Source: Tubulanus polymorphus (lineage: Eukaryota; Animalia; Nemertea). From it: a stretch of DNA of 64,000 bases. The DNA lies in the NCBI RefSeq assembly GCF_964204645.1, contig NC_134029.1, positions 13,108,850 through 13,172,849 on the forward strand. The letters are read 5' to 3'. The translations under genes and the position numbers were made by a program. This document shows positions 1 through 64,000 of this stretch, in pieces (within the stretch, counting starts at the first letter, position 1; the number at the start of each line of letters is the position of its first letter). The notes below the pieces were generated by a model. That model was not told the DNA's origin. It did not search any database and worked only from the letters and a program-made list of their open reading frames with translations.

Positions 1-620
1 ACCAGCCAGCATAACTGGACCTTGATTTTTTCAGACTTACTACCGACGACATGTAATTGGCGGTAAATTTGAACTCTTTGTCCGAGGACGAATCCAAAAG
101 CCAACGACGGAATACGCGGACAATTTTTACTGGTTTATTAGAATATAACCGTTAACTGCAATAATAATTACAAACATTAAGGTTTACAGAATATTGTTGT
201 GATTATCAAAAATCAATTAAATTGGACGGAAACAGAGGAAAACCAACCAACTTACATTTTACTCCGCTTCTTCGCGTAACGCAACACTGCAGTGACCAAA
301 ACTCACGCAGTCACAAACCCAACTGAACAGAAATGCACGTACATAATATTAAACCCGCAAATAATCAAATCGTGCAATCAAAAACACAGCAGCGAAAAGA
401 AACATAATAATACCAAAGCTCTGAAGCAACCAACAAACCCAACGGTCCAAAACACTGGGGACGGAACAATGGCTGCGGCGCAAAGGACTGTGGGTGAACT
501 TAAGTCTCGGCAATGTTTGCGTTCGAATCCCACACAAGATTTTTATCGCGTGACATAGAAATGGTAATTTTGTCTATTAAAGCAATTATATTTTGCTCCC
601 TGAATTATCGGGATATTTAA

Positions 621-1453
621 AGGTTAACTGCCCTCTAATTCGTACTTTTAGAGAGTTACTTTCCAAATGATACTTTAGTATATAAATGACGACCTGGGGT
701 CAGCCTAATAGAAAAAAACATCACTTATTTGTCTTAAATTAGTAAGATTAAATAACCGGATCATTTACCTATATATCGTATGCACCTCGGCTGCAGCCGC
801 GTGTCAGTGCTACATTCACGCGTCATCTTTTTTGCCAAACAAACATACACGTGTGTGAACTCAGTACTGTTATGAAATCCATAAAACAACATCATTCCTT
901 CACTATATTAACAGCTCTACTGCTGGCTATCCATCGAATGTTTGTTGTGTTGTGTATAACAGTTGAGTATCAACGCTATAAATCAGAAAGAATTTAGGAA
1001 CAATTCGAAAAGCTTTAATACGCTACGAACGGTGATTATGCGGTTCACGATTAGAGACTGGAAACTGTGGATCATTTCAGACGTACACTGCTAATTTCAC
1101 CACGGATTGTTTTAAAATATATCTAATAAAGCTAAGTTCATTGTTTTGAACCAAATCTATTAGTTTGCCATAGCTTTGCTATTCATAAGCGCACCAAAAG
1201 TTTGTTATTCTTTACTCGTACAACGTGCGTAGAAATGTTTGTTTGACTACAATGACGTCAGCGATCGTGGGTTTTTCACAGTAAACGTGCACCTGCTGTG
1301 TACGGCAAACTGGTGAAAATAGCCGACTCTGAGTCTTATTTCTCAGTAACGGCTTGACTAAAATCAAAATTAGTAACACACTTATCATTTATACACATAT
1401 CACATTTAGAAAATAGGTTTTACACAATATTATATTTAGAGGGCACTTGGCCT
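621..1453. mobile_element. Non-autonomous TIR element (Kolobok-like, TTAA target)
   Basis: Ends aggttaactgccctctaa / ttagagggcacttggcct are imperfect inverted repeats, flanked by TTAA (617-620) and TTAC; no ORF. Confidence 0.5.
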
Positions 1454-2236
1454 TTACTCACCTGATGCCTCTACATTTGTAGGCAGGTCTGCTCATTTAA
1501 AGTTTATGGTAGATTTAACTTGATCTAAAAAAAACATGTCGAAAGCGTAGTCCAGATTGTTTTTAAAGTACAAAAATCTATTGATTTTTTTCAAAATAGA
1601 AAATGGCTAGATATTCATTCAAGAGAGCTAGCCTAATTCGGGTGTAGATGAATACAATAAAGAAGTTTCCAGTTTCTAGGCGCCATTTTGTGGCGGTCCC
1701 TCGAGGTCCCCATTGTTGCGATAATTTGCGCTCATTTTTAAAACATAAGTTTAGATTGAATATCACATAGTTCTGCAGTCCCTTGCTCGATGAACTTAAT
1801 TTATACACCATTTTAAAGGAAATGAAATGCAGATATTTGTTGGCGATTCTTGGAATTTTTGAATGCAACAATTGAGAACAGTGACGATGTGAAACCAAGG
1901 ACCGCATATCTTAACCGCGCGTAAAAGAAATCGCAATATTTATTGATTTTGAAATATGTAAGTATATCTTGAAGCTATATTTCCAATTTTCACAGAGGTT
2001 AAAGAGGGTTATTTGCAGTTTAAGCCTGCGTTGAATTTTTTTGAATATCTTTCCTGACGACTGATCTGTACCCGCTTGAGTTTGAGATTATGCGCAAAAG
2101 GGGTCTCCCACTGCGCACCGCCATTTCACTGAACATTGAGATTTGTGAAAAGAAATCGGCTCAACTCCAGAACAGGTAAAAGTAGATCTGCCCAGGCTGA
2201 GTACATAGCACGTATTCTTCCGCGAGCCAGGTAGCC

Positions 2237-2500
2237 GACCTGTTTTACTCGTCGACAATTCCGACGATTTAGAATTGCCCACCTATTATACTCGTCGATA
2301 ATTCCGACGATTTAGAATTGCCCACCTATTTTACTCGTCGACAATTCCGACGATTTAGAATTGCCAACCTATATTACTCGTAGACAATTCCGACGATTTA
2401 GAATTGCCGACCTATTTTACTCGTCGACAATTCCGACAATTTTAAATTGCCGACCTATTTTACTCGTCGACAATTCCGACGATTTAGAATTGCCGGCCTG
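2237..2500 (+). repeat. 43-bp minisatellite (~6 copies)
   Basis: Unit ttttactcgtcgacaattccgacgatttagaattgccgaccta, period 43. Confidence 0.95.
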
Positions 2501-2788
2501 TTTCATTTGTCGTCACTAGACGATTTAAAAATTGCAAGTCCGACGCACAGGGCACAGGAAAACAAGGACAAAGAAGACATAAATATTTTTCCGTGCGTTT
2601 ACGAGAAACATTGTTTCAAGATCAAACATGCTTGATTCTGCTGTGTTTCCATGTTTTTTCCTATGCCGTGTGCATCAGGCTTTAGAGAAGCACAACTCAG
2701 AGATTGTTCTTGATTGATAACTATTAAAGTTTAATCACCCACACAGTTATGAATTACCAATTGTTTGATAGATTGCACTACAAGATTA

Positions 2789-3612
2789 GATCGAGGGGCT
2801 GTGTGTGTGCGTGGATTACCCTGATATAATGTGGCTGGGATCGAGGGGCTGTGTGTGTGCGTGGATTACCCTTATATAATGTGGCTGGGATCGAGGGGCT
2901 GCGTGTTTGCGTGGATTACCCTTGAATAAGGTGGCTGGGATCGAGGGGCTGGGTGTGTGCGTGGATTACCCTGATATAATGTGGCTGGGATCGAGGGGCT
3001 GCGTGTGTGCGTGGATTACCCTGATATAATGTGGCTGGGATCGAGGGGCTGCGTGTGTGCGTGGATTACCCTGATATAATGTGGCTGGGATCGAGGGGCT
3101 GCGTGTGTGCGTGGATTACCCTGATATAATGTGGCTGGGATCGAGGGGCTGTGTGTGTGCGTGGATTACCCTGATATAATGTGGCTGGGATCGAGGGCTG
3201 TGTGTTTGCGTGGATTACCCTTGAATAAAGTGGCTGGGATCGAGGGGCTGCGTGTTTGCGTGGATTACCCTTGAATAAGGTGGCTGGGTTTTGAGGGGCT
3301 GTGTTTTTGCGTGGATTACCCCTGATATAAAGTGGCTGGGATCGAGGGGCTGTGTGTGCGTGCATTACCCTGATATAAAGTGGCCGGGATCGAGGGGCTG
3401 TGTGTGTGCGCGGATTACCCTGATATAAAGTGGCTGGGATCGAGGGGTTGTGTGTTTGCGTGGATTACCCTTGAATAAGGTGGCTGGGATCGAGGGGCTG
3501 TGTGTTTGCGTGGATTACCCTTGAATAAGGTGGCTGGGATCGAGGGGCTGGGTGTTTGTGTGGATTACCCTGATATAAAATGGCTGGGATGAAGGACCGT
3601 GTGTAGATTACC
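2789..3612 (+). repeat. 50-bp minisatellite (~16 copies)
   Basis: Unit gatcgaggggctgtgtgtgtgcgtggattaccctgatataatgtggctgg, period 50, no spacers. Confidence 0.95.
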
Positions 3613-3682
3613 CTTTATAGATACAAACTGCAATCGGCATCAAGTGGCCGTGTCGTTGCTTGAAAATTTATCTTCCCTTCAA

Positions 3683-4030
3683 CAATTCTAAATCGTCGGA
3701 ATTGTCTACGAGTAAAATAGGTCGGCAATTTAAAATCGTCGGAATTGTCGACGAGTAAAATAGGTCGGCAATTCTAAATCGTCGGAATTGTCTACGAGTA
3801 AAATAGGTCGGCAATTCTAAATCGTCGGAATTGTCGACGAGTAAAATAGGTCTGCAATTCTAAATCGTCGGAATTGTCGACGAGTAAAATAGGTCGGCAA
3901 TTCTAAATCGTCGGAATTGTCGACGAGTAAAATAGGTCGGCAATTCTAAATCGTCGGAATTGTCGACGAGTAAAATAGGTCGGCAATTCTAAATCGTCGG
4001 AATTGTCGACGAGTAAAATAGGTCGGCAAT
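3683..4030 (-). repeat. 43-bp minisatellite, inverted orientation (~8 copies)
   Basis: Reverse complement of the 2237-2500 unit. Confidence 0.95.
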
Positions 4031-7000
4031 TAGAAACCGAACCACTCACTTCATTAAAGAAAATCCTCCACGATGGAACTATATTGACCTATTCTGGAGT
4101 TGAACCAAGAAATCTTTAAATGCAATTTGATTTCTTCACTTTTTCTATGGGGATATTTTGAGATTATAATCCGTATCTTGTTTGTACTGTATTTTGGCGG
4201 GGGCAATTAGTTTAGCTGGTTTCGGGATCCAGTTTGTCCCGCTTTGAAGTTTGAACGGCCCAGTTGGGGAATTGTCGCCATGCAGCCCGTCCAGCCTAGC
4301 GCCGATTTTGTGTCCGGTGAAATCATGGGCCCAAAACGTTTTAGAGTCCATGGTGAAATGTGCCAGTCAATTTAAACGCTTAGGACATATTTCAACACAT
4401 ATCTCTCTCCGGTAATCCATCATCCTGGGATCATACGACGAATTTACTGAATCTCAACCTTTTTGCTGGAAAACATCGACCAGATAACCTGACTGATATA
4501 AAATATCAATATTATATTTAAAGGGGATCCCCCATTTGATATTCTGTTTTAGGGGCTCAACGTCCAGTTAGGCTACTTAAAGCTGCGCCGCATATTCAAA
4601 AATATATAAAAACTTAGATTAGATTGTTCTAGTGTCCATCCATGAGTGGAACATTCTGTTGAAAAGCAAATTAGGCTCTCAACTAGGCTACCTATGCAAC
4701 CAACACAGAACGTCCCCACTCTTACAAGAAATCCTTCAATTTCCCATCGCTACAAAACTCGAATTCCTCAAAGCACTCAAAGTCCATTTTTAAACGTACG
4801 AAAATAAAGGTAATATATAACCATAAGAAGCAATATTGATAATTACAAACCAGTATAAAATCTTATTTTTGCGATTTCTTTTCACAAATCTCAATGTTCA
4901 GTGAAATGGCGGTGCGCAGTGGGAGACCCCTTTTGCGCGTAATCTCAAACTCAAGCGGGTACAGATCAGTCTTCAGGAAAGATATTCAAAAAATTTTAAA
5001 GCAGGCCTAAACTGCAAATAACCCTCTTTAACCTCTGTGAAAATTGGAAATATAGCTTCAAGATATACTTAGATATTTCAAAATTAATAAATATCGCGAT
5101 TTCATTTACGCGCGGTTAAGATATGCGGTCCTTGGTTTCATATCGTTACTGTTCTCAATTGTTGCGTTCAAAAAATCCAAGAATTACCAACAAATATCTG
5201 CATTTCATTTCCTTTAAAATGGTGTATAAATTAAGTTAATCGAGCAAGGGACTGCAGAACTATGTGATATTCAATCGAAACTTATGTTTTGAAAATGAGC
5301 GCAAATTATCGCAACAATGGGGAACTCGAGGGACCGCCACAATATGGCGCCTAGAAACTGGAAACTTCTTTATGGCAGTATGAATCGCACTATAAAAAGA
5401 CTAAATTTACAAATTCAGGCGGAAAGATTGTCGTTCTGCCATTTCCACTTCTCTATTCAATGTCACATGTAGATAATATAGAACAGTCAAACTCAACAAA
5501 TGAAGTCTTCATATTTCCAAATCATTCAGGGAATCAAAATTTATTGTGAAAAGCTTTTTGTATTGGGTATTTTTTAGAATTTTTTAGAAGGTGGAACTAA
5601 GGGGATCTTCTTAATAATTTGTTTTCTCATTTTTGATTGAAGATGAGTATTTCGCAAAAAATTGATGCAAATTCAAAGCATTGAAGGTAGGCCTAAAGCG
5701 AAATGTATGGGCTGTTGCGTATGTGGAGCTATTGGTAGGAGGGATTTCCTGTCAAATTAGTGACGTCATCGACATTCACTAACCATGGCCGTTTATCGTG
5801 CTCCCAACCAATCAGAGCTACGCGCACCTGCTACGCAGTTCCGTCGATAGACTGTTTAGTAATACATTTTCTTGCCAAACTTCTATTCTAAATCTATATT
5901 GTATGAAAATAGAAATATTAATTTGAAAATATTTTGCATTCCAAAATAATTGATTTTTGGTGCACCAGTGCGTATTTTGGTGAATGAAGCGTGCGTATGA
6001 ATATTCGGATGAATTTTACGCAATACTTATGCATATAGAAAACACCGAACAGGTGAACTAGTATTGTAAAGGATATACGTATAGCCATTCACGATCACGA
6101 CACGGTTTGTACCTAGCGATCCCGTCTTCGTATAGGACGAGATGAATAGAGATGCTAATAGATAGAATGAGATGCATGATCACATTCCGTCATGACGCTC
6201 TGATCCCTGGTTGCGGCAGCGGCTGTCTGGATTCGCGCAATAAAGCGAGTCTGGCTTTACTACGGATTATCGGCAAAAAATCCGGCACTGTATCACAGCT
6301 CTGTCCTTGTACACGCAACACGCCGCGGTAGCTGCTACGCTTCATTATTTTTGACCGTCAACTAATCTACTCATATATTAAAAAATTACATCCCTCTATC
6401 GTTAATTGGTATTTTGAACTTCGACTTATCATCTCATCTCTGCTCATAAGGCTGTGGCAAATCCTCTTGGCCCATGGGCAATTTTTATTTTGAATGAAAT
6501 TAAGTTATTAATCGATTTTCATGTTGTCATCAGTCCAATTATTATTAATCGGTCCAAATACTTTATTCTAAAATTAAAATAACTCTCCAGTCGACAAATA
6601 GTACGGCCCTTATAGGCCTTTGGCAATTTCACATTTACATCATTCAGACCTGAAAATACTATGCAATTACATTCCCTCATTCATTGTTTCTGTCATCAAC
6701 CCAGACCTATAAGGCTACATGTACAGTTGGCCCTACCATTGACACAAATCTTAAAAACTGCAATGAAATGGAGGGATCGTCAACTACTGTACTGGCATGT
6801 GTAAAAGCATCACCTGTGATCTCGACCTTCAATTATAGATATACGAGTTTTCTGCGAAGACACACCATGCCATTCCGGATGATAGGAATCATCGAAAATT
6901 TATTCGATAATGTATTGACAGATTCGAACCTAATATGCAACCACTGTGTAAACGTCTAATGCGATTCAGCTTTGAAACCGAACTTACGTGGACATAAAAT

Positions 7001-9194
7001 AAATAAATATGAATTGATTAGACCAAGCATTTATTTTGTATCACCACGCTTAAAAATGATCTGTTCTAAGAATCTCATCTTAAGAATCTGCTAAGTCAAT
7101 GATCATGATATAAGAAAATATTTAATTACTAATAGATATGGAGAAAAATTAGTTATTCACTTAGAATATGAAGGATTAAAAGGAATAAATATAACTTCAG
7201 AACATATTTACCAGATAGATTTCACAGATTATCAAGTGAAGATCTAGAAGAATTATGTTCTGGTGATTTCTATTTGATATATAAGGGTAAGAATAAAAAG
7301 GGCACCATGAAATAGATTTCGAATAATATAAAATCAATTTCAATAAAAAATTATGTAATAAATGGAAGCAAATAAGAAGTTCTACTGTCCAACATGTAAA
7401 ATCAATATAGATAAATCTCAAAAAGCAAGGCATAATGAAACTAAATCTCACTTAGAGAATAAATTAATGTTAGAATATAAAGATGACATATTAGAAACTA
7501 AATTAGAGGAATTAAAGAATGAAAAAGAAATATATAAATGCGATACATGTAACCAATCATTCAGTGATAAAAGATATTTTAAAGAACATTTAAAATCTAA
7601 AAGTCATATTAGAAATAATAATAATGAAATTTTAGGTGAAGATTATTTTGACAAACATATTGATAATAAACAGAAGACAATTAAAAGAATAAAAAATATA
7701 TATTAAACAACAAAAGACCATACATGGAAGATGTAAGAAATTATATCAATTCATTAGATATTAAAAAAGAAATAGAGATAACTGAAGCATTTAAAAGCGA
7801 TATTTGACCTGCTGCTATTGAATTTAAATTTTATAAAGGTCAAACGTTAGATGAAAATAAAAAACATTTAAGAATATGAAAAATATTATAAGAAAAATTA
7901 CTGATGTTGAATACCCTAAAATTAGCATATCAGTTAAAGTTAAATTCATAAAATCTGAAGATAAACCAATATATAATATAAATTCCCATTCACAACATAT
8001 TATATCTAAACAACATATAGATGATAGATTAGATAAATGTTATAATGAAATAAAAAATAAAATAGAAGAGAAATATTTTGAAGGATCAGGTTTAATATTT
8101 GAAGAAATAATATTTATGACTTAACATGTGTATAACACAAAATATAATAAATTAACTAAATCAAAACCAATTGGTGAAAATAATTAATCATATTATAAAG
8201 AACCAGATATTGAAGCATCAAGTTATATCAAATTACCATTTAAAACTAATGCTGTTATAAATGTATAAAATTCTGATGATAAATGTTTTTTTTATGGTCC
8301 ATTATTAGTTGCTTACATCCTGCAACTGATTATATTCGTAGAGTATCAAATTATAAGCCATTTGAAAATAATTATAAGATAGATAATTATCCTGTTAGAA
8401 TTAAACAAATACCAAAAATAGAAAAAGATAATAATCTAGAAATAAATGTATTTGATTTAATCAAATTACCAAAAACAAAAGGTAATAATATAAAACATTA
8501 TACATTAGAACCTTTGTATTTATCATTAGATTATGATTCAAATGGTGTTATAGATATATTATATTATGAAAATCATTATATGTGGATTAAAAGAATTGAT
8601 TTATTTTTCAAATCAGAAAATGATTTAGATACTAAAATATATCTATGTAGAAAATGTTTACATAAATTTAGATCTGAAATTGCATTATTAAATCATAAAC
8701 AATTATGTGATAATCATGATTATTGTAAAATGATTTTACCAAAGATATTAGAATTCAAAAAATATGATTACAAAAATAAAGTACCATTTGTAATATATGG
8801 AGATTTTGAATCATTAAATAAAGAATTAACTGACCAAGATAGAAAAGAAATATATTATAAAAGAAAGAAATTAAATTCTAATGAAAATGATGTTATTGAT
8901 TATTCAGATCCTCTAATAACAAATACTATTAAAAAGATTCATCAAAGTGCTGCAGCTTTTGGATAATATATTAAATCTGATTATCCAGAACTTATTAAAA
9001 GTGAATATTATGATTATAGAAACGAGAATGTTATCAATGATTTTTGTGACTTGTTAATTGAGTATGAAATAAAATTCTATAAATTGTCAAATGAAAATAA
9101 AGAAATTATAATGACAGAAGAAGATAAAGAAGAATTTGAGTTTTTAGATAAATGTTTAACTATTTAATCTAAAACTATTTAATCTAAAAGATAA

Positions 9195-10307
9195 ATAAAT
9201 TGCCCATGGGCAAAGTGTGGTTTACCTTGAAAGCTAGAGGTTGTTTGGGGTAAGGGCAATGCTTGAAAAATCTTTTTAATTCGTGACTTCAAAGTTCTAC
9301 GTTTAAAAGTTCTGAAGTTTAAATATTGTATTTTATCTTGCTTAAAGGATTATTTTGTAGTCAAATAAGACCAAAGATATACATTTGTTTACGGTACACA
9401 TCCAAAATTTCGTAGGGTACATGTAGGCGCGGCATGGAAACTATTTTATATTTTCAAAGAAATATTTTTCATAATATGAAAAAATATTCAAATAAAATTC
9501 ATATGATGTCACATATCAGAGGGTGGCTGTATGGCCGCGGAGGCTAAAATACCGGTGCAGTAAGAAATCGGCGTATTAGATCGTTTTAAATCCTGGAATT
9601 TACCACTACAATATTCAGACCTCGACCTATACCTATGGTTTGCTGCTTAGTATTTTCAGGTCACTAGAAATTACAATCTATTACAAATTCTATCAAACAG
9701 AAAACACAGCACTCATCTTCTTCTGATGAAATGTCAAACGCGCCAGCAAGCAGCGTTACAGTATCACTATAGTAGTGTATACTGTGCACGCGTGTGTTAG
9801 TGTGTGCAACAGTCTAATCTAATGATTTCCGCGCGCACGTGGAGGCCTTGTGTAAGTGAATGTTCGCTTACAATCACCGGGTATTAAAATGAAACAATAC
9901 CTATGGCGGATAATAATTACATTCTCACCAGTAATGAGCATTTGAAATTCGCACGTATATGGCACCTTGTCCAATGAAACGTTCGCCATTCTACGGCTTC
10001 CCCATAATTATTCTAGTAGCGCCGGAATATCCCAAAAACAGTCAATCACATTCGCTCGTAGAGACAACGCCCCCCAATCGAGGTCGTTGCAATTTTATAC
10101 GCGAGAACTAAGAATTTTCCCGCCAAAAACAGTTTTTCGTAGAAGTTTTTCGTGACAGATGGCGTAGTTGACCATGTCATCGACGGAGGTTCGCCATGTC
10201 TTCAATCGCATCGATTATAAGTCGTTTAAGCCGAGAACCAATGAAACAAATGCTCACATAAAAAAACGTACCGCGATTTTACATGAATTGGCTCAATGCC
10301 AACTTCA
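9195..10307. mobile_element. Unclassified ~1.1-kb insertion in Polinton polB
   Basis: Higher-GC non-coding block separating colinear polB segments; palindrome ttgcccatgggcaa at the left end; right 123 bp recur inverted at 36030-36152. Confidence 0.6.
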
Positions 10308-10838
10308 ACAAAGGTCAACCAAAAAGTAAGAGATCATGATCATTTGAATGGAAGGTTTAGAGGTGCAGCACATGAGAATTGTAACTTACAAGCTGAGAAA
10401 ATCAATTTTGTTCCAGTAATATTTCATAACTTATCAGGGTATGATACACATTTATTCGTCAAGCAACTATGTCATAAGATAGAAGAAATCAATAATGAAA
10501 TAGAAAGATTAAATTCAAATAGATCAAAAGATTTTGCTAAAATACCAACTTATAAATTTAAAATGTTAGCTAAAACATCTGAAAATTATATATCTTTTCA
10601 ATTTGGGTGTCTAAGATTTATAGATTCATATAGATTTTTAAGTAGTTCATTAGACAATTTATCAAAAAGTTTAATCGATGATGAATTAAATGTTTAAGCA
10701 CCACTATGTAAATAATGATGATTTTCAATTAATGAGATATAAAGGCGCGATTCCATATTAATTTTATAAAAATCATAATGATTTTAACATAACTGAATTA
10801 TTAAAAGAACAATTTTATGATGAATTAAAAAATGAATA

Positions 10839-13800
10839 AGGTAACGTGGGGTGACTTGGCCATATGTCTTTTAAATCCGATATTCTTAATCACTTGATTG
10901 CATAATCATTCCCCCAATTATTATGTTTGATAGTATGGACCATAGGTTATCTTGTACCTGTCATTAGTTAGCCAAAGTGCTATGGATGATTTGTATAATC
11001 AGGAGTAAACGGGAATTATTGTGTGACCAAGTCACCCCATACAACATGGGTGACTTGGTCAGTGCATGGGGTGAATTGGTCATATTAGCTATAATACATG
11101 TATATGACAACCCATGGCCCTACCCTCAGGAGAAGTTTTATTCTGACCGGTGTAAAATGTTTTTACCCACCGGTACCTTGGTCAAAAGATAAAAAGGATG
11201 GTTTTGCGATTGCAGAGATCTCCTATAAGCTTAGTAGAAGTGTTCCGCAATTACTTCTGCAATCATAGGTTACTTGTGGACAACTGACCATTATACTGAA
11301 CAAGATCATGCTGCGACTAAATTCATTGTTGTTAATGACTAGTAGGCTTGGGTAGTAAATGGGTCTGTTTCTGGATCCCTTGATTAGACAGTCACATGCA
11401 GAAAATCCTGTTTTCCGATATAATACAACGGTATGCTAGAATAAAAACGCTACAAATAGGGTGTAATGTTTGTGGTGTTTTCATTCTAGCATAATAACTT
11501 CAGGAAACCTTGATAACTCTGACGTTACAGGGTTAAATCCCATGCTCTATAAAAACCATAGTCTGAACTGAAAATGACTCTCTCTTGAATAAAAGTAATG
11601 AAGGCTGATGGAATGTAATCTTTCAAACAGAACCTTGCTATATTTTTTTATATCTGACAGAATACCTCATAAATCTATGCTATATACATGCATTATCAAC
11701 TTTTCACATAAGTACAGTTGTGTGTTATGCCAGAATTTATTCAAATCTATTCATAGACAATCTTATTCAAGAACACTAAACAATCAAATTTTAGTAAAAT
11801 TCTAACGATCAACAAAACATGAATAACGGCAACTAATTGCTATATAACGATAAAACACAAGTACGTAGAACAATATTATTCACCATACTCATCACACCAT
11901 TTCGAAAAACATTTCTCTATGAGGGCCAGCTTTTCTGATGTCACACCTACAAATCGTGAACCAACATTGATGATATCTGACTCAGAGATGGAACAGAGAA
12001 TATCTTCCTTACAGGTTTCCAGAATATCATCCTTAGGTGGTGACGAGAACCTATTCACCCCATGCCATCGTTTATACTTTAAGAATACAGTTGGAGAAAT
12101 TGCTGGACTTGATTTCAACACTGTCGTGACATACCACTTTTGATTATAGACTGCAATAACAAATTTTCCAATTTCATACTCTCTAGCTATCATGTTCTCC
12201 ATTTGGCCAATCATATCGCTATCATTTTCCAGTTGACCGATGTCGTCATCACTATCATCATCAATTTCCGGTTCTTCTTCATTACCATCTTCAGAATCAG
12301 ACACATTTTCCTTGTTTCCGTTCACTTTTTTTCTTATTTTTGAGTTTGGTTTCTTTTTTTTAGCTCTCTTCTGTTCTTTCTTTTGTTCTTCCTGTTCGAG
12401 CCGCTCAACAACGTCATTTACTGTGAGACATTCAGCAAATTTCCTGTCTAGTCTTTTTCTCTTCTTCGGAGGCTCAGGAGCAGAATACTTGAAATGATCA
12501 AGCAATGCCTTCTCAAGACTAGATTTTGGACTGAGGACATCAGAGTTTTGCGATCTTTCCGGACGAGGGGTGATGACGTTGCTACCAGGTGGCTTACTAT
12601 GGACTTCAGCAGTTACAGTGATTGTACTTGGGCCTTCTCTGAATTGTGTACTCGAGCGTAGAAGGTCTCTCGGTTGAACGGATATATTCTCACGGGATCT
12701 TGAGGCATCAGTTCTGGTTATCTCGTTGTCGTTAGTTACAGTTTCAGTGGGAGTTTCAGGCAAAGCGCAAGATGTCTTGAGTAGTTCATCGCCTATCTTG
12801 GTTTTATCAAGCGGGTATATTCCACATTTCTCAAATGCGTTGATTGCATTCATTCGCGACATACAACTAGATTGGTGGACTTTATTCAGGAGGGAAGGGA
12901 ATGTAGCTTTATCTACAGATTTAAACCTAGTTGATACGTAGTGTTCATTTAGAACCTTCCGCCAACTTTGTTTTAGCGCCTTATATACCCCTACATCAAG
13001 TGGTTGAAGAATACTACTAGTGTGCGCTGGTATGCAAAAGATGATCACATCATTCTGCATAGCCAGGTTCAGCACATCCAAATTGATGTGAGAATTGTGT
13101 CCATCATATAACAGTAACTTTTTTCCAGGTATGGTTTTGGTCTCTTCTAGAAAAACTTTCTTAAACCATTCAGAAAATTGAGGAGTTTCCATCCATCCAG
13201 AGTCTGATACGTTATATCTCGCTCGCTCAGGCCCACCAGTGCACCAAGACTCATACAAGTTCTTTGCTTTGTAGACAACATAAGGTGCTAGAAAATTACC
13301 ATCAGCAGAACAACATTCAACAACTGTGTACATAGTTTTGGTACTAGAACCAACCGTTACGTGTGGGTTTTTATCACCTCGTCGACATAGGACTTTTTTC
13401 GAGCCAATGTCAGTTTGAAAGCCTGTTTCATCCATATTGAAGATATGACCTGGACTATGCAGCAGCTGGTTTTCATCTAACAGTTTTTCTAATTTCATAA
13501 AGAAATCATCCACTATTTTCTGAGAACATGCTTCGGCACGATTGAGAGGGAAATTCTGTGCAATCCGACGCGATATTTTAGACTTATGGCGCTCTTCAAA
13601 TAGTCTCATCCAATCCAACCCTGGTAGATCGCCTTTAAATTGGTTTTTTCTTCCTAGGCCTCTTATAAAATCTCTCACGATCAATCTTATATCATTGCGA
13701 TCTAAACCAAAGCCCCAATCGCTGAGGATTTGCAACGAATGAACAACCAACTCCTCTTCTTCCGCTGTGAGAACTGTCTGTCCTCCTGGTTTTTTTATTT

Positions 13801-15050
13801 CTTCGCCACGTCTGTATGCCTCCAGATGTCTACGTAAAGAAGTACGACTAACATGGAATAATTCTGCTGCTTTCTTTTTTGAGAGACCATCTTCGCAGGC
13901 TTGAATGGCCGCCTGCATATCACCAGCATCATAGCAATTGTATGGGCGCCCACCAACTTTTATAACATAATCTCGTGGCATCCCTGAAAATAAAGACGAA
14001 AAATACTTAGATAATAAGGTATTTTGAATGTAGGTAATAATCCCACCGGTAAATATCCCCCCGGTAAAAATCCGACATGGGAAAAATCCCCCCCCCCCCC
14101 CCCAGATCAGTTTTCTATCAAACTTAAGTATAAAACCTAAATTAAAACAGATAATAGTTTTTACAATACTACTTAGGGTACGTAGATATTTCACCATTAC
14201 AAACTAGATTTCTTTATAGAAATTATCAAAACTACGATAATGTGATTTTTATGCATGTTGGTAGCTAAAAGTCACAGAATAATGTCATTTCTATGCACGT
14301 AGCTTGGTAAAAGTCACAGATTATCCAAGGTGAATATTGTGAAAAACGCCATGGAAAATGTGAAATTTTTGAAAACTATTCAAGTTTTTCAACATAAGAA
14401 TATAGAAGTATTTTTATTGAATTTTGCTGTGAAATCAAATTTGGGGGGGGGGGGGGTTACCTGTTTACCTGTTACCAGGTATTGTACTACAAAAACAAAT
14501 TTGTGATAGTATACAGTAGGCTAGATCCCAGTAGACCTACCGATGATTGCACCTTATCAGCTTATAAGGTTTAGCACATCAGTTATTATCCAAGAGTTTA
14601 TACATAGACCACTTGTTATATAGGTACAAGCGTGGGGTGACATGGCCACCGTGACCAAGTCACCCCAAAACAAGTAATTTCTTGATTACATTAAAGTATA
14701 AAATACCTTGCAGAAGATTCAATTTCTAAATTATACGTCACTAACTAACTAATTATAATGACACATAACAATTCAGTTCCAGTGCTCATGATTACAAGTT
14801 TTTCCTACCTTAATTCCTTGACTTCACAGCGTGAGTTTGCAGTCCGCCATTTTGAATATCTTCAAGTCACATGACTGGTCATGTGACTTCTTGACAATTA
14901 TCAATTTATAATACAGTACGATCATGACAATAAAACTATATCACAAAGAAAATAATAAGCACAGTTTGATTTTTTGGGTCGTGCCTTCTTAATTTTTTAT
15001 TGATTATGGTGGCCAAATCACCCCAATGGCCAAGTCACCCCACGTTACCT
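10839..15050 (-). mobile_element. pogo/Fot1-like (Tc1-mariner superfamily) DNA transposon, apparently intact
   Basis: TIR aggtaacgtggggtgacttggccat at both ends, TA TSD; removal restores the polB frame (NEY-VKDEVY). Confidence 0.95.
11876..13981 (-). CDS. pogo-like transposase (HTH_psq, CENP-B HTH, DDE_1 core, acidic tract, C-terminal barrel-like domain), ~701 aa
   Basis: FNMDETG, LYDGHNSH, QPLDVGVY motifs; likely start MPRDY at 13981 just after a ttttcag acceptor; uninterrupted ORF. Confidence 0.93.
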   Translation of the reverse strand: MPRDYVIKVGGRPYNCYDAGDMQAAIQACEDGLSKKKAAELFHVSRTSLRRHLEAYRRGEEIKKPGGQTVLTAEEEELVVHSLQILSDWGFGLDRNDIRLIVRDFIRGLGRKNQFKGDLPGLDWMRLFEERHKSKISRRIAQNFPLNRAEACSQKIVDDFFMKLEKLLDENQLLHSPGHIFNMDETGFQTDIGSKKVLCRRGDKNPHVTVGSSTKTMYTVVECCSADGNFLAPYVVYKAKNLYESWCTGGPERARYNVSDSGWMETPQFSEWFKKVFLEETKTIPGKKLLLYDGHNSHINLDVLNLAMQNDVIIFCIPAHTSSILQPLDVGVYKALKQSWRKVLNEHYVSTRFKSVDKATFPSLLNKVHQSSCMSRMNAINAFEKCGIYPLDKTKIGDELLKTSCALPETPTETVTNDNEITRTDASRSRENISVQPRDLLRSSTQFREGPSTITVTAEVHSKPPGSNVITPRPERSQNSDVLSPKSSLEKALLDHFKYSAPEPPKKRKRLDRKFAECLTVNDVVERLEQEEQKKEQKRAKKKKPNSKIRKKVNGNKENVSDSEDGNEEEPEIDDDSDDDIGQLENDSDMIGQMENMIAREYEIGKFVIAVYNQKWYVTTVLKSSPAISPTVFLKYKRWHGVNRFSSPPKDDILETCKEDILCSISESDIINVGSRFVGVTSEKLALIEKCFSKWCDEYGE

Positions 15051-15719
15051 TATGTTAAAGATGAAGTTTATATTAGAACATTGAATATTTGGAATCATTT
15101 TGGAATAAAAAATCATGGACAATTAGTAGATTTATATCTAAAGTCAGATGTATTATTATTAACTGATATATTCGCAAGGTTTAGAGATGTAAATCTAAAA
15201 TATTTTAATATTGATCCATGTCATTGTTATTCATCACCAGGTTTAACTCGGGACTGTGGTTTAAAATTTACAGATATAAAAATGGATTTATTAACAAATA
15301 TAGATCAATTATTATTATTTGAAAAATCTATAAGAGGAGGTGTTTCAGGTGTATTAGGTGATAGATAATTCAATGTAAATGATAATCTTGGATATAAGTT
15401 ACTTCTTTCTGGAGAAAAGGTATTGACAGATGGGCAATGATGGAACCTCAGCCTTATGGAGTATTTGAAATAACTGAAGTTTTACAGTATGAAAATAATG
15501 ATAAATTTGATTGGAAGAAAAGAATTCTAGATATTGCAGATGATTCAGATACTGGTTTCTTCTTCGTTGTAGACTTGGAATATCCTGAACATATTAAGTT
15601 TAAATCTAGAAATCTAGCATACTGTCCAGAACATAAAACTGTAACGCATGAAGAATTATCAAATTATCAAAAAAGAATTAAACTCGAAAATCATATTCGT
15701 ACAGAAAAGTTAATGGTTA

Positions 15720-16685
15720 ATTCATTTTCTACATGTGTTAATTGAAATATATTTGGTTCATCTTTTATAATTTCTAAACGCATATTAAAACCTAATGAAT
15801 CAATGAATTACAGAACACATTCAAACCAGATATACCACATTTTCCTTTTTGTGCAAAGGAACATTTTTTTATTCTTTGTAAATTTTTTGCGCTATCTGCA
15901 GCATAAAATCCTATAAAATTCTATTTTCTCAAATTATATTTTGCATCTAATACATAATCTGACACTATTTTTTTTCTTGAAGCATTACTTTTAACTATTG
16001 AAGAAATATACAATTTATCATTATACTTTATACAAAAATCTTTAGGATTATTTACATGTATTCTATAACATTGTGATGATTTCATTTAATCTTTGATTTT
16101 AAAATCTTTATTTGGGTAAACTTCTTCACAATATTTCTTTATTCATTCTAATAATTTTAAATCTGGATTAGATAAATACCAACAATATTTATTTCCACTA
16201 ATATATTTATATACTCCAGTGAACCATCTCCATTAAAAAAGCCTTTAAAAGCCTTTAATAAAATATTCTTTTTCTTCTAATGTTTCAGGTTCTATGATAT
16301 AAATATCGTTAATTTATTTCATCAAATGACATACGATTCATTTTTTGAAAAAATCTTATATGTAATGATTCATCTCCAATTTTTATATTTTATGTTGGTT
16401 TTATTTCATCACCATTATTTTCAATCGAACTATGATCTTCGGTAACATGAAAATATTCTTATTTCGTTCTAACTCTGTTAATTCTTTTATTTGTTTTATA
16501 CCTTATTATATTTTTTAATTGTTTACATCCATTTTTGTCCAAACATCAATTAATCAATTTATTTGTATTAATTCTTTTACACCATATGAAATATAAAGTT
16601 CATTTTGTCTAGGAATTATTTCTGAAATTCTTCGTATTAATATTTCGTTATTGTATTTTAATAATATTGGAGTATCAGCTACAGA
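15720..16685 (-). mobile_element. Degenerate LAGLIDADG-type intein in PolB motif C (Pol-c site); C-terminal splicing blocks lost
   Basis: Starts SVADTPILLK directly after HFD; block B HVTEDHS; endonuclease blocks FIKGFFNGDGS and FIGFYAADS; several stops and frameshifts; truncated at the inversion junction. Confidence 0.87.
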
Positions 16686-16865
16686 ATCAAAATGTAAAAT
16701 TTCAAAATGTTTTTTACCAAAATATGGTTGTAAAACATTGTATTAAAAATCATTCATTAATCATTTTGATATTTCTAAAACAGTTGAACCAATAAATATC
16801 GGTTTATACAATTCCATTGCCGTTCTTTTTAATATTACTGCTTTTAAATAATCTTCAAATCTTTT
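16686..16865 (-). pseudogene. Inverted Polinton polB segment immediately before motif C (N-extein)
   Basis: Minus-strand translation ...LYKPIFIGSTVLEISK*LMNDF*YNVLQPYFGKKHFEILHFD matches the KPxxxGxxVLExSK...YxD(TDS) region of pPolB. Confidence 0.88.
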
Positions 16866-17724
16866 ATTATGGACTTTCACTTTAGCAAAGTCCATTTTGT
16901 TATCGCATATGAAACTTTCTTCCTTTGGTACGAAATAAATTCAAAACGAGGCTTAGTTTCTCTTTGGAACTTTTAAAACATTCAATGCAGTAATTAAAGC
17001 TCTAACCCTATTTGAATTTCATCGGAATCCGTTGCTTATTTATCAATTTAGTTATTTATTTGTTGTTGGAACTACATTTCGTTTCGGAAAAACACATGCC
17101 CTTTTACGTATATTCATGCTTCACACACGTTCTCGTTACTGACTCGCTGCTATATGATGTATTGATCTGTGCATGTATATGAAAAGCGCGCCTCGCACGT
17201 GGCCTAGTTAATGTTTTCCTGGAAACTTAAAATGATTCAACAGCCAGGGTTCGTCGCGGCTCGCCGTGAAAAGCAATGAATTCCATAGAAGGGCAGTAAA
17301 ATTAGGAACTTGGAAATTGTTCAATTTACGATAATGAATTGTCTAACAAACTTCGTACATAGTGTATAGAAATCGTCACACCATGAACGTGGAGAGTTTC
17401 TATTTGAGTCAGTGGGGAAAACACGCTACCATGTATATTCATGATGAATGGTCATGCAGTTGTGTGTGATGGAGATCGTATCAATAGACAGATTTTCATG
17501 AAAACCTCTGGATTTAATCGAGGGGGACATCTTAAGCTTTTTTTATTATGTGGAGCACGGATTCTCTGAAATTCTGTCAAAAACTTTATGCCGAAGATAG
17601 GTAGGCCTACGCGTTTCCATATCATAATTCGAAAAAAAGACATTTTTTCGTGATATTTCCGTCCTCATTTTCGATCTAATTATCTGTATGTCTTATGATG
17701 GTTTTTTTCTGGTTCTTATTTCAG

Positions 17725-18638
17725 TAATTGACAATCATTCAAACAATTCACATCCTCGAGTCAATTGCCACGATACTCATACTCTGTCTGACTTGTCAGC
17801 TCCTTACCTCTATCCATGTATGATTGAGTACAGTTTGATAGGAGCTGCTGCCAGTTACCGCATATTTTTGAACGTCGGCAAAGCGATTGTCCGGAGAAAA
17901 GTGAGCATTGAAGAATTTACGAGTTTTCACAGCAAGGACGAGTGTCATCGGTCAACAAAGGGACTTTTCCTTGGGTTATTCATGATTCTGGTAACTCTCG
18001 TTTGTGTGGCCTTGTTCTTTGTTTTTGATCGTTCGGAATACACAAATAAAACGATATCTTCCTTAATATTTGTGTGCTCAGAAATATTCCTAAACACTAT
18101 AAGCTTTTTTGCATCGATAATTGGAATTTTTATGATAAGAAATTTAGACTTTACGGGGAAAGATGAAGATACGTTTGACGATAAGTTACTTATGATTGCT
18201 CAAGTTGGCTACTATATGCTTACAACCTTTGTTGCTCTAGCATCTGCCGATGCATTAGCTAAGTCGAAGCATATTCCGTTGTCACCTCTTTACCTCGTGA
18301 TGTCATTGATGGGTTTCCTACAAACGACTGCACAAAGTTTCTTCATCTTTGATGGTTTTAGCCGATGTGCCGCAAATGATGATCACGTAAACAGGAAACC
18401 AGGCCGATCAGTAATTACATTCTTGCTCGTGGTAAATCTCGCCATGTGGGCGACTTCAACTTTCGAAGTAAAAAAAGCTGAAGTAGCAGAACTACACGTT
18501 TCGTTTTACACATATTTGCCATGGAGTATCATCATGCATTTGTGTCTTCCGTTAGTTATATTTTACCGGTTCCATTCGAGTGTATGCTTATCTGATATTT
18601 GGCACCAGGCTTATATTAAAAGAGGAAAGATAGAATAG
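17725..18638 (+). CDS. Otopetrin-family proton channel, large terminal exon (upstream exons not identified in window)
   Basis: LYPCxIEYSLI, KGLFLG, KPGRxVITFLLVxN and PLxIFYRFHSSVCLxDIW motifs; multiple TM segments; acceptor tttcag at 17724; intact to TAG; AATAAA near 18973. Confidence 0.93.
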
Positions 18639-19814
18639 ATCTATTTTGATAGCTATTCTCTGGTAATTTGTACTCAAATACTATAAACTATAGACATTTT
18701 TTTTCGAATTTCGTAAGTTTATATTATCAGCCGGATACATTGCACGTCTTTTGTAATATTCACCGTTACGTGTCTTGTTTGTACGAGAATTCATTTGCCT
18801 AGCCATGACAACGTTTTGTACTGTATTCTCCCAATTCTCCCAATAATGTAATTTGTGAACATAAATTCGGTTTTGTCAACACGATATTCTTGCTGTGCCA
18901 TACGGTTCCCGAGCAATGAATTATAATGATTGATCGATTTTATTCATTTATAATAGTGACATATGCAGTATAAATAAATACGATGTGTATCATTACCTGT
19001 CAAAGGGTGGACTTAAACTCTACACACAAGACACAAATTCAGTTGGTATATGATAAACGATCACAGTTTAAATTATTATTCAGTACAGAAATTACAGAAA
19101 CATTACAATAAAATCTAAGTTTAAGTGAGTTCGTCTTTGTCTTTAAAAGCCACGATCACACGGACAGGATTTGAATCGGGACAAATTTGGCCCTTGCCTA
19201 ATCAGAGAGAGAGAGCGCTCACACACACAAAGCAGTCACTCGATACTAACTAATGATATAACGAAGTGAAGTGGGTCATTTCCGGTATCAGTTGCAATCC
19301 AAACGCAATCATTTGTCCAAAAATTAGGCTCGTGCCTGGTCCGACGTTTTTGGTCGGGCTAAATTTGGCCCGTGTAAAGAGATTGCCCAGCCCAAAAACG
19401 CTCGTGTGATCACGGTTATACTGTATGATGTACACGCTAATTAGTGCTGCATCCTGGGGAACTGTGAAAATAAAAAGCATTGTGATGGTACATACATATG
19501 ACTTGTTGGTGTTTATAAATCGATTTGGTTCCTGCTGTTTCGCCAGTTAATGTATTGATTGTTACGGTAATGCGTCCAGGGTTAAACCTCGTTTGGGACA
19601 ATGGAAAAAGGCATTCATGTACTACATGGGGGGAAGGAGAGTTGAAAATGTATCCTGGAGGAGGAGTTTGTTTCCTCATTCAGTCGGGATCAACGTGCAG
19701 GACCTACCCCAGCTGTTCTAGGAGGATATTCCGTTAAGTAATTTGATACGTAAATTAGACTACGTGAATTAGTTATTTCCTTCCGAAAATATTTTACATT
19801 AGTAAACAAACTCA

Positions 19815-20862
19815 CTTTTACACAACTTTTATATTTATCAAAAGATTAAGATCAAAATGATGTTATAGATACACTGGGTGATTTTAAAGTAGGTGTTAAC
19901 ACTGAGTGTTAACATCAGAAATAAACTGCCCACTCGGTGTTGGTGTTAACAACGAATGTTAGTGTGATCAACGGTGTTAGTGTTCCAGCTAGTGTTAGTG
20001 TTACATTAACACTGACCTTAATATCAAGGTAGTGTTATCTTGGTGAAAATTTCAATGGGTTTTCAATTGCAACTAACACTAACCTCTAGGCGTCAACATC
20101 AACGTCAGTTTATGGCTCTAAAAGTGTTAGCAGCCATTTTCTTCTGAAATTTTGCTGCTAAGTCAAACAAAATGATCTTTGTTCCATTTCAAGAAGTTGT
20201 TGCTGGTATTTTAAAATGTTAGAGGGCCAAATCTTGTTCGGCGTCGAGCTGCCTTCAGTACAGAGCGACCAGAGAAACACATGATGCATGAGATGTGACT
20301 GCAGTGCATGCATGCAGTGAAGAGATTCAAGGAATCATGTTTCCAGGAAACTCATGAGCTGCTGGACACAGTACTGATTGATCACAGTCATTGTTTTTTG
20401 TTATGGAAAAACATGCCTAGATTGGTGAAGTAAGATTTTTATTTACCTTCTGCCACTGATGATATTAATCCCTCCTTGATGATAAAATCAGGCTGATCTT
20501 GGCACTAACAACGGTGGTGACATCAGTGTTAACACCAACACCAGTGTTAGTGTTAACACAACACCGGTTGTTAAGTTGGTAGATATTAACACTAACACTA
20601 ACACTAACAACCAACACTAACACCAACACCGACTTTAAAATCACCCATTATATCTATGAGAATCATTATGTGTGGTTAAAACAAATTGAATTTTTTTTTA
20701 ATAGAAAATGATTATACTAATAAAATATATATACAGTGTGAGTAGAAAATGTATTACTAAATTTTATTCTGAGAGTTCTTTTATGAATCTTTCATTAAAA
20801 AATATGCGATAATCATGATTATTGTGAATTAATTTTACCAACAGAAAAAGATAATAAAATAT
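19815..20862 (+). pseudogene. Fragment of a second, diverged Polinton polB (split by a MITE)
   Basis: LYLSKD..NDVID | YENHYVWLKQIEFFF..RKC..CDNHDYCELILP parallels 8515-8745. Confidence 0.8.
19875..20647. mobile_element. MITE with taacac/gtgtta subterminal repeats
   Basis: TIR tgggtgattttaaagt(a/c)ggtgtt at both ends; no clear TSD. Confidence 0.75.
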
Positions 20863-20906
20863 GGCTGCAAAGCAGCGACAACGAGATTCTGCCTTGCTGG
20901 ATCAGA

Positions 20907-21134
20907 TGTCGTAGTTTGAGGCGTACCGTTTTTGTCAATGTCAGTTCATAGCAGTTATGTGAATGTAAATACTAGATGTAGTGTTTGCTCTGTGAAGGTT
21001 ATGTTCGGTAGTTAGCAAACCGGAAGTGTGTTTGTACAATATGGCCGATAAATAAAGTTGTTAAATTTTATTTCCTGGTTAAATCCGTTGTCATCCTCTG
21101 GACTTGGCCCACTCATCCACCACATTGGCGACGA
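20907..21134 (+). mobile_element. Gypsy-type 5' LTR (20907-21124) plus primer-binding site
   Basis: TGT...ACA 218-bp block containing AATAAA, followed by tggcgacgag PBS; continues into gag at 56026 once the 21185-55983 insertion is removed. Confidence 0.8.
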
Positions 21135-21555
21135 GGATGGGATTTAAACGTCAGGAACAGTTAGAACCGCGTAAGGTTGTTCTTTATGGAACGCGATTCA
21201 TGCAATAAACATGACCATTGTTACGACGTAGGATAATTGCTGCGCCGTAGTATATTTGCGTCGGTGTATATTTTCTCCGACGTAGGATAATTGCTGCACC
21301 GTAGTATATTTGCGACGTGTCTACTTTTCATCGCATCTATTTCGCTGCGACGTGGGTAGTTTGTAACGACGTAGCTTATTTACGTGAAGGTTCCATAGTT
21401 CACCGTATGGTGGCGCCACGGTATTATATATTCAATAAAGTTAGAATTTAATTGAATCATATCGCTCTTTTCGACGCAACATAGTACGCCACAATCCGAA
21501 ACTTTCGCGCTTTCCTTCGAATCTAATCTAATCTAATCACGCCGGTATACAAATC

Positions 21556-24500
21556 ATGGATGCAATTCTTTCCGAGTTGAAACTTGATGAAGTAATAGAA
21601 ACATTCCGGAGGGAAAATGTAAGGATAACTATTCAATATAAGGACAATAAGCCCATCCATCCAGATATATACATAGGCCTACCACTTACCACCAGTGTCG
21701 AGTGCCGCTGCCGGCGGACGATACGTTGATGGATCTGGATGGATGGATCGTCGATATGGAGAAGATCCAGACCATATCGTCGCCCGGCACGTGCACCCAC
21801 TCCCGGACGATCGTCTCCTGTTGATGGAAATGAATTGTGATATGTTAAGATCATTTTATTATTATAATGACTAATGACAGGCTAGGCAGCTTTACAAGCC
21901 TGAAGTAATGTCTTGTGACGTGTAATAAGGATGTAAACTAAGTGCTCTTCTGGCGCTGGTATTTCTCAATAACCGGTAACAACATTTTTCCAGGCGCAGA
22001 GTCTAGGCCTACTCTCTCGAAGCGGTAACATAATTGGGCTCACAGCACAAGCGAGATAATGTGTTTTGCAGAATATTTTCATTATCTTATTCAGGTAACT
22101 CCAGCAGCTGTCGTAGCAATGCTCGACACTGACCTCACCTCCATGGGAGTAACAAGAATGGGCGATCGAGCACTCCTGAAAGTGAAATGTCGGCACTTTA
22201 TATCATCAACTTGTGTTAATCGTCCAAGTGAGTAAATGGGAATTTACAATCATAAGTTGTAATAACGAGTACCAGTACTAAACCTATGCTTTAAATTTTT
22301 AGCTGTACCTATTCCGTCCTATGACATAGGCAAGGAGAGGAAAACTTTATTTACATCCAAAAAAAAGGATCCGAAAAACAAGTCGGCTATGATGAAATTA
22401 ACTTTCTTTTGTCTAGGCAATCCTGACTGTGTAAGTTATAGATTTTCATTCATATACCAGCAGTTCAGACATTGAAAAGTTAATAGGCCTATTGTAAAGC
22501 TGTTTTGATTAAAAAATACCAAAGTAACTGTACATTGTATAACTCAAGTTAATAACTTGCTTTTGCAGAAGTTATCTTCGAATTATCACTAATACGATCT
22601 GTTTCAATAATGGTTTTATTTCATTGCTTCCAGATGGTTATTCCGCATGACAGGGAAAGTAGAATTAGCCTGATACAGTCAGGATTGGGCGAGAAAACAT
22701 TGGAAATAGAAAAAGATTCAACATTCATAGAACTTCGAGGTAAATTGTTCGAAGTGTTTCCACAGTTGTCCACCGGTGGTGGTTTCGAGTTTCTTGCTGC
22801 CAGGGCAAATAAAATGTTGGAGCTGCTTGACATTGAAAGCAGCTCCATCACACCGTATGCCTTGAAGAGCCTTGTGGCTCGAGGAAAAATCTATATTCGC
22901 CCCATACAAAGAGAGATATTGTCGCAAACTACTCCAAAGGTGAGTCAATGAACTATTTTCTGCTGTTCTTATAAATGATCTTAAGTATGAATAAAATTTG
23001 TTTCTGGTTGTAGGCGGAATCAGTGAAAGAAAAGTGCTTGAAATGCGATCAGGAATTTCCACTCTCTTTGTTGAGGGAACACACTGAAAGCTGTGACGGG
23101 TATATATTTTTTCTTATTACAACGAACTTCACAGGACCAGAAAATCAGAACCCAGTTCCACAGTTGTGAGTTAAGATTTGACTCCGAGTTAAAACATTGA
23201 AAATGAACTAATTTTAACTCAGAGTTAACTCTAACTCACTACTGTGGAACCGGGTCCTGTTGGTTAAAACCAGTATAAAATTAATTTGTCTTACTTGGGT
23301 CGCAATTCTATATACATGTATGTTATCCGTATCTGATGAATTGATTTATTGTTTGTTATGATGAGGATTCCACTCTACAGATGAAAGGAATTAAATTTTT
23401 AAATATTATTCTTAAATCGCTAGTTTGATCGATGATCTACCGAAGATTTCAAATGCTGCTGCTGCAGCTGTTGCTGCTGTTAAGAGGAGCATTTCGTCTG
23501 TATGTATAGCTTGTAATATACATGTACATTGTAACAAGATGTTTCAGATTGCAGGCAATAACAGTTTATTATGTTTGTTGTATCTGCTGAATTAAAAAGT
23601 ACACTCACTAAATATTTTATCAGTGATAAGTTTTCTATAATGGACCTAAGGATTATTATTATTATGGATTACAGACAAATGATGCAGAAAGAAATCCTAA
23701 ACAAGTTCGGCCTAATTCAGCCTACAATTTCCACAGGTACGTTTCTTCAGCAGCTATATTCCATATTCGCTGTATATGTTTTACAATTCATCATCAGGTG
23801 TCAATACTACCTACCATACATGTAAATGTAAGATATTTAATGCATTATTAGTTTCATAAAAAGCCGAGATGATTGTCTTAAATGGCTTGCTTCTTTCCAG
23901 CATCCTGGACACACCCTCTGATTCTTGTACTAAATTAGCTTATATAAAATGCATAATTGGTTTTATTTTAGGCACCAGGAGTTTATTGATCTTACTACCG
24001 ATTTAGATATGATGTTTCCAGATGATGACAGTGATGCAGATTTGAATCAGGCAATTGCTAACAGCTTAGCCGAGGTGGTGGAACCACAATTGAAAGAGGA
24101 ACGGTAAGCCACGGTCGTAAACTTTTCACTGTCAACGTGAATTGTATTAAACTCAGGAAATTGAAAAACTATATTTTCTTGCATTAACATTCATAGACAA
24201 TTTCCTATCAGCTTTTCACGATGCCACATTCACACTTGTCATGGATAATCCAAATTTATTTTACAGTTACGGCATCATTATCTAAAAGAACAAAGGTAGT
24301 AGCATGGATATATTTTTGTTACCCAGTCTATATTCAGGTCTCTGCTTTTTATATGTCTATGTGTACTTTCTTAGGCTATCGGTGTGTAGATTTATTATAT
24401 ATGGTACATGTACATGCTTTCCTTCTCAATGGGGAACCCACAACACCAGCTATCTATGGAACGCGATTCACCCACCAGATGGCGACAGGTCTTCCGTTCT

Positions 24501-26718
24501 CAAAATCAGTTCATTGAATTTCATTGAACTGAATTTTTAGACTCGCGAATCCATATACTATGCAAATATGCAATAAATTCATTCTTTTACTTAGGTATCG
24601 GAAAGATGAGAGAAAAATTCATTCAGATTTAATTAATCGAAATGTGGAAGAAATTGAACGCGGACGACCAACTATCTACCACCGAACCTGGCGGATCCTC
24701 GCCTGCCATGAGTGGAATCCTCGATTGCCGCAGTAGCGGTGTGTGGGTGCCCCATACACTCTAACCCTAACCAAAAAAAGTATTTGTTAACATTCACAAA
24801 AGCGACTGTAACCAAGTTTAAATCACATCATTATGTTGCACTTCATTAAGGTCTTTTCAATTTATTTTCAAAGGTTAAATATAGAATGAAATATTTTCAC
24901 TTTAGGGATGGCCGTTCTCTTGAGGTTATCGTAAAAGACCACGCTGCCAAGGTAGTTGAACAAGATTCCGAAGAGACATTGAGTTTCACGTGTAGAAGAA
25001 AGTTTATCTTTAAAGATGCCGTTGCTAAGCTGAAGAGGACGAATTCTTCAAAACTAACCAAGCCTGTTCAAGTGACCTTCTTGGGAGAGGCTGGAATTGA
25101 CAATGGTGGTCCTCGAAGGGAATTCCTGGAATTAGTCATTTCAGAGGCTGCTAGATCTCCGCTTCTTCTTGTGCCAGAAAATTCGAGATCACTGAGTCAT
25201 GACTTGGTAGCTCTGGATAACAGATCATGTTTTTCATTTTGGCCAGTTAATAGCTTTGAACCTTATTCATGGCGGGGCTGGGGCCCGCTTTTTTAATTCA
25301 TTAATTGCCAAAATTATCCTGTACGAGAAGTATGATGCCAAAAAAATCGTTGTCGAAGAAGTGCCTGATGTCGATTTACGCAAAAAACTACAACAGGTGT
25401 AGTATTCATTAATTTTTTTAGCCCATTTGTACTGAAGTCCTAGTGGGCTGTTGCATTCACTTTTTAGCCCACTTGGGCTATTGCTAATTCCTCGACCTGT
25501 AGCTTCCTAATGAGTTTCAAGCTCATTGATTTGTATATGTTTACCATGATGTTGAATATTGAATTGTCAAATTGTCAAGCATTTCACAAAGTAGGCATGG
25601 TTTCCCTGGACTCTCAGTTCAAGAGTTTGTATTCGGGTTCATTATAAGACAGTACTAATACACTTTTGATTGTTTCAACTTTCTTTTGCAGCTAAATGAG
25701 ATTTGTGACGAAGCTGAATTGGTGAAATTTGTAGATGAAAATCTAGAATGTCGCTTTGAAATGGGCTTTACAAAACCCTCTATTTTCATAAAATTGTCCG
25801 ACAAACAAAAGATAGTAGAGTATCTGGCCTTGAACTCCCTGGTTCACCGTTCAAAATCAGAGCTAAACCAACTTCTAGAAGGTTAGTATTTTACAGTTTA
25901 GCAGTAGAATTTGCGAATGCAGCTATATTACATTTCGGTCTCAGCTTGGGTTTAAGGTTGTTTTCTGTTCACGCAGAGAGCTCGGTACGATTCTGTTCAT
26001 TAGGGCTACAATGTTTGAATTCTTGTACATCTTATGTTATGCAGGCATGTCGACTCTCGGAGTTCTGGATCTCATCCGCAAATTCCCCTCATCATTCGAA
26101 AAGGTCTTTAGTGGGGCTCCAAGTCCAATGTCCGTAGACTACATGACACAGTTATTTCATGTTGATTACTCCCCTCCTGGATCAAATAAGAGGGTAGAAG
26201 AAGAACAAATTATCATGAATTGGACGTTCTTACTCGAAGAATCATTTGGTAGGTTTAAGCACCTCCTGGTGTTATCATTTATACATCTACAGTCAAAATC
26301 CATTTTAAGGCTGCTATTCTTTTTAATTTCACTTTTATTTTTCACAGAACAAACTTATGTAACAAAATTATTATTTCTCTGCATTCTGAACTTGATAATT
26401 GAAACAAACAATGAGTTATTTTCATTAAATTCTGTTACAGAAGGCAATATCAAGGAAAAAACAGATGTTGGTGAGATGACCCTGTCCTTGGAGGATATTC
26501 ACATGTTTGTCACAGGATCTTCTCAGAAACCAATAATAGGTTTCCACCACAAGCCTAGGATCGAGTTCAATCATAGTGGTGATGGATACTTAGTACATGC
26601 CAATACTTGTGCCATGGTAATAAGACTTCCAGTGAATAAAAAGATGCTTGAGGTTAAAAGTTTTGTCAAGGAGATGACATTTTGTATATACAATTCCCCG
26701 TGATTTGGATGTATATAA
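21556..26718 (+). pseudogene. Transposon-borne HECT E3 ubiquitin ligase, SAM-Ubl/PB1-like-UBZ-SIM-UIM-HECT, 12 exons
   Basis: Phase-consistent exons 21556-21618, 22095-22227, 22303-22430, 22634-22939, 23014-23099, 23424-23499, 23675-23736, 23972-24103, 24906-25396, 25692-25881, 26045-26248, 26441-26718; FLGEAGIDNGGPRREFL, FVTGS, ANTC (catalytic Cys); 1-nt frameshift near 25230 and TGA in place of Gly of the terminal GFG. Confidence 0.9.
23151..23254. mobile_element. Short palindromic MITE in an intron
   Basis: cccagttccacagttgtgagttaa...taactcactactgtggaaccggg imperfect hairpin. Confidence 0.65.
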
Positions 26719-27336
26719 AATGATTTTATACATGCATTCATTTTAAATGGATATTCGAAGTAAATCAACATGAAATCCTCATGACACACATCCCATTTGT
26801 TTGTATGTTTTATTTACTATGTATTAAGTCGGATAATAGTCCTAGAATCTTTACCCATTAAAGCTCAAAGCACCCTTTTTGTCAATAGCTAGTATGACGG
26901 TGGTCGGGAATTGGGCCTGATCCCTCACGAATATAAATTCCGTCCCCGCCCAGCATACTGGTTGTTGACTCTTAAAAGTGCCCCCTCTTGGAATTTATCA
27001 AAGGCAGGTGATGGGAAATGTGCCATCATACACTCACCTTTGATATATCCCTAGAGTGGGCCAGGCTTTAAAGGGTAACAGGTTCAAGGGAAAACCGGTC
27101 ATTGAATTTGTCAGTCAAGGTTTCAGTTCAATCATATTGATATCAAAAGGCTTGTTGTGGATTGACAATTAACATTCCAGTTTATGAACTTATGTTTTAT
27201 TCATAAGACTACTTCGTTATTCATTTATTCAGTCCATTAAGTTTTTATATTTTTTGAACAAATAATACATAACATTGGTGTTTCAGATAAACGATTCAGC
27301 TGGTTTCTATCTATATACAGTCAAGTCTACAGTCTA

Positions 27337-27646
27337 CAGTCAACTCCTCTTAATCCGTAGAAGTGGGACCTGGCAAAATCATACGGATTAACTGAAAATA
27401 CAGATTATTTGAAAATTCTCAGAATATTAATACCTGGCCTAGTATAGGCAGGAAATAGCCCTTAAGGGGTGTATTATTAATTTTTTCACTTGTAAATTGA
27501 TTACTTAAGAATTAATACGGATTATTTCATACGGATTAACTGAATAATTTATTAAGGATTTGAACAAGAAAAAACGGGACTTTGAAATGACTACGGAATA
27601 ATTAAAAATCCGGATTAATGGGATCCGGATTAAGAGGAGTTGACTG
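27337..27646. mobile_element. Tc1/mariner (Tigger-like) MITE
   Basis: TIR cagtcaactcctcttaatccg, TA TSD. Confidence 0.85.
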
Positions 27647-29470
27647 TATATTACAATAATAAATGCAGGAAAGCTTGTCGGATTTCAATATAAGCATTTT
27701 TTCCTAAGTCATGTTCTGTTTCCATTGAACTTCTTGACAACTCTTGGAACACTGGTAGATCTGCTTCATCTATGGGACATGGAGTTAAGGGCACCATAAC
27801 TCTCTCGTGATCATCCAAGTTAGCTGCCATTAGTTCCTAAATGAAAGAGAATATAATTGGCACACATCATTTTGAGCTCAAAACTTGTATTACCAATTTA
27901 TAAAGAATATGATTATAAATAAATTAACTGAAAAATTATTCTACTGAAAAAGTTGTGCATGTGTTTTTTTTTACATGCCATATAAAATTTGGCCCTGGAA
28001 CCCAATATTCTCTTCTCTTCAGTGTTTTCCGTTTCCTCTCATCGATTCCATCTGGGTCGACCCGTCTTAACGACTCCCTTATCCGGTCACGCTGAACTCT
28101 AAGGCCTAAACTTTGTATGTGACCAGCATGTAGCTTTTCTCCCCAATTAGGATGAATGGCTACAGCATCTGCCACGATGTCATCAAGAATATCATCTGCA
28201 AATAGAAAAATTATGCTTTATTTGCTAGTAAGAAATACAGTAGACTCCGCCTAAACCAGTACAGTTGGGACTTTAATTTTTTCCACCGAATTAGGCGTTT
28301 ACCGGTTTAAAGAAATGCGAAAACCAATGTAGCTGTATTCAGATATCATAGGTGATTTACAAGACCTTACCCACCTGATAATTTATCTGACATATTAGAG
28401 ACGCGAAGTCCAAATTCCATAACACGTTGAGCAATAGTTCTTTCACAAACATTGAACATAATGCCAATCTCTTTATAAGTGAATGTATGTAGAATAAGAT
28501 ATTCAAGACTTTGATATGGTATCTCTCTTTTAGGTCTTCCACGAACCATTGCTGAAATTTAATTATCTAGCATCAGATTAATAGGAAGAGAAGACATACG
28601 AGTATGACTAAAGGGAGCATCTCAAAATTTCGATAGTTACTTCAATTAGAATAACTGTCTAATTCTTTCTAACCCCCCACCCCACCCTTTCAAAGTTGGA
28701 ACTATTGATTTTCTAATGAGAAACCACAGACAAAGATAAGACATTCTCACGAGTGTATTTCGCAATTATCACAACTTTTAATTGAAAAATAAAATAACAA
28801 AATTACAAGTGAAAAACCTACGGTACAGCCTAGATAAAACTTCCCACAAAACGCGTTTAAACCGCGGTTAAAACAAGATTATTTTACACGCAGTTGTTAC
28901 TTTGTTGCGCGCTTGTTCCAGGCGCGATTAAACGCGAGTGCGTATAAGACGCGCCTAAATCGCGTGTTAAAAGTCGCGACTATTTTGCCCTCTAGCGTTT
29001 AATCGCGATGAACAAATTATCAATTAAATTTTATTCAGTATCATCATACGTAAGTGCCACCTGCGGCAAGTGTAGTCGTCAATAATGTTCAATTCAATTC
29101 AAGGTCGTCGTTAAATCTTGTGGATCCGGAAATAAAATTTACAATCAAAGGTGGTATGATGGCAGAAATACGTAATATATGATATGAATTCATAGTGTTG
29201 TAGGAAACATATGTTAACCCTGACTATTTGTTACAACAACGGCTAATAAAAGCGGATCTGCAGTTTTACCAGCAGGTATCTACAGGTAAGGTAACTTTCA
29301 CGTGTTGATGTTTTAGGACTGTTGCTTTTTTATGACATGTTGCGTTGGTTTCCTCATGATGTCGATCGGATACAATTGGTTTTCTAATGAGAACAAAGAC
29401 AAAAGTCTGGCGAAGACGGGCGATTTTTTCGTGCGATTTTAGTGTGATTCGAGAAATAGGATGTTTAATA

Positions 29471-29797
29471 CATGGTTCCCACAGTTATATGAATTCAAAA
29501 TTCCCAAGTTTTCCCCAAGTATTTCATGGGTGACTTTTCAATTTTCCCAAATGCAAATGAACACATATTGTCATGCTACAGTCAACATTTTAGTAGTGAC
29601 TGGTTGATAAAGGTGATTCTCAAGGGAAACTGCTGAAGAAAGTTTCCCTTGGCAAATGCAATACGTGAAATGTAATGAATTTCCCAAATATTTCCCTGAT
29701 ATGAGAATTTTTCAAATTCCCAAATATTTCCAAACCGGGAATTATTATTTCAAAATTCCCAAGTTTTTCCCAATTTCCCTGTTCTGTGGGAACCATG
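29471..29797. mobile_element. hAT-like MITE with 6-bp TSD
   Basis: TIR catggttcccacag; ttaata directly repeated on both sides; ttccc subterminal repeats. Confidence 0.7.
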
Positions 29798-32057
29798 TTA
29801 ATATTGTGCGACGGAAAATCGCACGTCGCAGTGAAATCGCTCATCAGTCGTGGGAGCTAGCGACACGATGGAAAAATAATTTTAGGCCAATCAGCGACCA
29901 CCGATACATCACGTGGTACTTCCAATAAAGGATACGCTATCTTCCAGCTCATTTATGAGATTGTTATGAAGCTAAGATTCATTGACTTTATTTTCATGGA
30001 ACATAATTACATGTAATTGAATATTTTCTCTTACAAAAATATGCCACACAGCCCATAATGCCCACGGCTGTGCCTGCTTGATATCCAACTTCGAACCAAG
30101 TATTTAGAGCGTTCGACTGAACACAACAAAATCAAATAAGCTCCCAACAAAGCATTGAAGGAATCATCCTCGATGTCTGCCATTTTGTTATCAATCGCTC
30201 TCATCGCCGCTCGCAAGTCGCATGCACGTGCACACAGTCCCTGGTTTTACCCATCATTGGATAATGAATCGCACGCGATTGCTAATCGCTGCGACCGGCG
30301 ATCGATCGTCACTCATCTGCGCTCCGCTAAGGATAAGTTCTTATGAATGTATTTTGGTAACAACTTTTTATTGAAAATGGAATAGAAAAATTAATTTGAA
30401 AAACCTATCAAACTCTAATTGATTTTATTAAAACAATTTGATATGAAGTCGCCCATTATGAGAGCGGGTTCGAATCCTATAGTAGTGATCAATCGATGGG
30501 AAACCTTCAACCCTACACCCCCTTCTGCGAGTTAGCCTCTAATTGAAGCAACCATCGAAATTTTGAGATGCTCTACCTGCTATGCAAACAAGTCAAAATA
30601 AATTAACTACCAACATTGTCATTTAATCATGTTTAGATTAATTTCTTGCTTTTGCTTGCTTTTGACTTTCGATGTACATCAGACTCTTCTCAAACTAGGT
30701 CCATTTAAGAATAAGTATTCCTTCACCTACATCGGCCATATAGTCCAACTCGGATAAGTCGTATTCTAGTTTAATTTACTCAGTTCTATGTCATTTGGAT
30801 TACTCGCTAACGTAATGATCGTCCCAGCTATTGACAACTTAAGCGACTTCGACTTTACAGGACCCTCTTGTTTTGAAAAAAAAATATTCAAGTTACTCTT
30901 TGGTTCAAAAACTATATATTTCATTACATTTGTCCTCTAGTCTCTTCTGCAGTTGGAATTAACCCTTTTGTCATCTCTGGCTGTACATGCACAACAGTAA
31001 CTATGGATCCCAGCTGTTTCTTAAGACTGAAAGGACCTGAATAAATATGTTACTGACTTGAAATCCATGTACAGTCGACTCAATCCAATGGAAACTTCCT
31101 TCAATGCTTCCGACATTTGTGATACAGTATAACTCACTTTTTTCTGATGTCTAGGGACTGTCCAGATTTTTCTCTGAATAATGAACAATAGTTTACATAG
31201 TTTCTGATTGATAGTACCAATAATTTCATCCCGACTAAGTAAAAATCTGGATTTCAATATCAGAATTAAGTGAGTTCTACCGCATTTCAGAATTAAATTC
31301 TACAAATCCTTGATAAGGTTACTGAGGTTATATTAAACCTCATCAAATTTTGACAGCCAATAATCGATCAGGATGCCATCTATTGCACGGAATAGGATCA
31401 GAACAAATGGACAAATTCATAGAAATACTATGGAAATTGTCAATTTACCTGGAGGTAAACATGGGATGAACCTATTTCAGCTGGATTCAACTACCCGCTT
31501 TTTGAACATGGGATGTTAGAAATTTTAAAATTTTGAGTGGCATTAGTTATAAGAAAATAAGAGTTTTTGGATCTAGACCAAAACTTCTGGCAGGCAATTT
31601 GAGAAACAGCTCCTTTCCACATTTCTATTACAAACACGCTTTATCTAGATTTTGACCTGATTTGGATACTGATTGTGGTTCACCTATAAGTAAAATATTC
31701 AATTCTAAATTTCTCAAAAGAAGACTGATTCTATGATCCAAATTAACCTGGCTTTGACTATACAATAGTCCTTAAAGGTTGAATCAGTAACTAATTCACA
31801 GGGCTGCCAACCCTCCCGAATTATTCGGAATCCTCCCGATTTGCGTGAAGAAATTCCGACGATACGATCGGGTATACAAAATTCCGATTTTTTTTCCTTT
31901 TTCGGCGATGTCCAATTTTCCACCCGCCAGCGCGTTGTAACACAGTATGATGACTTGGTAGAACAGAATTGAATAGGTGGGGAATATATATGCACGCGCG
32001 CGGCGGATGAGTGCGTCGCTATATATACTGTGTACGTGGGTCAGGCGATAAACAGCG

Positions 32058-32095
<38 letters not shown>
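32058..32095. repeat. (TG)n microsatellite
   Basis: About 18 TG units. Confidence 0.95.
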
Positions 32096-32098
<3 letters not shown>

Positions 32099-32634
32099 AG
32101 AGTAACTGTGTTATTGATTTTATCTACGCATGGCGCACGATTATTTCGTAGTAGGAGAGCAGCTTCTTAATTTGTTTCAAGAATCAAAATAAAGTTCATT
32201 CGTTTTAAAATACGTTGTTTTAAATCATTCTTGTGAAAATATTATGACATGTGGCAAAATGTGATTGTTATTGTCAAATTGCTCTGCATCGTTTCGGAGA
32301 AGAATTGGTTTACTGCGGTAATTAGCTCGTTTTCGCAACGCGATGAGCATTCGAAGATCCGGGTTAGATTTCAACGTGTGGACTCGTTATTTGTGGTTGA
32401 ATTGTTTCGGTAAGCAATTGCTTTGTTAGTTTGAACCTTAATGTTGTCACTCTTGTATTAGTTTGATTTAAAAAGATAATTTAAGATGCTTTTGAGCAGT
32501 GCATCTCAAAGTAAACTTTTAGTTCGCATATTTGGCAGATGGCAGCACCATCGAGTTGCATGTAGATTTAGAGACTTTTTACTGTTTGTATCTTTCAGTT
32601 CTGTACGTGGAATTAATGCTGGAAATTAACAGAA

Positions 32635-35499
32635 ATGGATTTATTTACTGTCACTGAAACAGGATCTGAAGTTGAAGACGAAGAACCTTTTCCCTCCGAT
32701 GTTGGTGATGACACCAATGACGATCGTGAGCCTCCTCCGAAAAAAACCAAAGAAAATGAATCTAGTAAAACGAAGCAGAGGTTTAAGAACGAATATTCTC
32801 AGAAATATTCTTTTATTAAACCTAGTTCGCTAGGCCGTTATTACGCATACTGTGATAGATGTGGTTCGCATATCAACATATCGCATGGTGGCCTTAATGA
32901 TATAGAAAAAAAACATTTTTCCACAACTAAACACAAGTCAGCAGCTAATGTAGAAAAAATCTCGAAGTTTTTTAGTACTTCGCAGGAGAAAGAAAGTTTG
33001 ATCAAGGCTGAGACATTATTCACAGTCTTTGTGGTTATGAACAGTTTACCTCTCGCAGTTTCCGATAAGGCTGGGCAACTATTCAGAGATATGTTCCCTG
33101 GCCATCCGAATGCTACGAATTATAAATGCGGTCGCACCAAAACAACTCATATTGTGAATGCGGTTGCGACTGATATCGTGTCATCTACTGTATCGAGATT
33201 GAAATCATCTCCCTTTGTTCTTGGTGTAGATGGTTCTACGTACAAACAAGAGACATATTATCCAATCGTTGTGAGATATGTGGATGAACAGTTAGAAACA
33301 AAATTGGACCTGTTAGCTAACCCAATATGGAATCAGTCGCACACAGGAGAGGCAATATTTAATATAATCAAAGCAGAATTAGAAGTGAACGCTATACCAT
33401 GGGAGAATCTACTTTCGCTTGTGTGTGATAACACAAATAGCAATGTTGGAAGACACAAGGGTGTAATAAAATATGTTAGAGATCACCAAAAAGAGGTACA
33501 CCTCGCTGGATGCGTTAATCATTTGCTCCATTTAGCATTGAAGAAAGGCCTGAATACAGCCATTAAGGTAACTAAGATTTTACTTTTGATTTCATTTTCA
33601 ATATGTAGTAATTTCACCATCTTCTAATTTTCATCAACTCAGATAGGATAGCCTTATTCGTTCAGCTTACACGTGCTGCCTTATGGTTTACACATAATCA
33701 AATGACATAAACTCAATAAAGTTAAAGTTCTAGAAACTTGTAGTTGCTATTCTGCTGTACCATTGTTATACTTTCATCGTTTGAAATCGGTGCGCATATC
33801 TTTTGTTTACAGCCTTTATTTGACTTTGATGATCTATTACGCCAGCTGCATTGGTATGTAACCAAAACGAGTAAAAGATCTGCAAGTTTTCAAACCATCC
33901 AGAAGGAATGCGGCCTGCCAGATCATACGATACTGAAGCATGTGGCTACACGCTGGCTCAGTATGGGCCCAGCCCTTAGCAGGATGCTGGAACAATGGGA
34001 AGCGCTGAGGAGATATTTTGCGAAAGAGATAGGCCATGATACTGATGGAGATGATGATCAAGAGTTTCTCGACGATTTTGATGATGGCCCTGTCACCGCA
34101 GGAGCGATAAAAACTAAATTACACAAGTTTTTCCAGAGACGCACATCAAAACTATACACTGCATTTCTGATTAAAGCGATCTCGGTAAGCATTATATCAC
34201 CAAGTCATAACCCTAAATAATTAGGATTATAAACTTTTTTGTGTTTTATAGGGTCTTTCTTACTGATAAAAGATTTTATTTCACAAGCTCTTATGATTTC
34301 TTTTTTTACAGGTGTTTGAGAGCACAAATGGATACCTTGAAACTGAAAGTGCATTGGTTCACAAAGTGAAACGAATTTTGGAGCGACTTATGTACAGACT
34401 ACTTCTCTGTATATGCAAGCCAGCAGCATTTAACCAGGGTTGTACACCTTACTCAATCGATTTCACCTCAAGGTATTTTTCATCCATCCAGTGTCATTGT
34501 AATTCCTTTGTAAGTGAATAAATTTTTTTCACTGGAGTAGATTCTTTTAGGCCTACATAAAGAAATGTAGTGAGTTTCATTTGCATTACACTACTTCTTC
34601 TGCTGTTAACTATTATTAATGCTGTCTGATGTAACTTTTATTCAGCTCCTTGCATATGTATTTATGATAATTTTCTTTACCCCTAGGTATAATATAAAAG
34701 ACAAAAAAGACCTGTTCATAGGGGATGAGGCTCGGAAATTGGTGGAAACAGTCACTGACGAAACCAAGAAGAAATTCTATCAGGATGTTGTGAAGTTTTA
34801 TTCAGCTGCCTGCACCTACCTGAAGGAGAAGGTGAATCCAAAAGACCAGCCTCTTTGGAGTCATGCTGAGGTAAAATATTCATTGAATTTGAGAACTCAA
34901 AAGAGTATTTATTCTTTCGTAATTGTATTGTTTCATAGACTTATCAACTTTTGTGTAACGATTGATAATAATAATTTTTGTAGGTAGCTGATCCACTGAT
35001 GCGTAAGGTTAGATCATTCCAGTCAGTGATATACTTCATGGACAGATTCCCTGTAATTCTTGGAGATATTGTTTTTAGAGATGACTTGGAAATCGAATAT
35101 GCTGACTTCCAAACTTTGCATGATGATGATTTTCCATCTGGTTTCCATAGTCCACCAGCAAGGGCCGATGAAAAATCAAAAGAAGTGACTGTTGAGACAC
35201 AATGGAAAATCATACATAAGATGTTGGATGATGTTGGGTCGATACGTTTCAGATTGCTGCCAAGGGTGATGTGTCATATATTGCTTGTACCAGTCAGTAA
35301 TGCTGGCTGCGAAAGAATTTTTAGTTTCGTAAGGAAGAACCGTACGGATTCAAGAGCAGCTTTGGGTCAGAAGACCTTGCAGTCACTGATGGTTATGAAA
35401 ACATCCACACAATGCAAAGACTTTCAACCATCCTCAGATTTGCTTAAGAAAGTGAAAAGTGCGACATATAATGCTTTGAATAATATTGATACAAACTAG
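32635..35499 (+). CDS. hAT transposase, 5 coding exons (32635-33567, 33813-34184, 34312-34472, 34687-34870, 34984-35499)
   Basis: BED/TTF-like CxxC..H..H finger; VDGST, VCDNT, CVNH, TRW, SNAGCERIFS motifs; splice phases consistent, no stops. Confidence 0.92.
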
Positions 35500-37027
35500 A
35501 CAATCTGAATGGTGACTATGTCTCTGGTCTATACTGACTGACTCTTGTCTCTGAAAAAAATGTGAAAATCTCAAATTAGTAGAGTTATCAGTATTCTGGA
35601 GTTAAATCTAAATTAGATTTCAATAATAATAGTTGATTTGAATATTTTTTTATTTTAGCAAGATGAAAACAGAGTTGAAATTTGACCCATGACTGTAGTT
35701 GTATTTAAGTTAGGCAATCTATGTACAGTATGCCAGGACAGTATTTCCATTTTAAGGGTTTATATTGCAATCTGTCACATGACAGCTGTATAGTGTTATG
35801 TAATTCGTTTGACAATTTATGCCAGTTTAATGTTCTTATTTTTAGTCTATTGTATATTTTTGATAAACACTGTTGATTTTTATCTTTCATAAAATAATAA
35901 AGAAAAAATACATTCTGTTGAATTTGCTGATTTTTTATTTTGCTAATAGATAATTTCATCTTTCATAAAATAATAAAGAAAAAATACATTCTGCAGAACT
36001 TGCTTATTGGTTTACCTTTGTTAGCGATATGAAGTTGGCATTGAGCCAATTCATGTAAAATCGCGGTACGTTTTTTTATGTGAGCATTTGTTTCATTGGT
36101 TCTCGGCTTAAACGATGTATAATCGATGCGATTGAAGACATGGCGAACCTCCTAATTGAAAGCAAAATATTCCTACTTGGAAAAGTCACAATTTCTTCGG
36201 TTTCGATATATTCCTATTGAAACCTTCAATATTCCTAATTAATCTGCCATTCATCCCTAAATGGAATTTTGAAAGGTTGGCAGCCCTGAATTCAGGCAAA
36301 TCCACTAGTTTAAGAGACACCAGTATCAAGATTATATTCAACATCAGAAAACCATGTATTTTCAAAATTATAGATCCGTAAAAACAGAACTTTATTTGGA
36401 AAAAACAGTTGATATAATGACAAATAAAAGTTCATTGTTACTTTTATATTTATCCGCCGGTTATCTTTAACCAACTTATGAGCAACTGGCCCCTGGATGT
36501 ATATAAAAACCTATTCATCTATGTTTACCCATTCAGGCACACTATCGGAAAATCTTCGCTTCACATTTAAATGGAAAGTTTAACATTTTACCAAATTTCT
36601 CAACGCTGACGATTTGTTCGATCGATAGCTTTTACACACTCTTTCCACACTATCTCCATAGTAGCTGGTGGACATGGGAAGTAAGTAGAACGATAATAAT
36701 TAATTTCATAAGGCAATACCTGGGGCCAGTTGTTCAAAAGTTGGTTAAAGCTACCAAGTTGACTGTTGACATAAAGACAAATAAAAGTTTATTGTTACTG
36801 TTTTATTTATCTGCCGGTTATCTTTAACCAACTTTTGAGCAACTGGCCCCTAGATGTATATAAAAACCTCATATGAAAGAGAACTAAAATATCAAAAAGC
36901 TTTTTACTAAAATATCAAAAAGCTTTTTACTAAAACAAGCAGCCCTTGCCTGATAACTCTATTCATCTATGTTTACCCATTCAGGCACACTATCTGAAAA
37001 TCTTCGCTTCACATTTAAATGGAAAGT

Positions 37028-38005
37028 TTAACATTTTACCAAATTTCTCAAACGCTGACGATTTGTTCGATCGATAGCTTTTACACACTCTTTCCACACT
37101 ATCTCCATAGTAGCTGGTGGACATGGGAAGTAACTAAAACATTTTTCTTTGATGTATGCTATTTTTCTATCATCTAATTTTGCCTTACGCTGTAAGCCAT
37201 TTACATTTCTATTGACGATATTACTGACATCTGGAAATAAAATTGTTTTCAGTTTAGCAACAAATGCCGTTCTAGAATGTTTACTTTTGTCGAACATAAT
37301 CTTCGAAATTTCAGGTGAAATATATTCATAATTCGAATCTAAACTTTTGATTATTGACGAATGATTGGGCGTATAAGAGATCATCCCGATATTGAAATGA
37401 TTTTCTTCATTAGGACCAGACCTATCGATTGTTGATGATGACTCACTCAGAGATTCTAAGATAACTTCCGAATTATTGCTATCATTTATGTGTAATGGTG
37501 CAAATGGTGTGCTCGCGTGACAATAGTTTGGGGAAGAAAAATTAATACAACTACCGGGATACTGCGTCGGGATACTACTTGTATGAGTAGTTGAAGTTGA
37601 TGGCTTTGTGGTTATAGATAGGCAAGGCGGAATATCTAAGAGGGAGTCACCAAAATCGAAATCTGATCCTAAATCGGACTCTACAGATGGTTCATCTGCT
37701 GATTGATTTCTTGGATCTGGCAACGATATATTTTTAGAATTAGACACAATATCAAGACATTTTTGCCCAATTTCCAGTAATAAATCCATTCTTGAGTTGG
37801 TGACCTTAAGTTGATTTAATATCTGCACGTCATTGCTCTTGTTTTGGAAATCCTCAACTTAAGTTTTTACTTGTTTTAGCTCCGTTTCTGAGAGACTAAC
37901 TTTAAGGGGGCTATCTTGCAGTATCATCTTCTTGATATCTTCTTCTGTAACAGATATCTTCTTCTGTAACAGATGAAGTATCAGCACTGCCACTTGCGCA
38001 ATCGA
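37028..38005 (-). pseudogene. Duplicated BEN-domain exon lacking its splice acceptor, with a frameshifting micro-duplication
   Basis: Near-identical to 38808-39770; gatatcttcttctgtaaca duplicated at ~37935-37970. Confidence 0.75.
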
Positions 38006-38807
38006 TTATTTATCCGCCGGTTATCTTTAACCAACTTTTGAGCAACTCGCCCATAGATGTATATAAAAACCTCATATGAAAGAGAACTCAAATATAAAAA
38101 AGCTTTTTACCAAACCAAGCAGCCCTTGGCTGATAACTCTATTCATCTATGTTGACCCATTCAGGCACACTATCTGAAAGTCTTCACTTCACATTTAAAT
38201 GGAAAGTTTAACATTTTACCAAATTTCTCAAACGCTGACGATTTGTTCGATCGATAGCTTTTACACACTCTTTCCACACTATTTCCATAGTAGCTGGTGG
38301 ACATGGGAAGTAAATAGAACGATAATAATTAATTTCATAAGGCAATACCTGGGGCCAGTTGTTCAAAAGTTGGTTAAAGCTAAGGGATCATTCATTTATT
38401 ACGTAACCATAAAATTTGAATTTTTAACCCCCCCTCCCCTCTGTAAGCAAAATCGGCCATTACAGTACACAATTGCACTGACCCCTCCCCCTGCCTCCTC
38501 CCCTAATGCGTACGTAATAAATGAATGACCCCTAACAAGTGGATTGTTGACATAATGACAAATAAAAGTTTATTGTTACTTTATTATTTATCCGCCGGTT
38601 ATCTTTAACCAACTTTTGAGCAACTGGCCCCTAGATGTATATAAAAACCTCATATGAAAGAGAACTAAAATATCAAAAAGCTTTTTACTAAAATATCAAA
38701 AAGCTTTTTACTAAAACAAGCAGCCTTGCCTGATAACTCTATTCATCTATGTTTACCCATTCAGGCACACTATCTGAAAATTTTCGCTTCACATTTAAAT
38801 GGAAAGT

Positions 38808-39770
38808 TTAACATTTTACCAAATTTCTCAAACGCTGACGATTTGTTCGATCGATAGCTTTTACACACTCTTTCCACACTATCTCCATAGTAGCTGGTGG
38901 ACATGGGAAGTAACTAAAACATTTTTCTTTGATGTATGCTATTTTTCTATCATCTAATTTTGCCTTACGCTGTAAGCCATTTACATTTCTATTGACGATA
39001 TTACTGACATCTGGAAATAAAATTGTTGTCAGTTTAGCAACAAATGCCGTTCTAGAATGTTTACTTTTGTCGAACATAATCTTCAAAATTTCAGGTGAAA
39101 TATATTCATAATTCGAATCTAAACTTTTGATTATTGACGAATGATTGGGCGTATAAGAGATCATCCCGATATTGAAATGATTTTCTTCATTAGGACCAGA
39201 CCTATCGATTGTTGATGATGACTCACTCAGAGATTCTAAGATAACTTCCGAATTATTGCTATCATTTATGTGTAATGGTGCAAATGGTGTGCTCGCGTGA
39301 CAATAGTTTGGGGAAGAAAAATTAATACAACTACCGGGATACTGCGTCGGGATACTACTTGTATGAGTAGTTGAAGTTGATGGCTTTGTGGTTATAGATA
39401 GGAAAGGCGGAATATCTAAGAGGGAGTCACCAAAATCGAAATCTGATCCTAAATCGGACTCTACAGATGGTTCATCTGCTGATTGATTTCTTGGATCTGG
39501 CAACGATATATTTTTAGAATTAGACACAATATCAAGACATTTTTGCCCAATTTCCAGTAATAAATCCATTTTTGAGTTGGTGACCTTAAGTTGATTTATT
39601 ATCTGCACGTCATTGCTCTTGTTTTGGAAATCCTCAACTTTAGTTTTTACTTGTTTTAGCTCCGTTTCTGAGAGATTAACTTTAAGGGGGCTATCTTGCA
39701 GTATCATCTTCTTGATATCTTCTTCTGTAACAGATGAAGTATCAGCACTGCCACTTGCCACAATCGACAC
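38808..39770 (-). CDS. BEN-domain protein, terminal exon (coiled coil, Ser-rich linker, BEN)
   Basis: SRTAFVAKL..ILFP...NVNG..RKAKLDDRKIAYIK..CF...WKECVKAID fits the BEN consensus; ttttag acceptor at 39771. Confidence 0.8.
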   Translation of the reverse strand: MSIVASGSADTSSVTEEDIKKMILQDSPLKVNLSETELKQVKTKVEDFQNKSNDVQIINQLKVTNSKMDLLLEIGQKCLDIVSNSKNISLPDPRNQSADEPSVESDLGSDFDFGDSLLDIPPFLSITTKPSTSTTHTSSIPTQYPGSCINFSSPNYCHASTPFAPLHINDSNNSEVILESLSESSSTIDRSGPNEENHFNIGMISYTPNHSSIIKSLDSNYEYISPEILKIMFDKSKHSRTAFVAKLTTILFPDVSNIVNRNVNGLQRKAKLDDRKIAYIKEKCFSYFPCPPATMEIVWKECVKAIDRTNRQRLRNLVKC

Positions 39771-41430
39771 CTAAAAATAACACAGACGCAATGATATAAT
39801 ATAGGTCATTAATTACGGGTGCAGGGCCACTGTGTCCACTTGGGAAGTTGATTAAAATGATATGCTAAGAATCCAATGTACATGTATATCCATTGCAAAT
39901 TTAAATAACTATGGTTTCAAGGACGCCGAGTCCATGGAAATGGTTTGAAATGCTAAACAATCAGAAACTTGGTGAATATTTCAATATTCTACGCCCCCTG
40001 GTGATTATGTTAAGAAAGCAATGACCTTACAACTCACCACAATCATATATAGTACCCCTTTCATAACACTTCTGTATCTGTATACCAGGGCTCGGTTTTA
40101 TAGTGGTATCAACTTAAACCAGGGGGTTGATGGTTGTTGATAATCTCGCGAGAATGGCACTAAAATTTAAACAGCAAATAAATTTGAAATAATACAGAAA
40201 TACCTTGCTGCATGCGCAGCAACTTTCCGAAGTTCATGATCAGTTCAAGTTCAATTGATTTTTCATTTTAAAAATTCTGTCACACGAATACAATTAGTAG
40301 AATTACATAGATAAGAAAATCAATAATTTTTGTATTGACATAAAAAGAAAACTATAATATCTGCTACATACTTTGATTGACAGCTCACGAGAGCTCAGAA
40401 AGTTGCTGCGCATGCGCAGTGGTATCCACCGCATCAATACACTCACAGGCAAATACGTTTCATGCCTTGTTATTTTTATATAGTAAAGCGTCACGCCCGC
40501 CAATACTGGTCCTTAATGGCCAATTGTTTATCGGAACTTTATAAGTTAAAAAAAGAATACCTCATCCAGTTAAAAAAAGTTCACGCAGGTTCATTTCAGC
40601 AGCGTACTAACATGACCCACTTTTGAAAAACTGACATTCAATGACATGTAGTGACGCCTGCGCACTCGACTGCTTTCTGGACTTAGAGAATTTCAGAGAA
40701 TTTTCCCAACACATACATCATGCGCATGCGTTAAAAATGGAGACATTGGAAACATTACGGTTTTTGCCCTCAATGCTGCCATGTTTGTCACTTCAACAGT
40801 TTTTTGAGGCGACTAGCCAAATGTTTTTAGTTACTACTGTCATCAAAACATACTTTGGATTATAAATGTATGCCAAAACAACAGTCAACATCCATCGGAT
40901 TAAAGAACAGTAAGTTTGAGGGAGGTTGATTGTGTTTTAAGGGCTGAAATAGATGCTCAAAGCTTCGGTCGTCCAAGTAAAAATTCGCGACAAAAATTAA
41001 CCTCTATATGACACTTTGCCTGGCCCTAGACGTTGTTTTTGAGGAACAATGGCTAGATACTAGACTAAGAAATACCTTGTGTTCATATTCTTTAGCCAAT
41101 TTATCCGCTAAAAGAACTAAAATTACCCGGTAATTGGTCATTTCCTGAAATTTTCAAAAACAAATCAAATCGTCGGAAGGAAAGCCTCGAGCGAATACCA
41201 GTGCCCTCTACAGGGAATTCCCACGAAGTAACAATAAACGTACGTAGTACGGTTCGAATCCCAAATACTGTATGTATAATGCAGACCTGGCCAATCAAGT
41301 TGCTTGTTGATTAGGCACTACAATCGCCCGCACTCATCGCCCGTCCAACAAAAACCCTACACATGCTATCACATCAAACAAGCCCACCTGAACCGTGACG
41401 AGTAGGTCTACGATTGTACCCATGACTTAC

Positions 41431-41575
41431 TTTTTTCGAGAATCGCTTCCCTGTGTTTCCCTTTAAATCCTGAGAATTTAACCGCGAACAAACCATCGGA
41501 GTCATCTTTGGGGGTGGCGAGTGCCGAATACCATACCCCAGTTACCGGATCCCAGGCCTGTACAATATTCTCCAT
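41431..41575 (-). CDS. Probable first exon with a Tudor/chromo-barrel-like domain (candidate 5' part of the BEN gene)
   Basis: MENIVQAWDPVTGVWYSALA...FAVKFSGF matches the VxAxxxxGxWYxA..VxFxGY pattern; ends in a gtaagt donor. Confidence 0.55.
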
Positions 41576-44500
41576 TCTTTTTTTCTGCGTGCGCGTCCTC
41601 GCCCTACTGCGTAACTCTAACAAGTGTGCGCGGTAAGCGGCCAATGCAACAGGAGCGTTAAGGCAAAAAATGTTACTAATTGTTTCTCCTACTCGGCCGG
41701 GTACGTGTACATCTATTAAGTATGAACTGTAATCAAATTTGCAGTCAGTTAATTTCTATATTTCAGGTCTGTTTTTGTTGTTCCGACGACAGGCCTACGT
41801 ATAGGGAAGCTATGTAAGGAATGGGGTAGTTCCTACGTGGGCGACCGGAAGCCCGAAATGAGAAACAAGGAATTAATTATCTTTCGCCTTAACAACGTCG
41901 TGTACTCTGATTGGCTCGCCAGAACGAAACGCGCAAAATTGCGAACGCGTCTTTTTGTTGAACGCGTTTAAGTCGCGATTTTTGCAGCGAGAGACGCGCT
42001 TAAGGCGCGTCTCTTTTGTTAGCTTTGTGGACGCACCAAAATACTTAGTCGCGATTTAGTCGCAGCCACAAGGGAGGTTTTATCTAGGCTGTACCGCATT
42101 AAAGCCTAATAGACTTTTATAAACAAAATAAAATACATCTAAAATATCAACAGCATCTAAACGAGAGACGGTTCAATTCAATGTTATCTTTATTGCACCA
42201 CAATAAATCGATAGTTCGGCAGTGGTGATGAATCCGCGGGAGGCCTTTACCCCCCCCCCCCCATCCCCTTCCGCGAGTTATTCTAATTGAAGTAACTATC
42301 AACATTTTGAGATGCTCCCTAACTGAATATAATCAAGCAATCTCATCTCATTATTGGCCATTGCCTCAAATTGTTGAGCAAGAAATAATTTCAATATTAT
42401 GACATACCAACTTCTCGTGGAACTGGATTTTTGCACTTGTCTATCAGTAAGACTCTGTCGCCAAGATTGTGGACTCCTAATTCCACAAGCTGTTCATGAG
42501 AAAGATGCTTTACGATATCAATATTTACCTACAACAAAATGGTTAAAAATAAAACAATACTTTTATCTAGCGGTAATATTATCATTTGAATTGGTAATTC
42601 CCATGATCCAGGAACCCATACACTCTCTGATATTCGGACTACTACTACTACTACTACTTACATTTTCTTCTTGAAATCTTTCGATTAGATGGTGTAGATT
42701 AAGTTCTGAGAGTACGACATTCATTGTATTGGAATTTGCGCGGAATTTGCCATTTGAGCTCAGACCACTATTCCAAAATCTTCTATATCCTATGGTAAAA
42801 ACAAGAAATTCAAACGTTTAGTTCACATATAAGCGCGTAAATTCAGGGGAAATCCTGCGTATGCCTCATAGGCCAGCATCTTAGCTACGCATTGAAGTGG
42901 TTTTCGCCCCATGTACCCAACCTAACTTTTGAAATAATCAAACCTTTAGAAAGGAGGGGTATCCCAGTACAGGTATGCCAGTACATCTGGACCGAATATA
43001 GAAGGGAATGCCCCACCGGGTTTGGTACCCTTACTCCAAGCAAAAAAAGTCCAGGGAATCCCTTATTTCATCATCAATCTGTCTCTCAGGACCAATGGAT
43101 TTCATACATATAACCGAAATTCGTTACCTATCCCATTTGCAGAATTATGGCAACATTTATGGAGGACCTCTTTTTCATTTTAGGTACCTAATTGTGGTCT
43201 GATGCCATTTGCTCAACAAGCAATGGGGAATGGACCATGGGGAATCCCTGAGTGTTGCGTCGAAAAGAGCGATATGATTCAATTAAATTCTAACTTTATT
43301 GAATATATAATACCGTGGCGCCACCATACGGTGAACTATGGAACCTTCACGTAAATAAGCTACGTCGTTACCCTTATGAAAATGGTACACGTGTATTTAG
43401 CTAAATACACGTGTAATACACGTGTAATATGAAATTACACGTGTACTTTTGACGTGTATTCTGAAGTACATGTGTAAAACACGTGTATTTCTAAAATACA
43501 CGTGTAGTTTGGACATGTATTTTGAATTACACGTGTACTGAAGAGGTGTATTTTGAAATACACGTGTAACTTAGGACGTGTATTTTAAAAACACGTGTAA
43601 ATTCATGTGTGGCTTCTGTGTATGTGCAATCTGGATGCATGTACCTTGGCTAAAAAATTATACATGTACCTTGTTTCTCATAATTGGTCACTTTTGTAAA
43701 CTGCAATAAAATTTGTAATTACATCATTTAGCTTCACATGATTTCATAAAAAGTAAGATTTTGCATGTAATGTTCGGAGAATTGAAGGAATCTCCTGTCT
43801 TTTTAATTGTTTGATCCTCATTTAGTAGTTTTTTCCAGGATGCCATGTCAAAAAATCATGTTGTTTGTCCTGTATTGACTAGATTGGATCCTGTATGAAT
43901 GAAGCACATGTCTTTGTTGCCCTCTGAATAAATGCAAAAACTGTTTCACAAAAATCATGATCTGAACAAAAATTTTTGGATATTTCATTTATTATCAAGA
44001 TAACTAGAGGCTTAGGGGACTGCCCAAGCCCCGAATTACAATGTTATTTATGAAAAATGTTGAATATATTGCTGTCACCAGCTCCAAGTGTTCTGCTTTC
44101 CTTGTAGGCCCATACACAAAAAATGTCCTTTTTCCTCTAATGTTGCCTTATCGTACTGTATATCACATAATGAACATTTGTATCATACCTGCAGTTTTTT
44201 TAATAATGTCTTACATACAGCGCAGTAATATTTGTTCACCTCCGCACATAGAGAAAATCTTTTCAAAATAGGCATTTAGAACTGCGTAGAACCGCTTCTC
44301 AGTAACAGTAAATTAAATCGATCCAACAATCCAGTCAAAACAGTTGATGTGGATCCAGCTTTGAGGGAGAACATCATAATAGTAGTAACAGCCCCACGAA
44401 GGGTCACCTCAGCATTTGTGTGGAGAGGATCATCTATTTCCATCAATGAGCTGTGGCTGCAAAACAGATTAAACATTTTGGTGATTGGTCAAGTTCATAT

Positions 44501-45298
44501 CGGATGAGTAGATTGGCAATTATGATTGCATTCACTTTAGTCATAAGGCACTGTATTACTAACTTATGTCGTCACAACCATTGTCTGCATTATTGGTGGA
44601 TTGTGGCCATTTTCAATTCTTAAATCTTCCAGATTCTCAAAATCGACTTCTTGAAAAATCAAAATGTCCATCATTTAGCAACATATTACAAACTACAAAA
44701 CAAGAAGTAATTTGAGAATAAATTATTCCCAAGCATATAGAACTTAAGGCTACAGTAGGCCTATACGTAGGTTGGTTTCCAGCTAGCGATTTCGTAGCCT
44801 ATTGTTGCGATGAACATGCATAACGTACCAGATCGGACCTGGATTTTTTGTCTGTAAGGGCTTATATACGAAATACCTAGCATTGTCTATCATACATTAT
44901 CCATTATATATGTATACACCATATTTTGTATGTTATACACATAAAAAGTATGTGGTACAATGCGATCGTCCAATATACAGACACTGAGACAGACACTGGA
45001 CAGAGGCCATCCCCTCAATTAACACTGAGCCCGCTTGTGAAAACTAACAACATTAACATTAAACTAAACAATTGGCCTATGCAATAGCATAATTCTCCAT
45101 GTCTCTTGTTTGTCCTGTCAACTTTATTGAACTGTCAAACCAATAATTTACTTGTTTAACATTATTATTGATAGGAAGTGGATATTTTGCCAATGCGGCA
45201 TTATTTTAGTAAACGCTATTTTGCCAATGGCTCGTTCTGATTGGCTGAAATATATTGTGACGTCATACGGGATTTTCCGACACTAATTCCAACTAAAA

Positions 45299-48200
45299 AT
45301 GGCGCGTTCTTCAACTTCGTCGGGGATTTTCAAAGTTGGAGACAAATTTTCGTCTTTTGACGATGTTTTGGCTGCTATAAAGTTGTTCGAAGATGAGCAA
45401 CTTATGTCGTATTGGCGACGTCACACTCGTTTACTGGATGGCGCACCAAAGAGTACACCAAAGACAAATGAGAACGCTATAAAATACTATCAAGTATATT
45501 ATCACTGTTTGAAAGGGGGAAAGAAACACAAGACATGCAGCAAGGGCTTGAGACCAAACCAGAAGTATGTATATATCACTAAGGTCTATCACTAAATTGA
45601 TTTTGTGGTTACTACTTAGAATCTCATGTACAGTGGGATCGGACTTAGAACCAGGATTGGACTTTGAGTAGGCCTACTGAAAATTCTTCATTATTCCTTC
45701 TCTCATTATTTTCCATTTTTACGTTCTAATTATATCCACATAATAAACACATAATGCTAAAAAAAGTTGGCAAAATCAATATCTAAGATGTAGATTGCCA
45801 TTAGAAGTTTAGATGGCAATATTTATGTCTTGATATTTAGGGATTATTATTGGAATGCGACTGTCTTGTTGTGCAAAGATATTTTGACAGCTGAGCAACC
45901 ACTAGCGCCATCTATCGAACATAAATTGAAGCTTTTGTCAGCTTATAGAGCCACCAATATATAAGGACCAATATATAATGATATATAATAGAACATTAAG
46001 CTTTTCGGCGTTGGTGACTTAATATAATGAAGGAATAATGGATATGAATAATGAAAAAAAACCTCATCAACTTTTGACATTTGAGGTGACAGTAAACTGA
46101 TACCTTAATTCTATAGGCTTTATAGCTGCAGTAAGACCATCACAACATTAATATGTTCGCAACATTATTTCTAGGTATCGTTCTTTCTAAAACAGCTTTA
46201 AACTCTCGTTCTCTGTTTTTTATGGGCCTTTTTAATCATGTTTTCCTTTCCCTGTATTTACAGGACATTCCGTCAAGATTGTGAATCATGTGTTCACTTC
46301 CGCGCTTCAAAGGATGGACAACATCTTGTGGTGACATATCTGAATACTACACATAACCATGAATGCACAGAGGGGGCATATGCTTTTATCCCTAAGTGTC
46401 GGAAATTAGATGAAAAAGAGACAATCGAAGTTAACAATATTCTAAAGACCAGACCGAACAAAAAAATCTTACAAGATCACATCAGGAGCATTTCTGGCAA
46501 GAAGTTAACTTTGCGTGATATTCAAAACCTACAGAAAAGATTAAAGGGGACGCCAGGTGACTTAGAAGAGATTTTAAACAGTCTCATTTCTGAAAGAGGT
46601 AATTATGATTCATTTCAGATTCATTTCAGTGATTTATATAGCGGCTTTTGTAGCGGCTACCTATCATAATTTTTTCCATTCTATCGGACTGTAAACACCA
46701 TTTTTTCACTTTGAATCTGGCTCATCTTTTTTGGAAAGGATTTTAGTTAGTTATACTGTGAAATCTCCTCTTTCGTTGGCTCCGTCAAGAAAGGGGGATC
46801 GGAATAATCGTTGCCACAGAACCTCTAAAATAACCTAAGATCACGCCGAGATTTACCTAACGTCTTGCTTGCTTTATTCAACACGCCAAAGAGAACACAA
46901 GAATCACTACACAATATGGTGTCACTAAAACGCAGATTTGGACTCGGTAAAAGCCGGATACCGGACTTTACCGGTCCATCACAATACTACGGACCCTATG
47001 AACCAAAGGCCTATAGGCCTACAATATACAGATAGGCGATATTGATAACTAACTTGCCAACTTTTATTTCCAGACGCTACGGTAGAAGTCGTCAGTGATG
47101 ATACCGATATGCTTCGCGCGATATATTATCAGGATAATATCATGAAAAAGAAATTCAACAAGTATCCAGAACTATTGATAGCAGATGCTACTTACAAGCT
47201 TAATAATCTACGAATGCCAGTTTTTCTACAAATAGTGGTTGACGGAAATGGAGAAAGTGAGATAGTGTCAGTTTTTTTGATCGTCAGCGAAGATCAGGGA
47301 ACGTTAGAGATGTTGCTTGAGATATTTAAGAAACATAACCCTGCCTGGACAAGAACAAAAACTGTTCTTACCGATAAGGACATGACAGAGCGTGCCGTGT
47401 TTAAAAATCTGATGCCTGATGTTAAGTTACAGCTGTGTTTGTTTCATGTCCTCAAATCAATGCGAAGAGAAATACATTGTGAGAAAATGGGCATCCGCAT
47501 CGGAGAGAAAAATGCTTGTCTAGAAATAATTCAAAAAATTGCGTATTCAAAAAATGAAGAAGAATATACGAGCAACGTAGACAAACTCAATAATACTCGA
47601 ATACAGCCCGTTATCGACTATTACAGACATTCTTGGCATGATATCAGATCTGAATGGGTGTTAGGTCTGAAGCAATCCTGTCATTATGGCAATAATACAT
47701 CTAACAGAATTGAAAGCATAAACCAAAAACTGAAGCAGGTTGTGGCGCGATTTTCGAATTTAGAGAATTTCTTTCATGATCTCAAGCTTGTAATTGCTTG
47801 TCTGAGACAGGAACGCGACAGTCGTATTGCAAATGTAATCACCAAGCGTTTGGTTCATTCACATCCCGCCGGTTCACCAGCAGCCATGTACATGGACCTT
47901 CTGACACCTGTTGCGTATCAGCTTGTGATTGATCAAATCAGCTTGGCATCAAAAGTCAGATTCCAAGATGTTGCAGATAATCCCGAATTTGTCGAAATGC
48001 GCACATCACATGGAGTTGCAATGGTATCCTGTGAAACATGTACATGCAAGTATGTGGAATTCAATTCATTACCATGTCGACATATTTTCGCACTTCGCCG
48101 GAAGAGAAATCATCATCTATATACCGATACCAGTGTTGCCGAGCGTTGGAAGATAAGATGTTATATAGATCACAGTCTACAGCAGTATAATTGTACGACG

Positions 48201-50728
48201 GAAAATGTCAATGATGCTGAGATACCTATTACACAACTTGGTCAACAACGTCGTAAGACGGCTTTGTCCCAACCACAGAAATATAAAGCTGCATTTGGTG
48301 TTGCTCAACGTCTCGCTACACTCGCAAGTGAAGGTTCGATGACCAAATATAAACAACGCATAAAGGTGCTACGTGATCTTGTTGCACTGTGGGAACAAGA
48401 TAGTCAAGCTGTAGCCATTGAAATTGATCGTGAAGAGGTAATTAATAAGCCAGTTAATAAGTGAAACTAACGATGATTTGCTAGCTAGTTGCAAAAATAA
48501 CCCATGTTGCTTGTGAATTGTTTCGCTTTTTTAGGACTGTTAAAATTGAGTTTTTATGTACATATAGACAGGGGTCATAATCAAGGACCTTGAATCTGCG
48601 GAAACTCATATCTGCAAAAGAAAGATACTTGCCAATTGCATATTTTGTTCATAGCTTTTTTGATGATAATGAGGTAATTATAATGGACCAATTATAATGG
48701 TTCATTCAAGCTAAGTCTACACTTGCTTCTTCGACCTGGCTTGTGTATCTATAATACGCTAGAAACAATACAGAGTTTCTGGCAAACCTGAGTCTTAGAA
48801 ACCAGGTGTGGATTCGTACTACCATAGTGAGTAAGTGTAGACGTTACTCGCTGTGGACATAGGTTTTCATCAAACCTGTGTTTACCATTGCAGGTTCAAT
48901 GAGCTAGTGTAGACACAGCTATATGCTAATTTAAGTTAAATTCCCATTTTTGTTAGTTGAACAATGATTGTTTGTTGCATGAAGTTAATCAACTCCTGTT
49001 AAGTTGCATGTTGTTTCATTTTTTTCACTCCCATAGATGTATGATTGTTATACATTTGTACTTGATAGATGAATCATTTCAAGTAAGTACTTAACATCCT
49101 TCATTTGACCTTCTAAAGAAGAATTGGGATAATATTACACAATTTTGTATACAATTACAGTACTTTGATCCACTTAATGTTGGTAAAAATAAGGAAATCA
49201 AAAATAATAAACGTAGACAATAATTGTGAGATAGGCCCCTACTTGGTGTATGAATGTTGTATATGTTCATCTTTTACAGGAAAGCAGCAACGTTCGTTCT
49301 ACAGAAAGATCAGTCGTTTCTGCGTCGTCCGGTAGTAGTTGTAGTATTCAACGACAACAGCCGTCAGTCATTTCTGCGTCGTCCGGTAGTAGTTGTAGTA
49401 TTCAACGACAACAGCCGTCAGTCGTTTCTGCGTCGTCCGGTAGTAGTTGTAGTATTCAACGACAACAGCCGTCAGTCGTTTCTGCGTCGTCCGGTAGTAG
49501 TAGCTGTAGTATTCAACGACAACAGCCGTCAGTCGTTTCTGCGTCGTCCGGTAGTAGTTGTAGTATTCAACGACAACAGCCGTCAGTCATTTCTGCGTCG
49601 TCCGGTAGTAGTTGTAGTATTCAACGACGACAGCCGTCAGTCGTTTCTGCGTCGTCCGGTAGTAGTAGCTGTAGTATTCAACGACAACAGCCGTCAGTCG
49701 TTTCTGCGTCGTCCGGTAGTAGTTGTAGTATTCAACGACAACAGCCGTCAGTCGTTTCTGCGTCGTCCGGTAGTAGTTGTAGTATTCAACGACAACAGCC
49801 GTCAGTCGTTTCTGCGTCGTCCGGTAGTAGTAGCTGTAGTATTCAACGACAGATACCACCGTTGATACAGTCGGCGCCATCGTCATCAGAAGTTTTCACT
49901 TCCACAATCAGTTCACCTCATTGTCAGGTAATATATATTACTTCTCTTTTTGATAACCCTAAATTTACTTTACTTTAGTTGAAATGATGATTAAACCTGC
50001 CCCAATTTGTCCTAAATTACAGTAATTCTTTCTAGGACAGATGCAGAGGATCATTCTCCTCAAGTTTGCAAGATTAATGATATGGATTGATGTCATTTCA
50101 TTTGTATATTCCCATCTATCAACTTTTTCATGTATCAAAGCTCAAATTACCGCCAGTTAGGAAAGTAAGGGGCAGACCCAAGGGTGCCGAACTAACTGCG
50201 GTAGGTATACCAAAAAAGCGATTCAAACCTGCTTCAAAATCGATGAAACCAATCCCATATCACAAGAAGTTGCCACAGGAGAAAGACAGATGTAAGTATT
50301 TACCACTCTATTATTTGTTGGGTTCAAGAAATTAGGCCATTGTATAATTATGCAGGTCATTTCTATTTTAAGGTATGTTAAAATGGTTTGTGAGTGAGTT
50401 TGCAGCTGATGCTGCCCTAGAAGGAAAACTTTTGCTGAAAACCGATATAAAGAATATTCAACATATTTCTCATGCCTGCAAGGATGATTCAATTTCAATA
50501 TCCAGGATACGACATTACTTTTGTGAAGAATCGTGGCTGATGTTAAAGGCACGAATAACTGAACTGCAAAAGATGGGATGGTTATGTGGATCATGCCATG
50601 ATGATCTCCATGGAAATCAATTAGCTTGTGATGGCTGCCTAGAGTGGCATCACCTGAATTGTACCGGCCTTAAAAAGGCTCCTAAAACCAAAAAATGGTT
50701 TTGTAGCACATGTTATACTAATGCATAG
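45299..50728 (+). CDS. MULE transposase (FAR1/ZSWIM3-like N-terminus, MULE DDE core, SWIM finger, repeat tract, AT-hook, PHD finger); exons 45299-45564, 46264-46598, 47074-48437, 49280-49927, ~50141-50291, 50373-50728
   Basis: IADATYK, VLTDKD, CLFH, SNRIESIN, CTCKY..LPCRH, RGRPK and C4HC3 motifs; the 5' boundary of exon 5 is uncertain. Confidence 0.9.
49310..49852 (+). repeat. Coding minisatellite, 54/57-bp unit (~10 copies)
   Basis: Encodes SVVSASSGS(S)SCSIQRQQP repeats in the spliced frame. Confidence 0.95.
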
Positions 50729-53700
50729 AAAGTTGTGAATACACCCACAATGTAGATTAAAGAAACAATAGCTATTGTTTTTATTCTGACATTTCAATTT
50801 GAAATAAATCTCTGAAGATGGGTGGAAGTATTCCACTCGAATAGCTATTGTTTTTTTAATCTAAATATGTTCGTTATAACCGATAGTTCGTTATATCAAG
50901 TATGAAATTAGTCAACTTGTCTTACTTGGGACGAAATTCTTTATTTGTTATATCCGATGAATCGTTGTATCCAAGTTCGTTATAACGAGGTTCCACTGTA
51001 TGTATGTAAAACAAACTTTCAGTTATGACTTAAATAGATTCTGTTGCCTGAAGTTTGAGATTCCAATGTACAGATAATACAAAACAACCCAACTATAGTC
51101 AGTTAAGAGTTCGTTATTGATCATTTATTATTTCATAATCATTCATGATATTGTAAGATTGAATGAGAGATCGTTATTAAGAAGGTCCTATTAAGAAAGG
51201 AAACCTACGTCTTATTAATTCTAAAAGTATTTATACAGAATATACAACAGTTTTTACGATCCTTACAAATGACTATATATAAACAGAATAACAAAAGTTC
51301 TGGTTTCGGCCTTGAGTCAAGTGTATTGTTGATGACCATCGCTGATTGATACGTACAATCTTACTTATCAATTGTACAGCGAACCCCACTTAACTCTGAT
51401 CATTAGGGACCAATGAGATTAATCTGCTTCATGAGGTATCTGGATTAAATATAGGCTTAAATATATTTTTCTAAGCATTTTATGAAGTTACTTTGAAAAT
51501 GATATTCAGATAAACCATAACAATCAAGCTCATCAGATCAAATGGAGTGTACTGTTACATAGTCATGTGTTGCATTCTTTTTGATTACTTGGTACTTTAT
51601 ATTTCATTTCTATCTGCTGGTCTGAAATAAATGTATTCAGTATGTATCAGAGAAACAGGATATGAGAAATAAATTTTAAAAAATTTTGCGATGCATATAT
51701 GACATTGTTTTATGTTCTTCCTTTCTCAAGACTTTATTGAGCTTCTACTCTATGGTGCCAGTATTGTCCATATACAATGATCAACAGTCCAAGCTCGTTG
51801 CTTACAGTCTCCCAGGTTTACCTTGGGATGAAAAGTTGCATCAATTAGTAGACAAGAATATGATGTAGACTGATGGAAATAGGCCCTTAGAAATACATGG
51901 AAAAAAATGCAAAAATAAGTTGTAATGGTTTTATTTTTTAATTTGATTATATCGGGATTCGAACCCGATTACCTAAATCACGTGCTGATGGAATTCCCTT
52001 GAAAATGACGTCACACATTGGCAAAATAGCGTTTACTAAAATAATGCCGCATTGGCAAAATATCCACTTCCTTATTGATAAGGACCAATAAAGTCAATTT
52101 GATTTGCTTAGATTTAAAATGATCTTACCTCCAAATATTTAACATGTAGGCCTACTCGCGTATTTTAACTGGCCTTCTACTTGCAATTTCTTTTTCAAAC
52201 TCCATGCTTGCAAAAGACGAATTCGGTTGGTATACATCGATATTTACCGGTAATTTTTCCACTAAAAAGTGCATCTTTATGTTATTTGTCTTCCATTTTG
52301 GAACACTACTAAAATGAAAACCTCACTGACGAACTGACTAGCTCCGATTAAATGGTTTTCAATGAACAGAAAAACAACCTAGACAAAATAATCTCATCTA
52401 AATGTTGAATTAAATACTAACAGGCCTTATTCATGCACCTTTTTGTCTATTTTTATAATACAGCGTATATTTAAATGATCGTCATTTCTTCACTGAATCG
52501 TTATTTTCAACTTACTTAATTGATTTTGCCTTAGCTTCATAATAACTTAGTATAAGTAATTTTTTTACTAATTAAATATCACTTATCACGATTATTCTTA
52601 AATTCTAAAAGAACTAAAATGCTGATGTAAAACTTATTAATAATTAAATAATCTATTTCAATTAAACTCCCAAGCACCCCTGCGCGGTGGCAGCCATATT
52701 GCCATTGTTAAGCAACACGTTTTCACGCCGTTTTCACAGGCTTTCACGATCTATATAGTATTATATTCTCATAATGATTGCAAAACGCATTGGATGACAA
52801 TGTATAATAGGGGATCATTGACAACTGGACCAAAAGTGACACTGCTTCTTTGTTTGAGGTGAAACACATAGTGGATCATTGAATGATTAGATTCATTAGA
52901 GTGGATTCGAATGGAAGTGGAACAGAAAAAGTCGAAGGCCATTTGATTTATTATCCCGCGTTTAAAGGACGCGTTGTGGATTGTTCAGGTATTATTATTG
53001 TTATGTACATGTAGTAAAGTAAACGTTTATTGTGTTGGGCTTCAGGCCACCACAAGGTCACTAAAAGAATATGCTTATTGGAATGAAAACTAACATGACT
53101 AAGTAAATATTGTAGGCCTAGAATCTTTATTTTTAGTATTGAATTGAATTTGAATTAGTTATGGTTATTAGGAGGCCTTAAATGATTGAATGTCTAGTGA
53201 AAAAATTGTGAGTGATCATTCCAATCGTGAGGGATAAAAATGGAGTTTCTATGGTGTTTATTCATCCAATCTAAAAACCGCAGGATCATTTTGATTTTGT
53301 TGTGCGCCCATCATCGCCATTAAATTTGTATGCTGGACATGAAATTAGGTCGCTGTCGGAGTTTCGATTGTCGGCAAAAACGACGTTAGTGCAATCAATT
53401 CTTGACCATTTTTTTTCAAACTTTATAGGGTCTACACCAATAAGAATTGATCCAGACCAACACTATAAAATTGGAATTCCCATTTTTTGGCTTAAAAATG
53501 TGTCCACCAGGGGATTGTTGGAAAATGATGTTAGCGCGAGAGAGCCTTCAATTTTCCACTGATTTCTCAACAATGACAGTGTGATGAAAATCAGGTATTT
53601 ACATAATAGATTATATGAGCGTCGAAATGGTTTTAGTATAGATTACAGCGTGAGCATTGTAAATTCTTCTCATTTTAGGATGCCTACTCACTATTGAATG

Positions 53701-56025
53701 ATACAACAGCTGCTGCCATACGCTGATTATTCTGAAAACCTAATACTGTTGGGTGCATGCATGCTGTCGTCCACTCATTTAAAAGAAGAACTAATTGTCA
53801 AGGCATTGGACTGGATGCGAAGCAGTGAAAGTCTTCCATGAGGAAAAAAGTTGGACCCAAACCGGGTCAGCTAAATAATACGTAAGTACATGAATTCAAT
53901 ATATAATGGCTAGCGTTCATTTGTTGTTGATTTACAGGGGCGGATCCAAGCTGGAAGAACGAGGGTTCAGCTCTTATGAAAAGGGCACTAGTCAATACAG
54001 GTCTCACGGTGTGAAACGGTAGTATGGGGTTTGTGCACTTCGATCATAGGGTGGAATTTTTCACCTGTGATTCAAAAGGGCACTTGGTCAGAAAAGGGGA
54101 GGGTTTAACGTTTAATATGGCGCTCGAGGCGAACAATCACCGTGTCCTGATGCGTTGGGTGATTCAGTCGAAGGACGTGTTGGATACGGGCGATTCAGTC
54201 GGCGCAGACCCTGACAAATTAGGTGATTTTACTGACGATTTCGTTGCACAACATAAGTGCTCGACGAAATTGCCTAATGTGTCCCCAGCTTTAGTCCATT
54301 TGAGACTTTAGTCCAAGCGGGCTATTGCATTCACCCTTTGTTCGTCTGTTGTTGGAATCCAGTATTTTGGGTTTTAAGTTTTAATACTCTTGATATTTAA
54401 GTTATACATATATCTATCCTAGCCATGTCTCCAGCCCAAAACTGGTCCGAATCAAGATGGCCAAGTGCATTGGCCATTTTCGTTCCCCAAAATCATCACT
54501 TATGCAATTTTTTGAAGTTTTCAAGGGAAATTTTGAAGATGCTTCAATCTTGACACAAGATGGCCATCATGTGACCTTTTTTGTACCCAAAAAGGTCATT
54601 TTTGCCTTGTAGCTGCCTAATGGTTTGCAATTTTTCTTTGAAATTTGTAATGGGTGTACATTCTTAACAATCTAAAACATACGAGACAGATTTTTCGATC
54701 AGTCAAGCGTGACACATTTGGCAGCCATCTTAGTGTCATCAGTTCTTATTCGTATATAGAAAAAGGTTTTTGAAGGAAAATATCAACAGGTTTTGACTTA
54801 TAGTCTTGATATTTGAAAATTGTTACCACTGTTGTAGTATTCATCTCATGTGGAATTGGGGTTACCCAGGTTTTTGTTCTCACCACCAGGGGGAGTTGAA
54901 TATTGAATTATATACAATTTGTCTAATTTATTTTTGTACCTATGAATACTTTATAACATCGATCAATTATGAAATTGTAGCTTGTGACATGTTCTATGAT
55001 AGTGGTGAGTTTCAATGTCCTGTTTCTATTTTATTATGTTGATTGGTTAGCATTCGAAACCATATGGGCATGGTGTCCCTAGACCCCTTGTTTTTCATCA
55101 GGTGGCGTTGAACATTGAAATTTCCAGATTGTCAAGCATTTCACCATATGGCTTAAAATCAAGTCATTGAAGAGTGCAAAAACTGTTAACTGTTATATGC
55201 AGAAGACTCTTAGAAAAAGCTACAGAATTCAATCATCATCACAAGCAGCTGAAGTTGAATTATTTATCCGGGTAAAGAAATCATTTTATACTTTTGCTTA
55301 ATTTTTTTCAAATGGTTATCATTTCAGAACAATGTCAAAATGAGAAGGGTGCGAAAGAGGCCAACATAAGACATGCCATTACTCAAAGATTTATAAAATT
55401 TATGAAGATGAATAAATCAGTTAGTATGGAAAATGTGAATCTCTTGAGTACGTTCATTCTAAACAGCACATGGATTAAGGAGATGGTCCTCACATGGTGG
55501 TTTGATTTGAATTCAACAAAAAATAGCAATTGAAGACACCTGTATTTAGCATGAAGTACACGTGTAAGACACGTGTAATTTTGGATGAAATACACATGTA
55601 ATTAGGATAAAGTACACGTGTAATAAGGATGAAGTACACGTGTAATACACGTGTAATTTGGATGAAGTACACGTGTAATAAGGATGAAGTACACGTGTAA
55701 TTGGGATAAAGTACACGTGTAAAATTGGGCCAATTTTACACGTGTACTTGAAATACACGTGTATTTTCATTTACAATTACACGTGTACCATTTTCATAAG
55801 GGTACAAACTACCCACGTCGCAGCGAAATAGATGCGATGAAAAGTAGACACGTCGCAAATATACTACGGTGCAGCAATTATCCTACGTCGGAGAAAATAT
55901 ACACCGACGCAAATATACTACGGCGCAGCAATTATCCTACGTCGTAACAATGGTCATGTTTATTGCATGAATCGCGTTCCATAGTTCTTTGATATCTGTA
56001 AAGTTTAGAGAAAACGGTCGTTAAA

Positions 56026-56670
56026 ATGGAGGTCCATGTAAACCCGGTTGATAGGTTCGATCCGAACGGGGATGCGAGTAGCATTGGTCCTACTAGATGG
56101 GGAGATGGTATCGGTCATTCACGTATTATGTAGAGAGCAAGGCAGTTACTGATCCTGCTCAAAAGAGAGCGTTACTTTTACACTGTGCCGGTCCGGCGGC
56201 CCAGGACTTATTTGAAACTTTATCCGATGTTCCGTTGCCCGCAGGTGCTAATGCGGACAATGACAACTGTTTTCTACAGTCAGTAAGAAAATTAGAAGCA
56301 CATTTCCAGCCCAAGTTAAATACGCCCTACGAACGGTATGTTTTTGGATCTTTAAAACAGAAAGATAAAAGAAACGGCTCAAGGCTGTCGATCAGTATGT
56401 GACTAAGCTGCGTACCCAGGCCAGGAACTGTACATTTTCTAATAAAGACGTGCAAATCAGAGACCAGGCTATAAATTGCTGTCAATCTAACCAACTGCGT
56501 AGAAAGTTATTGCAGAAAGGGTAAGGTTTGACGCTTGATAATATGTTAGACATTGCACGCGCAATGGAAACCGTTGATTTGCAAACCAGAATTATGGAAT
56601 CGGGTAGTTCTAGTAGTAGCGTTAGTACCGGAGAGGTAAATCGCGTAAGTCCAGGTAGTGTAGCGTCTGT
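56026..56670 (+). pseudogene. Gypsy gag, frameshifted and 3'-truncated
   Basis: W.RW...F.YY...KRALLLHCAG...YERYVF...LRTQA.NC.F...IRDQ...LRRKLL; no pol or 3' LTR follows. Confidence 0.88.
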
Positions 56671-56742
56671 GCAATTGTAATTATCAAAATGTATTGTATT
56701 GAATTGTAATTAAAATTAAAAGTAAAAAAAAATTATATTAAA

Positions 56743-58445
56743 ATGGAGCCAGAACAATCACAAACTATCAATATTACAAAGAACACTGGTGTTATAAATA
56801 TATACTATAAGAAATGTTCTACATGTGAATTAGATAAATTAGCTATAACAGAATTTAGTAAACGTGAGATTAGCAAAGATGGTTTTCAATATTGCTGTAA
56901 AACTTGCATTAAACTATATACTAAGCAATATCGAGCAGATAATAGAGAACATTATAATTATTATATGACCGAATATATGAGAGAAAGATATAAAACAGAT
57001 CTTAATTTTAAAATGAAACAATGTATAAGGTCTAGATTAACACAATTATTCAACAAAGAAACGCATTCGGAAACACTATCTAATTTGTTGGGTTGTACAG
57101 ATGAATTTCTAAAATCATGGATTATATACCCCTGTGAAGCTGGCTCCCGGTTCCCGGTTCCTTATTCGGCTCCCGATTCAAAAACATTTTGAATCGGGAA
57201 CCGGGAACCGGGAGCCGGCTACTGGTTCGGCTCCCGATTCAAAATGTGAAGCTGGCTACTTATTCGCCAGGTGGCGCTGGTATACACAATGCCGTAGTCC
57301 AGATATTTTACGTAACTATGTCTACTCTGCTGATAAACAAAGTCGACCTCGACCTTGACAACAAATCGCCAGGTGATGGCGCGAGCCAATCCAGACGTCT
57401 AAACACGATTGCGTATGCGACCGCGAGAGCGGTCAGCTGTATGTAGCTATACGTCAGTAAGCTGCATCTATTAATAACATAACTTGGTTTAAGAACGTGT
57501 GTATTGCTCGGTCGTTTTTCTCGTCACCGAATCGACTTCTTCATATGTTATTCGCCTCTTTAACCATTTAATCAATAAACCATCGATTGTTCCCGAGCTA
57601 TAGGGTATTAATTAGTCAGCACTGAACGGGTTAACAAGAGAGAAAGTTTCTAACGAAAGTTATCGAATCCCTGAGAAAACAATATCTGCAAGTCCATGAA
57701 ATTGTAAGATATAAAATAAACAGACGCTTTCTGCCCGCCGTATAAATCACCCTTCATGGAGGGTAAATCCATTGTCAAAGATGAAAAAACAATCACTTCA
57801 ATATTCTATTAAACCTAATATTTTCCTATCTATCAAATTCCATAGAAAACATTAAAGAACCTTTTTCTCATCCCTAAACCGAAAATGACTGGAAATGAGA
57901 GCGCACATAAATTCTAATCCAATAGTCACCACGGTTGCATGGTAAAACAGTGAGACCACTAACATCGGCGCAGAGATAAGATGGTTGTTTAGACGTCTCA
58001 ATTGCAAAATGTGAAGCTGGCTACTTATTTGATTCGACTCTATTGCGGACAGCAGGTAAACATAATTACGTAACTATGTCTGCTGAAATGAGTGCAACCT
58101 TGACCTCGGCCACCAGGCTAATCGAGACGTCTGAATTAACACCACGCGTGTGACGATTTCCTCCCGATTCAAAATCATTTTGAATTGGGAGCCGAATCGG
58201 GAACCGGGAACCGGGAGCCAGCTTCACAGGGGTGGATTATATATCAGTTTGATGATGAAATGAATTAAAAAAACTATGGTGAATATTTCCACTTTGATCA
58301 CGTGTTACCAATATCGAAATTCAACATGAATGATGAACACAATCAGAAGCTAATCTGGAACTGGAAAAACTTAAGGCCCCTTGAAAAGAAGGAAAATTTG
58401 ATTAAATTTAATAAACTGGATTTACAGTTATATTTGGAGCAATAA
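56743..58445 (+). pseudogene. Viral-type HNH endonuclease with N-terminal Zn finger (Polinton cargo), split by a MITE
   Basis: KKCSTC..F..DG....CKTC, RSRL..LGC, then QFDDEMN*KNYGEYFHFDHVLP..W.NLRPL..ENL.K after MITE removal. Confidence 0.82.
57128..58233. mobile_element. MITE with 9-bp TSD (MULE-like)
   Basis: TIR acccctgtgaagctggctcccggttcccggttcc; TSD GGATTATAT. Confidence 0.92.
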
Positions 58446-58922
58446 GATAAAGCAAAGACATTTGTTGAATTATGGAATAGTAGCTCGCAGAATTGCCCAC
58501 ATACTGAATCTTTATAAGCGCTTATGATAACAGCCTGATAACACTTAGCCTATATAGCTGCAATATCTGGGAGTGTTTACTAAAACATCTGTTACCAGCT
58601 TACACTTCAATTGTAAAGAATTAATTAATTTCATTAAGCCTATAAAAGAACAGCTGTCACCAGCGCCGGCGCCAGACAGTGCCTCGATGTATTGGGTCAT
58701 TAGTCACCCACCTCAGCCACATTACATCATCCTCGATCGCGCATACAGGACGCATAGGATATTCTCTCTCGAAACACAGTTTACAGTTCTAAATCTAAAT
58801 GTAAGTACTGTTTTTTGTAATTATTATGAAGTAGGGAAACCTTTAAACATATTTAAGTACGGTAATTCATTTTCACAACAACTGCTTCATAAGTTAATTC
58901 TATAGATATCTTTTAGATTAAA

Positions 58923-59640
58923 ATGGATTACAGAGATCAACCAGAATTTCCAAGTCAACCATTGGAGAAGGAACCAATACCGATGGACAGTGATTCCCAG
59001 GATTCAACAGGAACGGATGATGTACCTCTCGTAATTGACGAACAAACTTCACAAAAATTACAAGAACATTTGGACTATCATCAAGAAATGGTGAAAATTC
59101 GGAGCGATGAAATACGTAATAAACAATTACCGCGCATACCACAATTACCATTACCACAATTACCAGCAGCACGCCTTAAATTGCTGTTAGGACTCACGGA
59201 ATCGACAAAAACTAAGAAAATGAGTGGAGAAGAGTTGAATGAGTTTTTAAAATCTAAATTAATCATTGAAACAGAACATTTAAACTTTCCAGAAATACAA
59301 AATGAAGAAGTTATTTCATTTGCCGAGATTACTGATATCTTAAAAACAAGTTATAAGACCATATTAAATAGAAAGGCAAAGCACCTATGGGACCACATCA
59401 TTTTCGGGGATTATTTAAATATAGGGTTTGCAATGTTTGATAAAGAAACTGAGGGGATTTCTTGGGGGGTTTAGGTTAAAAAGAACATACATATCAGTGC
59501 CGGCTTTGAAAGAAAACTGAGAAGAGTAGGAAGATTGATAAAATATGAAAAATTCCAATTATTAAGTTTAGCATTTAGTGAAGTTGTCAACTATTTGAAG
59601 AAATGATTGGAAACAATCCAGTAATTAAAGAATTCTGGAC
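58923..59640 (+). pseudogene. Uncharacterised Polinton-associated protein (reading continues past the stop at 59474)
   Basis: 183-aa ORF plus in-frame continuation; upstream TATAAAA (58641) and a candidate 5'UTR intron (gtaagt at 58801). Confidence 0.5.
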
Positions 59641-60543
59641 GAAATTATCAATTACAACATTGAAGATCTTTGTTATATAGATATAAAAAAATGTAATCTC
59701 GATTGTGTAAATCTGCTTTAATATTGTATTGTTATACATTAGTCGTTCGGTCGTTGTTAATGGCGGCGGCTGTTCCGTATTGATTGTTTACTGTTAACTA
59801 TGTATTACTCAATAACCGGTCCCATCGGACCGCATTTCTATTGTTCTCCATTGTTCTATCTTCGATCGCTGTTAACGGGAACAGCCGTTCTGTATTAACT
59901 GGTTACAGTTCTATGTTTGAATGTTGAAGTTTTCAGAATAAAAATATAACTATGTATTACGCAATAACCGGTCCTATAGGACCGCATTTCTATTGTTCTC
60001 CATTGTTCTATCTTCGATCGCTACAATTTGCATAATAAATATATGTGTTTATGAAATAGTAATTCCACACGGTGTTTTCGTTAAATTACTTTTCAGTTGA
60101 GGATTTATTATCGAGGAACCGAAATGACTTACCTGGACAGTTATAGTTACCGCTCCTAATAGATAGACAAAAGTAGTGAGATATTGAATCCTAATTTAAA
60201 TAAAATATATTAAAAAAACAATAACTTCAAATTGATAGTTAATTCTATTATATTTTTAATATTTTCTTATGCAATTCTAATTAACACTAGATTAAATAGA
60301 TTTTGATAAGAATTGAATAAAAATTACATATCTTCAAATAGATAGTGAATTCTAGTATATTTTTAATATTTTCTTTTGCAATTCTTGTTAACACTAGATT
60401 AAATAGATTTTGAATAGATTTGAATAAAAATTACATGTCTTCAAATAGCCAATTAGCCAGTATTTAAAATTCTTTAATTTTAAATAGCTAGTGTCATTTG
60501 AAGAATACTTATAATATTTTTTTTCGCTTTTTCTCTAATATGA

Positions 60544-61090
60544 ATGTCAAAGAAATCGAGTAAAAATAGTATTGATATTGAAAAGACAATTGAGGATTTA
60601 TGTATTACTGATGATAAAGATACAGTTGTTTCTAATTGTGCTCAAGTTGATAATAATATTGATTTTGAATACTATTTAATATGTAAGCACCATCTTGAGT
60701 TACTAATTGCTAGTGGTAAATGTAAGGAATTTATCGGAAAAATTATAACTTTTCAAGAATTAAATAACATGAAACCAGATGAAGTAATCGAACATTTCAA
60801 AATATACGAAGAAGCTAGATTAGCTAGAATAAACGATTCTATTAGTGATGGAATAGTAAAATGTTTCTCTAAATTATGTAACCGGATAATACCAATTGAT
60901 GATGAAAATAAGTTAGAATGAAGCGTATCCAACCCATTTCTGTAATTCTGTCGTAACTAAATAATCATTCTTTAAATCACTATATAATTAGGTGGATTGA
61001 TGGCATTAATTTCTACTGGAGTTATAACATTTTCTAACATTAAACCTATAGTATGTAAAGATAAAAGTAAATAAGAAGATATTGAATAAA
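60544..61090 (+). pseudogene. Uncharacterised Polinton accessory protein
   Basis: 125-aa ORF with degraded hydrophobic continuation; same composition and strand as neighbouring integrase and ATPase. Confidence 0.5.
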
Positions 61091-61111
61091 AACAAAAATT
61101 AACTAAAATAA

Positions 61112-61477
61112 ATGAGTGATGATATTAAGGAGAAACCTAGATCCGAAAAACAAATTAAATGGGCAAGGGAATTGGGTAAAAGATCTTCAGAATTAAAAAG
61201 AGCTAAGAAAAAGAAATTAACTGATATAAATGAGTCACAGACTTTATTTGATATTAATTCGAATGATAATCAATCTAATTCTTCTAATACTGAGAGAAAT
61301 AATTACTTATATATTACAATTGGATTAATCACAGTAATTATATTCTCTGGTGTAATATATAAATCTAAGTATAAATCTGATGATAATAATAATGATGATT
61401 ATAAACCTATTGTACCAGAAAATAAGTCAAATGATAAAACCATTGAAAATAAAGCAAGATTATTATTGATGGATTAA
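61112..61477 (+). CDS. Small Polinton protein with basic N-terminus and one TM helix
   Basis: RSEKQIKWARELGK..; YLYITIGLITVIIFSGVIY; tightly packed before the integrase. Confidence 0.6.
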   Translation: MSDDIKEKPRSEKQIKWARELGKRSSELKRAKKKKLTDINESQTLFDINSNDNQSNSSNTERNNYLYITIGLITVIIFSGVIYKSKYKSDDNNNDDYKPIVPENKSNDKTIENKARLLLMD

Positions 61478-61483
61478 AATAAG

Positions 61484-62561
61484 ATGAAAAAAGAACAATA
61501 TTTAAGAGGTTTATATTATAACCCAGAGAGTGAAGTATCATATTCTAGTGTTTCAGAATTATGGGATAAATTAAATCTGATAATGAAAATATAAAATATA
61601 GTGAACTAAAATTATGGTTAAAAAAACAAACAAACTTATCAAATCCATAAGAAAATGGATAAGAATTATTTAACAAGAAAAGTTATGGTTTCATATATTG
61701 ATCAACAATGGCAAGCAGATTTGATTGACATGAAAAACTTTGAAGAATACAACAAAGGATATTTCTGGATACTGAATGTTATAGATATATTCAGTAGATA
61801 CGCATGGTCAATTCCAATCAAAAATAAAACTGGTATAGAAGTAACAAATGCATTCAAATTAATATTTAAAGAAACTATTCCAGGTAAGATACAATTTGAT
61901 GAAGGTAAGGAATTCTATAATAAACATTTCAAAAAATTATTATCTGATAACGATGTAGAGTATTTTTCAACACACTCAGATAAAAAAGCATCAATCATAG
62001 AAAGATTTAATAAAACATTGAAAACTAGAATGTGGAAATATTTTACTGCTAATGAAACATATAAATATATCGATGTATTAGATGATTTAGTGAAAGGTTA
62101 TAATAATTCTAAACATTCAAGTATTGGTATGAAACCTATACAAACTAGAAAGGAAGAAAATTCAGAAATAATTTGGAATAATTTATATGGAGCATTTGTT
62201 ACACATGGTTTTGGTGAACCTAAATTTAAAATTGGACAACACGTTAGAATATCTAAATATAGAAAAACATTTTATAAAGGTTATACTCCAAATTTTACTG
62301 AAGAAAAATATTCAAGATTAAAAAGATAATATTAACTAAACCATTTGTTTATAATTTGGAATATTTAAAAGATAAGGAAATATTAGGTTATTTCTATGAA
62401 CAAGAATTATCACTTGTACCAAACCCGGATGATATAGAATACAAAATAGAAAAAGTATTAAACAAAAACTCTTAAAGGAAAAAAGTATTCTTTGGTGAAA
62501 TATAAAGGGTATGATGATAAATTTAATGAATGGATTTTATCTAGTAAAATTAAAAGAATAA
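61484..62561 (+). pseudogene. Polinton retroviral-like (c-)integrase with C-terminal chromodomain, frameshifted
   Basis: YYNP, WQADLIDM, VIDIFSRYAW, QFDEGKEF, IERFNKTLK, FKIGQHVRIS, LVKYKGYDDKFNEW. Confidence 0.93.
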
Positions 62562-63173
62562 ATGAATAAAGATTTATTTATATTTGAACCGCATAATATG
62601 TTAATAACTGGAGTAACCAACTGTGGTAAAACGCATTTCATATTAGATTTGTTAGAAACCATTTATAAGAATCCTTTTGATAATATAATATTATTTTGCC
62701 CAACTTATGAAATGAATAAAACATATAATAGAGATATAGTTAAGATAAAAAAGTTTATTATATTAGATCCTAAAACAGTAAAAGAAAATTTAGATAATTG
62801 TATAAAAATAGCAATTGATATTTATAAAGGAACAAATACATTATTCATTATAGATGATTGTGCTAATTTACATGATTCAAAAATTAGAGAAAGTGAGTTA
62901 TGTTATCCGGCTTTCTATGGGAGACATTTTGGGATAACAACTTGGGTTTTAAATCAAAAATATAATTCAATTTTTAAAGATTATAGAGAATACTTTAGAT
63001 TTTTAGTATTATTCTACAATAAAGACAGAAAATCAATGCAACAATCTCTGGAAGAAAATCAAATTATACCTACTGAATTACATGATGAATATATGAATAA
63101 ATTAAAAAGTAATAAAGGTTCAAAATTATTACTGAGACTACAATTTCTTTATGAATATAAATTTATAAAATAA
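62562..63173 (+). CDS. Polinton A32/FtsK-like genome-packaging ATPase
   Basis: Walker A GVTNCGKT, Walker B LFIIDD, GRH and LNQ motifs; adjacent to the integrase. Confidence 0.9.
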   Translation: MNKDLFIFEPHNMLITGVTNCGKTHFILDLLETIYKNPFDNIILFCPTYEMNKTYNRDIVKIKKFIILDPKTVKENLDNCIKIAIDIYKGTNTLFIIDDCANLHDSKIRESELCYPAFYGRHFGITTWVLNQKYNSIFKDYREYFRFLVLFYNKDRKSMQQSLEENQIIPTELHDEYMNKLKSNKGSKLLLRLQFLYEYKFIK

Positions 63174-63578
63174 GGTATTTTAAGCATTTATGTATTAGAT
63201 ACGTATTATGTGCCTTAATACTAAAATTTGAAATATTATAGAATTTTGAATTGTGTATGATTAACGAGTGGACGAATTGGACGAATTGGACGAATGGACG
63301 AATTGGATGAATGGACGAGGGTAACATATGTAATTTATATATTTTTGTTATTTAAAAAAAACAGTACTAAAGTTATTTTATCAATTTTATACTATATTTA
63401 AATATTATTTTAATAAAATATAAAATATATTAGCTGAAAATATAAATTATATTAGTTAAAAATATGAATATGATAAATCTGTCAAGACATAGGGGTTTAT
63501 TTCAAATGAGACCCCCCCCCCCCCCCTGTCGTACACTCGTACCATTCGTACTATTCGTACAACAATATGTATAGGAAA

Positions 63579-64000
63579 TTAATATTTTTCATTTTCATAT
63601 TCTTCTTTAAGCTTATTATATTCTAACCCTATATTCCTTTTCATTGATATTGATTTAATTCCTAAATGATTCCCGAGTTTATATTTATAGAATGTTTCTC
63701 TTAAATATTTTTGGAATATAATTTTCGATTTCATTTTTAGATGGATGTTTATTTTAAAATTCTCTAAAATCATCATATTTAAGTTCAAATAAGTTCATTG
63801 CATTAGTTACATTTGCTTTAAAGTTATCTAACTTTTTCAATACGGTAACTATATCATTACTCGAGAAATAATGTATAAATGTTTTTCTATACCACCGATA
63901 ATCTAATATATTCATTTTATTAAATTTTGGATTTATAATCAATGGATTTTCTATTTCATTATTTGTACCTATATGTTTAATTGAGTATTTATGATACAAT
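63579..64000 (-). pseudogene. 3' end of an unidentified, degraded Polinton gene
   Basis: Two overlapping ORF pieces in AT-rich viral-like sequence converging on the ATPase; runs off the window. Confidence 0.4.

Follow-up and report, generated by a model that had tools for sequence, protein, structure and literature searches.

In our reading, to which we give a probability of about 80%, the window (the whole 64,000-nucleotide stretch of Tubulanus polymorphus DNA that was analysed) holds a dead nemertean fragment of a Polinton-type protein-primed DNA polymerase gene (pPolB) with a class 1 LAGLIDADG intein at the Pol-c site, and the intact copies of this gene are predicted to splice and are likely to home. 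The intein sits in an endogenous virus-like element and not in a host gene; the allele (Pol-c) is a known one, the type of gene that it occupies is new, and it is found in the genome of an animal. An intein-bearing Polinton DNA polymerase in an animal genome had been proposed earlier from this DNA (the original prediction). Such a gene is indeed there, but only as a dead 1.2-kb fragment.

Results

A decayed Pol-c intein on the minus strand

When the sequence was read, all the motifs named in the original prediction were found on the minus strand (Table 1). Ser1 of the intein lies at 16685, and the class 1 features, Ser or Cys at position 1 and the block B Thr-x-x-His, are present in the window copy as well as in six of six intact carriers. 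The copy is heavily damaged: in-frame stops number two in the N-extein fragment and six in the intein, about five frame changes occur across the copy, a 10-bp tandem duplication near 16250 disturbs the frame of the first LAGLIDADG motif, and the last ~36 intein residues are missing together with the C-extein, the end falling at about 15715-15730. By tblastn, residues 1126-1501 of the intact protein P0156 aligned to 16859-15715 of the window. Because of the stops in both extein and intein, the frame changes and the missing intein end and C-extein, the window copy is a dead pseudogene fragment (~1.2 kb), unable to splice or cut. Its N-extein showed 72% identity both to the intein-free P0162 and to the intein-bearing P0006, and 57-59% identity to P0023 and P0163. 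The GC content was 22.5% in the intein, 22.4% in the extein and 37.8% in the flank, and the equality of intein and extein fits a long residence.

Table 1. Positions of the polymerase, intein and neighbouring features in the window
Feature	Position	Strand	Remarks
Second pPolB copy, remnant, intein-unrelated	7362..15718	plus	pieces 7362-9155, 10311-10836, 15051-15718
Pogo-like element inside plus-strand pPolB	10836..15053	minus	4.2 kb, 28-bp terminal inverted repeats
Tail-to-tail junction, plus-strand pPolB copy / minus-strand intein fragment	15715..15730		tblastn
Pol-c intein, decayed and 3'-truncated	15730..16685	minus	Hint N-part and LAGLIDADG domain; blocks F/G absent
Second LAGLIDADG motif	15891..15914	minus	catalytic Asp kept; sequence and alignment
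First LAGLIDADG motif	16220..16246	minus	catalytic Asp kept; sequence and alignment
Intein block B Thr-x-x-His	16432..16443	minus	sequence; kept in 6/6 intact pPolB inteins
N-extein fragment, palm of Polinton-type protein-primed PolB	16686..16886	minus	stops at first Asp of motif C
Otopetrin gene, terminal exon	17724..18638	plus	100% identity to Tubulanus polymorphus RefSeq OtopLc-like

A phmmer search of the X-read window frame against 1.84 billion proteins gave 171 matches at E<=0.001 (150 of them listed), the best with an E-value of 4e-44. The best match, P0006 (66% identity), crosses the same extein-intein junction as the window, and P0007 (63% identity) runs beyond the point where the window copy ends, through the terminal Asn and into a C-extein with 78% identity to the intein-free P0023. 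Single-frame scans of the decayed copy against Pfam, NCBIfam and PDB returned no Hint or LAGLIDADG matches, whereas an HMM built from 60 non-Polinton PolB inteins, which had been retrieved with the window as query so that the test is not fully independent, matched 16679-15771 with 108 bits (E 1.8e-33). The intein-profile check proposed with the original prediction came out negative for single frames in the libraries and positive for this model. The same HMM gave a second match at 16536-16333 (45 bits), and five shuffled controls scored at most 1.1 bits. Most of the non-Polinton PolB inteins that were scanned have Pfam intein or LAGLIDADG matches of their own. The observation in the window is thus confirmed as real and far beyond chance.

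Intact intein-bearing polymerases

Ser-starting SVTxDTP inteins with a TxDHS block B occupy the YxD^TDS (Pol-c) site of archaeal and giant-virus PolBs. Intact copies and intein-less alleles had both been suggested as worth looking for, and protein databases supplied both. With P0007 as query against longer proteins, 25 matches were obtained among 2,436 candidates: six pPolBs with a full intein (P0156-P0161), one distant intein in another protein and 18 extein-only matches; P0186 proved to be an empty allele. Compared with five intein-free proteins, all six inserts share one alignment column, exactly at the Pol-c site as predicted, and split catalytic motif C there. They are 333-354 aa long with Ser1, a terminal Asn and a +1 Thr in every case; by alignment, 6/6 also keep block B, the Asp of block F and the acidic residue in each of the two nuclease motifs, and the penultimate residue is His in four, Lys in one and Ser in one. 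A different pPolB lineage shows the N-junction as well, in fragments P0013, P0033, P0043 and P0108.

P0156 matched PF03175 (DNA_pol_B_2), Intein_splicing and LAGLIDADG_3 in Pfam, and PF03175 was also found on P0183 and P0186. Across the six intact carriers Intein_splicing scored 22.8-33.7 bits, below its cut-off of 35.8, and TIGR01445 exceeded its cut-off in four. PF01079, the nuclease-free Hedgehog-type Hint of animals, had no match in P0156-P0161, nuclease and terminal Asn being present instead. The AF2 model of the natural protein P0198 (pLDDT 87.7) has a predicted Hint fold with a nested two-motif LAGLIDADG domain. Its best PDB match was the TliVMA intein 7qsu (E 1e-17), with 2cw7, PI-PfuI and PI-SceI also matched, and the best viral models were those of phycodnavirus, Pandoravirus and Megavirus PolB. 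A PDB profile search with alignment A4 was dominated by polymerase exteins.

Among 174 proteins examined, 67 had a pPolB-like extein, 116 an intein and nine both, while 75 combined an intein with a PF00136-like extein and none had both extein types. An endogenised NCLDV PolB would carry an extein of the PF00136 type; the window extein matches the pPolB type, in agreement with the expectation that it is protein-primed and not NCLDV-type. Contig collections gave little: the P0007 query found 12 loci in metagenome_contigs, all intein-free pPolB (intein match 0/12), and the P0156 query none; four scans of viral_contigs returned a single chance phage locus (L001), and no locus in either collection combined the intein with capsid, integrase or terminal repeats; and phage records gave one weak unannotated match at 27%. 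In P0156, the three residues before the intein resemble those of most giant-virus-type carriers and not those of the five aligned intein-free pPolBs, possibly a trace of co-conversion.

Origin and donor of the intein

The pPolB inteins were monophyletic in two midpoint-rooted trees sampled from the top matches of one query, with an SH-aLRT of 98 (10 rows) in a quick 96-row tree and 100/98 (seven rows) in a careful 45-row tree that used 38 chosen non-Polinton rows. For the quick tree, all fragments of <240 aligned residues except three were left out, as were 11 pPolB intein rows that were short or near-duplicates. In the careful tree, three starred clades of PolB inteins of the PF00136 type, mostly giant-virus-like, enclosed the pPolB clade, which shared an open fork with P0018 and P0026/P0351; in the quick tree it stood at an open basal fork. 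The sister of the window intein was P0156 in the careful tree (100/99) and P0007 in the quick tree (96). This nesting, together with the breadth of carriers (75 with PF00136-like exteins against few pPolB subfamilies), favours a transfer into pPolB. The pPolB clade speaks for the proposed acquisition by a Polinton lineage, but the acquisition looks old and common to several pPolB subfamilies rather than an event in this animal.

The suggested kinship with PolB inteins of large DNA viruses was upheld by the nesting in the tree and by the viral model matches. The nearest unnamed PolB inteins share 35-40% identity with the pPolB inteins. It is possible, though we hold it rather unlikely, that the intein came not from a cytoplasmic giant virus but from a nuclear Pol-delta-like polymerase, either of a eukaryote or of a virus that replicates in the nucleus. 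P0018 and P0015, the non-Polinton inteins with the two highest mean scores, lie in Pol-delta-like PolBs with zf-C4pol, P0018 shares the open fork with the pPolB clade, and passages of PMC10710043 describe inteins in Pol alpha, delta and epsilon of Anaeramoeba. However, the score gap is small (215 vs about 200 bits), P0026/P0351, which are without the zinc finger, occupy the same fork and share a distinctive C-terminal motif, and the look-alike clusters are mostly Nucleocytoviricota, with atlas scores all <0.9 that serve as leads only. P0015, P0018 and P0085 are all Pol-delta-like polymerases with a C4 zinc finger and the same Pol-c intein.

Probable homing and co-descent

In the P0157 cluster (121 members), the site was spanned by four of the 15 members listed, three occupied and one empty; in the P0159 cluster (17 members, 15 listed) it was spanned by three, all occupied. 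The exteins of the occupied P0183 and the empty P0186 were 99.65% and 100% identical, with the intein inserted precisely in frame relative to the empty allele, as homing predicts. Homing cycles also predict that the whole nuclease is kept across diverged copies, and the full domain with both acidic residues is kept in all six intact inteins even at identities of only 43-86%.

By parsimony on extein trees, intein presence needs at least three changes (27 rows, a quick tree) or six (46 rows, a tree in which the window row mixes two subfamilies and its placement reflects the plus-strand copy). Intein and extein trees show the same deep splits, and the identities track across families (41-51% for exteins and 43-45% for inteins at the deepest split); the history thus includes a long co-descent accompanied by loss. 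From here one could argue that the intein splices but no longer homes, having entered the polymerase a single time, descended with it and been lost precisely on repeated occasions. The agreement of deep splits and identities would be expected under such a history. It is nevertheless improbable, as the nuclease has been retained in diverged copies, the P0183/P0186 pair is nearly identical apart from the intein, and one supported incongruence exists: P0160 groups with P0161 by intein (96/94) and with P0197 by extein (96, 27-row quick tree). Homing with partial co-descent is the reading that we prefer.

The animal host and contig depth

The ORF 17691-18635 beside the intein fragment was 100% identical to the RefSeq OtopLc-like protein of the nemertean Tubulanus polymorphus, encoded on a contig of 24.9 Mb, which bears out the proposed animal host. 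Residues 176-479 of that protein map to 17724-18635, where the exon start has a pyrimidine-rich AG acceptor, and residues 1-175 have no 6-mer match anywhere in the window. Since the upstream otopetrin exons are not in the window, the Polinton debris is likely to sit in an otopetrin intron.

The stretch was present in one public run, X1, which may be the assembly's own source. Contig depth in this run was 44 for the otopetrin contig, 5,684 and 9,561 for two intein bins and 33,000-116,000 for bins over the plus-strand polymerase remnant. The summed depth of the intein was ~130-220 times that of the otopetrin exon, a rough figure that is not a copy number; read roughly, these depths point to numerous copies with the intein and to far more copies of the polymerase. 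None of the contigs listed for X1 joins the intein to the otopetrin exon. The Polinton trait of residing in many integrated copies in the nuclear genome of a eukaryote is thus seen here, in the adjoining RefSeq nemertean exon and in the high, if rough, summed depth.

It might be supposed that protists or other non-animals are the home of the active elements with the intein and that animals hold dead passengers only. The sole animal-anchored copy is indeed dead, a host label is found on just one of the six intact carriers (P0160), and no RefSeq animal protein with an intein is among the 25 matches to P0007. We consider this explanation unlikely as well. Intein-like contigs reach high summed depth in X1, intein-free relatives at 77-81% identity occur in the same window, and the carrier clusters of 121 and 17 members, those listed lying on 7-55 kb contigs and many being fragmentary, resemble a multicopy genomic element. 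Furthermore, P0160 itself comes from a clam-symbiont bin: it is labelled as a bin of the Ctena orbiculata symbiont, has an NCBI record as a Candidatus Thiodiazotropha MAG protein and is probably clam DNA, that is, mis-binned host sequence.

Structure of the locus

The neighbouring plus-strand pPolB, which ends before motif C, belongs to another subfamily than the minus-strand fragment, its three tested pieces having 77-81% identity to P0163 and 58-67% to P0162. As the nearest relatives differ (P0163 on the plus strand, P0162/P0006 on the minus strand), the locus is, judged from sequence relationships, a place where two dead copies of different pPolB subfamilies meet tail to tail, and on the same ground a simple inversion within one element was rejected. 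No long terminal inverted repeats with a 6-bp target duplication bound the intein fragment, the copy being fragmentary, and a distinct remnant 45 kb from it carries an rve integrase and an A32 ATPase.

Two insertions split the plus-strand pPolB (7362-15718). The pogo-like element holds an intact-looking DDE/HTH_psq ORF of 775 codons (11876-14203), and empty-site joints from 10831/10836 to 15051 were seen in X1 contigs. The 10185-10307 part of the other insertion (9160-10310) is repeated inverted at 36030-36152. Elsewhere in the window we observed a second AT-rich Polinton-like remnant at 59700-64000 (plus strand; rve integrase 61622-62329, A32-type ATPase 62562-63173), a third short pPolB fragment at 20598-20861 (plus) with 77% identity to 8558-8745, duplicated ORFs with a C-terminal BEN domain at 36394-39770 (minus), transposase remnants of MULE/SWIM at 47049-48464 (plus) and hAT at 32617-35499 (plus), and a foldback-like element at 1657-5373 whose 502-nt inverted arms flank 43- and 50-bp tandem arrays.

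An assembly chimera or contaminating giant-virus DNA is very improbable, even though the region is scrambled and none of the contigs listed covers the whole stretch, since the identical extein-intein junction occurs in independent ENA, JGI and NCBI proteins, the extein is pPolB with both extein types together in 0/174 proteins, and a 396-nt X1 contig of single-copy depth (15669-16064, one differing letter, depth 47) crosses the tail-to-tail junction.

Discussion

In the intact elements an insert splits catalytic motif C. By established intein chemistry, Ser1 would undergo an acyl shift helped by the block B Thr and His; transfer to the +1 Thr would follow, the terminal Asn would cyclise, and the intein would thereby be freed and the polymerase restored. 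If splicing restores motif C in this way, replication of the element would depend on splicing. The nuclease may cut intein-free pPolB genes, and repair would then insert a copy of the intein. With many copies of the element in one nucleus, empty targets would be at hand and no other host would be needed. The trees suggest that one ancient transfer from an RNA/DNA-primed PolB seeded the pPolB clade, the donor being most likely a large eukaryotic DNA virus, and that loss and re-invasion followed. Taken as a whole, we lean slightly towards an animal Polinton lineage with a working homing intein that spreads between germline copies, the first known in a protein-primed polymerase and derived from an old large-DNA-virus transfer.

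A true intein in animal-resident Polintons qualifies the rule that metazoan genomes have none. It would also be a molecular record of gene exchange of Polintons with large DNA viruses or Pol-delta-like polymerases, and P0183/P0186 offers a natural occupied/empty pair for the study of splicing and homing in a multicopy nuclear element. Such inserts would make polymerases look broken or mis-binned, for example P0160, filed as a bacterial MAG protein.

In the open-access literature searched, no listed paper describes a Hint-domain intein in a pPolB gene or in the DNA of an animal, and an earlier mention in Repbase, Dfam or subscription journals is possible. Metazoan genomes are described as being without inteins in a passage of one review (PMC8529194), and the survey in PMC5784728 names fungi and some protists as eukaryotic carriers, along with algal plastids and four families of NCLDVs, one of them Iridoviridae. 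The main text of PMC10748475 describes HNH and VSR domains, with no splicing and no occurrence of 'intein', 'Hint' or 'LAGLIDADG'. Citing that work, a passage in Krupovic 2024 (PMC11071308) regards homing-nuclease insertions in polinton pPolB as possibly derived from intein invasions. The word 'intein' does not occur in PMC8502044, and the portions seen of PMC12220804, PMC5718144 and PMC3671162 mention inteins only generally.

Comparison with known systems

Precedents are found in inteins of animal viruses and of endogenised algal viruses. The closest known system is the NCLDV Pol-c (position III) intein of Mimivirus R322, which is defined in part of PMC549080, and of phycodnavirus and Pandoravirus PolB. 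These inteins occupy the same motif C site and share Ser1, the terminal Asn, the +1 Thr, the LAGLIDADG domain and a length of about 350 aa with the pPolB inteins. However, the gene that hosts the intein here belongs to an integrating element and encodes a protein-primed PolB (PF03175) and not a PF00136 replicase, the pPolB inteins form a clade of their own, and a copy lies in an animal chromosome. The archaeal inteins (TliVMA 7qsu, 2cw7, PI-PfuI 1dq3) and yeast PI-SceI have the same Hint and LAGLIDADG fold as modelled for the pPolB intein, but with 11-18% identity they are not its immediate source.

The HNH and VSR insertions in pPolB2 of nematodes, oomycetes and molluscs (Jeong 2023, PMC10748475) likewise place a nuclease in a Polinton pPolB. 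They are fused domains, whereas the pPolB intein splits the active site and has empty alleles. The insect iridovirus inteins, as given in parts of PMC5784728 and PMC549080, belong to viruses that infect animals, but these are free viruses. Passages of PMC10710043 report, besides inteins in Anaeramoeba PolBs, viral-like polymerase inteins on algal and labyrinthulid nuclear scaffolds, which are also viral inteins in nuclear genomes. As presented there, those cases are giant-virus genes in non-animals, whereas here the intein resides in a multicopy Polinton-type gene in an animal genome.

Follow-up and report, generated by a model that had tools for sequence, protein, structure and literature searches.

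The window, a 64,000-nucleotide stretch of the Tubulanus polymorphus contig NC_134029.1, contains a broken copy of a two-gene transposon of the IS3EU cut-and-paste family (Table 1). Without its nested insertions the element is 8.7 kb long, and it carries two convergent genes, one for a transposase and one for a putative HECT E3 ligase. Its termini (TATGG..CCATA) agree with the TA..TA, TAYGG..CCRTA pattern of IS3EU/GingerRoot, and GTTCTT on both sides is a target site duplication of the 6 bp seen in that group. Complementarity is 100% between the outer arms (21185-21365 and 55803-55983), confirming the identical terminal inverted repeats reported in the initial annotation. The true arm is longer: it spans 297 bp, compared with 100-150 bp in GingerRoot, and is identical at 297/297 positions once the 12.4-kb insertion that interrupts its right-hand copy is skipped. 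This insertion contains a MULE (45174-52071); the 13.7-kb block nested in the transposase gene comprises a short repeat that ends in AGGGAGC, an element of 13.3 kb (28821-42096) and a hAT (31799-36288).

Table 1. Features of the IS3EU-type element and its insertions, in window coordinates.
Feature	Position	Strand	Description
Left target site duplication	21179..21184	.	GTTCTT, 6 bp
Left terminal inverted repeat	21185..21481	+	297 bp, TATGG start
Ligase exon 1	21556..21618	+	SAM first half, 21 codons, phase-0 donor
Ligase exon 2	22095..22227	+	SAM second half; SAM_1 E 0.099
Ligase exons 3-4	22303-22430, 22634-22939	+	Conserved family domain; 90.8 bits, family profile
Ligase exon 5	23014..23099	+	C2HC zinc finger; zf_C2HC_14 above cut-off, zf_UBZ weak
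Ligase exons 6-8	23424-23499, 23675-23736, 23972-24103	+	Linker
Ligase exons 9-12	24906-25396, 25692-25881, 26045-26248, 26441-26718	+	HECT domain
Transposase last exon	27651..27836	-	C-terminal 61 aa, identical to P0002 tail
Transposase deletion site	27837..27974	-	DDE core missing
Transposase exons 3-4	28551-28375, 28195-27975	-	HTH region up to first catalytic motif
13.7-kb nested block	28612..42320	.	Transposase intron 2
Transposase exon 2	42408..42528	-	SAM second half; SAM_2 21.6 bits, above cut-off
Transposase exon 1	42662..42724	-	SAM first half, 21 codons, phase-0 donor
Right terminal inverted repeat, inner part	43253..43370	-	
12.4-kb insertion inside right arm	43371..55802	.	CCCTTATG ends, TA duplication
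Right terminal inverted repeat, outer part	55803..55983	-	CCATA end
Right target site duplication	55984..55989	.	GTTCTT

Between its SAM exons and its HECT domain, the ligase gene encodes a conserved family domain with the motifs GLG, GGGFE and YIRPIQ, which may have a ubiquitin-like fold, followed by a zinc finger and a linker. The last linker exon (exon 8) includes a stretch that is presumably UIM-like, judged by eye against the consensus; no Pfam UIM match was found in this exon, and Pfam profile searches found no chromatin-reader domain in the ligase. A catalytic-type Cys codon lies near the C-terminus at 26608-26610, at the end of a HANTC motif (26596-26610) that aligns with the ANTC of UBR5 (E 0.7). 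Exon 12 scores below the Pfam HECT cut-off (E 1.2e-4, 22.2 bits against 23.9), and a relative, P0093, exceeds it. These features support the prediction that the gene product is a HECT E3 ligase with a catalytic Cys motif. The reading frame of this copy is disrupted by a frameshift in exon 9 near 25229, with the first stop after 458 aa, and by a premature TGA (26701-26703) just 5' of the gene end; both lesions are missing from same-species contigs (runs X1-X3).

The transposase gene lacks 182 core residues, including all three catalytic residues, and a contig of run X1 has 769 extra bases at the deletion site. Neither transposase nor ligase can be made intact from this copy, which is therefore not autonomous. 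The initial annotation had both gene models splicing in phase; the junctions hold, but the deletion, the frameshift and the early stop were overlooked. Its assignment of the exons at 42.4-42.8 kb to the transposase agrees with an independent gene model: these SAM exons join the HTH exon in phase across the 13.7-kb nested block, and the first 194 residues of RefSeq XP_074659294.1, from a sister copy in T. polymorphus, equal the transposase model of the element. The SAM exons are present in three RefSeq models of sister copies at two loci, and the RefSeq isoform P0001 lacks 13 residues in the middle of the SAM. The only model with a whole core, P0002 from a sister copy, is 100% identical to exon 4 of the element and scores 242 bits with rva_4, with the triad D104/D161/E196 and 34 residues between D and E (DD34E). 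At the family level, P0002 thus identifies an integrase-like DDE transposase of the IS3EU/GingerRoot type, and its core resembles, by eye, IS3EU-1_CVi_1p in the published supplement alignment.

In each gene the SAM starts in a first coding exon of 63 nt, is interrupted after codon 21 by a phase-0 GT-AG intron and resumes in the second exon. The two modules share 23/54 residues without a gap, with a Smith-Waterman score of 103 where the highest of 5000 shuffles reached 46. These results bear out the earlier claim of homologous modules split at the same position. Their nucleotide identity (64/108 at codon positions 1+2, 14/54 at position 3) points to an old duplicate conserved as protein. A SAM domain in the transposase is indicated both by profile (Pfam SAM_2, 30.5 bits on P0004) and by AlphaFold, which predicts five helices at pLDDT 94.6, the best Foldseek matches being the tankyrase SAM (TM about 0.8, E 3e-3). 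A GDR stands in the transposase SAM where tankyrase has a more basic motif. Profile confirmation of both SAMs, as the initial annotation had proposed, was only partly obtained: the transposase SAM passes the SAM_2 cut-off and the second ligase exon alone is weak. The ligase SAM reaches 41.6 bits on a SAM profile built from search matches, a score that is not independent because those matches came from a query containing ligase exon 2, and it is clearly homologous to the transposase SAM and to many Pfam-positive relatives. The overall anatomy, an IS3EU-type element whose HECT ligase carries a catalytic Cys motif and whose two proteins both carry a SAM, is supported. Single-sequence structure prediction of P0004 gave no usable fold (pLDDT 33).

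SAM-ligases of the element's type occur in several phyla, and SAM-transposases are rarer. Among 44 listed SAM matches of at least 150 aa, sorted by motifs chosen by hand after the sequences had been read, 28/44 had ligase-type motifs, 15/44 were other proteins and 1/44 had the transposase HTH; by this sorting of sequences, the SAM subtype is tied to the ligase family. The combination of SAM and HTH is also found in P0056, a coral-type transposase, and an Atlas cluster of 80 (rva_4 in 24%, SAM_2 in 13%) provides a lead. The 16-residue match that suggested L030 as a SAM relative was judged spurious. No SAM was found in the best 120 long transposase relatives (0/120), so members of the superfamily can transpose without the domain; typical relatives' transposases have an acidic N-terminal segment of ~87 aa, which is net negative in 114/116. 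The 38 retrieved loci included no SAM-bearing element locus from another species, no SAM-bearing gene pair in another species and no SAM on a ligase adjoining a SAM-less transposase (0/38, 8 of them with a HECT-like match), and loci of the SAM-ligase and SAM-transposase relatives were found neither in viral contigs nor in the genome contigs searched. At loci L002, L003/L004/L006/L016 and L009, a transposase and a HECT gene are convergent as in the element, but, unlike in the element, SAM was found on neither gene. L033 was not counted as a convergent pair because its HECT gene is upstream and divergent. Neither SAM of the element has the other as its nearest relative (the ranks being 18 and 20 of 149), and the SAM trees, built on 56 columns, are mostly without resolved branching, with neither of two tested groupings rejected (p-AU 0.505 for the grouping of both SAMs, 0.634 for the other); neither the rank comparison nor these trees gave a co-evolution signal between the two.

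Similar 5' ends on the two genes also occur in SAM-less families. In L006 the 5' regions of both genes are alike at the DNA level (score 93, whereas none of 300 shuffles exceeded 45), with a weak resemblance as protein (65/5000 shuffles reach the score, exons being guessed), and in L002 they have 95 nt in common at 96%. The 1-kb inverted arms of L018 were rejected as twin gene starts, as they belong to another element. Because two families without SAM share 5' sequence between their genes, a twin start may stem from end-to-end copying and can arise without SAM, and the twin SAM may accordingly reflect history more than binding.

We consider it plausible, at a little below an even chance, that the two SAMs bind head-to-tail and hold the ligase on the transposase. 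Both genes start just inside the identical 297-bp arms, and co-expression is probable; the twin SAM probably arose long ago, when the 5' end of one gene was copied to the element's opposite end, and was probably retained by selection on the protein. By crude counts in sequence windows, the net charge of the transposase SAM is -4 in the mid-loop and 0 in the end-helix, and that of the ligase SAM is -1 and +3. In the proposed contact, the ligase SAM would use its more basic end-helix to engage the acidic mid-loop of its transposase counterpart. The same charge polarity is described for SAM heterodimers in PMC5993539. It is not general, since the mid-loop of the coral-type transposase SAM (P0056) is only -1. 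The transposase SAM resembles the tankyrase SAM and Eph/SHIP2-type pairs (PDB 5kni, 4nl9; PMC5993539) in its predicted five helices, the Gly that begins helix 5 and the acidic mid-loop, and differs in sequence (about 29% identity). Once docked, the HECT domain would ubiquitinate the transposase, limiting its amount or stripping it from DNA after integration, and the possible ubiquitin-binding zinc finger of the ligase would assist; as the predicted substrate, the transposase is slightly ahead of host proteins.

The two SAMs may instead act separately, a possibility to which we give appreciable but minority weight, with a common origin by 5'-end copying, the transposase SAM multimerising the transposase and the ligase SAM clustering the ligase or binding a host SAM protein. 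Most ligase-type SAMs combine an acidic mid-loop with a basic end-helix by the same crude counts, so self-polymerisation fits equally well, and the nearest solved fold, the tankyrase SAM, is reported to be self-polymerising (PMC4980433). The SAM-less twin 5' sequences of L006 and L002 and the lack of a co-evolution signal in ranks and trees point the same way. Separate action sits less well with the SAM-less loci examined, where SAM was on neither gene, and one-subtype SAMs encoded by one element would presumably need to diverge to avoid mixing.

Docking could also serve a different substrate, with the transposase as a DNA-targeting adaptor and the ligase acting on host silencing, chromatin or repair factors near the element. 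This sub-case, which takes up a little under half of the weight given to docking, is unlikely as a reading of its own. In fungi, IS3EU elements encode TET/JBP dioxygenases, for which a role against silencing has been proposed, and have an alpha-kinase gene opposite that of the transposase (PMC12730594). The weak zf_UBZ match of the ligase zinc finger would also fit, but Pfam profiles showed no chromatin-reader domain in this ligase.

It is improbable that the transposase SAM is vestigial or usually untranslated and that the working transposase starts at a methionine of the HTH exon. Exon 3 does open with an in-frame ATG, and P0002 starts inside this exon, without SAM; against this stand the SAM exons of the three RefSeq models at two loci, their open frames, canonical splice sites and codon-position bias, and the SAM-HTH fusions in other organisms. 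Least probable of all is that the partner of the SAMs is nucleic acid (RNA, or DNA by way of a helix-hairpin-helix part) and that they do not bind each other. Some SAM domains, of the Smaug/Vts1 type, do bind RNA, but both faces of the transposase SAM are acidic to neutral, and protein-binding SAMs (tankyrase, ANKS, BICC1, Eph) head the fold matches listed.

Mutator, Ginger and Zisupton transposons carry the ubiquitin/SUMO proteases Ulp1 and OTU, and the present element likewise encodes an enzyme of a ubiquitin-like system; those proteases act by taking tags off, and many are part of a transposase fusion, whereas the enzyme here is a ligase with a gene of its own. To our knowledge, the limiting of eukaryotic cut-and-paste transposases and their post-integration removal from DNA are poorly known. 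As in fungal IS3EU, the second gene lies in opposite orientation to the transposase, but unlike IS3EU/GingerRoot as published, it encodes a HECT ligase and both genes are SAM-led; HECT is not mentioned in the IS3EU/GingerRoot papers searched, PMC12730594 among them. The literature searched, which covered sources other than Repbase entries and subscription journals, yielded no paper on twin SAMs, on IS3EU with HECT or on a transposon-encoded HECT ligase, and none linking G2E3/HECT expansion to transposable elements. A SAM-led DDE transposase was likewise absent, judged by titles and abstract openings, and would be new to that literature even without docking.

For IS3EU-HECT elements at large, we regard as doubtful, but worth stating, a view of them as two-component machines in which copying of the 5' end between genes creates a private docking pair, with N-termini matched per lineage (SAM with SAM here, another short module in the L006 family), that recruits the element's own E3 ligase for transposase turnover or post-integration disassembly. 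If docking in the Tubulanus element is true, a transposon with its own ligase and docking module would represent a compact, family-specific degrader pair, and transposase control would become directly testable with two small domains. The many unnamed SAM-HECT genes of invertebrates, such as those in hemichordate and mollusc records, would then likely be transposon genes, and the element would have gained its own protein-tagging control.

The transposon is a real feature and a variant within a known superfamily; its arms open with TATGG, and a 6-bp duplication, GTTCTT, lies on both flanks. The definition of IS3EU rests on TA..TA termini together with target duplications of 6 bp (PMC10045372), fungal members have TAYGG ends, an alpha-kinase gene on the opposite strand and TET/JBP genes (PMC12730594), and GingerRoot arms measure 100–150 bp (PMC6839031). 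The terminal repeats, called identical in the initial annotation, are so over their full length: since a further 119-nt inverted match extends beyond the outer arm, the true arm is 297 bp, with 297/297 positions identical. The right arm copy is interrupted by a 12.4-kb TA-duplicating element, and subtracting this insertion and a nested 13.7-kb block leaves 8,656 bp. The plus-strand ligase gene has 12 exons, the minus-strand transposase gene is a remnant of 5, and ~930 bp separate their stop codons.

Both genes had been read as splicing in phase, which is borne out for the SAM–HTH junction and for the ligase introns (11/11 GT-AG), both genes being broken in this copy. The ligase frame is shifted in exon 9, with a TGA four codons ahead of the last residue, and the transposase lacks 182 residues, the residue preceding the first catalytic Asp joining directly to the last exon. 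Contigs from three sequencing runs of one study lack the ligase frameshift and stop, and one contig from run X1 has 769 extra bases at the transposase deletion point; as the sample behind the window may itself be among the runs, these contigs represent other copies or alleles rather than a second population. RefSeq models of T. polymorphus include proteins identical to the element's exons. One of them, P0004, equals the window model across all 194 residues from the SAM through the deletion point and, as a predicted protein, is an independent gene model supporting the SAM–HTH junction; another, P0002, has the complete core (D104, D161, E196) and starts in exon 3, with no SAM included.

The homologous SAM modules reported at the outset, split by an intron at the same position, were recovered: in ligase and transposase alike the first coding exon is 63 nt and a phase-0 intron follows codon 21, and the two 54-residue modules align gap-free with 23 identical residues (score 103, reached by 0/5000 shuffles; best shuffle 46). 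Identity is 64/108 at codon positions 1 and 2 and 14/54 at position 3, and introns and leaders of the two genes do not align past the SAM exon edge; judged from these sequence comparisons, the twin SAM is an old duplicate maintained as protein rather than a recent copy. Profile searches confirmed the transposase module (Pfam SAM_2, 30.5 bits) and gave a weak Pfam match for the ligase module, scored as a half exon. AlphaFold with 60 aligned sequences predicted five helices for the transposase SAM (pLDDT 94.6), in keeping with a SAM fold; tankyrase SAMs led its Foldseek matches (TM about 0.8), none of which reached E 0.001 or better. An alternative acceptor 39 nt inside transposase exon 2, used in P0001 (RefSeq isoform X2, sister copy), removes 13 residues from the SAM middle; it may act as a switch or stem from an error in the gene model. 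By eye, the calls for four relatives (P0144, P0115, P0072 and P0151) either run through what looks like an intron at the element's SAM position or begin immediately ahead of it, and many other relatives lack an intron there. Behind its SAM, the ligase carries a domain conserved across its family, a C2HC finger (25.5 bits; weak zf_UBZ match), a stretch we take, by eye, to be UIM-like, and a HECT domain whose Cys motif agrees with UBR5.

A SAM profile run against 1.84 billion representatives gave 217 matches, 150 of them listed, and 148/150 of those listed lie outside this element family. Among the 44 listed matches of at least 150 residues, 28 continue into ligase-type motifs (hand-picked after the sequences had been read), one continues into a transposase HTH (P0144) and 15 are other proteins. 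Named ligase-type matches come from Ptychodera and Haliotis, and P0056 also combines SAM and HTH. Only P0093 passed the Pfam HECT cut-off among 47 proteins scanned, most of them fragments. In the Atlas, 80 eukaryotic proteins, chiefly mollusc where the source is known, form a cluster that offers a lead only (rva_4 in 24%, SAM_2 in 13%). Speaking against a SAM-led transposase as the general form, the profile matched 0/120 of the best long transposase relatives listed, out of 273; an acidic segment opens these proteins, and its net charge is negative in 114/116 of those where its limits could be set.

The HECT partner of IS3EU is recurrent. Transposase was retrieved with 37/38 loci elsewhere, and 8 of the 16 exceeding 5 kb have a HECT-like match, convergent with the transposase in L002, L009 and the family L003/L004/L006/L016, divergent in L033 and a single weak match in L015. 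The SAM profile matched none of the 38 loci, and separate searches for loci of SAM-type genes retrieved none; SAM is co-absent from both genes at the examined loci, both 5′ ends being visible only in L006 and L033. Several loci, including L032, L033 and L037, carry IS3EU-type genes in contigs filed as prokaryotic genome bins, probably host DNA contamination; at least those of L033 are apparently intron-split.

In two SAM-less families the 5′ regions of both genes share sequence. The probable first exons of transposase and convergent HECT gene in L006 (+8202 and −20734; family also including L003, L004, L011, L016, L018 and L024) are homologous as DNA (score 93; maximum 45 over 300 shuffles), encode no SAM and, as protein, have a score matched by 65/5000 shuffles. 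In L002, positions 1–95, upstream of the transposase exons, are 96% identical, inverted, to 10139–10233, near the ligase gene 5′ end, over 95 nt at which the contig stops. This common sequence points to copying from one end of the element to the other as the way in which both genes acquire one start, and the twin SAM could have arisen in this manner.

Among 149 SAMs picked by a profile made from the element's own two, the ligase SAM ranks 18th nearest to the transposase SAM, and the reverse rank is 20th. SAM trees have no clear branching order, rejecting neither a grouping of the element's two SAMs (p-AU 0.505) nor one that unites the transposase SAMs as a clade (0.634). In SAM heterodimers the basic end-helix of one partner contacts the acidic mid-loop of the other (PMC5993539), and crude sequence counts of net charge (transposase mid-loop −4, end-helix 0; ligase mid-loop −1, end-helix +3) fit, with that polarity, a ligase end-helix on the transposase mid-loop. 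Both charged faces are present in most ligase SAMs; the P0056 SAM does not show this polarity. We favour, with slightly less than even confidence, a ligase that docks on the transposase by SAM–SAM pairing, a contact that would hold it there; every step beyond the SAM fold is one we infer. As the substrate of the docked ligase we place the transposase a little above host factors, the former reading being doubtful and the latter a little more so. Two SAMs of common origin with separate roles are a possible but lesser prospect than docking. An unused transposase SAM is improbable, and SAMs binding nucleic acid more improbable still.

Features in and around the transposon (window positions)
Feature	Position	Remarks
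Foldback-like repeat	1657-5373	502-nt arms, tandem arrays inside
Pogo-like DDE_1 ORF	11876-14203	775 aa
Otopetrin exon	17628-18638	
Apparent LTR retrotransposon	20900-21184, 55984-62330	element appears to have landed in its 5′ leader
LTR-end and primer-site-like motif	near 21125	presumed, by eye
Outer arms	21185-21365, 55803-55983	fully complementary
Copy of element's own end	24455-24470	exact, 16 nt, ligase intron 8; opposite end looked for, not found
Nested block	28612-42320	13.7 kb
13.3-kb element	28821-42096	20-bp CGGTACAG ends; no clear target duplication found around it
hAT element	31799-36288	Dimer_Tnp_hAT; flanking 6-bp repeat AATTCA, against the usual 8 bp
BEN-domain ORFs	37028-37858, 38808-39770	near-duplicate pair in 13.3-kb element
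Alternative acceptor	42489	transposase exon 2
MULE	45174-52071	SWIM finger; 9-bp duplication TTATTGATA
Gag-like frame	from 56097	by eye
rve integrase ORF	61622	
Pox_A32 packaging-ATPase ORF	62562-63173	E 6e-10; perhaps edge of Polinton-like element

Structure and function are termed largely unexplored in the IS3EU/GingerRoot context (PMC11934779). HECT goes unmentioned in PMC10045372 (with one supplement), PMC12730594, PMC6839031 and PMC11934779 and in the bioRxiv 2021.09.26.461848 main text, and literature searches on IS3EU with HECT or SAM with transposase, covering sources other than Repbase, found nothing relevant. The copy is broken and docking is a proposal; the anatomy is surprising and the decisive test would be cheap. 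The new points are that the transposase bears a SAM, that the ligase has a twin of it split by a common intron, and that matching 5′ ends seem to recur in families lacking SAM.
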